DNA from: an uncultured bacterium
GTDB taxonomy: Bacteria > Babelota > Babeliae > Babelales > Vermiphilaceae
Length of the DNA stretch: 64,000 nt
Reading direction: 5' to 3'
Assembly (NCBI GenBank): GCA_963695335.1
Contig: OY968764.1
Span: 352,001-416,000, forward strand
In this document: piece after piece, positions 1 to 64,000 of the stretch
Layout of the letters: each line of letters starts with the position of its first letter
Numbering within the stretch: the stretch's first letter is position 1
The notes under the pieces: generated by a model
What the model saw: the letters and a program-made list of their open reading frames with translations, nothing else
What the model was told of the DNA's origin: nothing
The model's database searches: none
Made by a program: the position numbers and the translations under genes

Positions 1-409
1 TTGTTTCATATTCTTCTTGTGTATAATGGTGACCTTCTTCGCGAGCAAGTGTGAGCATATCTTTTTTGGTTCCTGTTTTAACTTGATTACATAAAACAGC
101 ACGCATTATTTGATTAGCCAAATCTTTATCACGTGAATCAATGCTGTACAGGTTTTGCCTTATTGCAGCTACCATTTCTTGCATTTCATTGAGTGGAATA
201 ACGCATGATTGTCCGTTCATATTTGATATGAATTGAGCAATATAATCATCTTCTGTTATTCCAGCAGGAGCTTGATCAGAAATTTCTTGTTGTTGTGGGG
301 TACCAAAGGGCCATAGTATAAAGCGCCATTCACAAGGAGTTGGGAGGGTTTGTAAGGTTGTTGTGAGGAGAATAAGACTGAGGAAGCTATTTTTGAGTAA
401 TTTGTTCAT
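1..409 (-). CDS. Hypothetical exported protein, runs off the window edge
   Basis: Manual translation from ATG at 409: MNKLLKNSFLSLILLTTTLQT... open to position 1. Upstream AAGGA RBS and a signal-peptide-like N-terminus. Confidence 0.7.
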   Translation of the reverse strand, partial: MNKLLKNSFLSLILLTTTLQTLPTPCEWRFILWPFGTPQQQEISDQAPAGITEDDYIAQFISNMNGQSCVIPLNEMQEMVAAIRQNLYSIDSRDKDLANQIMRAVLCNQVKTGTKKDMLTLAREEGHHYTQEEYET

Positions 410-579
410 GGAAATCCTTTATGTTTGTTGGTTAATAATTGGCTTTAATTATAGTGATTGCTTGGTGCCTTATCAAGGTGTATTAGCAGATGAATAGGAG
501 TGATATGGACAAATTGTCATAAAAGTGTAAAATTATAAATATCAAAAAGAGTTTTATTGTCATTATTTAGGGGGCGACA

Positions 580-1260
580 ATGTCTAAGAAAAGTATAATT
601 TTAATGCTTGGTGTGCTTGGTAGTACAGTATCATTACTTTCGATGAATGAAGATGATAAGCGTGCGATTCGCAAAGAGTTATATGCAAATTATGCAAATG
701 GTCGAATTAATGCCGCTACTTTGTATGAATCTGGTTTGACTTTGGAAGAAGTCATTGATCGTGATATTGATATTTTAGATGATCACAAATATGAGCTTCA
801 ATCTAGACTTGGCTTTTGTAAAGGTGCGATTAAGAGTGATTTATTTTTAGGATGTTTTTGGGGAGGATCTTTTCTTTTAGCAGGTTTTACTTGTGGCGAT
901 TCTATTGGAAAAATAGATAATATTATGCATAATGATTATCTATCTGGAAAATCAGGGGTGTGGATTGTTGATAATATTGCATATAATTTACTTTCATCTG
1001 TTGAATATAGAAGATTTGTAAAAGAGAATATGAGTTCTATTACTAAATCTGATCCTAAGATGCAATCTCTTCTTAATGTAATGCTTGTGACCGGTATAGC
1101 TACTATTGTATGCGGATTATTATTTTCTAAGAAAGTTTGTAATATTCTTGATTATGCAAAAACACTGTATAGATATATTCAAAAAACTCAGCGACGCGTT
1201 GAACGTGATCAAGCAATCATTGTGCAATTAAAAGAAATAAAGCATACTTTAGCTATTTAA
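580..1260 (+). CDS. Hypothetical exported/membrane protein, paralog of 1339..2031
   Basis: GGGGG RBS, signal peptide, two hydrophobic segments. First 41 aa and last 18 aa are identical to the neighbour. Confidence 0.8.
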   Translation: MSKKSIILMLGVLGSTVSLLSMNEDDKRAIRKELYANYANGRINAATLYESGLTLEEVIDRDIDILDDHKYELQSRLGFCKGAIKSDLFLGCFWGGSFLLAGFTCGDSIGKIDNIMHNDYLSGKSGVWIVDNIAYNLLSSVEYRRFVKENMSSITKSDPKMQSLLNVMLVTGIATIVCGLLFSKKVCNILDYAKTLYRYIQKTQRRVERDQAIIVQLKEIKHTLAI

Positions 1261-1338
1261 AATTTTACCATTTATCACAAAAGTATAGAGCTATAAATAT
1301 TAGAAAGTTTTTTTATTATCATTATTTAGGGGGCGACA

Positions 1339-2031
1339 ATGTCTAAGAAAAGTATAATTTTAATGCTTGGTGTACTTGGTAGTACAGTATCATTACTTTC
1401 GATGAATGAAGATGATAAGCGTGCGATTCGTAAAGAGTTGTATGCGAATTATGCAAATGGTCAGCTGAATGTTGTTACTTTGTCTGAAAGTGGATTAACA
1501 GTATCAGAAGTTATTGATCGTGATATTCAAATTTTATCCGAGCATAAAAATGTGTTGTTAAAAAAAATGGATGTTTATAAGAGTAGAATAGTTTGGGATC
1601 CTGCTTTTGATAAAGTGGGCATTGTTTTTTCTGGTGCTATTTTTGGATTAGCGTGTGGTGTCCATCATCTTGCTGCAGAAACAATAAGAGATTTTACTAA
1701 TAATGGTAAACTTTTAACACATACAGGTAATTGGTTTACGGATTATGTTGAATATTTTCAGATGTCAACTCGTGAATATAAAAAGTTAATTGCGCAGAAT
1801 TTAACAATTAAGGCTGCTCAAGATCCTGAAGCAGTAATAGCAGGCGCATGTCTACTTCCGGCATATGCTATTCTTTCTGTAGCAGGCGTAATATGTTTAA
1901 AGAAAATATATAACGTTATGGTGCATCCTTATAAATTACGTAGATGTCTTGTAAAAGTTAAAAATCGTTTTGATCGTGATCAAGCAATTATTGTGCAATT
2001 AAAAGAAATAAAGCATACTTTAGCTATTTAA
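1339..2031 (+). CDS. Hypothetical exported/membrane protein, paralog of 580..1260
   Basis: Same RBS and termini as 580..1260 with a divergent core. Confidence 0.8.
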   Translation: MSKKSIILMLGVLGSTVSLLSMNEDDKRAIRKELYANYANGQLNVVTLSESGLTVSEVIDRDIQILSEHKNVLLKKMDVYKSRIVWDPAFDKVGIVFSGAIFGLACGVHHLAAETIRDFTNNGKLLTHTGNWFTDYVEYFQMSTREYKKLIAQNLTIKAAQDPEAVIAGACLLPAYAILSVAGVICLKKIYNVMVHPYKLRRCLVKVKNRFDRDQAIIVQLKEIKHTLAI

Positions 2032-2049
2032 AATTTTACTCACATAAGG

Positions 2050-2610
2050 ATGATGATGAATAAATTACATGTGTTGGCATTAACAGGCTTGATGGTTTGT
2101 GGAATAAATAATGCATCAATGATGGGGCAAGAACAGAGAGAAGTTCTTTATACATTGAACACACTTGGGCAAGATTTTTCTAATGTTCCAATGATTGCTC
2201 AAAACATTGACATGTTTAAGGGTGTTCTTGAAATGAACATTCAGGTGAATGAAGCAAAGTTAAAAGATGCTAATAAGAACATGAAGACTGCATTATGGAA
2301 AAATGCATCATTATTGGCAGGTACTATAGTTGGACAATTTATATTTAATGTTGGTCTTGAAACTGCAAAAAGTGCAGCCGCTCAAGTTGGTTATAATTCT
2401 TTAAGTATGAAAACAATAACAGGGTTGCTTATTCAAGGTAGTATTACATGCAGAAGTCTAATGCATATATGTGCTGCTCTTAATATTTACGATGCAGGGA
2501 AAAACAGATCAGCATTGGTAGAAGCGATAGCTTTAGATAAAGAGATTTTAAGCAAATTAGAAGAAATCGACGCCTCCATGGACTTTCTGACAGAAACTCC
2601 AGCAGAATAA
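2050..2610 (+). CDS. Hypothetical exported/membrane protein, possible distant paralog of the two upstream genes
   Basis: Signal peptide, helix-hydrophobic-helix layout. C-terminal ALDKEILSKLEEI resembles RDQAIIVQLKEI. Confidence 0.7.
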   Translation: MMMNKLHVLALTGLMVCGINNASMMGQEQREVLYTLNTLGQDFSNVPMIAQNIDMFKGVLEMNIQVNEAKLKDANKNMKTALWKNASLLAGTIVGQFIFNVGLETAKSAAAQVGYNSLSMKTITGLLIQGSITCRSLMHICAALNIYDAGKNRSALVEAIALDKEILSKLEEIDASMDFLTETPAE

Positions 2611-2629
2611 GGCCTTTTAGTGCTTCGAT

Positions 2630-2658
2630 TTGACAGTTTGTAAAAAAAGAGGTAGTCT
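2630..2658 (+). promoter_or_regulatory. Sigma70-type promoter for the DEAD-box helicase
   Basis: TTGACA (2630-2635), 17-bp spacer, TAGTCT (2653-2658). Confidence 0.6.
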
Positions 2659-2841
2659 TAAGTATATAAGTAAAAAGCTGTTCCTAATATTATAGAAATA
2701 TCTAGATTGAGAGCGCTTATCCAGAAATTATTCACGGTTAAGCGCTTTTTTCTCTTCAATGGGCTCATGTGGGCGCTGATAAGAAATTTAGGAATAGGCT
2801 TTAGCAGTAGTTGTTATAAGTTTTATTCCTTATTTTTATAG

Positions 2842-4524
2842 GTGACACGTATGAGTATACATGCATTGGGTGTTGATGAACGTATTGTAAAAGCGGTTTC
2901 TGAGCTAGGTTTTACCCAACCAACAGCAATTCAAGAAAAAGCGATTCCTCTTCTTTTACAAGGTGATAGAGATTTAATAGGTTTAGCGCAAACGGGGACT
3001 GGTAAAACGGCTGCGTTTGGATTACCTTTAATTTCTGCTGTTATGGATGGAAAAACTCAGGGATTGGTTATTTGTCCAACTCGTGAGCTTTGTTTGCAGA
3101 TTACCAAAGAATTAACAGCGTATTCTAAATATATTCCAGGTTTTAGTGTTGTTGCGGTGTATGGTGGTGCTGATATTAGAACTCAGATTTCAGCAATTAG
3201 ACGCGGAGCACATATTATTGTGGGAACTCCAGGGCGATTAATTGATCATATCAAACGCAAAACTATCAATTTAGAAAATATGAGCCGTGTGGTTCTTGAT
3301 GAAGCTGATCAAATGTTAGATATGGGGTTTCAGGAAGATATCGATGAAATCTTAAAATCTACTCCAAAAGAAAAAAAAGTATGGTTGTTTTCTGCAACTA
3401 TGCAACCAAAAATTGAAAAAATAGCACATACATACATGCATAATCCATTGCATATTACAGTGGGTCAAAAAAATAGCGGCGCAACCAATATTGAACATCA
3501 GTATTGCATTGTAAGAATACCAGATATTCAAAACGCAGTTCGTCGTTTTATTGATCTTTATCCTGATATGTTTGGTATTGTTTTCTGCCGCACCAAACGT
3601 GATGCGCAAGAGATGAGTGCACAGCTTATTAGCGCTGGTTACAATTCTGATGCATTACACGGCGATTTATCACAACCACAGCGTGATTCTGTAATGAAAA
3701 AATTCAGAGATAAAAAAATACAAGTGTTAGTTGCAACAGATGTTGCTGCGCGCGGTATTGACGTTGATGGTGTTACACACGTATTACATTGCAATTTACC
3801 AGATGATATAGAAAACTACACTCATCGCAGTGGCCGTACAGCACGTGCTGGTAAGTCAGGTGTTTCTATTATTATCGGATCATCACTCAGAAAAATTAAA
3901 TTTATTGAACAACAACTTGGTATTACGGTTAAACCTGTTCAAGTTCCAACTGGTGATACATTGTGTCAAAAACAGTTAGAACATTTTTCACAGAAATTGA
4001 TTGAAACTCCAATTAATGAAGTTATTAAACCGTATGTATCAGTGATTCAAGATTCTTTAAGTGCATTATCAAAAGAAGAAATCATTGAAAAAGTAGTTTC
4101 ACTTAATTGTGGTGAAATGTTACAGCATTACAAAAAAGCATCAGACTTAAACTCTTCTGCAGCAGCTCGTAATGATTTTTCTCGAGACAGAGATAATAGC
4201 AGAGGCGGTAGAGACAGCAGAGGCAGAAGAAGTAATGCTGATCACGTACCATCTGGCCGCTTTAACGGTTCTAATAACCGTGATGAAGCTCGTCTGTTCA
4301 TCAACGTTGGTAAAATTGATTCAATGACCAAAGAAAGCTTGATTAAGTTCATCGCAACTTCATCATCAGTTGATGGAGCATGCGTAAGCCGTATTTCTAT
4401 GCAAAATACACGTTCATTCTTCACCGTGGAAGATAGCAGAAAAGCTCAAGCAATTGTGCGTTCGCTTAAAGATTCTACATTAAAAGGTAGAAGAATACAT
4501 GTTGAGTTTGAACCGGGTAGATAA
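2842..4524 (+). CDS. deaD: DEAD-box RNA helicase (DeaD/CshA type) with C-terminal DbpA-type RNA-binding domain
   Basis: Q motif, AQTGTGKT, PTRELC, DEAD, SAT, HRSGRTARAG, RG-rich linker, RLFINVGK domain. Start may be ATG at 2851. Confidence 0.92.
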   Translation: MTRMSIHALGVDERIVKAVSELGFTQPTAIQEKAIPLLLQGDRDLIGLAQTGTGKTAAFGLPLISAVMDGKTQGLVICPTRELCLQITKELTAYSKYIPGFSVVAVYGGADIRTQISAIRRGAHIIVGTPGRLIDHIKRKTINLENMSRVVLDEADQMLDMGFQEDIDEILKSTPKEKKVWLFSATMQPKIEKIAHTYMHNPLHITVGQKNSGATNIEHQYCIVRIPDIQNAVRRFIDLYPDMFGIVFCRTKRDAQEMSAQLISAGYNSDALHGDLSQPQRDSVMKKFRDKKIQVLVATDVAARGIDVDGVTHVLHCNLPDDIENYTHRSGRTARAGKSGVSIIIGSSLRKIKFIEQQLGITVKPVQVPTGDTLCQKQLEHFSQKLIETPINEVIKPYVSVIQDSLSALSKEEIIEKVVSLNCGEMLQHYKKASDLNSSAAARNDFSRDRDNSRGGRDSRGRRSNADHVPSGRFNGSNNRDEARLFINVGKIDSMTKESLIKFIATSSSVDGACVSRISMQNTRSFFTVEDSRKAQAIVRSLKDSTLKGRRIHVEFEPGR

Positions 4525-4549
4525 TATTCTTTTGTTTTGATTTATGTGA

Positions 4550-4582
4550 AATGGGTACGAAATTTTCGTACCCATTTTTTTT
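4550..4582 (+). terminator. Rho-independent terminator
   Basis: AATGGGTACGA-loop-TCGTACCCATT followed by a T run. Confidence 0.8.
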
Positions 4583-4621
4583 GTGCAAATAATCTATAGG
4601 GAACTATTTTTTGATCTAACC

Positions 4622-4792
4622 CCGCTCGTCCTGAGTGTTTTTTGTCTACAAAAAATGTATCGAAGGATGCGGAAACCGATAATCACAAATCTTTTGTATA
4701 TTGCACCCTTTTGCCCCAATTTTCATTTCATTCCAATCGGGGTCCCCATCGAAAGAAACTGAAGATGGGGTTAAAACACTCAGGACGAACGG
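4622..4792. repeat. Composite palindromic element: family A with family C nested at 4714-4770
   Basis: Terminal inverted repeats CCGCTCGTCCTGAGTGTTTT / AAAACACTCAGGACGAACGG. Near copy at 5711-5887. Confidence 0.85.
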
Positions 4793-4870
4793 ATGGTAAT
4801 TATTTTTAATTTTAGGATAAGCTATAATATAATAGATTACGTTAATTTTTATATTAATTGGTGAGTTATA

Positions 4871-5680
4871 ATGCATCAAGTAACACAATTTAAAGAATTT
4901 ATTTGGAATTTTTATGAACAAAATAGAAGGGATTTTGCATGGCGACATGTAGAAAATCCCTATTTTGTTTTAGTTTCAGAAATAATGTTGCAGCAAACAC
5001 AGACGCAGCGAGTGATCACAAAATATGAACAGTTTATTGCAGCATTTCCTGATTTTCAGAGCTTAGCTGCAGCATCATTGCGTGATGTTTTATTGGTGTG
5101 GCAAGGTCTTGGATACTATCGCCGTGCACGTTTTTTACATCAATTAGCGCAGATTGTGGTGAATGAACATGGTGGCATATTGCCACAAGATCCAAAAGTT
5201 TTACAAACATTGCCAGGAATTGGTCCAAATACCGCAGGCTCTGTGTGTGCATTTGCATTTAATAAGCCTGTTGTTTTTATAGAGACAAATATTAGAACAG
5301 TGTTTATTGATAGTTTTTTTCGTGCTCAGGAGAGCGTTAATGATAAAGAGTTGCTGCCATTAATTATCGCAACTGTTGATCAGAGCAATCCGCGTGAATG
5401 GTATTATGCGTTGATGGATTATGGAGTGTTTTTAAAAGCGCGTAAAGTAAATCCAAGTCGTAAAAGTGCGCACTATAATAAACAATCTAAGTTTGAAGGT
5501 TCTGATCGGCAGATAAGAGCAAAGGTTGTGAAGTTTATTACTGAGAATGAACATGTATCGCATGATCAAGTTTTGAAGTTAATTAATCAAGATACGAGTA
5601 GAGTGGAAAAGATTATAGATAAGCTTGTTGTAGAAGATTTTATTAAAAAATCAGCAGAGAACGTGTATACTATTGGATGA
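4871..5680 (+). CDS. mutY: A/G-specific adenine DNA glycosylase, short form without Fe-S cluster
   Basis: VSEIMLQQT, WQGLGYYRRA, LPGIGPNTA (HhH). No C-terminal Cys cluster. Confidence 0.85.
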   Translation: MHQVTQFKEFIWNFYEQNRRDFAWRHVENPYFVLVSEIMLQQTQTQRVITKYEQFIAAFPDFQSLAAASLRDVLLVWQGLGYYRRARFLHQLAQIVVNEHGGILPQDPKVLQTLPGIGPNTAGSVCAFAFNKPVVFIETNIRTVFIDSFFRAQESVNDKELLPLIIATVDQSNPREWYYALMDYGVFLKARKVNPSRKSAHYNKQSKFEGSDRQIRAKVVKFITENEHVSHDQVLKLINQDTSRVEKIIDKLVVEDFIKKSAENVYTIG

Positions 5681-5710
5681 ATTTAGCGCTGAACATAAAA
5701 CTATTTTCCC

Positions 5711-5887
5711 TTCCGCTCGCCCTGAGTGTTTTTGTCTTCAAAAACGTATCGAAGGGTATGCGGAAAAATAATAATATTAAGTCCTCTGTATGTTGCACCC
5801 TTTTGCCCCAATTTCCATTTCATTCCAATCGGGGTCCCCCATCGAAAGAAACTGAAGATGGGGTTAAAACACTCAGGGCGAGCGGAA
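5711..5887. repeat. Composite palindromic element A with C nested at 5806-5863
   Basis: Direct-orientation near copy of 4622-4792. Confidence 0.85.
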
Positions 5888-5917
5888 AGAGTAAAAACTT
5901 TAATTAAGGCACTGTGT

Positions 5918-6628
5918 ATGAAAAAAACAATTATTCTTTCGTTAACAATGTTAACGTCTAACATCTCACTACATCCCATTCAAAGTTCAACAGCAGATGC
6001 GTGCACAGCTCTTGTAGCAGCAGCATGTGCAGGTGGCAGTTATAAATTATATTTTGATGCACCAAAAACTTTTAATCCTGGTATTTTGGCTGGCGTAAGT
6101 TGTGTAATAACAGCGGTAGTATATCATTTTTTGCACACAGCAACTCCAGCAGGGCGTATCAAACGAGCAAACATTTTGCTTGATGATATTGCACGCCATA
6201 CATTGGCGCGCGTTGCATTTGATAATGAAATAGTGTTTTTTGATGCCGTACAAGATATGTATTTAACAGAAGATTTGCCGTTAATTAGCGCATATAATCA
6301 TTTGATTAATTTGGTTCCAGCAATGCATTATACATTAAGTTTGATTAATAAGGCGTCAGCAGAAGTCAGAAAAGATGTGTTGTTGCAAGAAGAGTGTGAT
6401 GCATCATTGTCACGTGCAAATCTATTATTTGATAACATATCAGATGCAATTAAGTGGATTAGAAATCACAAAGATTATTTATCGCAGTTGAGTATTTATA
6501 AAGAAAATTTGGCACAAGAAAAACAAACGCTTGCTCAGCAGCAAATGGCTCATGCGCAATATAGTATTGCTCAAGCGCAGCAAGATTCTAATTTCTTAAA
6601 ATGGTTGAAATTTATTTTTGGGCGTTAA
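5918..6628 (+). CDS. Hypothetical exported/membrane protein with Gln-rich coiled-coil tail
   Basis: Likely start MKKTIILSL at 5918. The longer track ORF reads through the repeat. Confidence 0.75.
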   Translation: MKKTIILSLTMLTSNISLHPIQSSTADACTALVAAACAGGSYKLYFDAPKTFNPGILAGVSCVITAVVYHFLHTATPAGRIKRANILLDDIARHTLARVAFDNEIVFFDAVQDMYLTEDLPLISAYNHLINLVPAMHYTLSLINKASAEVRKDVLLQEECDASLSRANLLFDNISDAIKWIRNHKDYLSQLSIYKENLAQEKQTLAQQQMAHAQYSIAQAQQDSNFLKWLKFIFGR

Positions 6629-6632
6629 CATA

Positions 6633-7673
6633 TTAAAGATTTTGATGTACATCTCTTTGTGTTTGGTTTTTTTCAAGCATGAGTATCAGATTATCAATTG
6701 TTTCCCGTTTATCTTTTAAAGTGAGTAATACATCTTGATTGAATCCTTCTTGTTTACAAAGATAGATAAACTTGTTGAGCGCATCTTCCGTAAAGCTACC
6801 AACGTTATCATGAGTTTGCTGATTCCAATTGAATAATAAGTTCATCGCGCGCTTAAGTGCTTTATCAGGATCTGCTCCATTATTTATGAATTGCTGCATA
6901 AGGTCAGGGTTATATTTTTTGTTTTTATGCATGCATGCTATTAATCCATTACTGAGTTCATCGGGGGTAGAAAGAGGAATTGTAAAGTCTATAAGCTTTT
7001 GTTGTGTGATGATTTTTTTCCAAAGGGCTACTGTTTTTTTTGTTGGATATTGTAACAGTGTGATGATGAGATTGTCTATATTGGGTCTGCTTACCATCAT
7101 CAATAATCCTCCTAGAATGTCATATTTATTATGATCTATTCCTAGTTCGAGTAATTTTTTGACATTGTTGAGGGCGCGAATTTTATCATTGCACCGGTAT
7201 TTGGTACACCAATGTTTTAAGAGAGGTTCTGTATTTGCTTTTTTATAGTAAAGACTAGCCCCGTGTTCGAGTAATATTTCAATTCTATCTGGTGTAAGGT
7301 CATAGTCATATAATTCATCAGAAAGAGCTAAACATTTTTGAGCTCCAGGGAAGCTTAATTTTTGTGCTTCATGGCGGGTAAAATCTTCATTATTGCGACA
7401 TAAAACACGTAAGATTATCTTGTTAGCGGTGACTGAATCGTTTCTTTCTTTATGAAGTTCTTTGTATAAATCCCAATTTATAAAACTAACATAACCAATA
7501 ATACGAGAAGTTTCTTGAGCACGAAATTCTTTATTATAATAAGATGCAACGTAAAGATGGACATTTTGAGCAAGTTCAAGAAGAATCTTTTTTTTTAGCT
7601 CATCTATTTCCATGCCCAAAACGTTTGAATTGAGTAAAAATAAGAAAAACAAAGATTGAACTAATTTTTTCAT
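6633..7673 (-). CDS. Exported ankyrin-like repeat protein
   Basis: Signal peptide ending VLG-ME. Degenerate ankyrin motifs LLEHGAS, LLELGID, FINNGADPD. Confidence 0.7.
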   Translation of the reverse strand: MKKLVQSLFFLFLLNSNVLGMEIDELKKKILLELAQNVHLYVASYYNKEFRAQETSRIIGYVSFINWDLYKELHKERNDSVTANKIILRVLCRNNEDFTRHEAQKLSFPGAQKCLALSDELYDYDLTPDRIEILLEHGASLYYKKANTEPLLKHWCTKYRCNDKIRALNNVKKLLELGIDHNKYDILGGLLMMVSRPNIDNLIITLLQYPTKKTVALWKKIITQQKLIDFTIPLSTPDELSNGLIACMHKNKKYNPDLMQQFINNGADPDKALKRAMNLLFNWNQQTHDNVGSFTEDALNKFIYLCKQEGFNQDVLLTLKDKRETIDNLILMLEKNQTQRDVHQNL

Positions 7674-7707
7674 TGCCAACTTTCATTGTATAAAGAATAA
7701 GTTGTTT

Positions 7708-8675
7708 TTATTTGGGACTATTTTTTTTTAGATCGTTTTCTATTGCTATTAATATGTTTTTTAATTCGGATATTTTCTCTAAAGCTTCTTTATTAAAAGC
7801 ACCATAGTTCTCAATAAGACAATGCAGAATGAGGACATATGTTTGAGAAATTGGAAATGCTTTTTGTGTGATGTAATCAAGAGAATTATTACTATAACGA
7901 TTGGCGCCATTTTCAAACAAATAGTTTATAATTTCAGGATTTGATATTTCGTATTTTATGCATTCATTTAATCCTTGATTTGCAGTTATAAGTCCTAATT
8001 TGAGCAATGTTTTGATTGAGTCAAAATTTTCCTGAGCAAAAGATTCGCCTATAGTAAACTCCTTTATACGGCGCTCTTGTAATGTAGCAACTTTGGGCTT
8101 TTCATAGGGTAGTAAGAGTTGAATCATTGGAGAATCATTATTGCGTACGGCGATTTCCAAAGGAGTTTCTATTGTGTCAGGAATATTGTGCAGTTTTGCA
8201 CCATGTTTAATGATTTGTGCCATATTTTTAACACCTTGTTCTGTTGCGTTCATGGCAAAATAGATTGGTAATATTATTGTTTCTGGAGCATATTTATCAT
8301 GGCGAGGAGGGTGATAATTAACATTGGCACCTTGTTGTATCAATTCATCTATTTCGCTTTCAGTAATTTTATGGGTATAAAGTTTTTCACTTAAAGCATC
8401 TATGTATTGTCGTAAAAAAAATATTCTCCGGTTATTGGGTCGTATCGCTCGGCTTTTACTTCTATAAATCTTGGCTTATAACTTTCTTTGGCGTAAAGTT
8501 GATCATGAAAGAGACTTAATCTTTGTGATTGTGATAATTCTGCTATTTTTATTGTCATATAGTTTTGCTTATCAGGTTGCTCAGAGAAGTCTGTTGTTTG
8601 CTCTTCTCGTTCCATGCTGTGTATGTTGTGAGTGCAGCAGAAGATTGATAGTATTGCTGCAGAAAGTTTTTTCAT
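7708..8675 (-). pseudogene. Frameshifted ankyrin-like exported protein (ORFs 8400-8675 and 7708-8343)
   Basis: The paralog motif DALSEKLY follows the first ORF in another frame. The break is at an A8 run (8414-8421). Confidence 0.75.
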
Positions 8676-8755
8676 AACAAGATCCTTTTGCAGAGATTAA
8701 TTATATCGTTGGAATTATAGTATTAATTTTTAGTTTTTTAAAATAAAAAAATCCT

Positions 8756-8814
8756 CCCTACTTCGCCAAGGCTTCCTACTTCGTTAAAACTACGAAGGAC
8801 ACGTCGTAGGGCAA
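8756..8814. repeat. Family B palindromic element with a second B copy nested (about 8774-8803)
   Basis: CCCTACTTCGCCAAGGCT[TCCTACTTCGTTAAAACTACGAAGGACACG]TCGTAGGGCAAG, lying within an ATCCTC...GAGGAT stem. Confidence 0.75.
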
Positions 8815-9191
8815 GCCTGTAAGTAGTGAGGATCTTTAAGTGTTTATATTGTTGTGTTAACTATTTTGGTTGATTAGCTTCTAATGCTTTTACAATTGCA
8901 TCAAAATCTTTTTTGATAGTGAGTATTCTTTGATGAACTTTCGGATTAAGCGCTCCAGATTCACATAGCTGTCTCAACAATTCAATATATTGGTTGGATG
9001 GGAATGCTTTTAGCATTACACCAGGTAGAACATCACCACCGTTATTAGCAGTATATTGGAGAAGAAGATTTAAAACTTCTTGATTTGGTTTCATTGTAGC
9101 GGCAAATACTTTCAGAGCACGGTTAGGTGTTACGAGGTTGCGGTCAAGTAACATTTTTATTGTAGCAATATTTTGATCAATAAGAGAGCTA

Positions 9192-10041
9192 GGTTCTGTT
9201 GAGTTTTTGAAAAGATAAGTTTTGAAGTATGATAACACCGAAAAAGCAAAAACCAAATCACTAAAACGGTGCTATCATGAAAAAAGAGTATATCAGCGAA
9301 ATGGCCTGGAGCAAAATTTTTAATTTTTTAAAACAGCAAAAAAACATTTATATAAAAGAAGAAAAGGACTGTAAAAAGTTTATAGAAGGGACATTTTGGA
9401 TGGCAAGAACAGGAGCACAATGGAGAGAGTTGCCGGAAAAATATGGAAATTGGAATAGTGTGTTCAGCAGATTTAATGCTTGGTCAAAAAAACATATTTG
9501 GGAAAAATTACTCAGTTTTTGTGCAGAGGATCCCGATATGGAATATGTAATGATTGATGCCACGATAGTCCGCGCACATGCCTGTTCTGCTGGATATGAT
9601 CAATTTAAAAATGAAGGACTGGGAAGAAGTAAAGGTGGTTTTACAAGTAAGATACATGCAACAGTAGATGCTTTAGGCAATCCTTTAAGATTTGTTATTA
9701 CTCCTGGTCAGCGTAATGATATTACTCAGGCTGATATTTTATTAAAAGATATTTCTGAATCATATGTAATAGCGGATAAAGGATATGATTCCACTGAATT
9801 ACGTTCGAAATTAATAGAAAAAAATTGTGTTCCCGTTATTCCTCCAAGATCCAATCGTAAAGAACAATATCAATATGATGAACATCTATATAAAGAGAGA
9901 CATGCGATTGAATGCTTGTTTTCAAAGATAAAACACTTTAGAAGAGTGTTTGCTCGTTTTGATAAATCGGCACGAAATTTTTTATCTTTTCTTTCTTTTG
10001 TGGGAACTTGCATATGGTTACGATGAAAACTCAACAGAACC
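9192..10041 (+). mobile_element. IS5-family insertion sequence (850 bp)
   Basis: Perfect 16-bp TIRs GGTTCTGTTGAGTTTT / AAAACTCAACAGAACC. TA duplication in a CTAG context. Confidence 0.93.
9277..10026 (+). CDS. IS5-family DDE transposase
   Basis: RTGAQWRELP, IDAT, GRSKGGFTSKIH, ADKGYD, YKERHAIECLF. Confidence 0.95.
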   Translation: MKKEYISEMAWSKIFNFLKQQKNIYIKEEKDCKKFIEGTFWMARTGAQWRELPEKYGNWNSVFSRFNAWSKKHIWEKLLSFCAEDPDMEYVMIDATIVRAHACSAGYDQFKNEGLGRSKGGFTSKIHATVDALGNPLRFVITPGQRNDITQADILLKDISESYVIADKGYDSTELRSKLIEKNCVPVIPPRSNRKEQYQYDEHLYKERHAIECLFSKIKHFRRVFARFDKSARNFLSFLSFVGTCIWLR

Positions 10042-10643
10042 TAGATATGAGATATTCTCTTATTTTTTGTTCTTGGCTATCGGTTGTCCATGTACATGGT
10101 TCACCATCTCGGTCTTCAGTTGTTGTATATATTGTTACCACAGGATCTTCGTAAGGAATAAGAAGTTGAATCATTTTTGAAAGATCTGCATTTGATTTTC
10201 CTACATAACCACCACCTTCTAATGCAATTGTTAGAGGAGTGCTTTGTTGATCTTCAAGATTATGAATTGTTGCTCCAAGATTTATCATTGTTTGCATATT
10301 TTTTATACCCTGTGGACTTCCATCACAAGCAAAACGAAATATTACCGGACCGCTATTTCCTGGTCTTTGGTAATTAACTTGAGCTCCTTGTTTTACTAAT
10401 TCTCGTATTTGAGTGTCTGTGATGTTTTTATCGTAAAGTTTTTCACTCAGAGCATCGAATGTTTTTAATATTGGGGTTTGTTTAGGATGCTCACTGATAT
10501 CTTTAATAATGATTGGATATCCACAATCATCAGAAGATGGTGTGCCAAGTTCCATGCTATGCGTTTGTTGTGTGCAGCATGCGATTGTGAGAAGTGCTAT
10601 GGAGAATTTTTTCATCGAGAAATCCTTTTTTTGAGATTGTTAT

Positions 10644-11447
10644 TTATTGCAACGATTGTAAATCATTCATAACATTTTTGATTGTATCTGCTGTAGTACG
10701 TATTGTTTCTTTACTTTTAGAAACTTTATCCATGAGTTGGAAAATAATATCGCTAATATTAGTAGCACCATAAGAAAGAAGAAGATCAAGAATTTCTTTA
10801 TTTGATTGCATACACTGAACAAATTCTTTTAGCCCACGATTAGCTGTCATGAGTTTTAATTTAAGTAATAATTCAATCATAGGGATGTTTTGATTCTTAA
10901 AAAATTGACGTATTATATATTCTCTCAGTTCTTTTTCTGAGTAATCATAATCTCTATGAGTGATGCCATCGTTGTCATGATATGTACTTTCATATATTGT
11001 CACTGTAGGGTTTTCATGATGTAGGAGTAATGTAATCATATCTGTTGAATTGTATTGTACAGCTATATCAAGAGGAAAATGTCCTCCAGGTACACGGTGA
11101 TGAATGTCTGCTTTAAGCTCTATGATTGTTTCCATATTTTTTACACCTTGTTTAGTTCTATCAAAAGCAAAATGGACTGCTATTGCGTATACATATTCTC
11201 CTTTATAATTAAGTATAGCTCCTTTGCTTACCAACTCTCGTATTTCAGTATCAGTGATATGGTCTTTGTAAAGTTGTTCACTGAAATGATTGCGCTTTTT
11301 TGATATTGGGGATTGTGGACGATCGTTATATGGTTTGGCTATTACTTGATATCCGCAATCATCAGAAGATGGTGTGCCAAGTTCCATGCTGTGTATTTGT
11401 TGTGTGCAGCATACGATTGTGAGAAGTGCTATGGAGAGTTTGTTCAT
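10644..11447 (-). CDS. Exported ankyrin-like repeat protein, intact member of the tandem family
   Basis: Signal peptide ending IHS-ME. FPLDIAV, LLLSYGA. N-terminus nearly identical to the gene starting at 10615. Confidence 0.8.
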   Translation of the reverse strand: MNKLSIALLTIVCCTQQIHSMELGTPSSDDCGYQVIAKPYNDRPQSPISKKRNHFSEQLYKDHITDTEIRELVSKGAILNYKGEYVYAIAVHFAFDRTKQGVKNMETIIELKADIHHRVPGGHFPLDIAVQYNSTDMITLLLHHENPTVTIYESTYHDNDGITHRDYDYSEKELREYIIRQFFKNQNIPMIELLLKLKLMTANRGLKEFVQCMQSNKEILDLLLSYGATNISDIIFQLMDKVSKSKETIRTTADTIKNVMNDLQSLQ

Positions 11448-11536
11448 CGAAAGATCCTTTTTTTGTGAGATTGTTTTTGAGTGAATACTGTTTCTGACAG
11501 CAGTACTATAGTATTAATTTGATATTTATTCAATAA

Positions 11537-11563
11537 AAAAATCCCCTTGATAGGGGATTTTTT
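11537..11563. terminator. Rho-independent terminator (bidirectional-type)
   Basis: AAAAATCCCCT-TGAT-AGGGGATTTTT. Confidence 0.75.
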
Positions 11564-11593
11564 TGAATATTAACTAGTATGTAAATATTGCAC

Positions 11594-11842
11594 TTAAGAA
11601 ATAATACATTTACATGCATCATCGTCATCATCATTCTTTTGTTTTTTTTCTAAAGCTTTTTTCTTTTCAAATTCTGAAGCAGCATTTGCTTTTAATTCTC
11701 TAAAAGTATCACGAGCATTTTCATCAGTCTTTTTTCTATGGAATTGACTAAGGAGCATGAATTCATTTGGATCCATAGTAAAAATGAATGATTGATGGAA
11801 TAAAAAAACAAAACAGATTGATGCAAGCAATATATGTTTCAT
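11594..11842 (-). CDS. Small exported protein ending in a CaaX motif (CIIS)
   Basis: Signal peptide, basic stretch, Asp run, C-terminal CKCIIS. Starts 4 bp after the gatB stop. Confidence 0.65.
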   Translation of the reverse strand: MKHILLASICFVFLFHQSFIFTMDPNEFMLLSQFHRKKTDENARDTFRELKANAASEFEKKKALEKKQKNDDDDDACKCIIS

Positions 11843-11846
11843 GCAC

Positions 11847-13316
11847 TTAACCTTGATTTAAATGTTTCTTGATCAAATCATTAATCAGTTGCGGATTACC
11901 TTTACCTTTGGTTTTCTGCATCATTTGACCAACAAAGAAACCAAATAGTTTTTCTTTACCAGAGCGGTATTCAGCAGTTTGCCCAGGATTTGCAGCAATA
12001 ACTTCTTTGACCATTGCTTCCAACTCATCAGCAGAGCCAATTTGTTTGAGGCCTTTTTCTTCAATAATAATCATAGGCTCTTTATCGGTCTGCGCAACAA
12101 ATACAAAAACTTCTTTTGCAGTGGGGCCATTAATAACACCTTGTTCAACCAAGTCAACAATCTGAGCTAAGCGTGCAGGAGTTACTTTGCATGCAGACAA
12201 TGATATTTTTTCTTCTTTGATGTATCCCATCAAATCACGCAAGATCCAATTAATAAGATTTTTATTGTGTGTATGTTTACGTGCTGCATCAAAGTAGTTT
12301 GCAAGATCAATATCTTCTATTAAAATATCCGCTTCATAGTCATGTAAACTAAGCTCTTTGGTAAAGCGTTCAAACTTAGCGAGTGGTAATTCCGGCATGC
12401 TATTTTTTGCTGCGGCAAGACGTTCATCGCTGATAGAGATAATTGGCAAATCTGGTTCTTGGAAAAAGCGATAATCTGCAGTTTCTTCTTTTGATCGCAT
12501 CGTGATAGTTGTTTTTGCTTTTGAATCCCAAAGACGTGTTTCTGAGCGAACTTTGCCACCAGCTTCTAAGATTTCAATTTGGCGTTCTATTTCATATTCT
12601 GTTGCATCGCTGATGAACTTAAATGAGTTAATATTTTTAAGTTCACATTTGGTGCCAAACTCTTTTTGTCCTTTTTTGCGTACAGAAATATTAGTATCCG
12701 CGCGGAATGAACCTTCTTCCATGTTTCCTGTGCAAATTCCGATATATTGCACAATTGAGCGTAAAGTTTTCAGGTATTCACGCACTTCATATGTTGATGA
12801 AATGTCAGGATGACTGACGATTTCCAGTAGTGGAGTGCCGGCACGGTTCAAGTCAACAAAGCTTTCATTGCTATAACTTGAGTGAATATTTTTACCCGCA
12901 TCTTCTTCAATATGAATACGAATTAAATTAATATTTTTTGTGCTGCCATTTTCTAATCTGATAGTGATATATCCATCAGTGCAAATGGGATCAGCTTGCT
13001 GAGTAATTTGAAAGTTTTTTGGTAGATCAGGATAGAAGTAATGTTTACGATCAAAGGTAGATGATTGGTTGATGGTACAGTTGGTTGCAAGGCCTGCTAA
13101 AATTGCATAATCTACTACTTTTTTATTGAGCATTGGCATTGTGCCAGGGTATCCAGCACAGATTTGGCATATATTAGAGTTTGGGTCTTTTGGTATATTG
13201 TTGGGACAGCTACAAAATATTTTTGTGTTAGTGGTAAGTTGCACGTGAACTTCCATACCGATAGTTGCTTCATAAGAAGGGTGCTTATCAAGTACTGTAG
13301 TGATATGTTCTGCCAT
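11847..13316 (-). CDS. gatB: Asp/Glu-tRNA amidotransferase subunit B
   Basis: IGMEVHVQL, RKHYFYPDLPK, HIEEDAGK, DLNRAGTPLLEI, GFFVGQMM. Confidence 0.97.
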   Translation of the reverse strand: MAEHITTVLDKHPSYEATIGMEVHVQLTTNTKIFCSCPNNIPKDPNSNICQICAGYPGTMPMLNKKVVDYAILAGLATNCTINQSSTFDRKHYFYPDLPKNFQITQQADPICTDGYITIRLENGSTKNINLIRIHIEEDAGKNIHSSYSNESFVDLNRAGTPLLEIVSHPDISSTYEVREYLKTLRSIVQYIGICTGNMEEGSFRADTNISVRKKGQKEFGTKCELKNINSFKFISDATEYEIERQIEILEAGGKVRSETRLWDSKAKTTITMRSKEETADYRFFQEPDLPIISISDERLAAAKNSMPELPLAKFERFTKELSLHDYEADILIEDIDLANYFDAARKHTHNKNLINWILRDLMGYIKEEKISLSACKVTPARLAQIVDLVEQGVINGPTAKEVFVFVAQTDKEPMIIIEEKGLKQIGSADELEAMVKEVIAANPGQTAEYRSGKEKLFGFFVGQMMQKTKGKGNPQLINDLIKKHLNQG

Positions 13317-13331
13317 AAAATAGTCCGTTAT

Positions 13332-14843
13332 TTATTGTTTTGTTTCGATTTTGTATTTATCAGAAGGAAAATCTTTATTGATAGTGAGTGTAATCTTAAC
13401 GTTATACATCTCTTCTAATTTTAAGATTGCATCATATTCAATTGTTGTGATGTAGTTGAATATATGAGAATTTAAATGAATTTCAATTTTTTTGTTGCTT
13501 GGTAATGTATGCAACTCATCTTGAATAGCTCGTAATATTTCGTAGCTTTCTGTTTGATATGATTTAACAAAACCTGATCCATGGCACGTGTGACAGCTTG
13601 AAGTGAGTTGTTGAACAAGTGTTTTTCCTGATCGTTTACGTGTCATTTGAACAAGGCCAAATTCTGATATTTTAAGAACTACTGATTGGAATTTGTCTCT
13701 CTCTTTTAAAACTTTTTCAAAAAAACTAAAAACTTTTTCGCGGTTAGAGATGATGCCCATATCAATAAAATCGATAACAATGAGACCACCAATATTGCGT
13801 AATCGTAGTTGTTGCACAACTTCTTCTGCAGCTTCTATGTTTGTTTTAAAAATAGTTTCTTCAAGATTGGTTTTTCCAATAAATCGTCCGGTATTAACAT
13901 CAACAACGGTCATTGCTTCTGTTGATTCAATAATAATTGAACCGCCAGATTTAAGAGAAACTTTTTTCTTGAGAGCTTGTTCAATCTGCTTTTCAATGCC
14001 GTATGCAGCAAAAATATTAACGTTGTCATGATACGCTTGAATAACATGGGCATATTCTGGGGCAATCTGTTTTGCAAATTTATAGAGTTCACTTTGGCTC
14101 TTTTTTGAATCAGTGATGATTGCTTCTACATCGCTATCAAGATGATCACGTACAATTTGAAGCACTAAAGGTAAATCTTCGTGAAGTTTTTCTGAAGGTT
14201 TTGCGGTGGCAAATTTTTTCTCTATGTTGCGCCATTCTTGCACTAAGTAATTAAGATCATGCAAAAGGTCTTTTTCAGCTCGACCATCAGATGTTGTTCT
14301 GATAATTGCACCCATGCCTTCTGGTAAATGTTCTTTAATGATTGTTTTAAGGCGAATACGTTCATCGCGATCTTCAATTTTTTTTGAAACACCGATGCGC
14401 GGTATATTAGGCATAAGAACAATAAATCTACCAGGAAGGGTAAAACAGGTGGTCAGTTTTGCACCTTTTTCATACACAGGCTCTTTGCTGACTTGCACTA
14501 AGATTGGTTCATTTTCTTTGAGGATTTTGCTGATATCTCGTTTTTGAGAGACTTTTTTTTCTATTTTGGGTTCATCTTCATCTTCATCAAGCTGGTCACT
14601 CATTTTTTGCATAGCCAACTCTCTATCAATTTCTGATATATGGAGAAATCCTGCTTTTTGTTGGCCAAATTCAATGAATGCTGTTTGGATGCCGGGCAGC
14701 ACTTTGGTCACAACCCCTTTAAAATAGGCCCGTTCAAGGACTTCGTGGGTTGGGGCGGAGAAATAGATGTTTTGTAGTTTTCCGTCGGTAAGAATGGCTA
14801 TGCGCACTTGCCACGGATTGTCATTTATAATAATTTTTTTCAT
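13332..14843 (-). CDS. rng: Ribonuclease E/G family (RNase G-size)
   Basis: S1 domain (KVLPGIQTAF), VDVNTG, QLRLRNIGGLIVIDFIDM, CHTCHGSG. Confidence 0.92.
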   Translation of the reverse strand: MKKIIINDNPWQVRIAILTDGKLQNIYFSAPTHEVLERAYFKGVVTKVLPGIQTAFIEFGQQKAGFLHISEIDRELAMQKMSDQLDEDEDEPKIEKKVSQKRDISKILKENEPILVQVSKEPVYEKGAKLTTCFTLPGRFIVLMPNIPRIGVSKKIEDRDERIRLKTIIKEHLPEGMGAIIRTTSDGRAEKDLLHDLNYLVQEWRNIEKKFATAKPSEKLHEDLPLVLQIVRDHLDSDVEAIITDSKKSQSELYKFAKQIAPEYAHVIQAYHDNVNIFAAYGIEKQIEQALKKKVSLKSGGSIIIESTEAMTVVDVNTGRFIGKTNLEETIFKTNIEAAEEVVQQLRLRNIGGLIVIDFIDMGIISNREKVFSFFEKVLKERDKFQSVVLKISEFGLVQMTRKRSGKTLVQQLTSSCHTCHGSGFVKSYQTESYEILRAIQDELHTLPSNKKIEIHLNSHIFNYITTIEYDAILKLEEMYNVKITLTINKDFPSDKYKIETKQ

Positions 14844-14988
14844 AGAGTAACTGGGTGAAAATTTTAGTATTTATCTTCTAATATACAGGTTATGTTTAAA
14901 ATTGGGTAGAAAAATGGTCAAAAATGTGCTAGATTCTGATGAACATTGAGGAAATTGAAGTTAAAAAGTCTATTTTTAAGGAAGTTGT

Positions 14989-15648
14989 ATGAAGAAAATG
15001 TCTCTTTTGGTTATTGCATTAGTTGTTGCTCTCCCTGGTTGTAAACAAAGTAAAGAATCATCTCGTCCATCAAAAAAAGCACAAGTTGAGAAATATATGG
15101 ATGTGGATGTTGATATAGATGATATGGATGATGAAGATTTAGACGATATGGATGAGCTGACAGAAGAAGATATTGCAAGTTTTGAATTCCCTGAAGATGA
15201 AGAGATGATGGAAGAAGAAGATGAGATTAGCCTTGAAGATCTTCTTGGAGACATGGAAGAAAATGAAGAATATTCTTGGATAGATGCTCAGTCAGATGAT
15301 GAATTCAGAAAACTGTACTTCTCATTCAACCATTATGGCGTGAGAGAAGATCAAAAAGCAGCATTGAATTATGATATTGAACAAGTAAGACAGTTGATTG
15401 CTGAAGCTGGAGACAGCGCAACAGTTGTTATTGAAGGGCATACATGCCAAGAAGGCGCTCCTTTATATAACTTGGCTCTTTCAGAAAGACGTGCAAAAAC
15501 AGTAGCTGATCTTTTTGTAGCAGCGGGTATTGATAGAACTGCTATTAAAGTGGTTGGTCGTGGCCAAGAATGTCCAGCAGCAAGTGGTAGAACTCGTGAA
15601 GATCGCGCTCCAAACCGCCGTGTTGAAGTTCGCGTACTTTACACGTAA
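14989..15648 (+). CDS. pal: OmpA/Pal-family lipoprotein with long acidic linker
   Basis: Lipobox LPGC, IEGHT, YNLALSERRA, NRRVE. Confidence 0.8.
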   Translation: MKKMSLLVIALVVALPGCKQSKESSRPSKKAQVEKYMDVDVDIDDMDDEDLDDMDELTEEDIASFEFPEDEEMMEEEDEISLEDLLGDMEENEEYSWIDAQSDDEFRKLYFSFNHYGVREDQKAALNYDIEQVRQLIAEAGDSATVVIEGHTCQEGAPLYNLALSERRAKTVADLFVAAGIDRTAIKVVGRGQECPAASGRTREDRAPNRRVEVRVLYT

Positions 15649-15674
15649 ATAATACGTTGAGATTATAAAATATG

Positions 15675-15701
15675 TCCGCACTGTAAAAGGTGCGGATTTT
15701 T
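15675..15701 (+). terminator. Rho-independent terminator
   Basis: TCCGCAC...GTGCGGA followed by TTTTT. Confidence 0.65.
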
Positions 15702-15714
15702 CATGTTTAAATGA

Positions 15715-15797
15715 GTTCGTATGTTTCGACAGGCTCAACACGAACGGGATTAAAGATTTTCTCTCCGTTCGCATTGAGCTTGTCGAAATGAGCGAAC
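15715..15797. repeat. Family A palindromic element (inverted doublet)
   Basis: TTTCGACAGGCTCAACACGAACGG ... CCGTTCGCATTGAGCTTGTCGAAA. Confidence 0.85.
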
Positions 15798-15820
15798 GAA
15801 TATATTGTACAAAGTCCCAA

Positions 15821-16960
15821 CTATAGTATTTTCCGTAATAATTTATGCAGCTCATCTCCAAAATTCTTCTTCTCCAATTTCTCAAGATGACGCTTGTAAT
15901 CTTGTAATTTTTGTGAATGTTCAAGAAGTGATGTCATAAGCGGAGCTATCTGTTTATGTTTTTTGATGCATGCACCAAAGTGATGTTTTGTAACAAAAGT
16001 GTGATTAAATTTTTCCCAAGGCAATAATCCAGATGTTGCGTCAAGAAAAAGAGGTGTATTCATGTATAGAGCTTCACATACACTTTGACTGCCTGATTTT
16101 GATATAAGAATATCAGCCATTGCCATATAATCAGCAATGTGTTTGGTAAATTCAACAATTAATAACTTTATGTGGGGTGGTACAGAAAGACGTTCTAATT
16201 GTTCTTTGCTTTTTTGATTTGTACCGATGCATACAACCAATTGCACAGGCATTGTAATATTGAGTAGTTGTTGGGTATATTTTTCCGTTTCACTGGAACC
16301 GCGTGCACCCATGAGAACCATGATAATTGGTATATCGTTACTCAAACGATATTTATGTTTTAAAATAACCGCTCGTTTAGAGATAAAAAAATCTGTTTTT
16401 AAAGGCGCACCAAGCGTAATGATATGTTGATCGGATATATGCGCTTTTTCAATTGGTTTTAATATATCTTTATCATGAAACGATAATCCAATATAAAACT
16501 GTTTATAGGTTGGTTTTTTAATACGCTGGATATACATGCTCACATTCAAATCAGTAGGTATGAGCAAAAAAGGGATATTAAGTTCTTGTGCAACATCAAG
16601 AATAATATAATTCATAATTGGGACAACAGAAATGATGAGTGCTGGTGTATTTTTTATAAGATAATCGTGCAATTCTTGTCTAATTTTTTTTCTTCTTCGG
16701 TGAATATATTGTGTGCCTAAGCGTGAAATAAAAGTAATAAGTTTACAGTATTTTTTAGGTAACAGTTCATTAAAAAGCTCTTCGCATGAGTATTTATTAA
16801 AAGTAATAACTCGAATAGGATCAAGATGGGATAACAGTTTAAAAATATGCACAGTTTCTGTGGTATAATCATGATCTAAGTAATGCTCAAGTGCTGCAGT
16901 TGCGGAAAGGTGCCCACCACCGCCCGAACTGGTGAAAATAAGTACCTTTTTTTTAGTCAT
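15821..16960 (-). CDS. GT28 glycosyltransferase (MGDG synthase/UgtP-like)
   Basis: SSGGGGHLSA, IPTD, YMAMADILISKSGSQSVCEAL, PWEKFN. Confidence 0.8.
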   Translation of the reverse strand: MTKKKVLIFTSSGGGGHLSATAALEHYLDHDYTTETVHIFKLLSHLDPIRVITFNKYSCEELFNELLPKKYCKLITFISRLGTQYIHRRRKKIRQELHDYLIKNTPALIISVVPIMNYIILDVAQELNIPFLLIPTDLNVSMYIQRIKKPTYKQFYIGLSFHDKDILKPIEKAHISDQHIITLGAPLKTDFFISKRAVILKHKYRLSNDIPIIMVLMGARGSSETEKYTQQLLNITMPVQLVVCIGTNQKSKEQLERLSVPPHIKLLIVEFTKHIADYMAMADILISKSGSQSVCEALYMNTPLFLDATSGLLPWEKFNHTFVTKHHFGACIKKHKQIAPLMTSLLEHSQKLQDYKRHLEKLEKKNFGDELHKLLRKIL

Positions 16961-17065
16961 TATAGTACCTTACTTTTTCATTTTCGCCTCTTTCATATCG
17001 GTTACCAAGAAACATTGGGCGCAGTGTTATAACTAAAATTGGTCGTAAGGTAATGATTTCTTTAT

Positions 17066-17630
17066 TTAATTGAGCAGAAAACCCTGGCTTTTCAAAGCCA
17101 GGGATGAATGCGAGTCAAAATGGAGGCGATGGAGCAATGCAGTTATAGTAATTGCGAAGAGCCGGCTCTTTAGGCATACTAAAAAACATGGGTAAATATT
17201 GGTGTGGATCTCAAACAAAGCACAGACTTATGTATCATTTAGTATGGATTCCAAAATATAGAAAGAGAGTATTAAAAGGAGAGATAGCAGAAAGAATAAA
17301 AGATCTATTGTATGAATGCGCAGATTTGCAAAGATGGAAAATAGAAGAGCTAAACATTCAATTAGATCATGTTCATATGTTAGTTCAAATGAATCCAGAT
17401 GTAAGCGTGAGCAGGATGGTACAATTGTTTAAAGGAATGACCAGTAAAGTTGTGCGCGAAGAATTTCCAGAATTAAAAGAGTTTTTGTGGGGTAAAAGTT
17501 TTTGGTCAGATGGGTATTTTGCAGAAACAAGTGGTCAGGTAAACGAAGATCGCATACGAGAATACATCCGAAATCAGTAGAATATATCCTAAAAAGCGAA
17601 GCGGGGGCTTTTAAGCCCCCTGTTTTTCAC
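17066..17630 (+). mobile_element. IS200/IS605-family element, tnpA only
   Basis: Subterminal hairpins CCCTGGCTTT-TC-AAAGCCAGGG and GGGGGCTT-TT-AAGCCCCC. Inserted 3' of TTTAT with no target duplication. Confidence 0.88.
17188..17580 (+). CDS. tnpA: IS200-type Y1 (HUH) transposase
   Basis: YHLVWIPKYR, DHVH, FWSDGYF, YIRNQ. Confidence 0.95.
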   Translation: MGKYWCGSQTKHRLMYHLVWIPKYRKRVLKGEIAERIKDLLYECADLQRWKIEELNIQLDHVHMLVQMNPDVSVSRMVQLFKGMTSKVVREEFPELKEFLWGKSFWSDGYFAETSGQVNEDRIREYIRNQ

Positions 17631-17892
17631 TAAATTTTTTCGCTTCTGGATCCAGTACATACGCGGACACGGTGACAGGATCATTTTTATCTTCTTGATT
17701 AACGATCGCTTTTTCAAGATCTTTCCAGCGCACTTTTGCAAGGCGATCTTTTTCTGTAGTAACACGATATTTTCCTGGAGTATTTGCAGCGTCATACCGC
17801 GCCATTTCTTGTTCACGAGCATCATAAAATTTATTAAATAGCTTAGTTTTATATTTATTAAAATTAACAATATAGGTAGCGTTACGAATTGG

Positions 17893-17923
17893 TTTACCCT
17901 TCGAAGCCTTGGCGGAGTAGGGC
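17893..17923. repeat. Family B element in frame in the Nudix gene (PYSAKASKGK)
   Basis: TTACCCTTCGAAGCCTTGGCGGAGTAGGGC. Confidence 0.8.
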
Positions 17924-18319
17924 CTTTCATATGCAACAACAATCCATGTGTATTCATTGTTTGGATCAATGAATATTTCTGCATCATCTAAATCCCACTC
18001 AAGTATACGTTCTAAGATTGCTTCTTGCAGAAATTCATGTGCAGCAGTTTGTATTGGATGTGTTTCACCCTTATCTTTGCCTCCACTGAATGCATCATAG
18101 GTATGTTTTTTGTTTACTCCATAACCTTCTCTGCTGAGTATTACCCATTTTATGTTACGTTGAGTGAATGTTGGCAGCACTGCAGCTGATAAATGGTCAA
18201 ATTGTGAAAGCCTGAAGGTTTGCACTTTGCTGAAGGTAGGAAGTGCAATATTGAGGAGAATTAATAAGGGCAACCATAATTTTTTGCTGCGTATACTATG
18301 TATCATGGTATATCCTTTT

Positions 18320-19102
18320 TTATTGTTGATACGATACCTTATAGTGTCTTATTTTTTCTTGTTCGCCTTGTTTATATGGCATATCAAGAAAATAAAAACG
18401 TAATTTTGAAACCAAAAATGGTCGTAAAGTGATCTGTTCTTCATGAAAAGTATTTGTTTTTGGATCTAAAACTTTTGCTTGTACATGAGTGTTTTTTGAA
18501 TCTGTACTATGAATTATTGCATTCTTTAAATTTTCTAATGTCACTTCAGCTATTCTATCTTTTTCAAGTGTACATCGACCGCGTCTACAAATCCCAAGGG
18601 CTTCATAACGTTTTTTTTCTTTTTCTATGGCTTGATAGAAGTTATTGAATAGCATGTTTGCTGCGTGTATATCAAAATTAACCATGTAGGTAACATTGCT
18701 TGCGCCTCGACTTTCTGGATTATGAGGATCTTTATCTTTTGAATATGCAATGACAAGGGTTGTATTGTTTCTTTTTGGGTCTATAAAGTTTTCTGCATCT
18801 TCTACATTCCATCCAAGTGTTTCTTTTAAGATAGCTTCTTCCCAAAATTCTCGAGCAGCAGATTGTATAGGATGGGTTTCATGGGGCTCTCTACCACCGC
18901 TAAAATCATCGTATGTATGCTTATCTTTACCTCTTGCTTCTCTTGTTAAAATAACACATTGTTGATTGTTGGAATTTGTATAAATGGGAAGAACAGAACT
19001 TGCTCTATTGGCGTATGAAGCTAAGTTAAATTGTTGTGGCTCCATAGCAAAACTGTTTGTTATAAAAAATATGGCTAAACTACTTTTTACTATTTTAAGC
19101 AT
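18320..19102 (-). CDS. Exported Nudix-like hydrolase
   Basis: Signal peptide ending SFA-ME. SVLPI...ILTRE...DFSGGREPHETHPIQSAAREFWEE Nudix box. Confidence 0.8.
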   Translation of the reverse strand: MLKIVKSSLAIFFITNSFAMEPQQFNLASYANRASSVLPIYTNSNNQQCVILTREARGKDKHTYDDFSGGREPHETHPIQSAAREFWEEAILKETLGWNVEDAENFIDPKRNNTTLVIAYSKDKDPHNPESRGASNVTYMVNFDIHAANMLFNNFYQAIEKEKKRYEALGICRRGRCTLEKDRIAEVTLENLKNAIIHSTDSKNTHVQAKVLDPKTNTFHEEQITLRPFLVSKLRFYFLDMPYKQGEQEKIRHYKVSYQQ

Positions 19103-19118
19103 GGGATTAATCCTTTCT

Positions 19119-20093
19119 TTATTGTCGAAATATTGTGTAATGTCTTATTTTTTTATCTTCGCCTTGATCGTATTGCATATCAAGAAAATATGGTCGTAAC
19201 TTTTCAACTAAAAATGGTCGTAATGTAATCTGTTCTTTATAAAATTTATCTGTTCTGGGATTTAAAACATTTGCTTGTACGCGAACAGCTTTAGAATTTG
19301 TATTCTGTATTACAGCTTCCTTAAGGTCATCGTATAACACGGAAGCAATTTTATCTTTTTCTGTGGTATGCTGATGATGTCTGGGGATATGATTTTCTCT
19401 GTTATATTTTTTTTCTGCAGTTAAAGCGCCATAGAAATTGTGTAATAATTGATCTGCGTATTTATCAAAATCAACAATATAAGTGACATTTCTTACGTCT
19501 CTACTATTTGGTCTTTCTGGGTTTTTATCTTTTGAATATGCAATAACAGTGATTGTGTTACTGTTTTTACTGTTTAAAAAGCGAATGGTATCTTTTAAGT
19601 TCCAGTTTAAAGTTCTTTGTAAAATTCCTTCTTCATGAAATTCTCGAGCAGCAGATATTTTAGGATGCTTATCTGTTTTTTCTCTTCCTCCACTAAAATC
19701 ATCATATTTTCGTTTTTCTTTACCTCGCGCTTCTCTTGTGAGGATAACATATCTTTTTCCTTTAGGACCGGTATATATTGGCAAAACAGATCCAGATCTA
19801 TTGTTATATTCTGCAAGGCTAAACGATTTTGGTTGAGCTTTAAATAAATATGATAAAGGACTTATTTCTTCAGAAGAGAATTCGTTACCAACATTTTCAC
19901 AAGAAGTTTCTTCAGATGAGCTTTCTGTAAAGCTAAAGTCTGATTTTTTTTTCTGCTGTGATCGTTTTACAAGACTTTTAGCAGCTATTCTTTTTGTGGT
20001 TTCAGGTTCCATTGCAATAGCGGTAACAATCGTAAGCATTGCACATAAAGGTAGTAACCTTGCTAATAAGCTATTTTTTATTGTTTTAAACAT
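19119..20093 (-). CDS. Exported Nudix-like hydrolase with basic and Ser/Glu-rich N-terminal extension
   Basis: Signal peptide ending AIA-ME. DFSGGREKTDKHPKISAAREFHEEG. Confidence 0.8.
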   Translation of the reverse strand: MFKTIKNSLLARLLPLCAMLTIVTAIAMEPETTKRIAAKSLVKRSQQKKKSDFSFTESSSEETSCENVGNEFSSEEISPLSYLFKAQPKSFSLAEYNNRSGSVLPIYTGPKGKRYVILTREARGKEKRKYDDFSGGREKTDKHPKISAAREFHEEGILQRTLNWNLKDTIRFLNSKNSNTITVIAYSKDKNPERPNSRDVRNVTYIVDFDKYADQLLHNFYGALTAEKKYNRENHIPRHHQHTTEKDKIASVLYDDLKEAVIQNTNSKAVRVQANVLNPRTDKFYKEQITLRPFLVEKLRPYFLDMQYDQGEDKKIRHYTIFRQ

Positions 20094-20191
20094 AAAAGTA
20101 TCCTTTATTTATAAAACTTTATCTGTTTTCAATATATCAAATTGATACAATAAATTGGAATGAATATTTAAATATTTTCTCTTTGGATATG

Positions 20192-21571
20192 CTATTTTCC
20201 GACGCAGAATTCACGAAACACAGCATCCATGCCTGCTTCTGTGATGGTTTTTCCGGTTAGTTCCGATAGGGTGGTGAGGGCGTCTTGGAGATGATAAGAG
20301 ACAAGTTCGTAGCTTGTGTTATCACTAAGTAGATTTTTGGTAGCCATAAGTTTGGCTTCTAGAGAGAGCAAGTTATTGTAATGACGCTGATTTAAAAGAA
20401 AAGGTGATCCAATAGCAGTAAAGAGTGAGCTTATTTTGTTTTGAATAGCTGATTCGAGTGTGTTGATGCTGTTTTTATCCGTTGTAGACACAGGATATAC
20501 TGATTGGGAAACAATAAGAGAGTTATGTTGCTGTGGTAAATCTGTTTTGTTAGTGACGATAATAATTTTATCGGCGTATGTGGTAAGTAGGTTTTGATAC
20601 ACAGTGCCTTCAGCGCTGCTCAGCTGTTGCGAGCCATCAAAAACAAGTAAGATAATATCAGCAGTTTTTGCCTCTGCATGTGACCGGGTGATTCCCATTT
20701 GCTCAACAATATCATCAGTTGTACGTAACCCTGCAGTATCAATAAGGGTCCAATAGTTATTGTTTTTATACAACCCGGCTTCAATAGCATCGCGTGTGGT
20801 GCCAGCAATGTTGGTTACAATTGCGCGTTCCTGATCAAGTAAAGCATTAAACAGCGACGATTTACCCGCATTGACTGATCCAATAATAGCAATTCTGATA
20901 CCACTTCTAATTTGTTGTTGCTGATTAAAGGTATTTTTAAGATTGGCGATTGTTGCAAAAACTGAATCGATAATTTCTTTGATTTGTATGCTAAATTCCA
21001 TGTTTTCTTCATCCAAAAATTCAAAGCTTGCATCTGATAAGGCGAGAGCTTTAATGAGCTGTTTTTCTATGGTTATAACCCAGTGAGAAAAACTGCCTTC
21101 TAATTGCGATAAGGATTGTTTGAGGGCAAGTTGTGTGTTTGCGTGAATAAGATCGTTAATAGCTTCTGCTTGTATAATATCAATTTTATTATTGCTAACC
21201 GCACGGCGGGAAAATTCACCTTCTTGTGCAAGGCGCGCACCAGCAGCCAGAGCTGCTTGAATAATATTTTGGATAATAAAAGGGTTATTGTGGCACGTGA
21301 TTTCTACTGTATTATCGCCAGTGAATGTGTGCGGAGCCCGCATTAATAAAAAAAGGACTTGGTCAAGGTGAGTACCATTCTGATCAACTACCCATCCATA
21401 ATGAATGGTATGTGTTGGCAGAGAACTGATTACTTTATTATTGGGAAGTTTGCTTATCTTATCAGCAATTGCAAAAGCATTATCACCTGAGAGCCGGAGT
21501 AAAGCGATGGCACCACTACCTTGTGGTGTGCATTGGGCGATAATAGTTTCGTTGGATGATGAGTAGAGCAT
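20192..21571 (-). CDS. mnmE: tRNA modification GTPase MnmE
   Basis: TIIAQCTP, RLSG, GSVNAGKSS, GTTRD, DTAG, NKTD, terminal FCVGK. Start taken at ATG 21571. Confidence 0.95.
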   Translation of the reverse strand: MLYSSSNETIIAQCTPQGSGAIALLRLSGDNAFAIADKISKLPNNKVISSLPTHTIHYGWVVDQNGTHLDQVLFLLMRAPHTFTGDNTVEITCHNNPFIIQNIIQAALAAGARLAQEGEFSRRAVSNNKIDIIQAEAINDLIHANTQLALKQSLSQLEGSFSHWVITIEKQLIKALALSDASFEFLDEENMEFSIQIKEIIDSVFATIANLKNTFNQQQQIRSGIRIAIIGSVNAGKSSLFNALLDQERAIVTNIAGTTRDAIEAGLYKNNNYWTLIDTAGLRTTDDIVEQMGITRSHAEAKTADIILLVFDGSQQLSSAEGTVYQNLLTTYADKIIIVTNKTDLPQQHNSLIVSQSVYPVSTTDKNSINTLESAIQNKISSLFTAIGSPFLLNQRHYNNLLSLEAKLMATKNLLSDNTSYELVSYHLQDALTTLSELTGKTITEAGMDAVFREFCVGK

Positions 21572-21585
21572 AAGAGTATTTTTGA

Positions 21586-21680
21586 GTTCGTATGGTTTTG
21601 CCCCAATTTCCACTTCATTTCAATCGGGGTCCCCGTCGGAAGAAACTGAAGATGGGGTCAAACAGGCTCACCACGAACGG
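21586..21680. repeat. Family A half-element with family C nested at 21601-21657
   Basis: GTTCGTATGGTTTTG[CCCCAA...GATGGGG]TCAAACAGGCTCACCACGAACGG. Confidence 0.8.
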
Positions 21681-21711
21681 GATTAGAATTTTTTGTTTTT
21701 CCGTTTGATAT

Positions 21712-22455
21712 TTACTCAGGGCGAATCAAAACAACCTTGAGGTTTTTGATTTCTTGTTTGTACTGATTACGCAAGGAGGATACTATTAAGTGCGCAAAAC
21801 TGCGGAACAGTTGTTTTTCTTGTATTGGGTCAGCAATTAACGGTGTTTCAAACGTAAGTTTTAAATTTTTACCAGCAACTTCTGAATTAAAACCAACAGC
21901 AGGTAATCCCATGAGAGACAATGTTTGTTTGAGCCAATTGTGTGCTGTGGTTACCATTGTATCATTCCATGTTGCAGGAATATGACGTGTTTTAAGTACT
22001 GCATCAGCAGTTTTAGGTTGCTGAACTTTTTCTGGAGCATGTGTTTTTGGCTTGCCCTTCGAAGCTTCAGCGAAGTAGGGCTGATTTTCATGTTTTGTCT
22101 GAGGTGCTGTTTGTCTTACTGTAGTGGGTTGCTGCGTAATTGGCTTCACTGCATTTTTTTCTTCTACAATTGGAGTAACCTTTAAAGAGGAGGACTTGCC
22201 CTTCGTAGCTTCAGCGGAGTAGGGGCGGCATTCTTTTATTTTTTGCTGAGGTTTAAATATTGGTTTTTCATGAGTATTTGGTTTATCATTACCAAAAAAA
22301 ATACCAACCTTTGCAGGCTTGGTAGACATGCCAAAAAAATTTCTTTCTTCTTGTTCAAAAATTTTAATGGAAAACTCTTTTGGGTTTTCTGCTTGATTCC
22401 ATGCTTTTTCAATAGCTTTTATTATTGAAGATGCTTGCTCGATGATAGATTTCAT
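21712..22455 (-). CDS. jag: Jag/KhpB-like protein (Jag_N domain, linker, reduced KH-like region)
   Basis: MKSIIEQASSIIKAIEKA...EQEERNFFGMSTKPAKV. Located just upstream of mnmE. Confidence 0.7.
   Translation of the reverse strand: MKSIIEQASSIIKAIEKAWNQAENPKEFSIKIFEQEERNFFGMSTKPAKVGIFFGNDKPNTHEKPIFKPQQKIKECRPYSAEATKGKSSSLKVTPIVEEKNAVKPITQQPTTVRQTAPQTKHENQPYFAEASKGKPKTHAPEKVQQPKTADAVLKTRHIPATWNDTMVTTAHNWLKQTLSLMGLPAVGFNSEVAGKNLKLTFETPLIADPIQEKQLFRSFAHLIVSSLRNQYKQEIKNLKVVLIRPE
22051..22080. repeat. Family B element in frame in jag (PYFAEASKGK)
   Basis: CTTGCCCTTCGAAGCTTCAGCGAAGTAGGG. Confidence 0.85.
22195..22224. repeat. Family B element in frame in jag (PYSAEATKGK)
   Basis: CTTGCCCTTCGTAGCTTCAGCGGAGTAGGG. 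Confidence 0.85.
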
Positions 22456-22501
22456 GAAAGTAATCCCGTGTGAATAGATAAAAAAGAAGAATGATGATTT
22501 T

Positions 22502-22576
22502 TGGAGCGGGAAACGGGATTTGAACCCGCGACCTTTGCCTTGGCAAGGCAACGCTCTACCCCTAAGCTATTCCCGC
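22502..22576 (-). tRNA. tRNA-Gly (GCC)
   Basis: GCGGGAA acceptor stem, anticodon arm TTGCC-TTGCCAA-GGCAA, GTTCAAAT T-loop, encoded CCA. Confidence 0.96.
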
Positions 22577-22682
22577 TTATAGACCTGTTTCTTTTAATTC
22601 AATTTAGAGTACATTGATAAGGTACCATGCCCATATTTTTTGTCAACATAAATGGAAATAATGGATAGTAAAGGATAGTATA

Positions 22683-23285
22683 GTGTTAGATTATGTTGTT
22701 GGAATCGTAAAGTCCGCCCAAGATCAAGAAATTACCCTAGAGATTGGTATGTTTGGCATATCGCTACAAGTGCCAAGTGTGCAAAGCTTTGAACAGGGTG
22801 TCTCAAGCAAGGTATATAGTTACTTACATTGGAACGCAGAAAATGGTCCGAGTCTTTTTGGTTTTGCCACCCCAATGGATAGATCAATTTTTCAAGTTAT
22901 TATCAGCTGTTCTGGAATTGGCCCCAAGATAGCTTTGGCTATTTTATCTGACTTAGGAGCGCAGGGTTTTTTGCAAGCAATTTCCAGCGGTGATGACCAG
23001 ATGCTGAGCAAAGTTAATGGGATTGGTAAAAAGAAGGCAGAGCAGATTATTGTCCAGTTAAAACATAAAGTTGCTTCATTAATTGAATCAGGCACTGTTG
23101 ATGTGAGTGATGTAAAAGAGATAGCGCATTATCATGATGTGAGTTTGGCACTGCAATCTTTGAATTATTCGCGCCAAGAGATTGGACGTGCCATGGATTA
23201 TATCAAAAAGAATAGTAAAGTTGATAAAGCAACATTTGATGTTTTGTTGCGGCAAGCGCTTTCGTATTTATCAAAACAGATATAA
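22683..23285 (+). CDS. ruvA: Holliday junction DNA-binding protein RuvA
   Basis: SLFGF, SGIGPKIALAILS, GIGKKKAEQIIVQLK, ALQSLNY. Confidence 0.93.
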   Translation: MLDYVVGIVKSAQDQEITLEIGMFGISLQVPSVQSFEQGVSSKVYSYLHWNAENGPSLFGFATPMDRSIFQVIISCSGIGPKIALAILSDLGAQGFLQAISSGDDQMLSKVNGIGKKKAEQIIVQLKHKVASLIESGTVDVSDVKEIAHYHDVSLALQSLNYSRQEIGRAMDYIKKNSKVDKATFDVLLRQALSYLSKQI

Positions 23286-23286
23286 A

Positions 23287-23317
23287 AAAAACCAGGAATT
23301 TTTTGTTCCTGGTTTTT
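23287..23317. terminator. Bidirectional terminator between convergent genes
   Basis: AAAAACCAGGAA...TTCCTGGTTTTT. Confidence 0.75.
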
Positions 23318-23321
23318 AATT

Positions 23322-23936
23322 TTAGTTTGCAGAGTAAGGCTTAAAGTTTGGATTACGTTTTTTGCGTATTGCATTCAGTTGGTCTATATGTTCATTTCTT
23401 AAGTGGCGTAGACCTATGAAGGTAGTTTCAGCATCCTTGTTTATCTCTATTTCTCTTTTCTTTTGTTCAAGTTGATCTTTTGCTGTTAGATATCTTAGTG
23501 GAATAGTTTCTTTTCTTGCAAGATCATCAGTTAAGTTAACAGCATTATGAATAATAGTGATACCAGAAGCGATTTCTTCTAATTGACGACCAATCGTAGG
23601 TTTATCATCATATCGGATATCTAATTCTCTTTTTACTAGTTCAAGAACAGCATCACTTCCTGCTTTTGCACAGAATTCCATGAATCCTCTTGTTGCATGA
23701 TCACCAATGGTGCTTGCCATTCTATATTGAATACTGTTGTCACGAATGTATTTATCTTCTTTTGCTTGCGCCATTCTTTCTCTAGAATCAGTTTTTTTTT
23801 CTTTTTGTGACTTTTCTTGTTCTTCTGATGATTGGTCTTGCTGTGCATTGTCTCGTGGACTTTCCATACAAATAGTCTGGGTTGCGATAGCAAATAGTGC
23901 TACTAAAAGACAATGTGATTTTGATATATATGCCAT
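23322..23936 (-). CDS. Hypothetical exported protein
   Basis: Signal peptide ending TIC-ME, followed by charged helices. Confidence 0.7.
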   Translation of the reverse strand: MAYISKSHCLLVALFAIATQTICMESPRDNAQQDQSSEEQEKSQKEKKTDSRERMAQAKEDKYIRDNSIQYRMASTIGDHATRGFMEFCAKAGSDAVLELVKRELDIRYDDKPTIGRQLEEIASGITIIHNAVNLTDDLARKETIPLRYLTAKDQLEQKKREIEINKDAETTFIGLRHLRNEHIDQLNAIRKKRNPNFKPYSAN

Positions 23937-23948
23937 AGTATTCCTTTA

Positions 23949-24896
23949 TTATGGATGATAGGGGATTTTTGCTAATTTTGTTTCTATATATAAGGCTGTT
24001 TTTCGAGCGCTTGCAACACAGATATCACGAAGTATATTTTCATCTTCTGATCTTGGCATTACTTGCGCAAATGTTTTATGGCACAGTGCAGCCCCAAGAC
24101 CATGCCCCATTACCGGCAGGGTTGTTGAGCATAAAAAATGCCCAGCATATGTAAGAGCCGAAGGATTATTTATCTGTTCTATTCTTTCACTTCTTTTTTC
24201 ATGAATACTTTTCACTATATTATTTAAGTGATCTGCGCCTGTATCAGAACCTAACAATGGCTGAAGAATGGTAAAGAAATTGGCTTTTTGTTTTTGTATT
24301 TCACTTTCTTCGTCTTGTATTTTATCAGGATGGAAACGCAAACTTTGTTTTTTGTATAATTTGCTATTTTCATCAAGTTGTTCTTGGGTGGTCGCAGTAA
24401 GATAGAGGGCTTCAAGAAGGAAGGTTAATTTGTCTAAGCTGTTTTGAGCATTAGCGAAATTGCTTTGTTTTTCATTTTCTATTGCATGTTCATATTGTAA
24501 TGCAAGACCTTCTTGGAGATTTAAAGATTTTAATAAAACTGTATGAGGCTCATTACTATTCACTACATTGCGTTGAGTGTAGTTGAGTACATGAGTTATT
24601 GCAGCAATTTTATTTTTGGTTTCTGTAAGATCTTGTGCGTGATGATTCCCGGAAGTGCGATATTCTTGTAGATCTTCTTGGTATTGATGAAGAGATTGAG
24701 CAGCATTATCTAGAAGAGTTTCTCTCGGCAAAGATAATAGTTCTGCCAAATAAACTGATTGCTTATCAATTTGATATTTAATAATCATATCTTTGATGGT
24801 GCTTTTTGAAAGATGCTCTATTTCTTGCATAGCATATAATGATGAAATAGGTGCAGCCAAGAAACTACAGAGTAAAAGTTTTATATATTTAATCAT
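23949..24896 (-). CDS. Exported protein with a J-domain-like HPD motif
   Basis: Signal peptide ending LYA-MQ. KLYKKQSLRFHPDK...KANFF. Confidence 0.65.
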   Translation of the reverse strand: MIKYIKLLLCSFLAAPISSLYAMQEIEHLSKSTIKDMIIKYQIDKQSVYLAELLSLPRETLLDNAAQSLHQYQEDLQEYRTSGNHHAQDLTETKNKIAAITHVLNYTQRNVVNSNEPHTVLLKSLNLQEGLALQYEHAIENEKQSNFANAQNSLDKLTFLLEALYLTATTQEQLDENSKLYKKQSLRFHPDKIQDEESEIQKQKANFFTILQPLLGSDTGADHLNNIVKSIHEKRSERIEQINNPSALTYAGHFLCSTTLPVMGHGLGAALCHKTFAQVMPRSEDENILRDICVASARKTALYIETKLAKIPYHP

Positions 24897-25350
24897 GAGT
24901 AGCTCTTCTTTCTATTTTTTCAAAATCAGCATTACTTTTTTCAATTGCTTCATCGCACCGTTGTAGCAACACATCAATTTTTTGATCTTCGATTCTTCTT
25001 TCTATTTCTTTTTTAGTGAGATAAAGCAATATGCCACTTGCTACTGTTAATGAGCCAGCTAATGCGGTTGAAAGAGCATCGTCAGCTTTTGTATTGCTTG
25101 GTTTATGAACAGGAAGTAATTGTAAAGAGCTATTTTTTAAAAGGGGTTTGTAGGGATTAACTTTTGCTTTTGCCTCAACATAATCCGTTTTACAAGATCC
25201 TGAAAAAAAGACAGAAAGACCTTTGTGATCATACACAAATTCAAGTCCAAATTCAGTATCACCAGATTTTAAAGTGCAGGGTAGGCTCAGTAAGAATATA
25301 ATGAGAGATGATGCGTAAGTTACTCTTTTGCTAATTCTGTTGCAAGCCAT
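24889..25350 (-). CDS. Hypothetical membrane protein
   Basis: N-terminal and internal hydrophobic segments. Overlaps both neighbours. Confidence 0.6.
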   Translation of the reverse strand: MACNRISKRVTYASSLIIFLLSLPCTLKSGDTEFGLEFVYDHKGLSVFFSGSCKTDYVEAKAKVNPYKPLLKNSSLQLLPVHKPSNTKADDALSTALAGSLTVASGILLYLTKKEIERRIEDQKIDVLLQRCDEAIEKSNADFEKIERRATHD

Positions 25351-25775
25351 GATTCTTTTTCTTTCATGATTTTATCAGTGCTTTCTGTGTAGTGATCATA
25401 GCCAAGAAGATGGCAGATGCCGTGGCAGAGTAATGTGCGAAGGTGCTCATTGATTGTTTTGTTTTCTTGCTCACACAGCTCTTTAATATATTCAAGGGAG
25501 ATAATTAAATCTCCCACATTTTTATCATCTTCTGTTTGTGGCACAATTGTTTCTCCAGCTTTTAGATCTGGATGAAACGGGAAAGATAAGATATCTGTTG
25601 GTTCATCTTTGCTGCGGAAGTCGCGGTTAAAGCATTGAATTGCTTGATTGTCGGTTAATAAAATACCCAAATCAAAATCTGCATATCCCATTAAAGATAA
25701 GATTTTTTGAGCATCTTTTTGGAACTGTTCCACGCTGAAATTGGTGGTGCATTCTTCGTTATTTATATTAACCAT
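25320..25775 (-). CDS. ybeY: rRNA maturation endoribonuclease YbeY
   Basis: NRDFRSKDEPTDILSF, GDLIIS, HGICHLLGYDH. Confidence 0.95.
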   Translation of the reverse strand: MVNINNEECTTNFSVEQFQKDAQKILSLMGYADFDLGILLTDNQAIQCFNRDFRSKDEPTDILSFPFHPDLKAGETIVPQTEDDKNVGDLIISLEYIKELCEQENKTINEHLRTLLCHGICHLLGYDHYTESTDKIMKEKESWLATELAKE

Positions 25776-25830
25776 AATACTCTTTAAGTTATGTTGTCAT
25801 GCTCTTAACTATCTTGTTTATTAACTCTTC

Positions 25831-25967
25831 GCGCTCGTCCTGAGCTTGTTTAACCCTATCTTCAGTTCCTTCCGACGGGGACCCCGATTGGAACGAAGTG
25901 AAAATTGGGGAATAAAGGATATCTTTGAGCGCTCCAGGATACCCTTCAACAGGTTCAGGGCGAGCGC
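25831..25967. repeat. Family A doublet with reverse-oriented C nested at 25854-25910
   Basis: GCGCTCGTCCTGAGCTTGTT...AACAGGTTCAGGGCGAGCGC. Confidence 0.85.
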
Positions 25968-26065
25968 AGAAAAGATATAGAAAATAAAACCAATGGTATA
26001 ATTATACATTCTTAATTATCGCTAAAAAGCATAAAAAATCAAGCTAGCAAAGGATTTTTTTCTGA

Positions 26066-26100
26066 CCCCATCTCCAGTTTCTTGCGATGGGGACCCCCAA
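26066..26100. repeat. Partial family C element
   Basis: CCCCATCTCCAGTTTCTTGCGATGGGGACCCCCAA. Confidence 0.65.
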
Positions 26101-26119
26101 TAAGAAGAAGGTAAAAAAA

Positions 26120-28627
26120 TTAAGATAAAATCACATCCGCATGCCAAGTACCATCTGTTTGCGTGAGCGCAGAAGTTTGGCCATTATCTGTTTGGTAGGT
26201 AATAGTTATTGCTTGCGTAACACCACGAATCAATTGATCATGTTGTTTAAGTTGATTAAGCTTTTCACTCAAAGCAGTCATTTTTACAAACACATTCATG
26301 GTTGTTAGTGGTGTTTTAAGTGAAAGTTGTTTTTCTGATTTGAGCTTACGCACTTGTGTTGCAATGGTAATAACATCGTTGATAATTTCTGTGTCATCTG
26401 CAAACACATATGGAATTTGTATATCTTGGTAGCGTGTTTGATGAATGGAACGTACTGCTTCGTTTGTTGTATACATTTCTTGGTATATAGTCTCTGTTAT
26501 GTGTGGTAAATATGGAGCATACAGTTGCAATATACGCAATCCCGCTTGGTACAATGTCCAACGTGTTGCTTCTATATCTTCAGCTTTGTATTGTTCAGGG
26601 TTGAATAGTTGATTTTTAATAAGCTCGAGATAGTTATCACAGAAATTGCTCCAGAAAAACTGTTCTATCATATTAAGCGCTAAACCAAATTCATGTTGTT
26701 CAAGATATTGTTGGTATTTTTCACAACATGCAGAGATTGTGTGCAGAAGCCATTTATTTATTGCGCCAATTTCTTTTGGAGTAGTATTTGGTTTTTTGAA
26801 ATTTTCTAAGTGAGGTTGAGCAAAAAGAAAAGCGTTCCACATTTTAGTGATCAGTTTTTGGCCAACTTTTAATTGCTCTTCAGAGAACATCATGTCTTGA
26901 CCAAGTCTTCCTGAAGCTGTCCAATATCTGATGGCATCGGCAGGGTATCGTTGCAATAATGATATTGGATCCATTGTGTTTGCATTGTTTTTTGATTTGG
27001 AAAGTTTTTCTTTGCTATCACTCAGTACGTGACCAGAGATTACAATATCTTTCCATGGAACGGTATTATCATGCATCCATGATTTTACGATAGTATCAAA
27101 TGCCCAGGTGCGAATAATATCATGCGCTTGTGGGCGCATGCTCATAGGCATCCAGTTTGTGTTCGTATCCTTTGAGAGACCCAAGACGAACGGATTGGTA
27201 GTTTCAACTTTATTAATTTTTTGAAACACGTTGTAGCAAATATATGGTGTAATTGATGATGTGTTCCATGTATCCATTACATCAGTATCAGGTTTAATAT
27301 TAGTGCCGCCACAATCAGGGCAAGAGTCTTGATACGGTGTTTCTTGAGGATCAACAGGGAGTTGGTCAGCATGGGCAAGTATTATTTTGCTGCAATCTTG
27401 GCAGTGCCATGCAGGGAATGGGATTCCGTAAAAGCGTTGACGGGATATTCCCCAATCCCAGGCTAAATTTTCTACCCAATCATTGTAGCGTGATTTCATA
27501 AAAGTAGGATGCCAGTTGATATTGTCGGCAATTTCTAAGAATTTATTTTTATACGGCAATATGCTGATAAACCATTGTGGCAATATGGTGTATTCAATAT
27601 CTTTTTTGCAACGTTCGTGAACATTCACCGAGTGCGAAATTGCTTGCTGACGGATTAAAAGGTTTTGCTCGCGTAATTTTTCAATAACTGTTGCGCGTGC
27701 ATCAGCAACTTTAAGGCCTTGTAAAAAGCCAGCATTGTCAGTCATTTTGCCATCTAAGCCAATAACATGGCGGTATGGTAAATTGTGTTTTTTGTACCAG
27801 ATAATGTCTGTTTTATCACCAAAGGTACACACCATTACAAGACCACTTCCTTTGTCAATGGCAACCAAATCATCGGGAAGTAGAGGTACTGTTTGACCAA
27901 AAAGAGGCACGATTGCTTTTTTGCCGTGTAATTTTGTGTAGCGAACATCATCGGGGTTATACAGCACAGCAACACATGCAGGCAATAGCTCTGGGCGCGT
28001 TGTTGCTATAGTAAGATCATTACCATCACTATCTTTAAAAATAATATCATTAAAAGATGAAGGTTGTTCCTGATCATCTAGTTCTGCTTGTGCAACAGAT
28101 GTGCGGCAGGTTGTGCAATACAAAGCAGGTTCTTGTTTGCGGTAGATATAATCTTTATTAAAAAGTTCAATGAATGATTCTTGTGATATTTTGCGCGAAT
28201 CATGAGAGATGGTTGAATATGTTTCGCTCCAATCAGCAGAAAGTCCCATTTTTTGCCATAATGTTTTGAATGTTTCAGCAGCTGCATGAGACTCTTGTAT
28301 ACACAGTGCTATAAATTCTGAGCGAGACATTTCATGCCCGCGAACATTACGTTTTTTTTCAACATAACGTTCGGTTGGCAGGCCGTTGTCATCAAAACCA
28401 AAGGGATAAAATACAGAATGACCAGTCATACGTTTGTAGCGTGCAATGATATCTGTTTGTGTGTATGAAAAAATATGACCAATATGGAGTGTGCCAGAGA
28501 CTGTTGGGGGAGGTGTGTCTATGCTATATAAAGGGCCTGGATTGTTTTCCATGGCATAGGTTTTATTATTTTCCCATTTTTGCTGAGCAGCAGCTTCACA
28601 TAACTGGTGGTCGTATTTTTTTTCCAT
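26120..28627 (-). CDS. valS: Valine--tRNA ligase (archaeal/Rickettsia-like type 2 architecture)
   Basis: SIDTPPPTVSGTLHIGH, GFDDNGLPTE, DWGISRQR, KLSKS. No long C-terminal coiled coil. Confidence 0.95.
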   Translation of the reverse strand: MEKKYDHQLCEAAAQQKWENNKTYAMENNPGPLYSIDTPPPTVSGTLHIGHIFSYTQTDIIARYKRMTGHSVFYPFGFDDNGLPTERYVEKKRNVRGHEMSRSEFIALCIQESHAAAETFKTLWQKMGLSADWSETYSTISHDSRKISQESFIELFNKDYIYRKQEPALYCTTCRTSVAQAELDDQEQPSSFNDIIFKDSDGNDLTIATTRPELLPACVAVLYNPDDVRYTKLHGKKAIVPLFGQTVPLLPDDLVAIDKGSGLVMVCTFGDKTDIIWYKKHNLPYRHVIGLDGKMTDNAGFLQGLKVADARATVIEKLREQNLLIRQQAISHSVNVHERCKKDIEYTILPQWFISILPYKNKFLEIADNINWHPTFMKSRYNDWVENLAWDWGISRQRFYGIPFPAWHCQDCSKIILAHADQLPVDPQETPYQDSCPDCGGTNIKPDTDVMDTWNTSSITPYICYNVFQKINKVETTNPFVLGLSKDTNTNWMPMSMRPQAHDIIRTWAFDTIVKSWMHDNTVPWKDIVISGHVLSDSKEKLSKSKNNANTMDPISLLQRYPADAIRYWTASGRLGQDMMFSEEQLKVGQKLITKMWNAFLFAQPHLENFKKPNTTPKEIGAINKWLLHTISACCEKYQQYLEQHEFGLALNMIEQFFWSNFCDNYLELIKNQLFNPEQYKAEDIEATRWTLYQAGLRILQLYAPYLPHITETIYQEMYTTNEAVRSIHQTRYQDIQIPYVFADDTEIINDVITIATQVRKLKSEKQLSLKTPLTTMNVFVKMTALSEKLNQLKQHDQLIRGVTQAITITYQTDNGQTSALTQTDGTWHADVILS
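27159..27194. repeat. Degenerate family A half-element in frame in valS (PFVLGLSKDTNT)
   Basis: The reverse complement matches the intergenic copy at 30838-30872, which translates as PFVLSLSKDTNT. Confidence 0.8.
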
Positions 28628-28746
28628 TGATAACTCTGATTTTAAAACATAATGATTTATGTATCAGTATATATTGTTTGTGTTCTTCGACAAGATAAAG
28701 GGCTTTAGGTTTGACCCTTTTTGCAAACCAGGGTACACTTTTTTAT

Positions 28747-29464
28747 TATGATTACATTACACACAGCAGAAATACTTATCAGTGTTATTACCTTTTTTAT
28801 CGCATATATCGTAGTAATCACCGTCTCTAATATGTTCCGTACATGGGTGGCATATAAAATGGGTGATGATACGGGTATGCGATTAGGTTATTTTACAGCA
28901 AATCCAATGGTTCATATTGATCCCGTTGGTCTTTTCTTTCTTTTTTACTTCTATTTTGGATGGGGCAGAATGGTACCCATCAACCCATTGCTGATCACCG
29001 AACCACATCGTTCATTAAAATTAGCAGCGGCGTATCTTTCAGATTCTTTTATGCATTTTGTTTTGAGTTTAATTGGTATTATCGTATTACTTGCTATTTT
29101 TGATGTGAATATTCTGATGGTGATGCGCATTATGGTGTTAACGTATGATGTATCGCATTTGCCGATTGCAAATATGTATCCAGAGCTTTCTTCATTTGTA
29201 ATATCAGTTGGCTTTATTGTATTTGCCTTTGTGTATCTTAATGTGGTGCTTGGTGCGCTCACTTTTATTATTAATTTCAGTAATTATCTTCTCTTTGCTC
29301 TTGCAGACCGCTCAAATAAAATTGCTCAATATGCTAACTATATAACAATCGGATTGCCTATTTTTCTTATTTTGTTCTTTTCACCACTATTACGATTGTT
29401 ATCAGTTAATCTCATTTCTTATATAGGTCTTATTATTGCTCATATTATTGGCATTACCAGATAG
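28747..29464 (+). CDS. Site-2 protease (M50)-like membrane protein with a degenerate active site
   Basis: AYKMGD...G..TANPMVHIDPVG...FGWGRMVPINP. No HExxH. Start position approximate. Confidence 0.7.
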
Positions 29465-29495
29465 GTAGCAGATATTATTATGGATAAAATTTTAT

Positions 29496-29536
29496 CGCGC
29501 TCAAAGATATCCTTCAACAAGTTCAGGACGAGCGCG
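29496..29536. repeat. Family A half-element upstream of tyrS
   Basis: GCGCTCAAAGATATCCTTCAACAAGTTCAGGACGAGCGC. Confidence 0.75.
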
Positions 29537-29561
29537 GAGATGACATTACCGGATAGGCAGT

Positions 29562-30758
29562 ATGGATAACATAGAAAAAACATTAGAACTTTTGCGTTCA
29601 GGCACAGTAAATATTTATTCTGAAGATGAACTTGTTAAAGCAGTTAAAAGTGGAAAAAAACTTAAAGTAAAACTTGGCGCTGATCCTACAGCTTCTGATT
29701 TGCATTTGGGTCACATGGTTGTTTTTTCCAAATTAAAACAGTTTCAAGATTTGGGGCATGAAGTTGTTTTTTTAATTGGTGATTTTACTGCACAAATTGG
29801 TGATCCAACGGGGCGTGATAAGACTCGTCCACCATTAACTCCTGAAATTATTCAGCACAATTTAAAATCATATTTTGATCAGGCGAGTAAAGTGCTTGAT
29901 CCTAAAACGCTCACTATTACATACAATTCTGAATGGCTTGGCAAACTCTCGAGCAGTGAATTGGTGAGCATTCTTGCCAAAGTAACACTTGCACGCATTA
30001 CTGAGCGTGATGATTTTGCAAAACGTATCAAAAATAATGAATCAGTGAGTATGCATGAACTGTTGTATCCTGTTTTCCAAGGTTATGATTCTGTTGTTTT
30101 GCAAGCTGATGTTGAGTTGGGCGGTACTGATCAAACGTTTAATCTTTTGATGGGCCGTTTTTTACAAGAGCAATATGGTCAAAAAGGGCAAATTGCTATA
30201 ACAACTCCGCTGCTTGTTGGATTAGATGGCGTGCACAAGATGTCAAAATCTTTAGGTAATTTTGTTGGTTTGAATGAATCAGCGAGCAATGCGTTTGGTA
30301 AGTTGATGTCTATGTCTGATGAGCTTATGTGGCAGTATTTTATTTTGTTGCTTGGTAAGACTGCGCAACAGATTGAAGAAATGAAGCAAGAGATTGCTGT
30401 TGGTAAGTTGCATCCAATGAATGTGAAAAAAGATATGGCCCAAGGCATTGTTGCACGTTTTTGGTCGGCTGATGAAGCTGCACAAGCGCGGCAGCAGTTT
30501 GAATCTTTGTTCCAAAAACAAGATTATTCCCAAGCACAAGTAGTTGCTTTACCTGATAATTTTGCCAATCCTGTTTGGATTGTTGAATTGCTCAAAGCTT
30601 TAGGTGCAATCACAACATCTTCTGATGCAAAAAGACTGATTGAAGCTGGCTCTGTGCATCTTGATGATGTGGCAGTGACAGATTTTAAGGCGGTGGTTGA
30701 GTGGAAGTCTGGTATGATTGTTAAGGTTGGCAAGCACCGTATTTATAAGATTAAGTAA
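29562..30758 (+). CDS. tyrS: Tyrosine--tRNA ligase
   Basis: GADPTASDLHLGH, GDPTGR, QGYDSV, GGTDQ, KMSKS, C-terminal S4 domain. Confidence 0.97.
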   Translation: MDNIEKTLELLRSGTVNIYSEDELVKAVKSGKKLKVKLGADPTASDLHLGHMVVFSKLKQFQDLGHEVVFLIGDFTAQIGDPTGRDKTRPPLTPEIIQHNLKSYFDQASKVLDPKTLTITYNSEWLGKLSSSELVSILAKVTLARITERDDFAKRIKNNESVSMHELLYPVFQGYDSVVLQADVELGGTDQTFNLLMGRFLQEQYGQKGQIAITTPLLVGLDGVHKMSKSLGNFVGLNESASNAFGKLMSMSDELMWQYFILLLGKTAQQIEEMKQEIAVGKLHPMNVKKDMAQGIVARFWSADEAAQARQQFESLFQKQDYSQAQVVALPDNFANPVWIVELLKALGAITTSSDAKRLIEAGSVHLDDVAVTDFKAVVEWKSGMIVKVGKHRIYKIK

Positions 30759-30765
30759 GTTAAAT

Positions 30766-30872
30766 CCGTTCGTATGTTTTAGCCGTTCGCTCACTTCGAC
30801 AAGCTCAGTGCGAACGGAAAAAGAAAAATTTATCATCCCGTTCGTCCTGAGCCTGTCGAAGGATACGAACAC
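30766..30872. repeat. Family A doublet between tyrS and truB
   Basis: CTTCGACAAGCTCAGTGCGAACGG ... CCGTTCGTCCTGAGCCTGTCGAAG. Confidence 0.85.
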
Positions 30873-30884
30873 AAAACAGTTTCT

Positions 30885-31619
30885 ATGAACAATATTATTA
30901 CCCCTGGTTTTCTTCTCATCAACAAACCCGTCGACATGACCTCTTTTGGCTGCATCAAATACCTTAAAAGAGTGATACAACAAAAAGTTAAAATTGGTCA
31001 TGCAGGTACCCTAGATCCATTTGCAACAGGTCTTTTGATTGTTGCCCTGGGCAGGGAAGCAACACGTCTTATTTCCAAAATCATGGTGATGGAAAAGACG
31101 TATATCGCCACCGGCAAATGTGGCGAATTGACTGATACGCTTGATTACACAGGAACGGTTATAGACACAAGCTCACATATTCCTTCAGAACAAGAGATCA
31201 AAGCCGCTATGGCATCTTTTGGCTCTTCTTATGAACAAATTCCTCCCATTTATTCCGCTCTTCAGCATGAAGGTCAGAGATTATATGCACTGGCACGCAA
31301 AAACAGTATGAGCCCTGAAGAGTTGCAAGCTATAGCAGAAAAAAAACGTAGAACCGTACAATTGTATGATCTGCAGCTTTTGTCTTATGAATCCCCACAA
31401 TTTACGATTAAAGCTTGTGTTTCTCATGGAACGTATATCCGTACATTAGTTAATGATATTGCTGTTAGAATGGGCAGCTGTGCTACAACGTATCAGCTGA
31501 CTCGTACGGCAATTGGGCTCTTTGATATGGCTCAAGCAACAGTTCTGACTGATATTAAGACTATTGAAGATATTACCCGTCTGATAATTCCCGTTGAAGA
31601 GATTGATCTAGGCGAATAA
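30885..31619 (+). CDS. truB: tRNA pseudouridine(55) synthase
   Basis: KIGHAGTLDPFATG, QIPPIYSA, SHGTYIRTL. Confidence 0.95.
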   Translation: MNNIITPGFLLINKPVDMTSFGCIKYLKRVIQQKVKIGHAGTLDPFATGLLIVALGREATRLISKIMVMEKTYIATGKCGELTDTLDYTGTVIDTSSHIPSEQEIKAAMASFGSSYEQIPPIYSALQHEGQRLYALARKNSMSPEELQAIAEKKRRTVQLYDLQLLSYESPQFTIKACVSHGTYIRTLVNDIAVRMGSCATTYQLTRTAIGLFDMAQATVLTDIKTIEDITRLIIPVEEIDLGE

Positions 31620-31738
31620 TCGTTAATTTTCCTTTATTTATAAGGCTTTTTCTATTAAAACTCTTGTTTTCTAACATTCTTTTTTTATAAACTAATTCTA
31701 GTAGTAATAATTAATGTTTTTTAAGCGGAGGAGACGAT

Positions 31739-32098
31739 ATGTCTATGATTAAATGGCGTCCATATGAAGAGTTGGAAAATATTGGAACAGAAATTGAGAA
31801 TTTTGGTTTAGATTTATCTGCCGATATGTATGAGACAGATAAAGATGTTATCGCAACTATGAATGTCCCTGGTATTGATAAAAAAGATATTCATGTACGT
31901 GTTGATGGCAACCACCTTCATGTTTCTGGTGAACGTAAAGAAGAAAAAGAAGTTAAAAAAGATGATTATTATCACAAAGAAATTAGAAGAGGGCATTTTG
32001 AACGTACTATATCTTTACCATGCGCTGTTAATGAAGCAAAAGTAGCTACTGAACTGTCTGAAGGTGTTTTAACAATTACAATGCCAAAAGCAAAGTAA
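31739..32098 (+). CDS. Small heat-shock protein (Hsp20)
   Basis: VPGIDKKDI, VSGER, GHFERTISLP, GVLTITMPK. Confidence 0.9.
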   Translation: MSMIKWRPYEELENIGTEIENFGLDLSADMYETDKDVIATMNVPGIDKKDIHVRVDGNHLHVSGERKEEKEVKKDDYYHKEIRRGHFERTISLPCAVNEAKVATELSEGVLTITMPKAK

Positions 32099-32124
32099 AA
32101 AAAGCTTAAAAAAAGGAAAAGATA

Positions 32125-32685
32125 ATGAAAAAGATAATAACATTGGTAATGCTGTTTACTTTATCAATATGCGCCATAGTTGATGCTAAAGTTGTGAATC
32201 GACAACCACAAACCGTAACAACACAAGATATTGAAGAAACAGAGGAGATAGAGACATCAACTCAGCCACAAAGAATGAGACTGTTACCGGGAGCCCAAAG
32301 AAGAACAGAAAGAAGAATGGAGCGTCGCAAAGGTGGGCAGCCGCAATGCCGTGGCGGTAATTGCGTTAGTATACAATCTTCATCGTCAAAATCGCACATA
32401 ATATCTCATAATGGCGGTGGTGTATCTGTGAATATAACCAGTCCTGAGGTTTCTGAAACAAAAGATAAGGTTATAGTAACCATGCACATTGGTGGTCTTG
32501 CTGCTGGAGATATTATGGCAGAAGTTGATGGAAATAATATTTATATTACTGGTGAGTATAACCGTTCAGGAACTCAAGTATCTATTAATGACTCTGCTTC
32601 ATTGCCATGTGCGGTTGATGCAAAAAGAATGACTAAAAAAGTAACGAATAGTGTTTTGACTATCACATTGCCGAAAATGAAATAA
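32125..32685 (+). CDS. Signal-peptide protein with a C-terminal Hsp20-like domain
   Basis: Signal peptide. ETKDKVIVTM...SLPCAVD...VLTITLPK parallels the upstream Hsp20. Confidence 0.75.
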   Translation: MKKIITLVMLFTLSICAIVDAKVVNRQPQTVTTQDIEETEEIETSTQPQRMRLLPGAQRRTERRMERRKGGQPQCRGGNCVSIQSSSSKSHIISHNGGGVSVNITSPEVSETKDKVIVTMHIGGLAAGDIMAEVDGNNIYITGEYNRSGTQVSINDSASLPCAVDAKRMTKKVTNSVLTITLPKMK

Positions 32686-32715
32686 TAATCGTTTTTTAAA
32701 AAAAGGAGTGTTTTT

Positions 32716-33006
32716 ATGAAAAGCATAAAAAATTTACTTGTTATGGGTGTAATTTTAGTAATCGCATTTGCATCAGTTCAAATGTCTGCAATGGAAGAAG
32801 GTCGACGAGTAAATCCTAAACTTAGCGCAGCGAATAGAGAATTGCTTGAGATGCGTATTAAGAATATGGAAAAAACTATCAAGTCATCAAATCAGTTTAC
32901 TCTTGAGGAAAAAGCAGATGAGATAAAGAGGCTTGAAAACGCCAAACATATGTATTATGGAAACTATCCTTATAGTAGGTTCGATATATTGCGTACCGAT
33001 TTATAA
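32716..33006 (+). CDS. Small exported protein, 'YGN' family
   Basis: MKSIKNLL...SA-ME, NPKLS, YYGNYPY. AGGAG RBS. Confidence 0.75.
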   Translation: MKSIKNLLVMGVILVIAFASVQMSAMEEGRRVNPKLSAANRELLEMRIKNMEKTIKSSNQFTLEEKADEIKRLENAKHMYYGNYPYSRFDILRTDL

Positions 33007-33180
33007 GAATGCGATTGCAGTACCAAAATCAAGTAAAAAATATTGTTTAATATTTAAAAAAGTGCTCTGGGGCAATCCCGGGGCGTTTTTTTGTGTAAAC
33101 TCTTGTTTTTTAGGCTTTTTCTCTTGTATTATAAATTCAGACAGGAATAATTGTAGTTTTTAATAATTAAGGGGTGTTTT

Positions 33181-33468
33181 ATGAAAAGCATAAAAAATTT
33201 ACTTGTTATGAGTATAGCTTTAACAGTTATATTATGTACATCAGTGCAAACGATTGCGATGGTAAAAGAAGAGAATAAGCTTTTAAGTACAGCACAGAAA
33301 GAACAACTTAGGGATGCTCTTATATCGAAAGACGAGTTCTTAAGTTCAAGAAAAAGAAATCCAGTAATGGCGAAAAAAGTAGAAGCGCAAAAGAAAGCAA
33401 TAGAAAAAATACTTTATGGTGATCAACTTTATGATAAAGATGACATATTTGTTGCGATATATTTATAA
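33181..33468 (+). CDS. Small exported protein, 'YGN' family
   Basis: MKSIKNLL..., ILYGDQLY. Confidence 0.75.
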   Translation: MKSIKNLLVMSIALTVILCTSVQTIAMVKEENKLLSTAQKEQLRDALISKDEFLSSRKRNPVMAKKVEAQKKAIEKILYGDQLYDKDDIFVAIYL

Positions 33469-33612
33469 TTTATAGCAAAAATAAATAAAAAAAGCGCTTT
33501 GAGTCAATCTCGAAGCGTTTTTTTTATTTTAATTATTGCTATCTGTCTTTTGGTTTTTATAAAATAATATCAGACAGTAAATTTATTGATTGTTTAAAAA
33601 GGGGAGAGGGTA

Positions 33613-34881
33613 ATGGAGCGTTCAATAAAAAATTGGTTAAAGTATAGCCTGATAAGGCTATGTGTAATGTTGTTGATAGGTTTTGGAGTGGTTGAAGCTA
33701 AGCAGATGCAATCAGGAACAGCAAGATCAGTTGTAGGGATTCCTCAGGTAGCACCAAAACCTTCTGTAACTGTTCCAACGGTGCCAAAAGTGCCACAAGT
33801 TGCTCCAACAGTTTCGCAACAACAAAGAAAACAGGATAGATTTACACAGACGGAAGCTTTTTTGCAACTTACACGAGAGATAGATTTACTCAAAGATGAA
33901 TCAAGTTCTCGATATATCCCTTATCTTAATATTATTTCTGATTGCTTAGTAAAAGAACAAGAACTAAAAAATAGTCATTATGCATTTTATCATACTACTG
34001 ATAATGCATGGCGTCTTGCGCAAGATGTATATACACAGTTGTTTACTCGACAAAATGCATTAGGAAAAACAGTAGGGAAAAATTTTACCTTTTTAAGATT
34101 TGATGATTATCCAACGCAAAATGCAAAAGAGTTTTTGGTTGGTGAATTAAAGAAAAGTGGACTTATTAATGATACGGGAGAGTTGGCTGCAATTCTTTTA
34201 TCGGTAAACGTATCACTTTTTGGTAATACAGGTAGACCTACTTCATGTACATGGGATTATTTTTTAAAAGACATAGGGCATAGTCTTCCTGACCGTAAGG
34301 TGTACGAAAAAATGATGACTGATTTTGGATTAACTCATAAATATATTGATGAGCTGTTGGGGCTTGTAAAGTTGTATGATACAAAAGAAAATACTTTATT
34401 ACAGATATTTGTTCCTCAGAATAGAATTGATGACATTGGTTATTTGTCATGGTCAAAAGGTGTACCTTTACATGAAGGGTCTATTGATTGGATAAAGAAA
34501 TATATGAGAAAAAAATCATGGACGCATAAAGAAGGTAAACATGTTGCTGAGTGGGCGATGGAAGATTTGGCAAAACAGTTTAAAAAAGAGCAAGAAAGCA
34601 ACCCCTTATTTAAAGATCTTATAGAAAGTGTTCAAGCAGGTGATTTTAGTGTTGATGAGTATTTAAAGATTTATCGTAATAAGCCATGGGAATTACCAAC
34701 TATTAATAATGATCAGGTTCGTCTTATTTTTTCAGCAGATGGTTTATTGAATCCAGCATCAGACGTGCAATTTTATCGCCATTCAACAGCTTCAAAAGAT
34801 CGATTAAAAAAATATTATCAACGATTAAATGAGGTTATTGATAAAATAATCGCTGAAACAGAGGGGGAAGATAATGTGTAA
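33613..34881 (+). CDS. Exported protein, putative ADP-ribosyltransferase-like fold (paralog 1)
   Basis: Signal peptide, Pro-rich linker, AFYHTT / LLSVN / LLQIFVP / QVRLIF. The gene is clear; the function is inferred. Confidence 0.6.
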   Translation: MERSIKNWLKYSLIRLCVMLLIGFGVVEAKQMQSGTARSVVGIPQVAPKPSVTVPTVPKVPQVAPTVSQQQRKQDRFTQTEAFLQLTREIDLLKDESSSRYIPYLNIISDCLVKEQELKNSHYAFYHTTDNAWRLAQDVYTQLFTRQNALGKTVGKNFTFLRFDDYPTQNAKEFLVGELKKSGLINDTGELAAILLSVNVSLFGNTGRPTSCTWDYFLKDIGHSLPDRKVYEKMMTDFGLTHKYIDELLGLVKLYDTKENTLLQIFVPQNRIDDIGYLSWSKGVPLHEGSIDWIKKYMRKKSWTHKEGKHVAEWAMEDLAKQFKKEQESNPLFKDLIESVQAGDFSVDEYLKIYRNKPWELPTINNDQVRLIFSADGLLNPASDVQFYRHSTASKDRLKKYYQRLNEVIDKIIAETEGEDNV

Positions 34882-36241
34882 GTTAAATAAAAAGATGATA
34901 ATTTATAGAACTTTATTTGTTGTTTTTTCATTTGTTGCCATACAAACATTGCCAAAACAACTTAAAAATCCTGTTGTACAAAGAGCATTAGAGCAAGAGC
35001 GGGAAACAGTAGCTCAAAAATCAGGAGTTCAAGAAGTAAATTTGGGTGAACTTCAATCTCAAGTAAGTTCTGATTTATATACGCAAACACAAGCTCATTT
35101 ACAGTTGAATAAAGTAAGAGAACTTATTCAAGAGAAATATAAAAATGATGTGGTACCTTATTTTGATGTTATATCTCGAGTTATTACCAAAGAAGTGGAG
35201 TTTAAAAATAGTCATTGGGCATTTTATCATGGCACTTCTCAAAAATGGATGGTTTGGCAAGATGTTCTAACAAAGTTAACCAATCATTTTAAGCCATCAA
35301 ATGCAAAGGAAGGGCAATTTGTGTTTTTGAGAACTAAGGCACCTGAGGGCTTAAGTCACATTAAAGCAAAAGAGTTTTTGGTAAAAGAGTTAAGAGCGCA
35401 TGGCCTTATTGATGATCAAAATGAAGATCAAGGAATGCTATTGTCAACAAACTTAGCATTGTTTGGAAATGTTGGGTTTTTAAATGAAGCAACTTGGTCA
35501 TATTTTATACAAGAGCAGTCACATGCTGTATTGGATAGATCATTTTATGAATCCATAATGAATGAGTTTGGATTGTCTCATACATATATTGATGAGCTTA
35601 TGGGGCTGGTAAATATGCTACCTTCAAAACATGAGTCTTTGTTGCAGATTTTTATTCCTAAAAACATTGTAGATGACGTTGCATATTTAGCGTGGGTTAC
35701 TGGTATTCCTGCTCATGATGAAGTTATTGATTGGGTTCGTACCAATGTAAAGAAGAAAAAATATAAAGCTGAACCAGGTAAATCACCAAATATGATGGCA
35801 TTGGCTTCATTAAAAGGCAGATTTAAAAAAGAACAAGAAAATAATCCTTTATTTAAAGAAATGCTTGAAGCAATTGAAAAGGGTGATTACAGTATCAACG
35901 CTTATTTGAAAATTTATTGTAATAAACCAGAAGAGTTGCATGGTGCTAATTATGCTCAAGCGCGTCTTCTTTTAACCGATGATATTTTATTAAACCCAAG
36001 GTCTGGAGTTCTGATATTTAGACATACAGATGTTGATCATAGATCAATGGAAAAGTATGAAGAGCGTTTAGATCAGATTATACAGAAGATTCTTGCTGAA
36101 AACAGAGAAAAAATGATTCCATCTTTGCCTCAACCAAGAGCTAATATAAATCCAGCTCCTGTGGTTAAACCAGTTACACCAACAACAATGCCTCAACCAC
36201 GACAACCTGGGCAGAGACCGTTAAAGCCAATAATACGATAA
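34874..36241 (+). CDS. Exported protein, putative ART-like fold (paralog 2)
   Basis: AFYHGTS / LLSTN / LLQIFIP / QARLLL, with a Pro-rich C-tail. Confidence 0.6.
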   Translation: MCKLNKKMIIYRTLFVVFSFVAIQTLPKQLKNPVVQRALEQERETVAQKSGVQEVNLGELQSQVSSDLYTQTQAHLQLNKVRELIQEKYKNDVVPYFDVISRVITKEVEFKNSHWAFYHGTSQKWMVWQDVLTKLTNHFKPSNAKEGQFVFLRTKAPEGLSHIKAKEFLVKELRAHGLIDDQNEDQGMLLSTNLALFGNVGFLNEATWSYFIQEQSHAVLDRSFYESIMNEFGLSHTYIDELMGLVNMLPSKHESLLQIFIPKNIVDDVAYLAWVTGIPAHDEVIDWVRTNVKKKKYKAEPGKSPNMMALASLKGRFKKEQENNPLFKEMLEAIEKGDYSINAYLKIYCNKPEELHGANYAQARLLLTDDILLNPRSGVLIFRHTDVDHRSMEKYEERLDQIIQKILAENREKMIPSLPQPRANINPAPVVKPVTPTTMPQPRQPGQRPLKPIIR

Positions 36242-36257
36242 ACAAACTTTGCTTTTT

Positions 36258-36289
36258 AAGAAGGACCTGAAGTTATTCAGGTCCTTCTT
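36258..36289. terminator. Hairpin between convergent genes
   Basis: AAGAAGGACCTGAA...TTCAGGTCCTTCTT. Confidence 0.7.
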
Positions 36290-36296
36290 GATTGGA

Positions 36297-37799
36297 TTAT
36301 TTGTTTAATGTTTTTTCAATGTTGTCAAATATTGGGTTAATGTGTTTAGTGACGATTTCTTTTATATAACCAGGATCAAAGTTTAAAGGATCAGCCTTAA
36401 TATTTGTTGTAAATATTTCTTTTAAATCATGTAATAGCTGTTTTCTATCTTGAGCCGGAAAGACCGAGATATACCCTTTAATAAATGGTGTAAGCGTTAT
36501 ATTAAGATAAGTTCCTGGTTTTACTCCTTTAATGATTTCTTTAAATTGATAGATTGTGTCATTGCTTGAGAATGGTGGGAATATAAGACGCATAAAATCA
36601 ATTTTTGGAACTTTTAATTGATTAAAGCAACGTACCATTGTTTCATTATCAATAAAGGTAAAGTGTCCGGTTTGTTCATCATAGAAAATGTTATGAACAT
36701 GTAAGTCTCCGTGCGCTACAGTTGTACCAAGAACTTTACCTGGTATTGGCTTCATAAAGCGTTTATGAAAATTACCAAGCTCAACCCCGAGGATATGGTA
36801 TGCTTTTTTGATTCTTTCAGCATTTTCTCTTGATTGGTTATCGCGAAATTCATTAAGGAGATCAAATAAGACAGCTCCTTTTGCTGCAGGCATGGTTGCA
36901 ATATAATGAACGTTCTGATGATGTGGATGATAAGAGAAATAGAAGAATGGTAGTGATATGGTTGGAAAATCTTTCACTACATTTGGCGCAATAAGATCTT
37001 GCATGCCAGGAAATTCTTCTATTTTTTTAAGATTAGTTGATTCGGTAAGGCCTTTTCGCGATTCTTTAACAATGTATAGAAGAGGTTGTGTTGAAGGTGT
37101 ACATGTTGAACTTACTAAAAAAAGTTGTACAGTGTTATATCCGCTTCCAGACCCAAGAGATTTAACATTAAGACACTGTTTGCTATAAAAATCTTTATTT
37201 TTTAGTTTACCTTCATTGTATGCTTCTGCTAGTATACTTGCCAATCCACCTTCAGTTAGGTTGCCATTAGATCTGAGCAGTGCAGGATTGACTCCCATTT
37301 TATGTACAACAGTAGTGTTGCTGTATAGCGTATCAAGAAAATCATTTGAAGACATATTTTGTGCATTGTATTTTCTTTTGACATTTGCGATAGATGTTGG
37401 AGAACATTGTTTTAATTTGTTGGTGCAATGATCAATAATTTGGTCTGCTGTTTGCTCTTCTCCAAATCGCCCTTCACCATATGTTAAACAACATTGGCAA
37501 GCTTCATCTGGATTATTGTTCCAATTATGTGTATTGCAATCATGCTGATTGTTAATAATTTTGACTGTTTTATTAATATCTAATATTTCAGGATCATTTT
37601 TTGTGTGACCTGTGCTTATTTTAGGATTTTGTATTGCTGGTTGAGATTGTACAGGTTGCACTGGTTGGATTGGATTAATTGGACGTATTCTTGTTGGAGT
37701 ATTTGTTGGTTTAGTGATTTGTTTACCAATTATAGGATTAGTAAGTGCCAACATTGCTGCGCATAGTTTAAGATAATGAGATTTGAGAATGTTTTTCAT
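36297..37799 (-). CDS. Exported protein-kinase-like/APH-fold protein with an N-terminal Cys-rich region
   Basis: Signal peptide, LGSGSG loop, YIVKE, HGDLHVHNI, FIDNE. Confidence 0.75.
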   Translation of the reverse strand: MKNILKSHYLKLCAAMLALTNPIIGKQITKPTNTPTRIRPINPIQPVQPVQSQPAIQNPKISTGHTKNDPEILDINKTVKIINNQHDCNTHNWNNNPDEACQCCLTYGEGRFGEEQTADQIIDHCTNKLKQCSPTSIANVKRKYNAQNMSSNDFLDTLYSNTTVVHKMGVNPALLRSNGNLTEGGLASILAEAYNEGKLKNKDFYSKQCLNVKSLGSGSGYNTVQLFLVSSTCTPSTQPLLYIVKESRKGLTESTNLKKIEEFPGMQDLIAPNVVKDFPTISLPFFYFSYHPHHQNVHYIATMPAAKGAVLFDLLNEFRDNQSRENAERIKKAYHILGVELGNFHKRFMKPIPGKVLGTTVAHGDLHVHNIFYDEQTGHFTFIDNETMVRCFNQLKVPKIDFMRLIFPPFSSNDTIYQFKEIIKGVKPGTYLNITLTPFIKGYISVFPAQDRKQLLHDLKEIFTTNIKADPLNFDPGYIKEIVTKHINPIFDNIEKTLNK

Positions 37800-37955
37800 C
37801 AGAGCCCCTTTTTTTGAAAATGTGAATGATATTTGTTTTTTATTTTAATTGGAATTTGATTTCTATCACAAGGATATTTGTGATATTGCTTTTTGATTTG
37901 AATTTCAATTAGGATAGAAAGGAACGGATTGCATAAAAAGTGAGAGGATTAAAAG

Positions 37956-39305
37956 ATGAAGATAAATAAGCAGATTTTATATAAAAAAATAGCGCTTGTT
38001 GGAATCATTTTATCTTTTTTATCTATTGTTGAAACTGCTGTCTCAAAAACCGTATCTTCTAAAATTGCATCCGTAGTAACACCCTACTCCCCTGAAGCTT
38101 CGAAGGGCAAGCAACCAGTTGTTCCTGTTATTAAAGAAAACGTCATACAAGAAATTACCCACAAAAATGTTGTAGAAAAAACTTCTCAGAAATTTAATGG
38201 TAAATTATCACTTGAACAAATTCATACATTATCGCAGGGGCAAGATAGAGGTGAGATCACTCGATCATTAAAAATTACTCCAGTCACACAGATACAATCT
38301 GACAAATTTACCCAATCACAAGCGCATATGTCATTACCAGAAATAAAAAAATTGATTGATGCAAAATATAACATAAAACCATATCAAAAGATGATTGATG
38401 CAATTATAGGCCGGGAAGTTGAATTTAAAGATGGGTATTATGTTTTTTATCATGGCATGGATAATGAATGGCGTGTTCCCCAAGATTTATATACGCGGTT
38501 GTATGTCCATTTTAAAAAGTTGCCAGAAAATATTTTGCAGAACTTTATATTTTTACGATTTGGACTGCTATCTGCTCCCTCTAGTGTTCAAAGTTTTTTG
38601 GTGAGCAAACTGAAAGAAAATGGACTTATTAATGATCATGAATTGGGTGAATTTTTATATGCAGCTAATTTAGCATTATTTGGTAATGTGGGAACTGATC
38701 CTGAATGTACGTGGCAATATTTTATAAAGTCACGTGGGCACACATTTCCTGATCGTAAAACATATGAAAAAATTTTAGGTATATTTGGGTTGCCTTACAC
38801 TTATATTGATCAATTAATGGCATTAACTAAGTTATATCAAACAAAAGAACAGACAATTATTCAGATATTTGTGCCAAAAGATCGCGTTGATGAAATTGGT
38901 TATTTAGCATGGATTAGGGGTAATCCTGCGCACAAAAAAACTATAGATATGGTGTTGCGGAGTGTGAAAGATAAAAAATTTGAAAAATCTTCATTCGCTC
39001 TGGATTATTATACGGCACTGTTTAAACGGGAGCAGGAGAAAAACCCAATATTTAGTAATTTATTGCAACGAGTACAAGCTGGTGATTTTAGTTTAAGTTA
39101 TTTCTTGAAGTTTTACCGTAATTATCCTGAATTAATTGAGGATATTAATAGATATCAAGCGCGTCTTATTTTTACACCTGAAGTGTTGTTGAATCCGTTA
39201 TCTGGGGTGAAAATATTTAGGTATTCAATAGCAACTGCTCAGCAGTTGCAAGAATACCATAAGAAATTTGATGAAATATTTAAGAAAATTATTACGGCTA
39301 TTTAA
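37956..39305 (+). CDS. Exported protein, putative ART-like fold (paralog 3)
   Basis: VFYHGM / LYAAN / IIQIFVP / QARLIF. Confidence 0.6.
   Translation: MKINKQILYKKIALVGIILSFLSIVETAVSKTVSSKIASVVTPYSPEASKGKQPVVPVIKENVIQEITHKNVVEKTSQKFNGKLSLEQIHTLSQGQDRGEITRSLKITPVTQIQSDKFTQSQAHMSLPEIKKLIDAKYNIKPYQKMIDAIIGREVEFKDGYYVFYHGMDNEWRVPQDLYTRLYVHFKKLPENILQNFIFLRFGLLSAPSSVQSFLVSKLKENGLINDHELGEFLYAANLALFGNVGTDPECTWQYFIKSRGHTFPDRKTYEKILGIFGLPYTYIDQLMALTKLYQTKEQTIIQIFVPKDRVDEIGYLAWIRGNPAHKKTIDMVLRSVKDKKFEKSSFALDYYTALFKREQEKNPIFSNLLQRVQAGDFSLSYFLKFYRNYPELIEDINRYQARLIFTPEVLLNPLSGVKIFRYSIATAQQLQEYHKKFDEIFKKIITAI
38082..38111. repeat. Family B element in frame (PYSPEASKGK)
   Basis: CCCTACTCCCCTGAAGCTTCGAAGGGCAAG. 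Confidence 0.85.
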
Positions 39306-39426
39306 CAGCAACGGCGATATGTTTTTTCTTTATAAATTCTCAGAAAACCATTGACTATTTGTATTGGATTTTAATAGTCTGAAATATGAAAGTATATAAG
39401 TTTCTATAAAAAGGGGGAGTCGAATA

Positions 39427-40131
39427 ATGAAGATAAGCAAGAATAATGTGTTTATTGTGGGATTGTTAATAGTTGCTGGAAGCATGAATGCAATGGAAGT
39501 GTTTCCTTTCAGTAGCTTACCATATGATTTGCAAAAAGATATCAGGGTTGTGATACTTAAGAATGAAATAAACAATTTGCCAAAAACAGTTGATTCAGTT
39601 GTGATAATAGGAAAGAAAATTAATGACTTTTCTTTAGTAGATAAAGCTTTTAATCAAACGGTTAATGAACCAACATTCTGTCTTAAATTAATAAAAAACA
39701 TTGCGCGTGGTCTTGACCTTTCTGATACGAACGTAGCTGAAACTTTGAAAACAGCATGTGCTCAAAAACGTTTGAGACTTCAAAATCAATTAAAGGATTG
39801 TTTGTCTACAAAAAATGTTTCAATAAGTTTATTGAACAAGCTTTTGCAAGAAGGAGCTGATATAGAATGGACTTATGATGATGGTACATTGTTATGGATG
39901 GCAGTGCAGAATTATAATGAAAATGCACTTAAGGTTCTTGCTAGCCGTGCTAATGTAAATAGGCCTACAGGTAAGACGTTTCCTACTATATTGGATTATA
40001 TTGTAATGAATTTTGGTAAAGATTTAATTAAAATGTTCTTATCCGCGGGAGCTGATGTTAATAAGCTTGATCCTAATAATCGAAACAATGAAAAGCTTCA
40101 ACAAGCTTTAGCTGAAATGGGTAGAAGATAA
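39427..40131 (+). CDS. Exported ankyrin-repeat protein with an F-box-like N-terminus
   Basis: MNA-ME, FSSLPYDLQKDI, LLQEGADIE, TLLWMAV, FLSAGADVN. Confidence 0.75.
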   Translation: MKISKNNVFIVGLLIVAGSMNAMEVFPFSSLPYDLQKDIRVVILKNEINNLPKTVDSVVIIGKKINDFSLVDKAFNQTVNEPTFCLKLIKNIARGLDLSDTNVAETLKTACAQKRLRLQNQLKDCLSTKNVSISLLNKLLQEGADIEWTYDDGTLLWMAVQNYNENALKVLASRANVNRPTGKTFPTILDYIVMNFGKDLIKMFLSAGADVNKLDPNNRNNEKLQQALAEMGRR

Positions 40132-40162
40132 AATTAGGTTGAACTATATACAAATAGTCCTT

Positions 40163-40633
40163 CTAGCAGCAATGCCGCTGGGGGGATTTTTTTTTATAGA
40201 TGCCGAGTGCTATTTCTTCTCTTTCTTCAATTTGTTGCAAGAACCTTTTGATGTAAAAAAGATGGCTATAAAATTGTGAAAAATCGGTTTGGAAATCAAT
40301 GTTGCCATTAAGCACGAGGACAGGAAGATGTTGGAGGGTTTCGGGATTGTTTTTGTTTTCGATAAATTGTTCATTTTTTTGCTGATAGACTTGTTCTATC
40401 TCTTCGAGTGTTAGATTCAATGAATGCATGCGCCTGAGTGCAATTTCTGGCATGACGCGCATATAAATAACCCCGTGTGGAGTATCATGTTCAGGGCTAC
40501 CATTGCACGCATGTGATGAATGAGTTGCAAGCCATTCTGGATAGAGCATTATATTGCAGGGAAGCGTTTCTTCATGCAATCGTGCTAAAAATGCAGATAT
40601 GTCTGAACCGATGGTTCCATCAAGAATAAGCAT
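40163..40633 (-). CDS. Deoxynucleoside-kinase-like protein with a degenerate P-loop
   Basis: ILDGTIGS, GVIYMRVMPEIALRRM, PVLVLNGNIDF. Confidence 0.55.
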   Translation of the reverse strand: MLILDGTIGSDISAFLARLHEETLPCNIMLYPEWLATHSSHACNGSPEHDTPHGVIYMRVMPEIALRRMHSLNLTLEEIEQVYQQKNEQFIENKNNPETLQHLPVLVLNGNIDFQTDFSQFYSHLFYIKRFLQQIEEREEIALGIYKKKSPQRHCC

Positions 40634-40798
40634 GGTAACGCCCTTTAATTTACAAAAGTTTGTGTGCTTGTGAGATATGATACGTCTTATTATTTAATTA
40701 TCTGTTTTTTTACATAAATATCCAATTTTATTGCAATTATAATGATGTTTTCGTTATTTTAAGATTGATAATAAACCGTTTTTTAACAAGAAGGAGGT

Positions 40799-41224
40799 AT
40801 GATGAAAGTTTCTAAAGGGATGTTATTAATTGTTGCTTTATTTGCTATTGGATCAGTGCATCCAAGTGAAAAAAGAAGAAAATCAAGTTCAAAAGGGAAG
40901 GCGAGAGTAGCGACTTCAAAAGAAGCAGCAATGAAGAAATTTATAGAGGATGTTTGTATAGAGTATGGAGATGAAGCAATTTGTCGCAAAGGTTTTGTAA
41001 CAGATCGCAAAGGTCATGTAAAAGTGGTGAATTGTGCAGAGCTTGATGATATTGCAGAACAAATAGCACGTAAATATCCTCGTGATTATTACTCAACTCG
41101 TAAAATATTACATGGTCAAATAAGTAGACATTGGGATGCAGGAACTGCTGCCGATGTGCGAGCAATGCAAGAGTATGCAGATGCAAAACTTCGTGAATAT
41201 AGTATTGAATATTATAATAAATAA
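40799..41224 (+). CDS. Hypothetical exported protein
   Basis: AGGAGG RBS, signal peptide, KRRK after the signal. Confidence 0.7.
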   Translation: MMKVSKGMLLIVALFAIGSVHPSEKRRKSSSKGKARVATSKEAAMKKFIEDVCIEYGDEAICRKGFVTDRKGHVKVVNCAELDDIAEQIARKYPRDYYSTRKILHGQISRHWDAGTAADVRAMQEYADAKLREYSIEYYNK

Positions 41225-41284
41225 TTTAATGCTCCTCCTATCATATTGCGATAGGGGGAATGTTATAGACTGTACCAATGCGTG

Positions 41285-42430
41285 TTATATAATAACACGT
41301 GTAAACGCTGGATTTATTCCTACCAAAATCTCTCGTACATTTTTGATATTACCAAGTTCTGCAAGGTCATGAGCGCCAATTTCTGAGTATGGACCCATAA
41401 GAATAACCTCATCGTCAGTATGTGCAGTAATATCTGTCACGTCAACAATTGTCATATTCATTGCCACTCGTCCAATGACTGGAGCCAAAGATCCGTTAAT
41501 AAGAACGGATGTTTTATTGGAAAACCGGAACTTATATCCATCATAATATCCAACTGGTAATAGTGCAATCCGGGTAGTTCTTTGTGTTTGGAATTCACCG
41601 GCATAGCTTACGTATGAGTTTGTAGGAATTGTTTTGATATGCGTTATGTGTGTTTTCCATGTCATAACTGGCTGCAGATGAGATTTTTCATATCCAAGGC
41701 CATAGAGGCCAACCCCTATCCGGAAAAAATTAAAATAATCTTTGTATTCTATGGTGGAAATTGCGGCAGTGTTGCTCATATGGATATAAGGGATGGTGAT
41801 ATTGTTGGGAAGTAAATTAGCAATAACATCATTAAATTGGGTATATTGTTGTGCGCTGAATTCTGGATTGCTATCAGAGGCCGAAAAGTGGCTGCAGATA
41901 CCAACAATATTAATGTAATCAAGACTTTGTACTTGTTTGATGAAAGGTATTGCATCATGCGTAAGAATACCCATGCGGGAAAGGCCGGTATCCACTTTTA
42001 TGTGTATGTTAAATTGATGTGAATATTTTTTGCCAACATCATTCAATTGTTGCGCATATTGAATATTATCAATCATGAATTGGATATTTTTCCCAATAGC
42101 ATTTTCAATGGGCACATCACTATACCCAAGAACCAAAATTGGCTTTGAGATATTTTGCAGGGCAATTGCTTCTGAAAGATGCATTACAAGCAACCAATCA
42201 ACATGTTGGTTGTGTTCAGCAAGGTAGGCAATTTGATGGAGCCCGTGACCGTAACCGTTGCCTTTCATGACGGCAGCAAGTTTATTGTGCGGCTTGATGA
42301 GGTTTTTATAGTAGGCGGCATTGTGGTTAAACGCGGATGCGCTGATTTCAAGGAAGGTTTGATGATTTTCGAGGGGATTTGTTACTTGTATGTTGTGGTT
42401 AGTTAAGTTTTGATTGTTGTTTAAAATCAC
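41285..42430 (-). CDS. alr: Alanine racemase
   Basis: AVMKGNGYGHG, HIKVDTGLSRMG, SHF, RIGVGLYG, VGYYDG, GRVAMN. Confidence 0.93.
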   Translation of the reverse strand: MILNNNQNLTNHNIQVTNPLENHQTFLEISASAFNHNAAYYKNLIKPHNKLAAVMKGNGYGHGLHQIAYLAEHNQHVDWLLVMHLSEAIALQNISKPILVLGYSDVPIENAIGKNIQFMIDNIQYAQQLNDVGKKYSHQFNIHIKVDTGLSRMGILTHDAIPFIKQVQSLDYINIVGICSHFSASDSNPEFSAQQYTQFNDVIANLLPNNITIPYIHMSNTAAISTIEYKDYFNFFRIGVGLYGLGYEKSHLQPVMTWKTHITHIKTIPTNSYVSYAGEFQTQRTTRIALLPVGYYDGYKFRFSNKTSVLINGSLAPVIGRVAMNMTIVDVTDITAHTDDEVILMGPYSEIGAHDLAELGNIKNVREILVGINPAFTRVII

Positions 42431-42503
42431 TGTTTTTCCATTTTTTTGGGTATCTTTATAGGCAAAATACGCTATTTATAGTATATTATTAAGAGAAATA
42501 AAT

Positions 42504-42686
42504 ATGAAAATAAATATTAAAATAAAAAATTTTGAGCTAAAAAGTTTCAAAGCTCTTATGGAAAAGCGTCTTACAAGAGAAGAGATTCAGATGATTAAAG
42601 AGCAAACAGCTCTTGAATTTAAGGCGCTTGAATCGTTACAAGATGATATTGTGAACAAAATAGCTCATTTAGAGCATCATATTTAG
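42504..42686 (+). CDS. Small hypothetical protein
   Basis: 60-aa ORF ending 11 bp before rlmB. Confidence 0.4.
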   Translation: MKINIKIKNFELKSFKALMEKRLTREEIQMIKEQTALEFKALESLQDDIVNKIAHLEHHI

Positions 42687-42697
42687 GGACATTTCTC

Positions 42698-43438
42698 ATG
42701 ATCAAAAAGAAAGATAAAGAAACAAAAGGCGAACTTATATTTGGGATTCATCCTGTTGTAGAGCTGTTGAAAGCTAAAAGACGTAAGCTTATCTCATTAT
42801 ACACTACCAAGCCAACTCCCCACTCTTTTGATGAAATTCAAAAAGTGTGGCCAAAGTACCCAGTGCCAATACAGTATGTTGCGCGTGAAGTGCTTGACCG
42901 TATGGTGGGTACAACTGATCATCAAGGAGTTGTTGCATGGACGCATCCATTCCCATATCGTAAAGTGTTTTTTGATTCTAAAAAACATAAGTTTTTGGTT
43001 ATGATTGATGGCGTTCAAGATCCTCGTAATTTGGGGGCTATTTTACGTTCTGCGTATTGTACCGGTGTTGATGGCGCTATTATGATTAAACGTGGTGGTG
43101 CTCAATTAACTGGGGTTGCTATTAAATCAGCTGCAGGATTGAGTGAACATCTTGAAATTTATGCAGCGCAATCGGCGGCATCTGCAATTTTAGATTTAAA
43201 AAATGCAGGATATAATATTTATTTAACAATGTTTGATGGTGAAAATGCTGCAACGTGTAAATATCAATCACCAATGTGTGTTGTGATTGGTGGTGAAGGA
43301 ACTGGTATCTCTAAATCAATTTTATCATCTGGTACACATATCACCTTGCCACAAAAAACAAGTGATATTTCTTATAACGCCTCTGTTGCTGCTGGTATTG
43401 TGCTTTTCTTGGTTTCGACACAGCAAAAGAAGATTTAG
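42698..43438 (+). CDS. rlmB: TrmH/SpoU-family rRNA 2'-O-methyltransferase
   Basis: HQGVVA, DGVQDPRNLGAILRS, GGEGTG, SYNASVAAG. Confidence 0.88.
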   Translation: MIKKKDKETKGELIFGIHPVVELLKAKRRKLISLYTTKPTPHSFDEIQKVWPKYPVPIQYVAREVLDRMVGTTDHQGVVAWTHPFPYRKVFFDSKKHKFLVMIDGVQDPRNLGAILRSAYCTGVDGAIMIKRGGAQLTGVAIKSAAGLSEHLEIYAAQSAASAILDLKNAGYNIYLTMFDGENAATCKYQSPMCVVIGGEGTGISKSILSSGTHITLPQKTSDISYNASVAAGIVLFLVSTQQKKI

Positions 43439-43478
43439 AGCATAAGTTATTATATTCACCCGATGCAATTCTTTTCCC

Positions 43479-43517
43479 GCGCTTGTCCTGAGCCTGTCGA
43501 AGGATATCTTTGAGCGC
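43479..43517. repeat. Family A half-element
   Basis: GCGCTTGTCCTGAGCCTGTCGAAGGATATCTTTGAGCGC. Confidence 0.8.
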
Positions 43518-43537
43518 ATTTTCTTTAAGATAAAAAG

Positions 43538-43562
43538 AAATCCCCGGCGTAAACCGGGGATT
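43538..43562. terminator. Terminator hairpin between convergent genes
   Basis: AATCCCCGG-CGTAAA-CCGGGGATT. Confidence 0.7.
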
Positions 43563-43585
43563 AAAAACTTATTTTTATTCCCTTT

Positions 43586-45490
43586 TTAAGCGACAACCGT
43601 TAATAAATCATATCCCACAACTTTTTGCCCATCAGGATTGATAATTTTTATTTTTTTCGTACCCAGCGAAGCATGCTTCGTTGAAACTTTAACTTTAATC
43701 ATTGTCGGATCCATATATTTCACTTTTTCAACCTTAACATCGCCTGATATTTTTACTTGTAACCGGCAATCAAAATCTTTTCCAGGATCAAAAAAACCAG
43801 AACCATCATGAGATTTGCCACAAATAGTTAATGTCACGGAAGATTTGCCTTGTTTAATTTCAGCCGGAGTAACGGAAATTGGTTCTGCCGGAGCCGGTGC
43901 GCGTAATTGTGCCACTTGTACACCCCACTGATCAGTATCAACAGCATATTCTTGAATAGTCCATATCGTCATATCATCACACGGATCTACGCTTGTATAT
44001 GAATAATCACCCCAACGCAATGGGTTAGCTTGATCTTGTTCTGGATTGTATGTTGCATGAGTATTAGTATAAATTATTGGTTTTTGTAATGTTCCTTGAG
44101 GGTCATCCTTAAAACGGCGTGCAATTGCACAATTAACGAACTTATGTTCTCCAGCAGTGCTGCATCCTAGAGCCATAGTACCTTGTCCTGATATATTGAG
44201 TGATGGCATCCAAAAATAACGTGCATTAGTTCCATTTTTTTTGGTTTTATCAAATAATGTACCATGTTGTATTAATGTTGGCTGTTCATGCTTGATATTA
44301 ATTTCATACCATCGCGCTCCATCACGTGTTACTGACATTGGTGTGCAACATTTGCCTTGATTATCAATACCTACATTATGCGCGGTCCATAAGCGTCCAT
44401 CTCTTATCTGTGCCATTATAAGACGGTCACCAACAGCAGTATCAATATTTTTTTCTGCTCCCTGAGAAGGAACCGGAAGTGACTGACAGATTTGAGGAGC
44501 TTTTATTAAAAAAGGACCTTCTGCGGTTGGGGATTCACTACCTGGGTTTAATATGTTCCATAATGCCAAATGATTTGTGCTAAAACTATCTACTCCTATA
44601 AAATGTCCAACCGTAGCATCTTTATCAAAATTATCAACTCCTTGTAGAACAAATGGAGTTGATGGAGGTGAAGCAGGACTAATAAAAAAATTAAATTCAG
44701 TAAAAATAAGTTCGTTTTCTTCTATCAATGCTTTTTTATTAACAACATAAAAAGGTTGTTGTATTGGCGATACTCCTGTAGAAAGAATTAATAGACCACT
44801 TATATAAAGTGCTTGAGTATCTATGCCGAGTGTTGGGTAATCAAGAGCAAATCCTTCACCAACTTCAAAAAAATTAAAACTCCATTCGGTGAAATAACTA
44901 ATTTCTTTGGTATTACTTACTGCAAACATAACTCGATTATTTGAAGGGAATCTAGTAATTTTTTGATTTGGAGCATTGTCATCATCATCTTCTTCTTCAT
45001 CTCCTATTGTAACCATAATAATAAACCAACGTTCTGAAAAACGATCATAGCGAATCCGTATATCACTTGTAGGATTTCCATTTCTTTCTTGTACAAAAAA
45101 ATCATTTGTTGTTGCATCAAGAATTAAATCAGGCATACCAGTTTTTTTATTAAAAGAACGGATGCGGTTATTGATTGCTACAATAAATTGTGTTGGTCCT
45201 ACTGCTCCCATAGTATCTGGTGGAATTATACCACTGGTAAATGCATAATCTACTTGTTCTATTCGTGCACCGAGAAAATTCAAACCAATTTCATTATGTT
45301 TTTTATTACCACCTCTTGTTAAAGATTCATCAAGAGCTTTTCTTTTTTTTGATGTAGCCATTATTTCTGCCGTTGTGCGTGTCCCAGCTTTAATTCCTCT
45401 TCTTTGAATTCCAGGATGTCCCTGATCGGCAAGGCTTTGCATATGCATAATTACACTTGCTGTGGCCATGAGATAAAGTAATTGTTTCAT
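43586..45490 (-). CDS. Secreted beta-rich protein with a C-terminal Ig/IPT-like domain
   Basis: Signal peptide, PPDTMGAVGP, DYPTLG, RWGDYS, ISVTP...IINPDG. Confidence 0.7.
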   Translation of the reverse strand: MKQLLYLMATASVIMHMQSLADQGHPGIQRRGIKAGTRTTAEIMATSKKRKALDESLTRGGNKKHNEIGLNFLGARIEQVDYAFTSGIIPPDTMGAVGPTQFIVAINNRIRSFNKKTGMPDLILDATTNDFFVQERNGNPTSDIRIRYDRFSERWFIIMVTIGDEEEDDDDNAPNQKITRFPSNNRVMFAVSNTKEISYFTEWSFNFFEVGEGFALDYPTLGIDTQALYISGLLILSTGVSPIQQPFYVVNKKALIEENELIFTEFNFFISPASPPSTPFVLQGVDNFDKDATVGHFIGVDSFSTNHLALWNILNPGSESPTAEGPFLIKAPQICQSLPVPSQGAEKNIDTAVGDRLIMAQIRDGRLWTAHNVGIDNQGKCCTPMSVTRDGARWYEINIKHEQPTLIQHGTLFDKTKKNGTNARYFWMPSLNISGQGTMALGCSTAGEHKFVNCAIARRFKDDPQGTLQKPIIYTNTHATYNPEQDQANPLRWGDYSYTSVDPCDDMTIWTIQEYAVDTDQWGVQVAQLRAPAPAEPISVTPAEIKQGKSSVTLTICGKSHDGSGFFDPGKDFDCRLQVKISGDVKVEKVKYMDPTMIKVKVSTKHASLGTKKIKIINPDGQKVVGYDLLTVVA

Positions 45491-45648
45491 TGCTTGCTGT
45501 TCCTTTTAAAAATTATTTTTTTTACAATGTATTCAAAAGATAAAAAATAAATTTTCCCTTGGTCAACAATAATAAAAAGCTGGTCTTTTTCTTTTGTGTT
45601 GACTATTTCCCCTATAAAAGAGTAAGAAGAAAATAAGAAATAGGGGGA

Positions 45649-46443
45649 ATGAATATGAAAAAAAAATTACTGATTGTTACAGCAGCAATTATAACACCGG
45701 TCATTTTTGTTGGGCTGAGAAGAAATTCAGCTCCTCTTTTTTCTGTTGAAAAATATCAATGTGTTCAAGATGCAGCTCTTTCTGATGATTACTTTTCTTC
45801 TATTAATAATGCGCTCGCTGATTTGTGTGATAAACATTGTGCAGCGCATGTTATTATTGATCAATTGAAGCAGCAATTTCCTGTGATTAATAAAATAACT
45901 ATTGCGTACAGACCTACAGCTACCCACGTTACATTATCGGTACATGAACCTGTGTGTTGTTTGAATAACTCTATTATTCTCACAACACAAAAAGAGTTGT
46001 TTCCTAAGCATGTTTTTGCTGAGGATGCACTTACTGATATTCTGAATATTACGTGTCATTTGCCATGCGATGCTTCTTCTACCGCTCAAACCCTTCGATA
46101 CACCCCTACGGGGCACTCCCAGACTTCGCACAAGGCTTCGTCGGGCACGGCAGGGCGAGCGGATGTAAGTAGTTTGGTTACAAATTTATTGCAAAAATTA
46201 CCTTGTAACATGAGCGAAAGTTATAACATTGAGCTCATGGCAGAGCACTGTGTGCGTTTTACAGATAAACAACAGCCACAATTTGTTATCGTCTCATCTC
46301 TTGCTCAAGAAAAATTGGCGCAGTTATGTACTCAATGTAAAGAAGTTAAACGCACTATTACTGAAAAAAATGGATTTGATAAAGGAATTAAGTGGGTAGC
46401 GGATACGCGATTTGCTCATTATATTGTTGCTTATAAAGCCTAA
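45649..46443 (+). CDS. Divergent FtsQ/DivIB-like protein
   Basis: N-terminal TM, POTRA-like segment (LKQQFPVINKITI), C-terminal ADTRF, directly upstream of ftsA. Confidence 0.6.
   Translation: MNMKKKLLIVTAAIITPVIFVGLRRNSAPLFSVEKYQCVQDAALSDDYFSSINNALADLCDKHCAAHVIIDQLKQQFPVINKITIAYRPTATHVTLSVHEPVCCLNNSIILTTQKELFPKHVFAEDALTDILNITCHLPCDASSTAQTLRYTPTGHSQTSHKASSGTAGRADVSSLVTNLLQKLPCNMSESYNIELMAEHCVRFTDKQQPQFVIVSSLAQEKLAQLCTQCKEVKRTITEKNGFDKGIKWVADTRFAHYIVAYKA
46083..46163. repeat. Family A half-element with a 33-nt B-like element nested (46118-46150), in frame
   Basis: Matches 52166-52214 once the 33-nt insert is removed. Confidence 0.85.
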
Positions 46444-46457
46444 AAAAGGGGGATATT

Positions 46458-47690
46458 ATGGCACGACTTATTAAAGATCAAATCATCGCATCGATTGATA
46501 TCGGGACAACTAAAATTTGTGTTTTAATAGCACGAAAAATTGGAGATCAATTGGAAATTATTGGAATTGGTAAATCTCCATCGCATGGTTTAAAAAAAGG
46601 AGTGGTTGTTGATGTTGCAAAAACAATTAATTCAATAAACCTTGCAGTAAAAGAAGCAGAAATGATGGCAGGTATTCCAATAGAAGGTGCGTATATCGGA
46701 ATTTCTGGTGGGCATGTGAGCGCTGTCAATTCAGAGGGTGTGGTGCCCATAAAACATGGACAAATTAAACAAGCTGATGTTGATATGGTGCTTGAAGCTG
46801 CAAAGGCAATTGCAATTCCAGAAGGACGGCAGATTTTACACATTTTACCGCAATATTTTACGATTAATGGCATTGATCGCGTACAAGATCCGATTGGTAT
46901 GCATGGAGTGCGTCTTGAAGTGCAAGCTCATATTATTATGGGATCGGTTTCATCGGTACAAAATTTAGTAAATTGTTGCCAAAGTGCTGGTGTAAACGTT
47001 AATGATATTATATTAGAACAACTTGCATCTGCTGATGCCGTGCTGAGTGAAGATGAGCGTGAATTGGGTGTTGGTGTGATTGATATTGGTGGTGGTACAT
47101 CAGATGTGGCGTTTTATAAAAATGGTTCTGTGCGACACACTATGGTTTTGCCGGTGGCCGGTAATCACGTGACCAATGATATAGCGATCGGGTTACGGAT
47201 TATGAAAAGTGAAGCAGAGAGAATAAAAAAACGTTACGGCTTTGCAATAGGTAATCTGGTGGAAACGGAAGAATTGTTAGAAGTAGAATTGATGCAAGGC
47301 GAAGATTTACAGGTGGTGCGATTATCGGATCTTGTTCTGATTATTGAATCACGTATGCGTGAGTTATTTACGCTCGTAAATGAAGATATTAAGAGAAATC
47401 ATTTAGAGCAGTTTATGACGAATGGGATTGTGTTGACAGGTGGTGGTGCATTGCTTACTGGTGCACGAGAATTAGCCGAAGAAATTTTTGATTGCCCAGT
47501 GCGTATTGGAAAACCACGTGTGTTATTTGATTTAGTAGAAACATTACAAAGTCCATTGTATGCAACAGGGTATGGGTTATTGGTTTATGTGATGCAGAAT
47601 GAAAAAAGAATTAAAATGCATTTGGCAGAGGAGCCATTGACGCGACGTGTTTTTGAACGAATGAAATCTTGGGTTTCGGACTTTTTTTAA
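46458..47690 (+). CDS. ftsA: Cell division protein FtsA
   Basis: IDIGTTKI, DIGGGTSD, AERIK, VLTGGGA, YATGYGL, KSWVSDFF. Confidence 0.96.
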   Translation: MARLIKDQIIASIDIGTTKICVLIARKIGDQLEIIGIGKSPSHGLKKGVVVDVAKTINSINLAVKEAEMMAGIPIEGAYIGISGGHVSAVNSEGVVPIKHGQIKQADVDMVLEAAKAIAIPEGRQILHILPQYFTINGIDRVQDPIGMHGVRLEVQAHIIMGSVSSVQNLVNCCQSAGVNVNDIILEQLASADAVLSEDERELGVGVIDIGGGTSDVAFYKNGSVRHTMVLPVAGNHVTNDIAIGLRIMKSEAERIKKRYGFAIGNLVETEELLEVELMQGEDLQVVRLSDLVLIIESRMRELFTLVNEDIKRNHLEQFMTNGIVLTGGGALLTGARELAEEIFDCPVRIGKPRVLFDLVETLQSPLYATGYGLLVYVMQNEKRIKMHLAEEPLTRRVFERMKSWVSDFF

Positions 47691-47745
47691 GAATCCTAAT
47701 ATAAAATAAATATAGGTTAGTACGTTTAAAAAAAAGGAGAACACG

Positions 47746-49074
47746 ATGATAGATTTTGAACAAGAAGCGTTGCATCGTCAGAAATCAATGGTTTCAATTA
47801 AAGTGATTGGTGTTGGTGGCGCCGGGGGGAATGCTGTTAACAGCATCATAGAATCAGGCTGTCAGGGAATTGGATTTATTGTTGCAAATACAGATGCGCA
47901 AGCTTTGGAGTTTTCAAAAGCGCAACACAAAATTCAAATCGGTGTTAAGTCCACAAAAGGGTTAGGGGCGGGGGCGAATCCAGAAACTGGAAAACGTGCT
48001 GCAGAAGAAGACCTTGATAAAGTGATGGATGCTCTTGATGGAGCAGACATCGTTTTTGTTGTTGCAGGAATGGGTGGTGGAACTGGATCAGGTGCAACAC
48101 CAGTCATTGCCAAAGCATTACGTGATAAAGGCGTTTTATCAATAGCAATAGTCATTCGACCATTTATGATAGAAGGTAAGCGCCGTGCAGCAACAGCAGA
48201 AGAAGCAATTCAAAAACTGAAACAAGATGTGGATGCATTGATTATTGTACCAAATGAAAAGTTGCTCGAAGTTGTTGATGAGCAAGTTTCTATGAAAGAT
48301 GCATTTGCAATGATCAATGATGGTATTTTAAGCCAATCAGTGCGCGGATTATCTGATATTATTACACGTCCAGGGCACATCAATGTTGATTACGCTGATA
48401 TTCGCACCATTATGAAAGATCGTGGTCTTGCTGTTATGGGAACTGGTAAAGCATCAGGAAAAGGGCGTGCGCACAGTGCTGCTGTCAAAGCAATATCATC
48501 TCCATTGTTAGAAAACATGAGTGTTGTTGGTGCACGTGGCGTGCTTTGCAATATTACCGGTGGTAAAGATTTGGGTCTTCGTGAAATTAGTGAAGCTGCA
48601 TCTGTGGTATATGAACAAGCTCATGAAGATGCAAATATTATCATCGGTTCGGTCATTGATGAAAATTTAAAAGATGAAGTTATTGTAACAATTATTGCAA
48701 CTGACTTTGAAAGACAAGATGCGCAACATGTACAAGAAGTAAAAGAAGAACCTGTGATTGAATTTGTTGCACAACACGAAGAAGTTGCGCATGTTTGCCT
48801 GTCCGCCGTAGCCTCGGCGAAGGAGGATGCTGCGCCGGTGATAGAAGAACCAATTATTGAACCTCTTCCATTGCAAATGGATATGGACCTGTCCGCCCCT
48901 TCGACAGAGCTCAGGATAAACTCCACCTTGGCGAAGGAGGAGGCAAAAGAAGAAGATATGCAAGATTTTATGAAAAAAAGTCATGCAGATTTTTTTGAAC
49001 AAGCCGACAACACATTTGGCGGTGCAGTAGATTCCAAAGACTTGGATGTACCGACGTTTATGCGTCAAAAATAG
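47746..49074 (+). CDS. ftsZ: Cell division protein FtsZ
   Basis: GVGGAGGNA, NTDAQAL, GMGGGTGSG, C-terminal DVPTFMR. Confidence 0.98.
   Translation: MIDFEQEALHRQKSMVSIKVIGVGGAGGNAVNSIIESGCQGIGFIVANTDAQALEFSKAQHKIQIGVKSTKGLGAGANPETGKRAAEEDLDKVMDALDGADIVFVVAGMGGGTGSGATPVIAKALRDKGVLSIAIVIRPFMIEGKRRAATAEEAIQKLKQDVDALIIVPNEKLLEVVDEQVSMKDAFAMINDGILSQSVRGLSDIITRPGHINVDYADIRTIMKDRGLAVMGTGKASGKGRAHSAAVKAISSPLLENMSVVGARGVLCNITGGKDLGLREISEAASVVYEQAHEDANIIIGSVIDENLKDEVIVTIIATDFERQDAQHVQEVKEEPVIEFVAQHEEVAHVCLSAVASAKEDAAPVIEEPIIEPLPLQMDMDLSAPSTELRINSTLAKEEAKEEDMQDFMKKSHADFFEQADNTFGGAVDSKDLDVPTFMRQK
48798..48827. repeat. Family B element in frame in the FtsZ linker (LSAVASAKED)
   Basis: CCTGTCCGCCGTAGCCTCGGCGAAGGAGGA. 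Confidence 0.85.
48888..48941. repeat. Family B element with an A fragment nested, in frame in the FtsZ linker (LSAPSTELRINSTLAKEE)
   Basis: CCTGTCCGCC[CCTTCGACAGAGCTCAGGATAAACTCCA]CCTTGGCGAAGGAGGA. Confidence 0.85.
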
Positions 49075-49084
49075 AAGTGTGGAA

Positions 49085-49122
49085 AAAATAGCGCTTACAA
49101 TTTTTTAGTAAGCGCTATTTTT
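49085..49122. terminator. Bidirectional terminator after ftsZ
   Basis: AAAAATAGCGCTTAC...GTAAGCGCTATTTTT. Confidence 0.8.
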
Positions 49123-49162
49123 GAATGTCTTAGAGATAATTATTGAAATATTTTTTATCAAG

Positions 49163-49453
49163 TTATTCATATATTGCGGCATGAATTTCTTGTATAGTAT
49201 ATGGTCGATTTCCATAAAGTATTTGTTTACATGCTTTCAGTTGTGCTTGTGTTTCTTTTATACTTTCTAAAGAATTGTGTTTTGGATCTAAATAAGCACC
49301 TTCCGTATATCTGATAGCTTCCTTAAGTTCGTTTTTGTCTTCCTGACTTAAGTAAGGATTTTCTCTTCTTTCCATTGCAGTCACTTGAATTGATGCAAAC
49401 GACGTTATTGTCAGGACTATGCCTGTAATGAGTAAGTTTTTTGTACTTTTCAT
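49163..49453 (-). CDS. Small exported protein, 'YGN' family
   Basis: Mature part nearly identical to 49879-50169. Confidence 0.8.
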   Translation of the reverse strand: MKSTKNLLITGIVLTITSFASIQVTAMERRENPYLSQEDKNELKEAIRYTEGAYLDPKHNSLESIKETQAQLKACKQILYGNRPYTIQEIHAAIYE

Positions 49454-49463
49454 GAAAATTCCT

Positions 49464-49805
49464 TTAAATACTTGGGTAAATTATATTTGATATTTCATTA
49501 TCGGTATAAGCTCTGTTGCCATAATATATTTCTTTTATGCGTTCAACGCGTTGTTTTTCTGATTGTATTTTTTGATTAAACACTACTTTGTTTCGTAAAG
49601 ATTCTGAAGCTGCTCCTTGCCCTTGGCTGAATAGTTGTATTCCTTGTGCTGCAGCTGCGACAGCGAGTTCAAGATCATGTTTTTGCTTATTGCTTAGGTA
49701 AGGATTTACCGATTTATTCAGTTCCATTGCAGATATTTGAACCGATGCAAATAACGTGATTGCAAGAGCTACGCCTGTAATAAGTAAGTTTTTTGTATTT
49801 TTCAT
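49464..49805 (-). CDS. Small exported protein, 'YGN' family
   Basis: Start MKNTKNLL at 49805 with AGGAG RBS. NPYLS, YYGNRAY. Confidence 0.8.
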   Translation of the reverse strand: MKNTKNLLITGVALAITLFASVQISAMELNKSVNPYLSNKQKHDLELAVAAAAQGIQLFSQGQGAASESLRNKVVFNQKIQSEKQRVERIKEIYYGNRAYTDNEISNIIYPSI

Positions 49806-49878
49806 AAAAACACTCCTTTTTTTAACAAGTGTTATTTTTAATGCCTTAGAGATAATTATTGAAATATTTTTTATCAAG

Positions 49879-50169
49879 TTATTCATATATTGCGGCATGA
49901 ATCTCTTGTATAGTATATGGTCGATTTCCATAAAGTATTTGTTTACATGCTTTAAGTTGTGCTTGTGTTTCTTTTATACTTTCTAAAGAATTGTGTTTTG
50001 GATCTAAATAAGCACCTTCCGTATATCTGATAGCTTCCTTAAGTTCGTTTTTGTTTTCCTGACTTAAGTAAGGATTTTCTCTTCTTGCCATTGCAGTTAC
50101 CTGAACTGACGAAAATAATGTGATTGCCAGGGCTATGCCTGTAATAAGTAAGTTTTTTGTGTTTTTCAT
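49879..50169 (-). CDS. Small exported protein, 'YGN' family
   Basis: Duplicate of 49163-49453. Confidence 0.8.
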   Translation of the reverse strand: MKNTKNLLITGIALAITLFSSVQVTAMARRENPYLSQENKNELKEAIRYTEGAYLDPKHNSLESIKETQAQLKACKQILYGNRPYTIQEIHAAIYE

Positions 50170-50460
50170 GAAACACTCCTTTTTTTGAGATTAATACGAT
50201 ATCTATCACTTATAACTTTACCTTATCTGAATTCAGTTTGTAAATAATTTTAATAAAGTAGCGTTAAAAAGGGTGTTTTCTTGTTCCTTATGACTTTTTT
50301 GGTTTGTAATGATTGTAAAATTGCGAATCCAATTCGCAAATTTACAAAAAGGTGCCAAAATGAGCTACTAGAGTATAAAACTGAATTTGTAAACGACTGT
50401 TTTGGGGTGGAAGGCGGCGGGGGAGTTGATTAAGGAATTGGAAAATAAGTGATTTTAATA

Positions 50461-50492
50461 AAATAGCGCTTACTGAAAGTTGTAAGCGCTAT
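50461..50492. terminator. Terminator hairpin, similar to 49085-49122
   Basis: AATAGCGCTTAC...GTAAGCGCTATT. Confidence 0.7.
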
Positions 50493-50503
50493 TGATTTTT
50501 CAG

Positions 50504-50803
50504 TTATTGATAAAAAGCGGCATACCGTACGTCAGCTTCGTCATAAGCTTCATTGCCGTAATACATTTTTTCAAAACGTTTAAGTTTTTGTTGTGCTTCT
50601 TTGAGTTCTTCGGGTGTGTAAACAAATCCGGATTTTGGATCTAGCTGTTGTGTTTGGGCCCCAATATGTCGTTCAAGTGCTCTTTTTGCACCCGGAGTTA
50701 AATTAGGATTTACTCTTGATGCCATTGCAGTCACTTGAACTGATGCAAACAATGCAGTCGCCAGGACTATGCCTGTAATGAGTAAGTTTTTGGTGTTTTT
50801 CAT
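50504..50803 (-). CDS. Small exported protein, 'YGN' family
   Basis: MKNTKNLL, NPNLT, YYGNEAY. Confidence 0.8.
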   Translation of the reverse strand: MKNTKNLLITGIVLATALFASVQVTAMASRVNPNLTPGAKRALERHIGAQTQQLDPKSGFVYTPEELKEAQQKLKRFEKMYYGNEAYDEADVRYAAFYQ

Positions 50804-51038
50804 GAAACACTCCTTTTTTTGAGAATAATACGATATCTATCACTTATCAGTTTACCCCCACCAATTTCAAGTTGTCAATAATGTGATGGTAAAAAGAGCT
50901 CATAAAATGGGAATGTTTGTTGCAGATGGGTGTATTTTATTCTATTTGTCATGATCAAATTAGGGGCTTTTTACGGCGATTAAGGGTTGTGGTATGCTTA
51001 CTTATGTAAGAACTTGGCCTTATACGAAAGAGATTATT

Positions 51039-52160
51039 ATGATGAAAAGACAAAAAAGTACACTGCTAGCGGGACTTATGATTGCATCGCTGATGTGCAG
51101 TAATGCAACGGTAAAAGCTGGCAATTCTGATGGTTTTGTGACCGGGATGTGCGCCGTGGGTGCAGCGGTTGCTGGGATTGTAGGGGCTGTGGCATTGGCT
51201 GATTGGTGTTTTTCTGAGACTGATGAGCAGATGATTGAGCGTATCGATGCTCAATGCCGTGAAATTATTGCAAGGTATCAAGAAGATATACAGTATATGA
51301 ATCGCTTGATGAGAACATATGATATTTCTGAATCAGCTTTGCATGAATTTGCTACGTATGTGTGGAATAAGAATGTAACGCAACGTGATTATCGTTCAGC
51401 TATTTGGAAGGCAAAAGATAGTTTGCATACATCTGTTCAAACGTTGCGTAAACGAGTGAATAAGCTTGCGAGTAAGCATTTGAATTACGATGATCAACAA
51501 ATTTTACGCAGAATGCGTCAATTATTAAATAATGCAGAAGAGCTGTTAACGCGTATGAGCCGTTTTACAGATATTTTAGAATCTCACAAAACGTATTTTG
51601 ATCTGTATGATGTTATTGATGTTGTACGTTCAAAATATTTCCAAGAGATTAGCATCCTTGAATCACGATCATTTACAACAGAGACTGAAATTAAACGTTC
51701 TATTTTAAATCGTGATCATGGTCAGTATGCATTCCGTACATTTGTGATTAAGATTAAGTCTGATATTAGTGATTTAGAATCAAAAGTACGTTCACTTAAA
51801 CATGGGTATGATGCTAAAAGGCAATATGCACAGATGTTAGTGAATTATCTTATGACGGTAAAAAGCATCGTGGTAAACGATCCTCGTTATCAACAAGAAT
51901 TGTATGAATGGGAACAAGCAGAATTGCAACGTCAGCGCATAGAGATTGAAAAAGCACGTGCAAGGGCGGAACAAGACCGTGCATGGGCCGAGCGTAATCG
52001 TGCGTGGGCTGAACAAAAAAAAGCTGATGCAATGCGTGAGCAAAATAGAATTGCTGCAGAACGTAACAGAATAGAAAGAGATAGATTATGGCAAGAGCGT
52101 CAGCAACATCAGTGTAATGATAACATTGATGTGAATGTGAATATTGAATTTGTTATATAA
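51039..52160 (+). CDS. Hypothetical exported/membrane-anchored coiled-coil protein
   Basis: Likely start MMKRQK. Signal plus TM, then repeated RAWAE/ERNR helices. Confidence 0.7.
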   Translation: MMKRQKSTLLAGLMIASLMCSNATVKAGNSDGFVTGMCAVGAAVAGIVGAVALADWCFSETDEQMIERIDAQCREIIARYQEDIQYMNRLMRTYDISESALHEFATYVWNKNVTQRDYRSAIWKAKDSLHTSVQTLRKRVNKLASKHLNYDDQQILRRMRQLLNNAEELLTRMSRFTDILESHKTYFDLYDVIDVVRSKYFQEISILESRSFTTETEIKRSILNRDHGQYAFRTFVIKIKSDISDLESKVRSLKHGYDAKRQYAQMLVNYLMTVKSIVVNDPRYQQELYEWEQAELQRQRIEIEKARARAEQDRAWAERNRAWAEQKKADAMREQNRIAAERNRIERDRLWQERQQHQCNDNIDVNVNIEFVI

Positions 52161-52164
52161 TTAT

Positions 52165-52305
52165 GCGCTCAAACCCTTCGATACACCCCTAACGGGGCAC
52201 TCAGGGCGAGCGGAGTAAGAAGTTACAAGTATTTTATTTTTCTCTTCCGCTCATCCTGAGTGTTTTTTGTCTTCAAAAAATGTATCGAAGGATCGGAGCG
52301 AGCGG
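52165..52305. repeat. Family A doublet
   Basis: CCTTCGATACA...CACTCAGGGCGAGCGGA / TCCGCTCATCCTGAGTG...TGTATCGAAGG. Confidence 0.85.
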
Positions 52306-52381
52306 GGGGATGGATGCAGATGATTAGTGGAGGACCGAATGATCGGTCCTCTTTTTTTTGATAATACTTTGCTTCTTTCAT

Positions 52382-52414
52382 ACCCAAATATTCACTACGT
52401 TTCTATTGGGGCCC
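52382..52414. repeat. Degenerate family C-like element
   Basis: ACCCAAATATTCACTACGTTTCTATTGGGGCCC, similar to 57537-57570. Confidence 0.5.
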
Positions 52415-52506
52415 ATGTAAGAAAGATTAAAATTAATATGCAAATTTACGCTTCTTTGGTACCTTTATCTGCATATTATGTTTAACATCGTTAGAAGGAG
52501 CAAGGT

Positions 52507-53292
52507 ATGAGTATCAATAAAGTAATGGTATATGTTTTTTGTGTAGTGATGAGTGCAACGGTCTCTGCAATGGAATTGGAAAAATCACAAGATGCAAAAA
52601 GAACACGACCAAAAGATATTCTAAATAGACCTGTAGAAAGTTCGTCCCCTTCATATAGTTTTTCTTTTTCATTGCCAACATTCGCAACCGTTGGTAATGG
52701 TGTGAATTCATTAGTCACCACCATTAACAACTATTGGTACGATGAAGAAGCTTTTAAAAAGTTGGGTTGGCCTACGCATGATAAAATAGCGCAACAAGAA
52801 TTGGCAAATACCCTTGTAATTTATAAGAGAATTAATAGCTATTTTCAAACACGTGAACTGTATGATGATTTAACAGAAGACCGTAGAGCAATTGGTAGAA
52901 GATATGGATATTGTCAACGCGTGTTAGAAGCTTTGCCTCAAATTGCTAAAAGATCTGAAGCTCTTGAATTGGCAACATTCTGCTTAAAGCATCATGGTGA
53001 AGCTATGAATAATTTTGTTAAAAGTGAGTTTTTATTATTTGTAGCGGTGGAAACAAACAAATCAACACAAGAAGTACAAAAAGCTGATTCAGAAGTAGCA
53101 CAATTAAAAATAGTTCCTGAGGGTAATGAACTTTTGAATAATTTGTTTTTACAAACAGCTCGAGAAACATTAAAAAAAGAAGAAGAAGAAAAAAAGCGCA
53201 AAGAGAAAGAAGAACAAGAGAGACTAGAAAAAGAAGAGAAAAAGCGAAAAGAAAAAAAAGAAGAAAGTAAAAAAAATAATGGTAACAAATGA
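52507..53292 (+). CDS. Hypothetical exported protein with a Lys/Glu-rich tail
   Basis: Signal peptide ending VSA-ME. KE-rich C-terminus. Stop overlaps the gpmI start. Confidence 0.75.
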   Translation: MSINKVMVYVFCVVMSATVSAMELEKSQDAKRTRPKDILNRPVESSSPSYSFSFSLPTFATVGNGVNSLVTTINNYWYDEEAFKKLGWPTHDKIAQQELANTLVIYKRINSYFQTRELYDDLTEDRRAIGRRYGYCQRVLEALPQIAKRSEALELATFCLKHHGEAMNNFVKSEFLLFVAVETNKSTQEVQKADSEVAQLKIVPEGNELLNNLFLQTARETLKKEEEEKKRKEKEEQERLEKEEKKRKEKKEESKKNNGNK

Positions 53293-54815
53293 AGCATCCA
53301 GTAGCACTTATCATTCTTGATGGTTTTGGGTACTCACCAAATACAAAATTTAATGCTATTGCTCAGGCGGACATGCCACATTTTAATCAGTGGTGGCAGC
53401 ACTATCCACATGCGCTTTTAAAAGCAGCAGGAACAGCAGTCGGTTTGCCTGATAATTGGATTGGTAATTCTGAAGTTGGGCATTTGACAATTGGTGCGGG
53501 ACGTATTATCAAGCAGCCAATGACTGTGTGGATGGAACGTATTATTAATGGTTCTTTTGCACACAACAAAACGTTGCTTACAGGTTTTGAAAAATTAAAA
53601 AAAGTTGGCGGCACGTTGCATATTATCGGATTACTTTCTGATGCTGGTGTGCATGCACATGAAGCGCAAATCTATGCATCAATTGCAGCAGCGGTTGATG
53701 CAGGTGTAAAACAAATTGTTGTGCATCCTATTTTGGACGGACGTGATGTTGCACCGCGATCAGCCTATACATATTTAGAACAGTTAACGCGGTTTGTTAA
53801 ACATTGTAATTACAATGGTAACAAGCCGCGTGTTATTATTGGTTCAATTCAGGGCCGTTTTTATGCAATGGACCGTGATAATAATTGGGATCGTGTAGAA
53901 AAAAGTTATCGCATACTCACAGAGCTTCAAAAAGATCCTTATGAGCCATGGGAAAAACTGCTTGAACACAATTACATGCACAATATTACTGATGAATTTA
54001 TTCCACCAACGCAACTTGATGCTGCAGGAGAAATACATAATGGTGATGGTATTTTATTTTGTAATGTTCGTCCTGATCGCGCGCGTGAATTGACAATGGC
54101 ATTTGTGCAAAAAGATTTCACTGCATTTGTGCGTAAACCACTCAATCTTACTTTTTTTATGACGCCTGTTGCATATGATACACATCTTTCAACAATGATA
54201 TTATTCCCAAGAGAACCTGTGCACAATACATTAAAAGATATTCTTGCACAGCATAATAAAACAATTTTTTCTATTGCTGAGACAGAAAAATATGCTCATG
54301 TTACGTATTTTTTTAGAGGGGAAAATGAGGAACCTGTTGCAACAGAAACGCGAGAGATGATTCCATCTATTGTTGCGAAAAATTATATTGATTATCCAAA
54401 AATGTCAGCGGAATTAATCACCGATTCGGTGATTAATTCCCTTAAAAATGATGCAAAGGATTTTTATTTAATTAATTATGCCAATGCAGATATGGTTGGC
54501 CATTCTGGTGATTTTGATGCAACGGTCAAAGCCATTGAGTGTTTAGATACACAGTTGCAAAGGCTGTATGAAGTTGTTGTGCAAAAAATGGGTGGAACAT
54601 TGTATATCACCGCAGATCATGGCAAAGCAGAACAGATGTGGGATGACAATTTACAGCAACCTTGCACTGCGCATACCAATAATCCTGTTCCATTTCTTAT
54701 GATAAATAACGCATCAAATAACTCTGACCAATTACCGCTTAATGAGCTCTCTGATATTGCACCATTTATTTTGCAAAATATGGGTTTGCAGGTGCCAGTT
54801 GAGATGAAAAAATAA
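53289..54815 (+). CDS. gpmI: 2,3-bisphosphoglycerate-independent phosphoglycerate mutase
   Basis: LIILDGFG, GNSEVGH, GRFYAMDRD, ETEKYAHVT, DMVGH, TADHG. Confidence 0.97.
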   Translation: MKHPVALIILDGFGYSPNTKFNAIAQADMPHFNQWWQHYPHALLKAAGTAVGLPDNWIGNSEVGHLTIGAGRIIKQPMTVWMERIINGSFAHNKTLLTGFEKLKKVGGTLHIIGLLSDAGVHAHEAQIYASIAAAVDAGVKQIVVHPILDGRDVAPRSAYTYLEQLTRFVKHCNYNGNKPRVIIGSIQGRFYAMDRDNNWDRVEKSYRILTELQKDPYEPWEKLLEHNYMHNITDEFIPPTQLDAAGEIHNGDGILFCNVRPDRARELTMAFVQKDFTAFVRKPLNLTFFMTPVAYDTHLSTMILFPREPVHNTLKDILAQHNKTIFSIAETEKYAHVTYFFRGENEEPVATETREMIPSIVAKNYIDYPKMSAELITDSVINSLKNDAKDFYLINYANADMVGHSGDFDATVKAIECLDTQLQRLYEVVVQKMGGTLYITADHGKAEQMWDDNLQQPCTAHTNNPVPFLMINNASNNSDQLPLNELSDIAPFILQNMGLQVPVEMKK

Positions 54816-54845
54816 GATTAAGCTTTAAGAAAGATTCCAAAATGG

Positions 54846-54875
54846 CCTGCCCGCCGTAGCTTTATGCGAAGGAGG
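54846..54875. repeat. Family B element that supplies the C-terminus and stop codon of the GNAT gene
   Basis: CCTGCCCGCCGTAGCTTTATGCGAAGGAGG. The minus strand reads PSFA*. Confidence 0.75.
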
Positions 54876-55428
54876 GCCAGTATTCAAAGAACACATAACC
54901 ATTGTCATCAAACTTCTCTTTAAACCCAAGTTCTTTATAAACTTTCTGTGCAGGAAAATTACTGACGCGTGTCCATAATGCAATGTGCGTTGCACCCAGA
55001 TTAAACATCTGTTTCATTGCGTATTCTGCTAACAATTTACCATATCCTTTACCACGGAACTCATGCGTAACTGCCAAGAAAAGTATTCTACCTTCTTGTG
55101 CGTTTTCCATAAAATATGCAGTGAAACCGGCCAACTTGTTGTCTTGATAAAGAACTTTAATATGCAGTGATCCAAAATGCATAGGATTAGCATCAGGTGT
55201 GCGGTGTTTGATCATAAATGCAGGGGACGATTCTTCACTTGCAAGTAACCAGTACCAATTTTGATGGAAGATATCCATAATTGCTTGTGTGTCACGTGTG
55301 ACATTAAAATCGTAGATTGGGCCTTGAGTAGTTTGTTGGTGTTGTTGGTGAATATAAAGGCTAATTCCGCTACATGTTGCAGCGATGATGCTTATTGATA
55401 AAATTATTTTTTTTGTACGGGTTGTCAT
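54862..55428 (-). CDS. GNAT-family acetyltransferase with an N-terminal membrane anchor
   Basis: LAVTHEFRGKGYGK, NFPAQKVYKELGF. Confidence 0.85.
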   Translation of the reverse strand: MTTRTKKIILSISIIAATCSGISLYIHQQHQQTTQGPIYDFNVTRDTQAIMDIFHQNWYWLLASEESSPAFMIKHRTPDANPMHFGSLHIKVLYQDNKLAGFTAYFMENAQEGRILFLAVTHEFRGKGYGKLLAEYAMKQMFNLGATHIALWTRVSNFPAQKVYKELGFKEKFDDNGYVFFEYWPSFA

Positions 55429-55445
55429 ATTTTTTTATTTGTTTT

Positions 55446-55535
55446 GTGTTCGTTTCCTTCGACAGGCTCAGGACGAACGGGGAAAATAATTCTTTTTTAT
55501 TCCGTTCGTGTTGAGCTTGTCGAAACATACGAACG
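55446..55535. repeat. Family A doublet overlapping the truA 3' end
   Basis: TTCGACAGGCTCAGGACGAACGG ... CCGTTCGTGTTGAGCTTGTCGAA. Encodes TruA tail RSYVSTSSTRTE. Confidence 0.85.
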
Positions 55536-56276
55536 TGAATACCTAATTTTATATAACATTAACCCTTGCGCAGGTGCATTGGGTAATGTATGCCGCGGAT
55601 TACGCGCATTCATAATATCTTGTAATGATTGTAAAGTATGCCCGTTTTTGCAAGCAACCGCTAGAGCTGCCCCAACAATTCTTCTAATCATATGACGTAA
55701 AAATTTTTGCCCTTTAACTGTGATGCGGTACGCTTTATAACGTGGCAGATAATTTAATGTGATGCTATCAATGATGCGAATTGTGTTTTCTCGTTTATCT
55801 TCACTGCTTTTGAATGCACAAAAATCATGCGTACCCACAAAAACTTGTAATGCGTTTTTTAAGATATCAAAATCTATTTTATAGGGATAAAAATAACCGT
55901 ATCGTTGTGTAAACGGTAGCGGGCGTTCAGTAAAAAAGTGATAGTGATATGTTTTTTGTTCAACATTACAAAATGGGTTAAAAGAATCATCAATCAGTTC
56001 CAAAGAACGGATTGTAATATCAGCAGGAAGTGCATTATTCCACGCCCACATCATGCGTTCTGGTGTCAGATTTAAATCTGTCTTGATGCGTGCAACTTGC
56101 CCCAGCGCATGCACTCCTGCATCGGTACGTGATGTGCCAAGTACTTTGATCTCTGTTTTAAAGACGCGTTTAAAAGTTTTATTGAGAGTTGCAGCAATGG
56201 AAGGTTTTTCTGGCAGCGCTTGCCAGCCGAAATAATCTGTACCATCATATGCAATAATTAATTTATAGGTTCTCAT
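55497..56276 (-). CDS. truA: tRNA pseudouridine(38-40) synthase
   Basis: YDGTDYFGWQ, SRTDAGVHA, GTHDF, FLRHMIR, APAQGL. Confidence 0.95.
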   Translation of the reverse strand: MRTYKLIIAYDGTDYFGWQALPEKPSIAATLNKTFKRVFKTEIKVLGTSRTDAGVHALGQVARIKTDLNLTPERMMWAWNNALPADITIRSLELIDDSFNPFCNVEQKTYHYHFFTERPLPFTQRYGYFYPYKIDFDILKNALQVFVGTHDFCAFKSSEDKRENTIRIIDSITLNYLPRYKAYRITVKGQKFLRHMIRRIVGAALAVACKNGHTLQSLQDIMNARNPRHTLPNAPAQGLMLYKIRYSRSYVSTSSTRTE

Positions 56277-56371
56277 ATTTTCAGAATAACATAAAAAAAT
56301 AGGTATGCACAAAAAAAAGCCCTGAATTTCAGGGCTTTTTTATAGTAATTTTGAAAAGATTTATATTTTTC

Positions 56372-56914
56372 TTATTGTTTAGCAAAAAGTCTTTGCATTA
56401 AAGTTTTTTTGTCTACTTTTTGTGTAAGGTCATTTATTTGTTGCTGCATTTTGTCGAGAGTTATCAATGTTTGCATGTTTGTAGGAAAAGTTTTATCAAA
56501 TATTTTTGAATTGATATGCAGATCTAATGTCTGTAAAATCATGTCTAAAATGACTATAGAGACTACACCGAGCAAAACTGCTTTAACGATATCTTCTCTG
56601 AATTTAAGTGAATCTAGCTCTTGTTTCATCATATAAAGGAGCTGATCAATATTATCTTGTTTGATGATATTGGCTAACTCAATAATAGTATAATTGTTTG
56701 TCGTATATGTGTGATAGATTTTCTTTTCAAGCCAGCGTCCAAGACTCAGTGGCCAGTTATTATATTCTACCGTGTCATTATAGTGATTTTTTGCAAATGC
56801 TGAAATCAGTAGCACTTCATCTTTAAGCCCTACAACATCGTATGCAGACGCATTAAAAGAACCAAGGCTTAAGCCGATTGTAGCGATTTGAAACAGTTTT
56901 CTAGCGATAGTCAT
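56372..56914 (-). CDS. Hypothetical exported/membrane protein
   Basis: Signal peptide (ASA), one TM, coiled-coil tail. Confidence 0.65.
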   Translation of the reverse strand: MTIARKLFQIATIGLSLGSFNASAYDVVGLKDEVLLISAFAKNHYNDTVEYNNWPLSLGRWLEKKIYHTYTTNNYTIIELANIIKQDNIDQLLYMMKQELDSLKFREDIVKAVLLGVVSIVILDMILQTLDLHINSKIFDKTFPTNMQTLITLDKMQQQINDLTQKVDKKTLMQRLFAKQ

Positions 56915-57086
56915 TGTGAACCCCTAAACAGATTTGATATATTCTATTATCTTTACTTCGTTTATAAATATATCAAATATATTTCAAAATGTAAATGGGG
57001 GGGGTAAGGCAAAGTAGCGATTGGATCATGAGATTAAAAAAAAGGCCTCGGAATTTCCAAGGCCTTTTGTAATTTATAAAGAGATT

Positions 57087-57518
57087 TTATTGTTGTGCAG
57101 TTGGCGTCGACCATGGGTGCATAAAATAGAAATAAGATGCGATACTCGCGACGATTACAAACGCTGCTGCAGCTTTCATCCTAGTACTTATGCTTGAAAA
57201 GTAACCCGTATTGTTTTCTTTTGGAGTAATTTCTTGTATGTATATTTGTTTGATAGCTTTTGTTTTTTCTGGGAGACTTAGTTTAGGCGATTCAGTTATA
57301 GAGCTCAATAGATCAGTTACATCTGTGCTATGTTTATCGGGTTTGCTAAATATTTTTCTGATCCATGTAGCAATGTTTTTTGGTTCAGATTCTTCTGTTT
57401 CTATTCTATCTAAAGAATTAGCAAACTCTAAGAGTTGTTGAGGTTCAGATGCGCAGAGTTGTGTATCACTTCCGAATATTAGCGCTGTCATTAAAAGTAA
57501 CTTTTTTACGATAGTCAT
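57087..57518 (-). CDS. Hypothetical exported protein with a C-terminal TM anchor
   Basis: Signal peptide, terminal AAAAFVIVASIASYFYF. Confidence 0.65.
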   Translation of the reverse strand: MTIVKKLLLMTALIFGSDTQLCASEPQQLLEFANSLDRIETEESEPKNIATWIRKIFSKPDKHSTDVTDLLSSITESPKLSLPEKTKAIKQIYIQEITPKENNTGYFSSISTRMKAAAAFVIVASIASYFYFMHPWSTPTAQQ

Positions 57519-57536
57519 AATATCCCCTTATTTCTA

Positions 57537-57570
57537 CCCCAATATCACTTCGTTTTTATTGGGGGCCCCT
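57537..57570. repeat. Degenerate family C-like element
   Basis: CCCCAATATCACTTCGTTTTTATTGGGGGCCCC. Confidence 0.55.
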
Positions 57571-57692
57571 ATTAAAAAGAATTAAAGATTACTATTTATT
57601 GTAAGTTTATCTGTTTGGGGTTTAATAAAGCAATAAAAAAGGGTAGTCTTTTTGGACTACCCTTATAAACATCATAAACAAAAGAGCGAAGT

Positions 57693-57977
57693 TTAAAACG
57701 CAGGACCTGAATACGGCAATAATGCCATAACACGTGATTTCTTGATTTCTCCAGAAACATCACGTTGGTGACGTGCGCAGATTCCTGAAATACGTGAAGG
57801 TAAAATTTTACCACGTTCAGTCAAAAACCCTTTAAGGAATGTTGAGTTTTTGTAATCAAGATCATGCACTTGTTTTTTATCAACACAGAAACGGCATGAT
57901 TTTGGACGGTTGCTACCACGGCGTGAACGTTTTTTCACCAAGCGTGCGCTGATTTTTAATTTAATTTTTTTAGTCAT
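57693..57977 (-). CDS. rpsR: 30S ribosomal protein S18
   Basis: [28 protein letters not shown]. Confidence 0.96.
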
Positions 57978-58008
57978 ATTAATTCCTTAAAATTTCAAAT
58001 GGGGAGAT

Positions 58009-58446
58009 TTACTCTTCATCAACATCATCTCTGTCTTCAGCAGAGAAGTAATTAGACACTTTTTCTTTTGCAAAAGTTTCAGCTTCACGAGCTGGCGCTT
58101 CTTCAAGAGAGCGTGGTCTTTGATACGTAAGAGGTTGTTTTGGATCAAGAACCGATATCATGTCTCGCATAACAATAGTGTTAAATCTTACTTTGAACAA
58201 TGTTTTTAAGTCATTGATAAGAGTTGATTTTTCTGGAGCTTCAAAACGAGTAAGGAAGAAAACACCGTACTCATTTTTGTTAACGTCGTGGGATAATTTG
58301 TATTTTCCCCAACGCTCAAAAGAAATGATAGACCCTGAACCCGCTTTGACTGCTTTGTCTAACGTGGTTTCAATATTTTTTGCTTCGTCGCCGGTAATTT
58401 CCGGAACGGTGAGCATTAACGCTTCGTATTTGCGTAACGTTGCCAT
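58009..58446 (-). CDS. rpsF: 30S ribosomal protein S6
   Basis: RKYEALML, WGKYKL. Directly upstream of rpsR. Confidence 0.9.
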   Translation of the reverse strand: MATLRKYEALMLTVPEITGDEAKNIETTLDKAVKAGSGSIISFERWGKYKLSHDVNKNEYGVFFLTRFEAPEKSTLINDLKTLFKVRFNTIVMRDMISVLDPKQPLTYQRPRSLEEAPAREAETFAKEKVSNYFSAEDRDDVDEE

Positions 58447-58526
58447 GAATGAACCTTTATGATTTGGAAGTTATTATTATAACTATAAAGCTGCTTATGT
58501 GCGCTTTACTGAGGTTTGATACTCTT

Positions 58527-58598
58527 GCGCTCGTCCTGAGCCTGTCGAAGGATATCTTTGAGCGCGCTTTAATCCTTCAACAAGTTCAGGATGAGCGC
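58527..58598. repeat. Family A doublet upstream of rpsF
   Basis: GCGCTCGTCCTGAGCCTGTCGAAGGAT...ATCCTTCAACAAGTTCAGGATGAGCGC. Confidence 0.85.
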
Positions 58599-58701
58599 TA
58601 TGGGATATTTACAAAGACAAGAATCAATAGAGGGTATTCGTATAAACCCCTTCATATAAAACAGAATAGCAGAAACCCTGGGAAATACCAGTCTTTCTCA
58701 G

Positions 58702-58772
58702 CCCCAATCTACAAAAATTACGATTGGGGACCCCATTATAAGAAAAAAGAGCAGAAGCTCTCCATTTTGGGG
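58702..58772. repeat. Family C-like element
   Basis: CCCCAATC...GATTGGGGACCCCA...TGGGG twin hairpin. Confidence 0.55.
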
Positions 58773-58807
58773 AGAAATTCTGCTCCTGATTATAATTTTG
58801 CGGGTTA

Positions 58808-59485
58808 TTATGCAAATTTTTGGCTGCGTTGAATAACACGACCAATTATTCTGAAATGATCTTTACCACGAACCAACGCTATAGGAGGTTGTTTGTGGTT
58901 AACAGATTCAAGAACAATAAAGTCTTCAGTATACGTAACTTGCATAATTGCTTTGATTGGAGTATCGTTGCCAAATTCAACAGCAGCGATATCACCTGAA
59001 CGTGTCCATACTTCTGGGGAAACGATTAAATAATCACCTTTAACAAATGTTGGTGCCATTGCGTTGTTTTCAACACAAAGAGCAAACATTGCATTGTCAG
59101 CTGAATTGAATACTGGAACAAAAACATCTTTGTAACCAGTAGTAACTTGCATTAATTGATTGTTGTAAGGGGATGGATTTGATGGAATTTCTCCAACAAC
59201 AGGAACAACTTTAACTTGTAATTCAAGGTCAGATTGTTCAGGCATGCTGACATTTTTATCAATGTCATCAGTGCGTTGACGGTGTTCTGCAAATAGATCG
59301 ATTGGGCTAATTTCAAAAGCTTGAGATAATTTTCTTAAAGAATCTTCATTCCAACGGCGAGTACCGTTTTTGATATGGGTTAGATAACTTTCAGACATAC
59401 CAGTTTTTTCTGCTAAAATCTTAGTTGTCCAACCTTTTTCTCTGAGAAGTTCTTTGACTCGTAATTGAGTTGAAACTGAAACCAT
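58808..59485 (-). CDS. XRE-type HTH plus S24-like domain repressor (LexA/CI-like)
   Basis: LAEKTGMSESYLTHIKNG HTH. VPVVGEI, FALCVENNAMAP...GDYLIV, LESVN, IIGRVI. Confidence 0.85.
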   Translation of the reverse strand: MVSVSTQLRVKELLREKGWTTKILAEKTGMSESYLTHIKNGTRRWNEDSLRKLSQAFEISPIDLFAEHRQRTDDIDKNVSMPEQSDLELQVKVVPVVGEIPSNPSPYNNQLMQVTTGYKDVFVPVFNSADNAMFALCVENNAMAPTFVKGDYLIVSPEVWTRSGDIAAVEFGNDTPIKAIMQVTYTEDFIVLESVNHKQPPIALVRGKDHFRIIGRVIQRSQKFA

Positions 59486-59573
59486 TGCTTTATATCTCCT
59501 TAGAATGTGGCTATACTTACAGTAAATATTTGAAACTCTGTATTATTTCTAATTGTACGCATCTTGACGTCCT

Positions 59574-60311
59574 TTGTCAAATGGAAATGAAAAATCTATG
59601 GTCAAAATTAGACAAACAGGCAAGATAAAAAAAAACTCGTATGAAGCGGCTGCATGGAGCCAAAACGCAGTTGTTGTGGGCATTGATGAGGTTGGTAGAG
59701 GTTGTATCGCAGGCCCTGTGGTTGCTGCAGCGGCAATCTTACCCCTTAGCAAGGCGCATCGTAAGCTTAAAGACTCAAAAATCATGACTCAGCAAGAACG
59801 GGAAGATGCTTTTCGGTGGATTGCAAAACATTGTGCGTATGGCGTGGGGGTTGTGCATCATCGTATTATTGATCAGCGCAATATTTATCATGCAACGCTT
59901 ATTGCCATGAAAAAAGCACTGGTTAATCTTCTTGCAGTGTCATCTCAGCGGCCAACAGCTATTTTGACTGATGCTATGCCACTCGATTTAGCCGATACCC
60001 ATTTTGATGATATTCCTGTCTATTATTTCCCTAAAGGTGAATCCAAATCAAGTTCTATTGCTGCTGCATCTATTGTTGCAAAGGTTACCAGAGACGCCAT
60101 GATGGGCATATATGATAAGGTAATCCCTGGTTATCAATGGGTTGATAATAAAGGATATAGAACGCCTGTACATAAGCGTGCGGTCAAAGAGGGACAGCAT
60201 TCCATTATTCATAGGTTGCGGTATTTGGAGAATATAGAGAATAGGGAAGAAGTAGTAGAAGCGCAGTTATTAATAGGTGGTAGTGATGAACAAGGGCAGC
60301 TGTTTTGCTGA
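59574..60311 (+). CDS. rnhB: Ribonuclease HII
   Basis: GIDEVGRGCIAGPV, LKDSK, IAAASIVAKVTRD, NKGY. Start may be ATG at 59598. Confidence 0.95.
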   Translation: MSNGNEKSMVKIRQTGKIKKNSYEAAAWSQNAVVVGIDEVGRGCIAGPVVAAAAILPLSKAHRKLKDSKIMTQQEREDAFRWIAKHCAYGVGVVHHRIIDQRNIYHATLIAMKKALVNLLAVSSQRPTAILTDAMPLDLADTHFDDIPVYYFPKGESKSSSIAAASIVAKVTRDAMMGIYDKVIPGYQWVDNKGYRTPVHKRAVKEGQHSIIHRLRYLENIENREEVVEAQLLIGGSDEQGQLFC

Positions 60312-60900
60312 AGTAATTGAAAGCTCTTTAACCGGTTGGTTAGCGCAAAGCTGGGCATGGGATACGTTCCCAGAATTTGGCTCATTTGTAGCAATTGAAG
60401 GTAAAAAACGTACTGTGTTTGGAATTGTGCACCAAGTGCAAACTGGTTCCATGGATTCAGTGCGATATCCATTTCCCTATCAAAAAACAGAAGAAGAGCT
60501 GCTCAAAGAGCAACCGCAAATATTTGAATTTCTTAAAACAACCTTTTCATGTATCACCGTTGGGTATCAAGAAAAAAAATCAATATCATATCTTATCGCA
60601 CCAGAACCACCTAAAATTCATGCCTTTGTTGCACATCCCAGTACCGAATTAAGTAAAAACTTCTTTGCAAGCACTCGCTACATGCATCTTCTTTTTACGC
60701 ATTCTGCACAAATTTTTAATATGGATGAGTTGATGCTTGCATTATTAAAGCAACATATTGAGCTTAAGATCTTGACTCAAGATAAAATCAATTCGTTTAT
60801 GCAAACCTATTCGCTACTCACCGGCAATGATTATCGGCGTATTAAACTATTCTTACAACGAGCTGAGCATATGCTTGGCAATAATCAATTAGAATTCTAG
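60286..60900 (+). CDS. HAS-barrel-like protein
   Basis: AEVIES, PEFGSFV, VFGIV, EQPQIFEFL, PPKIHAFV. Family assignment is from recall of the motif pattern. Confidence 0.6.
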   Translation: MNKGSCFAEVIESSLTGWLAQSWAWDTFPEFGSFVAIEGKKRTVFGIVHQVQTGSMDSVRYPFPYQKTEEELLKEQPQIFEFLKTTFSCITVGYQEKKSISYLIAPEPPKIHAFVAHPSTELSKNFFASTRYMHLLFTHSAQIFNMDELMLALLKQHIELKILTQDKINSFMQTYSLLTGNDYRRIKLFLQRAEHMLGNNQLEF

Positions 60901-60974
60901 CGCACTTGATGTGCGTGCAGTTGCGTAGTAAAATAGAAAAATTATCTTATAGTTTTTAATTTCGTAGGATCGTA

Positions 60975-61772
60975 ATGAAAAGTTCTCATCAGATTATTTT
61001 TTTATTGAGTTATTGTATGTTTGGTACCGTTATTGCAATGGAAAAAGAATCCATCCAAAAGTTGAGTACAAAAGATACACGGTTTGTTGATGTTGTTAAT
61101 TATAAAGTTGTTGATAAGTTTGTGGATGGATATCCTATTCATTACGATAGTAAGTACGAGGTTCAGAAATATCACAAAGATACTATTTCTTTTGCTTTTC
61201 CTGTTAAATCCCTTGGTTTATTGCCCATCGAGTATTATGGTGAAAAAAGATTTTTTAATATATTGCCTGATTACTTTACAGGACCTTTAGGTAATCGAGG
61301 AGATATATTTACTGTTGCTGATCCTGCAATCAGACAGGCAGCTGTTGTTGGTGGAACTGTGCAATATCATGATAACACAATAGGTCGCATATATCTGTAT
61401 TTGGGATTTAATGTGAGTAATTTTAGATCTCTGCATAAAGGGCGTGAGAAAATTTATCCGGCAACAGTTATGGCTTTGCAGCTTATCAAAGAAGAGACAG
61501 AATATACACCTCGGTTGTCAAAATGGCATGCATTCGACGGTGTGATGCCTTTTGATGATACAGATATGATAGAAGAAGTTAAAAAACAACGTCCTGAAAC
61601 AAAAATCTCTGATTGGGATGATATTTTAGTGCGTTCTCTTATGAAAAAGTTACTTGGTAGAAATTTTCGTGATTTTAATTTTGAAGCGCGAATTTTTACA
61701 GAAAGTTATTGGAATAAAAGAGAAAAGGCGTTCAAAGAGATCATGAATAGTTCTGAAGAGAGTAAAAAATAG
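60975..61772 (+). CDS. Hypothetical exported protein
   Basis: Signal peptide ending VIA-ME. Confidence 0.7.
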   Translation: MKSSHQIIFLLSYCMFGTVIAMEKESIQKLSTKDTRFVDVVNYKVVDKFVDGYPIHYDSKYEVQKYHKDTISFAFPVKSLGLLPIEYYGEKRFFNILPDYFTGPLGNRGDIFTVADPAIRQAAVVGGTVQYHDNTIGRIYLYLGFNVSNFRSLHKGREKIYPATVMALQLIKEETEYTPRLSKWHAFDGVMPFDDTDMIEEVKKQRPETKISDWDDILVRSLMKKLLGRNFRDFNFEARIFTESYWNKREKAFKEIMNSSEESKK

Positions 61773-61800
61773 TTATATATAAAGTTGCAACAGGATTTAC

Positions 61801-62691
61801 ATGTTTAGTTTTATAAAAAATAAACTTCAAAAAATATTTAGCACAGTCACATCAAAGTTAGGTTCGTTTTTTAGTAGAACTACCATTGATGAAGCGGCTC
61901 TCAAAGAGTTAGAAATTTTACTCATTTCCAGCGATGTTGGTGTGAGCACCACACGTTCTATTATTGTAGCACTGCGCAAACAGATTGGCACAGGAATTAT
62001 TGATGGCGCACAATTAAAAAAATACATGCACGTTATTCTTTTGGACATTTTGACGCAACATAAAGCACCTGATTTGAGTGATCATAAGGTGTTTCTTTTT
62101 GTTGGAATTAATGGTAGTGGAAAAACAACAAGCATTGGCAAATTAGCGCATCAATATAAACAACAAGGCAAAAAAGTACTGTTAGTTGCAGCAGATACAT
62201 TCCGTGCAGCAGCTCCAGAGCAACTGAATCAATGGGCGTTGCAAGTGGGCGTTGATATTTTGATTGGCAAAGAAGGTCAAGATCCAGCATCGCTTGTGTT
62301 CCAGGGTTGTGAAAAATTTAAACATGATCATTACGACATTCTTATTATTGATACTGCGGGGCGCTTGCAGACAAAAATCAATTTGATGCATGAACTTGCA
62401 AAAATTAAGCGTTGTGTGCAAAAACAACTTGCAGATCAATCCGTTGTTACGTTACTGACAATTGATGCAATGCTTGGGCAAAACTCATTTGAACAGGCAA
62501 AATTGTTTAAAGAAAGCACTGATGTTTCAGGTATTATTTTAACCAAAATGGATGGTACTGGAAAAGGTGGTATTGTATTTGCAATTGCTCAAGAATTGAT
62601 TATTCCTGTTGTTTTTTTAACATTTGGCGAACAGTCTGATCAGATTAAGAAATTTGATGCGCAAGAGTATGTTACTGATTTATTAGGCTAA
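61801..62691 (+). CDS. ftsY: SRP receptor GTPase FtsY
   Basis: GINGSGKTT, DTFRAAA, DTAGRLQ, TKMDGTGKGG. Confidence 0.97.
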   Translation: MFSFIKNKLQKIFSTVTSKLGSFFSRTTIDEAALKELEILLISSDVGVSTTRSIIVALRKQIGTGIIDGAQLKKYMHVILLDILTQHKAPDLSDHKVFLFVGINGSGKTTSIGKLAHQYKQQGKKVLLVAADTFRAAAPEQLNQWALQVGVDILIGKEGQDPASLVFQGCEKFKHDHYDILIIDTAGRLQTKINLMHELAKIKRCVQKQLADQSVVTLLTIDAMLGQNSFEQAKLFKESTDVSGIILTKMDGTGKGGIVFAIAQELIIPVVFLTFGEQSDQIKKFDAQEYVTDLLG

Positions 62692-62693
62692 AG

Positions 62694-62721
62694 AAAATCC
62701 CCAGATTTTTCTGGGGATTTT
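62694..62721. terminator. Bidirectional terminator
   Basis: AAAATCCCCAGA-TTTT-TCTGGGGATTTT. Confidence 0.75.
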
Positions 62722-62725
62722 AATT

Positions 62726-63733
62726 TTATTTAACTGGTACAATATATTTTTTCATTTCTGCTGGAATCACAATATTCAACGCTTGCGCAGTCTGCATGTT
62801 CACAAATATAGCAGCCCTGTCCTTCGACCTGTCCGAAAAAGCCTTGGCGAAGTAGGAACCTAAAATAGGCAATTCATACGGTTTTTTGTGATCAATTAAA
62901 AGTTGCATAGCAATATGTGCTGCATCAACACCTGCTTGATGATAATCAACACCACGAGCCATTAATGGGCCGTATTGCACAAGCATATTATCACTTACAA
63001 TAAAAGGTTTTTGTGCTTTGCGTGCTAAGTCAGCAATCAGTGCAACGCTGTTTGCGATGGTGTTATCAGTTGGCGCAAGTAATGCGTCTACTTTACGCAA
63101 TGCGCTGATCGTTGCAGGTTCGATATCTGATTCAGATGCAACGCCGATTGTTACTGGAGTATAACCTGCACGTTCTAATTCTGTAACCATTATTTTTGAT
63201 GTAGCAACTGCATTGGTTTCAGCGGTGTTAAAAATAATTCCAACAGTTTGTATGTTGGGCAGCAGTTGTTGCATTGCTTCTATTTCAGCACGAACATTAA
63301 TCATATCACTTACGCCACAAATGTTTGATGCATCAAAACTGATCCCCAACTCTGGTGCAATAGTCACAGCTGCAATAATAATTGGTTTTGTGTTTTCAAC
63401 AGATGCCATTGCTTGCGCTGCAGGAGTTGCAATTGCATAGATTGCATCAATATCTTGGCGTGCATGGAACTGTTGTGCGATGGCATAGAGGGTATTAATA
63501 GAACCTTCACCGTTGCGGATGGTAAAACCAATATCGGCACCCAATTTTTTTTGTAGGCTGGTGATAAAACCATCTCGGGCAGCATCAAGTGCTGGGTGAG
63601 AAGCGGTTTGGATGATGCCGATAGTCCATGTATAGTTTTTTTCAGAACGATTGACTGTTTTTTTGATAATAATGGCACTGAACACAAAGGTTGCGATAAG
63701 GCAAATAGTTATGATTGCGCGATTGTTTTCCAC
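62726..63733 (-). CDS. ABC transporter substrate-binding protein (ABC_sub_bind type)
   Basis: HPALDAARDGF, IATPAAQA, NICGVSD, PTDNT, GVDY. Confidence 0.88.
   Translation of the reverse strand: MENNRAIITICLIATFVFSAIIIKKTVNRSEKNYTWTIGIIQTASHPALDAARDGFITSLQKKLGADIGFTIRNGEGSINTLYAIAQQFHARQDIDAIYAIATPAAQAMASVENTKPIIIAAVTIAPELGISFDASNICGVSDMINVRAEIEAMQQLLPNIQTVGIIFNTAETNAVATSKIMVTELERAGYTPVTIGVASESDIEPATISALRKVDALLAPTDNTIANSVALIADLARKAQKPFIVSDNMLVQYGPLMARGVDYHQAGVDAAHIAMQLLIDHKKPYELPILGSYFAKAFSDRSKDRAAIFVNMQTAQALNIVIPAEMKKYIVPVK
62816..62857. repeat. Family B element with a nested fragment, in frame (SYFAKAFSDRSKDR)
   Basis: CCTGTCCTTCGACCTGTCCGAAAAAGCCTTGGCGAAGTAGGA, 42 nt. Confidence 0.8.
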
Positions 63734-63828
63734 AAAATATCCTTTAAAATCTGAGATTTTCTATTGTTTACTATACCATACTATTTCATATATTTCATGT
63801 GCATGATAAATATGCTAGACTGGTAGGC

Positions 63829-64000
63829 ATGAATACAAAGTATGATGTGATGCATTACATTAATGATATTCGGCATAAAATTGCTCCTGCGTATGATGGG
63901 GATGAGATACTCAGTCAGCAGTATGCATGGTGGATATTGCAAGCTATTTGCAGCATGACAAAAACTGAGCTTATTATGAACGATACGGTCATGTTGAGTC
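63829..64000 (+). CDS. Partial ORF, possibly the N-terminus of PrmC/HemK
   Basis: MNTKYDV...QYAWWILQAICSMTKTELI..., open to the window end. Confidence 0.4.
   Translation, partial: MNTKYDVMHYINDIRHKIAPAYDGDEILSQQYAWWILQAICSMTKTELIMNDTVMLS

Follow-up and report, generated by a model that had tools for sequence, protein, structure and literature searches.

The closest described systems to the one considered here are the Q-rule of Bacteroidetes and the PEXEL/HT pathway of Plasmodium. Under the Q-rule, Gln occupies position +1 of about 71% of signal peptidase I substrates, envelope housekeeping proteins included; this residue is thought to stabilise the N-terminus, and its modifying enzyme is an inner-membrane glutaminyl cyclase (PMC10653852). 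In Plasmodium, host-bound proteins acquire through cleavage an N-terminus whose second residue is acidic, and they are N-acetylated afterwards; a candidate ER acetyltransferase turned out not to be the acetylator (PMC3567231, PMC10038149). In the phylum of the present source bacterium, Babela was reported to carry signal peptides on 79 of 126 ankyrin proteins (PMC4378268) and Chromulinavorax on 78% of its ankyrin proteins (PMC6561590), and type II secretion was proposed for both; the main texts of the two reports do not contain the word methionine, their available parts describe neither a +1 rule nor a presequence, and the available parts of 10.64898/2026.03.27.714854 and PMC5911502 hold no +1 Met. 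The source bacterium is protist-infecting and belongs to the Babelota (Dependentiae), a barely studied phylum. About 40% of Dependentiae genes encode exported proteins, most of them lacking any known domain, and a type II system is all that the described isolates possess.

The first-pass annotation of the window (the whole stretch of 64,000 nucleotides analysed here) had pointed to 21 exported proteins, described as unrelated, in which a second Met stands directly after the signal peptide. All 21 motifs were located at the named ORFs (Table 1), the Met being residue 20–28, but ‘unrelated’ was an overstatement, since sequence comparison places the proteins in 12 families. A basic n-region followed by a hydrophobic h-region is visible by eye in 21 of 21; the gene caller found 19 of them, and 18 passed the signal-peptide heuristic. 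Signal peptides and cut sites were predicted by this heuristic, which is our own, and not by SignalP; the Met occupies +1 of the predicted signal peptidase I site, as the annotation had held. A single tRNA was the sole match of an Rfam search.

Table 1. Features in the window (positions in the 64,000-nucleotide stretch).
Feature	Coordinates	Strand	Met codon	Remark
Exported protein, signal peptide then Met-Asn	580..1260	+	643	
Exported protein, signal peptide then Met-Asn	1339..2031	+	1402	Paralogue of 580
Exported protein, signal peptide then Met-Met	2050..2610	+	2119	Cut position uncertain
Exported protein, Met-Glu	6633..7673	-	7613	G138 homologue retains Met-Glu
91-aa ORF, Met-Glu	8400..8675	-	8615	Probably broken paralogue of 10615/11447
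Exported protein, Met-Glu	10031..10615	-	10555	
Exported protein, Met-Glu	10644..11447	-	11387	
Small exported protein, Met-Asp	11594..11842	-	11776	
Exported protein, Met-Glu	18320..19102	-	19045	
Exported protein, Met-Glu	19119..20093	-	20012	Paralogue of 19102
Exported protein, Met-Glu	23322..23936	-	23867	
Exported protein, Met-Gln	23949..24896	-	24830	
Small-protein family member, Met-Glu	32716..33006	+	32791	
Small-protein family member, Met-Val	33181..33468	+	33259	
Ankyrin-repeat protein, Met-Glu	39427..40131	+	39493	
Small-protein family member, Met-Glu	49163..49453	-	49375	
Small-protein family member, Met-Glu	49464..49805	-	49727	
Small-protein family member, Met-Ala	49879..50169	-	50091	
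Small-protein family member, Met-Ala	50504..50803	-	50725	
Exported protein, Met-Glu	52507..53292	+	52570	
GNAT acetyltransferase, one N-terminal membrane helix, predicted outward-facing	54862..55428	-		Candidate capping enzyme
Predicted mature start of the smaller Ser-Glu class	57087..57518	-		Example of the class
Exported protein, Met-Glu	60975..61772	+	61038	

The occurrence of Met at the predicted +1 position after export signals is confirmed as real and extends far beyond the window. In the whole genome, 518 of 1254 called genes passed the heuristic, and Met stood at the predicted +1 in 154 of these 518 under a cleavage matrix blind to Met, compared with 1–32 at the neighbouring offsets. 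Sites compatible with cleavage at (-3,-1) were followed by Met in 219 of 1498 cases (14.6%) in signal-peptide-like proteins, as against 2.5% at their other positions (221/8862) and 2.7% after such sites in the remaining proteins (46/1687); the string small residue-Met-Glu occurred in 118 of the 518 proteins, with a mean of 6.4 and a maximum of 14 after shuffling. Small residues stand at -1 and -3 ahead of the Met; in the 420 Met contexts, position -1 holds Ala, Ser, Gly, Cys or Thr 292 times. Behind the Met, Asp, Glu, Asn or Gln fills +2 in 163 of 227 cases (54.5 expected), Glu, Asp or Gln alone in 157, and small residues are underrepresented, with 16 in the 101 non-Glu starts against an expectation of 38. 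The Met-class proteins fall into 127 families, of which 102 are singletons, and a second, less numerous class of predicted mature starts reads Ser-Glu. Cutting the export signal would leave a host-like N-terminus, usually Met-Glu and sometimes Met followed by a mitochondrial address, on hundreds of proteins here and in many relatives.

As under the Q-rule, a lineage fixes the +1 residue of its signal peptidase I substrates, but the residue is Met instead of Gln, it marks about 30–45% of the predicted substrates, envelope housekeeping proteins mostly escape it, and the proposed reader is the host (compare PMC10653852). The likeness to PEXEL/HT lies in a predicted cleavage-exposed N-terminus with an acidic second residue on putatively host-bound proteins of an intracellular parasite (PMC3567231, PMC10038149); the present case is bacterial and its first residue is fixed as Met. 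Neither Arg at -3 nor Leu at -1 is among the nine commonest residues at those positions in the Met contexts, which argues against a plasmepsin-type site.

A second Met could also be a translation start, either the true one or one of two that yield exported and cytoplasmic isoforms, and this would suit GalU and GlmU, single-copy enzymes that carry a signal peptide plus second Met and should be needed inside the cell. A Shine–Dalgarno-like box, however, lies ahead of the first ATG in 216 of 261 genes but ahead of the second ATG in just two of 261, below the 5.4% of ordinary internal ATGs; a second start was rejected, and the reading is extremely improbable. The annotation had proposed, alternatively, that a portable signal cassette was fused to captured ORFs; the Met would in that case be an old start codon. 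Housekeeping enzymes do bear fused signal peptides, the second Met of GlmU has a purine-rich box upstream and may be its native start, and among pairs of genes with similar signal DNA seven of 30 have no detectable homology between their mature domains, the likeness in some stopping at the cut. Nevertheless, these 30 are the only such pairs among 503 genes compared, so that a single common cassette was not found, and of 736 cytoplasmic proteins of the genome no more than 46 have Glu as residue 2. Nor is the Met simply the start codon of the ORF: in GalU the +1 Met is followed, four residues further on, by the retained native Met, and in the exported copies of dTMP kinase a Met-Glu precedes the native start by three to five residues. 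Finally, in 31 paralogue pairs identity is 0.87 at +1 and 0.77 at +2 versus 0.35–0.55 elsewhere, so that the +1 Met shows roughly double the conservation of the positions around it. Such a scar of gene capture is decidedly unlikely as the explanation; paralogue conservation, the missing ribosome-binding site and the upstream position in two enzymes together argue that the Met is not a second start and is more than a fusion scar.

The Met is distributed unevenly over protein classes, which were assigned by eye on heuristic cut sites: it is found in 47 of 54 ankyrin, WD40 and LRR proteins but, among 15 envelope proteins of the cleavable type, in only three, namely a BamD-like protein, one DegP and a GH3 (Fisher p = 2e-6). 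This is the enrichment that the annotation had suggested looking for, although its own Met-less controls cannot serve as such: Pal has a lipobox, and the anchors of the ABC-binding and FtsQ-like proteins are of the uncleaved type. No +1 Met occurs in nine collagen/S74 fibre proteins, and it is missing from seven of 40 ankyrin proteins and from several exported enzymes. Signal peptides are also present on dTMP kinase, GalU and PEP synthase, nucleotide-using enzymes that call for a cytosol-like destination. A rule of this kind would sort host-directed candidates from envelope proteins on sequence alone.

Could the signal peptidase I or Sec system of this lineage simply prefer Met-Glu behind the cut? 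An acid residue is generally preferred just behind signal peptides, and Glu at +2 may merely reflect that; acid residues are common, too, at +1 and +2 of the non-Met proteins, and the genome has one signal peptidase I gene to serve all substrates. Envelope proteins, however, have to pass through that same peptidase, and 12 of the 15 are without the Met; moreover, motif counts range from 0 to >50 between genomes within one family, so that a mere processing preference is very unlikely. With a motif profile trained on the signal peptides of this genome, 48 of 150 other genomes of the phylum are motif-rich (at least 15 matches over the whole genome), whereas many others, most genomes of families f3, f4, f5 and f14 among them, have little of the motif. 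An apparent absence from family f2 (0 of 7 in samples of 60–80 kb) was overturned by 28–49 whole-genome matches in seven of seven genomes, which means that such samples under-detect.

A further alternative is that the new N-terminus serves mainly as a sorting tag, read in the periplasm by the type II system or by a factor that loads vesicles. The bias towards ankyrin, WD40 and LRR proteins fits this too, as does the pronounced Met-Glu-x-Glu consensus, 74 of 261 having Glu at +4, and in Plasmodium a cleaved N-terminus is described as sufficient for export (PMC3567231). On the other hand, Met-Leu, Met-Lys, Met-Arg and Ser-Glu starts break any single consensus, the surface fibre proteins lack the tag, as do many enzymes that are likely to be secreted, and a presequence-like subclass is left unaccounted for. 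Sorting as the main role appears unlikely, but it would be compatible with a host-directed N-terminus.

The presequence-like subclass consists of starts in which Met continues into a basic, acid-free stretch. Among the non-acidic Met starts, 19 of 82 (17 of 67 families) have such a continuation, compared with eight of 180 comparable non-Met starts (six of 157 families; p = 5e-6), two of 145 Met-acid starts and 49 of 584 cytoplasmic N-termini (8%); among Met-hydrophobic starts, the filter passed 10 of 21. As regards an amphipathic helix, the mean moment is 0.55 versus 0.44–0.45, and an Arg cleavage-type motif, by a pattern of our own, is found in only five of the 19. Presequence-like proteins include G000 162084, 737341, 738103, 895917 and 1028625, L076:44-679 and L059:2606-3136. 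Clear cases occur in two further families (f18, in G137, and f7, in G019); an Atlas search with one presequence-bearing protein gave no usable match. A nuclear-localisation reading of the Met-Lys-Arg starts was dropped, one of 27 having matched our own bipartite pattern. Mitochondrial presequences are known on bacterial effectors of type III and type IV systems, where no Sec signal precedes them; what is new here is that mature starts predicted behind a signal peptide run on as presequence-like stretches. The arrangement recalls the bipartite signal-plus-transit presequences of complex-plastid algae (10.64898/2026.03.27.714854) and mitochondrial presequences (PMC3097184) as described there, with the direction apparently reversed: the address would be encoded by the bacterium and aimed at an organelle of the host. 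A cultured member of the phylum is described as living in the host cytoplasm, enwrapped by a mitochondrion (PMC6561590). The host mimicry suggested by the annotation is strengthened by this subclass, and the rule would single out a small number of candidates for delivery to mitochondria, organelles that this phylum is known to remodel in its hosts.

The second Met probably serves, under selection, as the new N-terminus of proteins that act within the eukaryotic host. Translation would begin at the first ATG, Sec would carry the protein over the inner membrane, and the single signal peptidase I is predicted to cut behind a small residue and expose the Met. Exit to the host cytoplasm may then follow a secretin-based type II system or outer-membrane vesicles. 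Two secretins are encoded in the genome, which makes the undescribed effector export route envisaged by the annotation unnecessary; FHIPEP, TrbI and VipB had no match in the genome. In the host, the protein would read as a product of host translation: Met before Glu, Asp, Lys or Gln, all large and polar, would be spared by methionine aminopeptidase and would create no Arg/N-degron, giving a stable protein; Ser-Glu would be a smaller class of the same host-like kind, and Met at the head of a basic, acid-free stretch would address the protein to the mitochondrion. The bacterium would, if this is true, fit its signal-peptide cut sites to the N-degron and import rules of its host.

N-terminal acetylation may be an optional extra step. 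The dominant Met starts, with Met-Lys and Met-Leu next, resemble NatB and NatC substrates, and the Ser-Glu starts match NatA-type ends; NatB and NatC, however, are described as working on the ribosome (PMC11735805), and here the N-terminus would arise after export. Acetylation by host NatB, as the annotation had it, is unlikely for a finished imported protein, since NatB acts co-translationally (PMC11735805). A candidate capping enzyme of the exposed N-termini, recalling the membrane-bound enzyme of the Q-rule, is the anchored GNAT of the bacterium itself, whose gene lies in the window. It has a GNAT fold with an acetyl-CoA motif, and its profile matches are led by NAA30, RimI and archaeal NATs; structure comparison gives a tie between Ard1 (Z 18.5, rmsd 1.8, 138 aligned), NatC (18.2) and PA4794 (18.1), and the RimI model scores 53.6 bits, below its cut-off of 86.4. 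The anchored GNAT is present in 48 of 48 motif-rich genomes, and none of 29 genomes lacking it is motif-rich, an association that depends on a single split in the tree. As regards acetyl-CoA supply to an outward-facing enzyme, the transporter PF13000 had no match in the genome, and the Plasmodium precedent, in which the ER candidate was not the acetylator, calls for caution. A large branch of Babelota might, rather speculatively, possess a eukaryote-style N-terminal code in which signal peptidase I remakes the Met, the bacterium's own outward-facing NAT caps Met-Glu and Ser-Glu in the manner of host NATs, and a Met-presequence class goes to the mitochondrion.

As regards convergence outside the phylum, 100 scored Chlamydiota genomes gave at most three matches each and four further outgroup genomes, a set without Holosporales and Amoebophilaceae, 0–3 each; the profile having been trained on this genome, such a scan is weak for distant lineages. 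An ankyrin query against named genomes had no match, a short profile run in a 50%-cluster search returned only two repeat-protein matches, and a plasmid search five weak records. The nucleotide-transporter family is too divergent here to reach outgroup loci. At loci from five outgroup phyla, Met stood at the predicted +1 in one of 121 cases, and at Bacteroidota loci the identical pipeline recovered Gln as the top +1 residue (12 of 35), i.e. the known Q-rule.

In the genome containing the window (G000), many exported proteins carry a methionine, mostly followed by glutamate, at the predicted +1 position behind the signal peptidase I cut. The pattern is real, genome-wide, class-biased and conserved, and several families share it within a single branch of the Dependentiae, a phylum of protist parasites living inside cells. 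G000 is a single contig of 1.37 Mb (G+C 35.7%), and where homologues of the window proteins carry a taxon name, it is Candidatus Babeliales or Dependentiae. A codon and ribosome-site model of our own, using no signal-peptide information, called 1254 genes. Signal peptides were assigned by our own heuristic (not SignalP), in which Met was scored as Ala and which errs both ways, admitting false positives (e.g. Pth, G6PD and MiaA) and missing some true cases; 518 proteins (41%) pass it, near-equal to the 44% given in the accessible text on Chromulinavorax (PMC6561590). All 21 window proteins in which the first-pass annotation had noted a Met right behind the signal peptide do have it, at residue 20–28, and they group into 12 families. 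Cut sites predicted with an untrained (-3,-1) matrix blind to +1 fall directly before a Met in 154 of the 518 proteins, the Met counts at offsets -4 to +5 being 10, 13, 14, 1, 154, 26, 32, 28, 25 and 14. A second matrix, partly circular in that it was trained on Met-anchored sites, places Met at +1 in 204 of 503 non-lipoproteins and, with near-best sites included, yields 227 Met starts, 126 of them with Glu at +2. Outgroup loci passed through the untrained pipeline gave Met at +1 in 0/35 (Bacteroidota, with Gln as the leading +1 residue, 12/35), 0/62 (Acidobacteriota), 0/12 (Chlamydiota), 1/8 (Planctomycetota) and 0/4 (Myxococcota). Ser-Glu forms a smaller second class of mature starts (31 observed vs a shuffle mean of 12.8, maximum 23), and Lys-Gln/Lys-Val a putative class within the shuffle range (13 vs 6.9, maximum 14). 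The +1 Met pattern works similarly to the Q-rule and to the cleaved PEXEL end, yet is a member of neither. No published description of such a rule in this phylum was found in a search that covered few subscription journals and excluded the supplementary signal-peptide tables for Babela and Chromulinavorax, which may bear on it.

Judged from sequence comparison, the second Met is probably a product of selection, neither a second translation start nor merely the scar of a fusion. Of 261 genes, 216 have a ribosome-binding box ahead of the first ATG; 2 have one ahead of the second. The alternative that the Met marks where a portable signal cassette was fused to a captured ORF is weakened by the conservation of +1 and by two enzymes. 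The 204 Met proteins form 127 families, and 31 paralogue pairs of less than 85% identity agree at +1 in 87% of cases and at +2 in 77%, compared with 35–55% at the remaining positions from -10 to +15. In the exported duplicate of dTMP kinase, Met-Glu stands upstream of the housekeeping-start position in G000 and in a second genome, G138; the copy in G087, the third, no longer has the Met. For GalU, 8 genomes of the genus retain the native Met four residues after the cut, and 6 of the 8 have Met at +1. In both enzymes, therefore, the Met was added and not inherited. In GlmU the native start may truly lie at the junction, which would make its Met an inherited one.

A Pfam scan covered 512 of the 518 signal-peptide-like proteins, and 42 ankyrin genes were mapped; the majority of the Met class matched no Pfam family. 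With class assignments read by eye, 33 of the 40 ankyrin proteins whose signal is cleavable have the Met (an anchored gene and a gene lacking a signal were left out), as do 13/13 WD40 proteins (one anchored left out; two with an unusual -1 residue) and the one LRR protein (1/1), against 3 of 15 cleavable envelope proteins (BamA, BamD-like, Skp, TolB-like, Prc, two DegP, amidase, SpoIID-like, M48, two MetA-type barrels, secretin, beta-lactamase-fold protein and GH3), so that the enrichment which the first-pass annotation had proposed to look for is found (Fisher p = 2e-6). Lipoproteins and signal-anchored proteins were left out because peptidase I does not set their +1. Several exported proteins listed in the table may be added here. 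The Met is absent from all nine collagen and/or S74-chaperone proteins, which probably form surface fibres and two of which have a Ser-Glu start. The segment behind Met-Glu in two ankyrin proteins is, we assume, a candidate F-box-like start, and the motif of the three tandem paralogues is presumably that of Nudix hydrolases, their orthologues varying between Met, other and lipoprotein-like starts. ORFs 33613, 34874, 36297 and 37956 all have a signal peptide, none has the Met and none a Pfam match at 1e-5; the motif common to three of them we take to be that known from ADP-ribosyltransferases. The toxin-like domains are CdiA RNase A, Ntox21 and Tle3 (weak); the genome itself gave no match to VipB.

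A small second residue would lead to removal of Met by host methionine aminopeptidase. Small residues follow the Met less often than expected (16 of 101 non-Glu starts vs 38) and Asp is enriched (19 vs 4.1), in agreement with the rules for a retained initiator Met and for Arg/N-degrons, as given in the accessible text of PMC11735805. The pattern, the class bias and the residues behind the Met all fit the earlier proposal that the exposed Met mimics a host protein; as to the mechanism itself, we infer that the Met rather probably serves such mimicry. A filter for mitochondrial-presequence-like stretches (at least 3 basic and 0 acidic residues over +3 to +22) is passed by 19 of 82 non-acidic Met starts vs 2 of 145 Met-acid starts, and by 9/276 non-Met starts and 49/584 cytoplasmic N-termini; counted by family, the figures are 17/67 for non-acidic Met vs 6/157 for comparable non-Met starts. 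Several of these stretches finish with presumably processing-site-like motifs (RRSFSY, IRSFST or QRFY, for example), and the set includes one enoyl-CoA hydratase and one J-domain protein. Among relatives, 4 of 33 non-acidic Met starts pass vs 10 of 229 non-Met starts: one in G018 (family f1), two in G019 (f7) and one in G137 (f18), the last of which looks ankyrin-like by sequence. A basic, acid-free stretch is a stated feature of mitochondrial presequences in the accessible part of PMC3097184.

The spread of the motif was followed with a profile whose 30 columns span the signal end and Met-acid start; blind to Met starts without an acid, it in a local test at E <=0.1 matched 38 of 157 held-out Met proteins vs 1 of 276 non-Met proteins. 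Applied to a further 150 genomes of the phylum, with a ceiling of 54 scored candidates for each, it found 48 to be motif-rich (at least 15 matches), distributed by family as f1 26/54, f2 7/7, f7 4/7, f8 8/20 and one each in f13, f17 and f18, with none in f3–f6, f9–f12 and f14–f16; the background is at most 3 matches in any of 100 Chlamydiota genomes. The window GNAT, a lead only, is a candidate enzyme for the motif. It is 188 residues long; its basic N-terminus and single membrane helix, kept in 30 aligned orthologues, predict that the catalytic domain lies on the outer side of the inner membrane. Its top profile matches are NAA30, RimI and archaeal N-terminal acetyltransferases; in structural scores N-terminal acetyltransferases tie with other GNATs, and an Acatn-family acetyl-CoA transporter was not found. 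Almost always single-copy, it was detected in 122 of 151 genomes searched, with none in f6, f9–f12, f15 and f16, and is present in 48/48 motif-rich genomes; 0 of 29 genomes lacking it are motif-rich (maximum 14 matches), and 73 of 121 bearing it are motif-poor. Since a ValRS tree of 21 genomes divides GNAT-bearing from GNAT-lacking families by one branch (100/100), the co-occurrence counts as one event.

The first-pass annotation had also raised an undescribed export route. G000 has one signal peptidase I and two secretins, and FHIPEP, TrbI and VipB were not matched in this 94% complete genome; for the phylum, the accessible texts already put forward type II secretion (PMC4378268, PMC4776705) and describe outer-membrane vesicles observed in Chromulinavorax (PMC6561590), so the data are explicable without a new route. 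The usually cytoplasmic enzymes of G000 with signal peptides comprise the single-copy GalU, GlmU, PyrF, PyrD-PyrE fusion, UDP-glucose dehydrogenase and myo-inositol oxygenase, together with an intact PEP synthase and the duplicate dTMP kinase; their signals suggest that metabolism is handed over to the host or inclusion.

Features of the window, of G000 and of sequence pieces under L numbers
Location	Position	Feature
Window	54862..55428 (-)	GNAT
L111; L112	8476-9078; 13476-14483	Two more GNATs with cleavable-looking signal peptides
G000, outside window	1126799, 591430, 229487, 230376, 273187, 1078537, 1131184, 543580	Usually cytoplasmic enzymes with signal peptides
Window; L014; L094	33613, 34874, 36297; 3138-5473; 4-639	Lys-Gln/Lys-Val starts with basic, proline-rich stretch
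Window	33613-39305	Paralogues 33613, 34874 and 37956 with common His-Gly/Thr motif
Window	36297-37799	Kinase-like His-Gly-Asp-Leu-His motif
Window	17611-20093	Three tandem exported paralogues with Gly-Gly-x-Glu/Asp motif
Window; L107	39427-40131; 7838-9454	Ankyrin proteins, Leu-Pro-x-Glu/Asp segment right behind Met-Glu start
L002-L004, L102, L116-L117		Nine large collagen and/or S74-chaperone proteins with signal peptides
L108; L120; L016	16812-18752; 4952-6778; 4-837	Polymorphic-toxin-like domains on signal-peptide proteins
Window	7708-10026; 17152-17580	Two transposase-like ORFs
Window	9277	One of these two ORFs, within the 7673-11447 paralogue array and adjoining split ORFs 7708, 8400 and 8861

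Follow-up and report, generated by a model that had tools for sequence, protein, structure and literature searches.

Ever since the Rickettsia palindromic elements (RPEs), it has been a question how palindromic repeats that lack a known transposase enter proteins in frame. The question is raised again by an uncultured bacterium of the Vermiphilaceae (assembly GCA_963695335.1), in which the whole stretch of 64,000 nucleotides analyzed here (contig OY968764.1, positions 352,001 to 416,000; hereafter the window) carries ten sites of a short palindromic element, family B. A preliminary description had proposed a mobile mini-element that lies in or overlaps coding DNA at nine of these sites and yields the same peptides in unrelated proteins while keeping the frame. 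All ten sites are present, nine of them touch open reading frames (ORFs), the one at 8756 being intergenic, the peptides recur as described, and orthologues devoid of them at the same sites support mobility. Small size alone is not new, since short intragenic palindromes (RPE-4/RPE-6 and other REPs) are already described in the text of PMC3733652.

Structure of family B and its copies in the window

The family B unit is made up of a 4-nt foot (CCTG, CTTG, or CGTG) and a 26-nt hairpin with covarying arms. The genome-wide profile search that had been suggested gave, at a score of at least 18, 97 matches vs. 0, 0, and 0 in three codon shuffles. Hence, family B is not due to chance. Two genomes (G000 and G008) contain 97 and 89 copies, and shuffles of the source genome contain none. 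Among 165 copies selected on their core, arm pairing reaches 0.78 vs. 0.23-0.42 in slid controls, and pair 8-27 is Watson-Crick in 134 cases vs. a shuffle maximum of 100. A GWA/GNA internal loop is conserved in the stem, and G.T wobble counts favor the B strand by 43:20. The hairpin proposed earlier thus rests on covariation, because the folding energy of single copies is no better than that of shuffles (z -1.8 to +0.6).

Fourteen of the 16 B-in-B nests measure exactly 30 nt and sit at two fixed positions, so that the 30-nt length is intrinsic to the family; one parent/derivative pair displays an exact gain of 30 nt over the empty site. Judging from empty orthologous sites and from nests, insertions are mostly of exactly 30 nt and devoid of target duplication. 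The 5' and 3' ends are fixed at dozens of unrelated sites, and insertion points are fixed inside other hairpins. Unit length, ends, the absence of target duplication, and stem covariation with its GWA/GNA loop are therefore established. Replacement events also occur, with net lengths of 24, 27, and 33 nt seen as well, and B and a second repeat family, A, nest in each other. Junction microhomology of 1-2 nt is not significant once nests are excluded (p 0.06-0.08, vs. 0.0002-0.0004 when they are included). At gathering score, no Rfam family matches B, only tRNA and tmRNA reaching the threshold. A literature search returned nothing relevant on the repeat or its cassette, and a search of sequencing runs listed no RNA data and yielded low-coverage contigs only, uninformative about empty alleles.

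In the window, where genes, as throughout, were called with a simple purpose-built caller, the canonical 30-mer is found at seven sites, with profile scores of 37.7-49.5. The intergenic composite at 8756..8815 (- strand) consists of a 30-nt copy (8774-8803), the inner and scoring one, that was inserted into a second copy at its CGA^AG. At 17893..17922 (+), within ORF 17611-18306 (-), the copy encodes PYSAKASKGK, has a degenerate foot, and stands in place of an equally long host loop, with a net change of 0 codons relative to three close orthologues. The adjoining IS200-like TnpA was considered and set aside, as it has hairpin ends of its own and a distribution that does not track B. A Jag-like gene (21712-22455, -) harbors two copies, one in its linker at 22051..22080 (+, PYFAEASKGK) and a second at 22195..22224 (+, PYSAEATKGK). 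An exact 30-nt insertion lies at a codon boundary of ORF 37956-39305 (+), at 38082..38111 (-); the orthologue in G005 is empty at this site and has a B copy of its own later in that N-terminal region. In the C-terminal linker of FtsZ, an exact 30-nt insertion at 48798..48827 (+), CCTG plus hairpin without duplication, encodes LSAVASAKED. The site at 62816..62857 (+), in an ABC substrate-binding gene, is a 42-nt composite of a 12-nt partial copy and a full, scoring copy (62828-62857), amounting to +33 nt and +11 codons relative to six orthologues.

The three remaining sites are variants. A second copy in the FtsZ linker, 54 nt long (48888..48941, +), has its left inner arm replaced by a family A piece placed in the loop (score -3.9). 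A 31-nt copy with a 5-nt loop (54846..54876, +; score 12.8) provides the last codons and the stop of a GNAT gene (54862-55428, -). Finally, a long-loop variant (46118..46150, -; score 7.8) is nested in a family A repeat that lies within the gene preceding ftsA; this gene, called FtsQ-like on the grounds of its position alone, has about 29 extra residues compared with most orthologues. Internal copies keep the frame as described, but the spans then given are not the net gains at 17893 and 62816. The Nudix and ART-like labels found no confirmation in Pfam or NCBIfam, and the Jag label is weakly supported (Jag_N E 0.001, Jag_EloR E 0.003).

Frame and orientation of copies in genes

Of the 97 copies, 48 lie inside genes, vs. 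87% of the genome being coding sequence; copies are thus depleted from genes, which are tolerated rather than preferred landing sites. Besides the proteins of the window, PolA, Rho, DnaG, and BamD of the source genome also contain copies. Of the six possible frames, a single one accounts for 54 of the 82 coding copies of the two genomes, vs. about 17 expected from open frames and about 21% from a flank model. The frame preservation proposed earlier can therefore be refined: retention of B in genes is filtered to one frame. Orientation is also biased. The B strand is antisense to the transcript in 68 of the 82 coding copies and at tRNA ends, an orientation that is established. A leading/lagging-strand bias was rejected, because the 33:15 ratio among coding copies of G000 is not repeated in G008 (17:17).

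FtsZ and ORF 37956 exceed empty sites by exactly 30 nt, orthologues have B copies of independent origin elsewhere in the same linkers, and across the genus the linkers of FtsZ and of the Jag-like protein gain B sequence repeatedly and independently. The three 31-nt nests in coding sequence all have a compensating 1-nt loss, whereas the four intergenic ones do not. A single ancestor may underlie all three of the compensated nests. An excess of decayed B peptides was sought in proteomes, and none was found above block shuffles.

tRNA ends and a small GIY-YIG nuclease

In 15 of 34 tRNA genes, and also at tmRNA, the CCA marks the exact start of the hairpin. Within 190 nt of tRNA ends, B is found at 19/34 and 17/35 tRNAs in the two genomes vs. 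25 and 16 of 1500 random windows. In contrast, G001, of the same genus, and G023, of the same family, both without B or nuclease, have B near 0/33 tRNAs each, and the sets of decorated tRNAs differ between G000 and G008. At these ends a cassette can be read in the order tRNA or tmRNA 3' end, inverted B hairpin with CCA as its first three bases, foot, CCA, AT-rich spacer, forward B hairpin, and often a nuclease gene. The second CCA is readable as a 3-nt duplication. The cassette is partly repeated in tandem, with start points that vary within the first arm. In dispersed copies, the foot is that of the tRNA-proximal hairpin whereas the arms resemble those of the gene-proximal one, a combination not accounted for by simple excision. 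A conserved right end was sought behind the nuclease gene and none was found. A new ncRNA upstream of tRNA-less cassettes was considered and rejected for the cases that could be assigned: the one in G000 is a tRNA-Gln end that has been displaced and lies behind a serine-recombinase island, and several others are tmRNA ends.

The nuclease is a single-domain protein of about 80 residues, above cut-off for PF01541, encoded in G000 at C1:895128-895370 and 205103-205345. Its predicted structure (pLDDT 94.8; 48 for a single-sequence prediction) has HIGLE/Slx1 as best solved folds. In a quick tree of 161 GIY-YIG proteins (91 columns), B lies upstream in 86 of the 96 loci of one clade (SH-aLRT 95) and downstream in 13 of them. 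With Pfam-picked loci only, B is upstream in 35/42 vs. 5/49 in other small GIY-YIG clades. The tree leaves aside nine short partial matches (L108-L116), L007 (a 461-aa frame), two script-filtered loci, and lower-ranked unfetched matches of one nuclease search. The tree sets the B clade apart from a clade of 12 rows, partly NTS-flanked, that we take to be Ssn-like from its motifs. This clade-specific linkage of gene and hairpin is established; of the partners envisaged earlier, a GIY-YIG nuclease was thus found, but a RAYT/HUH enzyme was not. The linkage gives no direction, as the gene might be carried along by tRNA ends rich in B. A clade member is found in 30/33 B-positive vs. 10/28 B-negative relatives, which are not independent, and none was detected in the B-positive G007, G016, and G045. 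The nuclease had no match in plasmids and four weak partial matches in viral contigs.

Mechanism, alternatives, and known systems

Hairpins of REPtrons (RAYT + REP/BIME) and IS200/IS605 peel-and-paste elements are recognized on single-stranded DNA. Like B, these systems have no target duplication, insertion beside a short motif, and inverted pairs 20-100 nt apart. However, no HUH enzyme tracks B. MITEs (70-300 bp) have a target-site duplication, whereas B is 30 nt long and shows none at empty sites. B shares with RPE-4/RPE-6 and GTAG/CGTC REPs a 20-40-nt stem-loop with covarying arms and many dispersed copies, some intragenic, but a terminal GTAG or CGTC is found in 0/186 copies. According to the texts of PMC3733652 and PMC10969869, RPEs and intragenic REPs also occur in frame within unrelated proteins, frequently housekeeping ones, and have tetranucleotide feet, dimers, and nested groups. 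The closest parallel is with Ssn nucleases (cd10448) and their NTS/SRM repeats. As the main text of Chenal et al. (2025, PMC11893778) describes, a tiny single-domain GIY-YIG gene is linked to a genome-dispersed, oriented hairpin of about 30 nt with a short non-palindromic foot, and SsnA cuts single-stranded DNA near its cognate hairpin; the word "tRNA" is absent from that main text. The B nuclease appears to belong to a different, SLX1/HIGLE-like clade. Its repeats are not on both sides: two inverted hairpins lie upstream only, behind tRNA 3' ends and anchored on tRNA/tmRNA CCA. Half of B copies are in frame in genes, and the degenerate SRM pattern matches 0/186 B copies and is absent from G000 and G008.

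We therefore favor, with a probability of about 0.6, the view that B is a selfish single-stranded DNA hairpin spread by the SLX1-like nuclease and filtered by protein-level selection. Family B would be the dispersed, non-autonomous form, and the 80-residue protein its cognate enzyme. Both the cutting and the joining of B are our inference. The enzyme would recognize the folded B strand while DNA is transiently single-stranded, and make one nick 5' of the foot (TGG^C) and another at the base of the stem. Host ligation or gap repair might then insert the resulting 30(31)-nt piece at nicks located 3' of T-K-G-like sites or within other hairpins, in some cases at the expense of host bases. A variant with a CCA arm that entered a tRNA gene at its CCA would keep the tRNA end unaltered. 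Within genes, selection would keep net multiples of three, and the favored frame would yield a small polar peptide (SSFAKASADR or PYSAKATKGK), often in linkers. No catalyst is known for joining, since GIY-YIG enzymes are known as hydrolases.

Host processes alone (template switching, gene conversion, hairpin repair) could spread B, the gene being a passenger or a homing or defense gene at safe, B-decorated tRNA ends. Replacement events and net lengths other than 30 nt, mutual nesting with family A, tandem partial cassettes with variable starts, and three B-positive genomes without the gene fit this explanation, but it is unlikely given the fixed ends and insertion points and the existence of one nuclease clade per repeat family (A, 34/37 loci; B, 86/96). 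Another proposal, that B is primarily an RNA element kept by the host for tRNA 3'-trailer processing, termination, or mRNA stability, coding copies being by-products, would account for hairpins beginning at CCA and for the same strand being present in transcripts at tRNA ends and in most genes. It is very unlikely in view of wobble pairs and a purine internal loop favoring the non-transcribed-sense strand, of the undecorated tRNAs of G001 and G023 and the differing sets elsewhere, and of the lack of an Rfam match.

Other enzymes can be considered. Mobilization of both A and B by the family-A-flanked, UPF0213-like GIY-YIG clade, whose family A nuclease is encoded at C1:565584, would explain why 25/97 and 28/89 B copies lie inside family A. 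It is highly improbable, as B is upstream of only 3/37 genes of that clade and no A sequence occurs in tRNA-end copies or in most coding ones. The chances are slimmest for the idea that an HUH enzyme (RAYT or IS200 TnpA) mobilizes B in trans as a REP: the tetranucleotide foot, the lack of duplication, insertion 3' of a short motif as in IS200/IS605 and REPtrons, and three IS200-like TnpA genes with equal scores in the genome speak for it, but the foot is never GTAG, Y1_Tnp is found in 12/33 B-positive vs. 6/28 B-negative genomes (p 0.26) and was not found in the B-rich G008, G009, G033, and G003, and a B copy lies within 1.5 kb of only 1/30 Y1 loci, inside the next gene.

A bolder version of nuclease-driven spread, which we consider possible but rather doubtful, makes the 80-residue protein a minimal single-strand cut-and-paste recombinase that would itself excise the 30-nt hairpin and join it at CCA-like sites, with tRNA and tmRNA ends as a self-restoring home and the repeat shaped as a neutral 10-residue linker. 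If so, GIY-YIG clades with their own hairpins (B, A, NTS) would form a world parallel to the HUH REPtrons, and the entry of RPE-type inserts into proteins would be explained. In either case, B now has defined ends and preferred targets and one candidate enzyme of 80 residues, which opens the question to oligonucleotide-based tests. Should the enzyme prove to be a hairpin-specific single-stranded DNA nuclease, the Ssn toolbox would extend to another GIY-YIG clade.

Repeat unit and insertion junctions

The family B repeat, a 4-nt foot followed by a 26-nt hairpin, is real. All ten sites that the preliminary description had listed in the window are present. In the source genome (G000; 1.37 Mb, 35.7% GC, one contig, C1, of which the window covers positions 352001-416000), a 30-column profile iterated to convergence finds 97 copies at the main cut-off (score at least 18) and 104 at a score of at least 14, while three codon shuffles of the genome gave 0 matches each. 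The feet include CCTG (31/97), CTTG (20/97) and CGTG (15/97), and the hairpin is made up of a 6-bp outer stem, a GWA/GNA internal loop and a short inner stem. A strict B pattern occurs in 33 of 61 genomes (G000 and 60 relatives), the reversed control giving 0 matches in the same set. It also occurs in 5/5 genomes picked because they carry the nuclease discussed below, labelled Alphaproteobacteria, Verrucomicrobiota, Bacteroidota, Paceibacterota and Pseudomonadota.

Single copies do not fold better than shuffles. Covariation was examined in 165 distinct copies from G000 and its relative G008, chosen by core only. Watson-Crick counts of the outer-stem pairs all exceed the maximum of 1000 column shuffles (pair 5-30, 141 vs 92; 8-27, 134 vs 100; 9-26, 104 vs 70), as does pair 16-19 (157 vs 101), these counts being no probabilities since the copies are related. 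Slid pairings reach 0.23-0.42 vs 0.78 for the true pairing. G.T exceeds C.A (43:20) on the B strand, which points to this strand as the folded one.

Comparison with orthologues defines the junctions. In FtsZ (window 48798), exactly 30 nt, foot and hairpin, separate a TG from a TGCT that are contiguous in the G002 orthologue. The insert in ORF 37956 (window 37956-39305, plus strand) amounts to exactly ten codons relative to G005. At G000:134746 a B copy lies within another, with a net gain of 30 over the uninterrupted parent in G008. Taking out 30 nt restores the host in 14/16 such nests, and the 14 clean cases fall at CGW^AG (9) or CYTTR^GCG (5). B is also nested in family A, a second hairpin repeat, at TG^A (n = 15; eight of 30 nt, seven of 31 nt). 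No target duplication was seen at the compared sites. The left flank of free copies is T-K-G-like, with G at -1 in 32/56, and CCA-like on the opposite strand. Other events are less simple: the copy at window 17893 is a same-length overwrite of a host loop rather than a clean insertion, a composite in an ABC gene adds a net 33 nt, and net lengths of 24 and 27 also occur.

Independent B-type peptides are found elsewhere in the FtsZ linker of G005, G009 and probably G003, and at other positions in an FtsQ-like gene (G002), in ORF 37956 (G005) and in a Jag-like linker. The outcome that the preliminary description had named as refuting its reading, orthologues with the same peptides but no DNA-level conservation or hairpin structure, was therefore not observed.

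Copies with the arm variant CGC... are confined to the apical loop of a second B copy, where they precede GCG, and their left arm complements the target sequence after the insertion (G000:C1:550014, 749314 and 997984; G008:C1:504824 and 1054748). A further repeat of CCCC...GAA...TGGGG type also hosts nested B, at GA^AG (G008:C1:576655 and 1147914; G000:C1:443790 and 1212664). An IS5-like DDE transposase (PF01609, PF13340; window 9277-10026) lies near an intergenic B-in-B copy.

B works like REP/RPE repeats but is devoid of a GTAG or CGTC foot. It also works like the NTS hairpin repeats of Ssn GIY-YIG nucleases, although 0/186 B copies match the SRM pattern. No Rfam family matches B. In-frame short palindromes are already described (PMC3733652, PMC10969869); no published description of the B repeat or of the tRNA-end cassette was found in the open-access main texts searched.

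Copies in genes and at tRNA ends

Genes, called with our own hexamer caller, cover 87% of G000 and 85% of G008. They contain 48/97 and 34/89 of the B copies, respectively, a strong depletion relative to the coding share. FtsZ is among the 40 host genes in G000; among 12 that were scanned, PolA, Rho, DnaG and BamD are above NCBIfam cut-offs and two more are PheT- and FtsK-like. One frame, antisense and at a codon boundary, holds 54/82 coding copies and yields SSFAKASADR or PYSAKATKGK. Stop-free frames would account for about 17/82, and a flank-preference model for about 21%; two further frames are used just 5 and 6 times, although 94-98% of copies are open in them. One neighbouring base is lost in 3/3 coding 31-nt nests vs 0/4 intergenic ones, and the same base is kept in 252/253 uninterrupted family A copies; the three compensated nests may share a common ancestor. 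From these sequence patterns, we read the coding distribution as protein-level selection on an intrinsically 30-nt unit. The copy at G000:C1:1143177 sits in a reading frame with two frameshifts, which we take to be PEP-synthase-like and which is either a pseudogene or an assembly error.

With a variable-loop version of B, copies are found within 190 nt of 19/34 tRNA ends in G000 and 17/35 in G008, compared with 25/1500 and 16/1500 random windows. At 15 and 11 of these ends, respectively, an inverted hairpin begins exactly at CCA. Usually a foot and another CCA come next, and in many cases there is also a forward hairpin at about +88, with an upstream GCGAAG-NNTG that covaries with the first arm. 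The tmRNA of G000 carries the same cassette. G001, of the same genus, and G023, both without the strict B pattern and the nuclease, have B at 0/33 tRNAs each (30 loci examined per genome). Tandem cassette repeats (loci L049, L082, L086 and L240; G000 tRNA-Asp and tRNA-Val) have start points that vary within the first hairpin arm, which looks like entry of new units at the tRNA end with displacement of older ones downstream. Cassettes without an upstream tRNA (L043, L046, L052, L054, L058, L067, L072, L229 and L238) have in common ~30 nt of similar sequence with CCA at its end. Such stretches are probably attachment arms that carry a displaced tRNA end, as shown for the G000 case only: there, a ~9-kb serine-recombinase island integrated in tRNA-Gln (C1:885171-894800) has shifted the tRNA's 3' end away, and with it a duplicated B cassette and a nuclease gene.

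The putative GIY-YIG partner and rival readings

That gene, C1:895128, is one of three small GIY-YIG genes in G000, two of which (the other at C1:205103) come after B cassettes. The closest relatives of the ~80-aa SLX1-like product are labelled Dependentiae/Babeliales. Its model has a pLDDT of 94.8, with HIGLE, UPF0213 and Slx1 as best structural matches, and its invariant aligned columns are Y, Y, G, R, H, N and E. In a quick maximum-likelihood tree of 161 GIY-YIG proteins (91 via Pfam searches, 70 from separate nuclease-relative matches), a 96-row clade is set apart (SH-aLRT 95). B lies upstream in 86/96 of its rows and downstream in 13/96, with an ARAGORN tRNA within 400 nt in 58/96 and family A in 5/96. 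For Pfam-picked loci alone, B is upstream in 35/42 in this clade vs 5/49 others. NTS-like motifs accompany 4 of the 12 rows of another clade.

By its profile, the B-linked clade is present in 30/33 B-positive vs 10/28 B-negative genomes, counts that are not independent, the genomes being kin, and that include a few nuclease matches with stops; at E <= 1e-10 the profile also matches 3682 cluster representatives, other GIY-YIG clades included. Spread by the host only, with the GIY-YIG gene as a passenger, is an unlikely reading. That B is a functional RNA element, for which the tRNA-end positions might be quoted, appears improbable. Slightly less credit goes to movement by the nuclease of family A. 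This repeat (CGCTCGYCCTGAG...TCGAAGG type; window 46075-46165 and 48898-48925) is found genome-wide, with >120 uninterrupted copies per genome, and families A and B are each inserted into the other. Family A flanks a separate UPF0213-like clade: in its 37 rows, A is found in 34/37 (both sides in 27/37) and B in 3/37. Least probable is an HUH enzyme acting in trans: Y1 transposases occur in 12/33 B-positive vs 6/28 B-negative genomes, and the IS200-like TnpA of the window (PF01797; 17152-17580) has hairpin ends of its own. This TnpA occurs in three equal-scoring copies in the genome.

We favour, at roughly 60%, movement by the B-linked nuclease and host repair. Recognition and cutting of B by the nuclease are inferred from the gene-hairpin linkage and, by analogy, from SsnA, which cleaves ssDNA only, near its oriented hairpin (PMC11893778). 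This mechanism does not account for joining, for the chimeric pattern of foot and arms, or for the lack of a right end to the full cassette in the loci compared. In this scheme the nuclease would bind B strand that has folded while the DNA is transiently single-stranded, and would nick it at the foot and at the stem base. Host repair would then insert the piece elsewhere, into another hairpin or where a T-K-G-like site is nicked. Finally, selection would retain those copies at tRNA ends that are CCA-armed, and those in genes that are polar and neutral to the frame.
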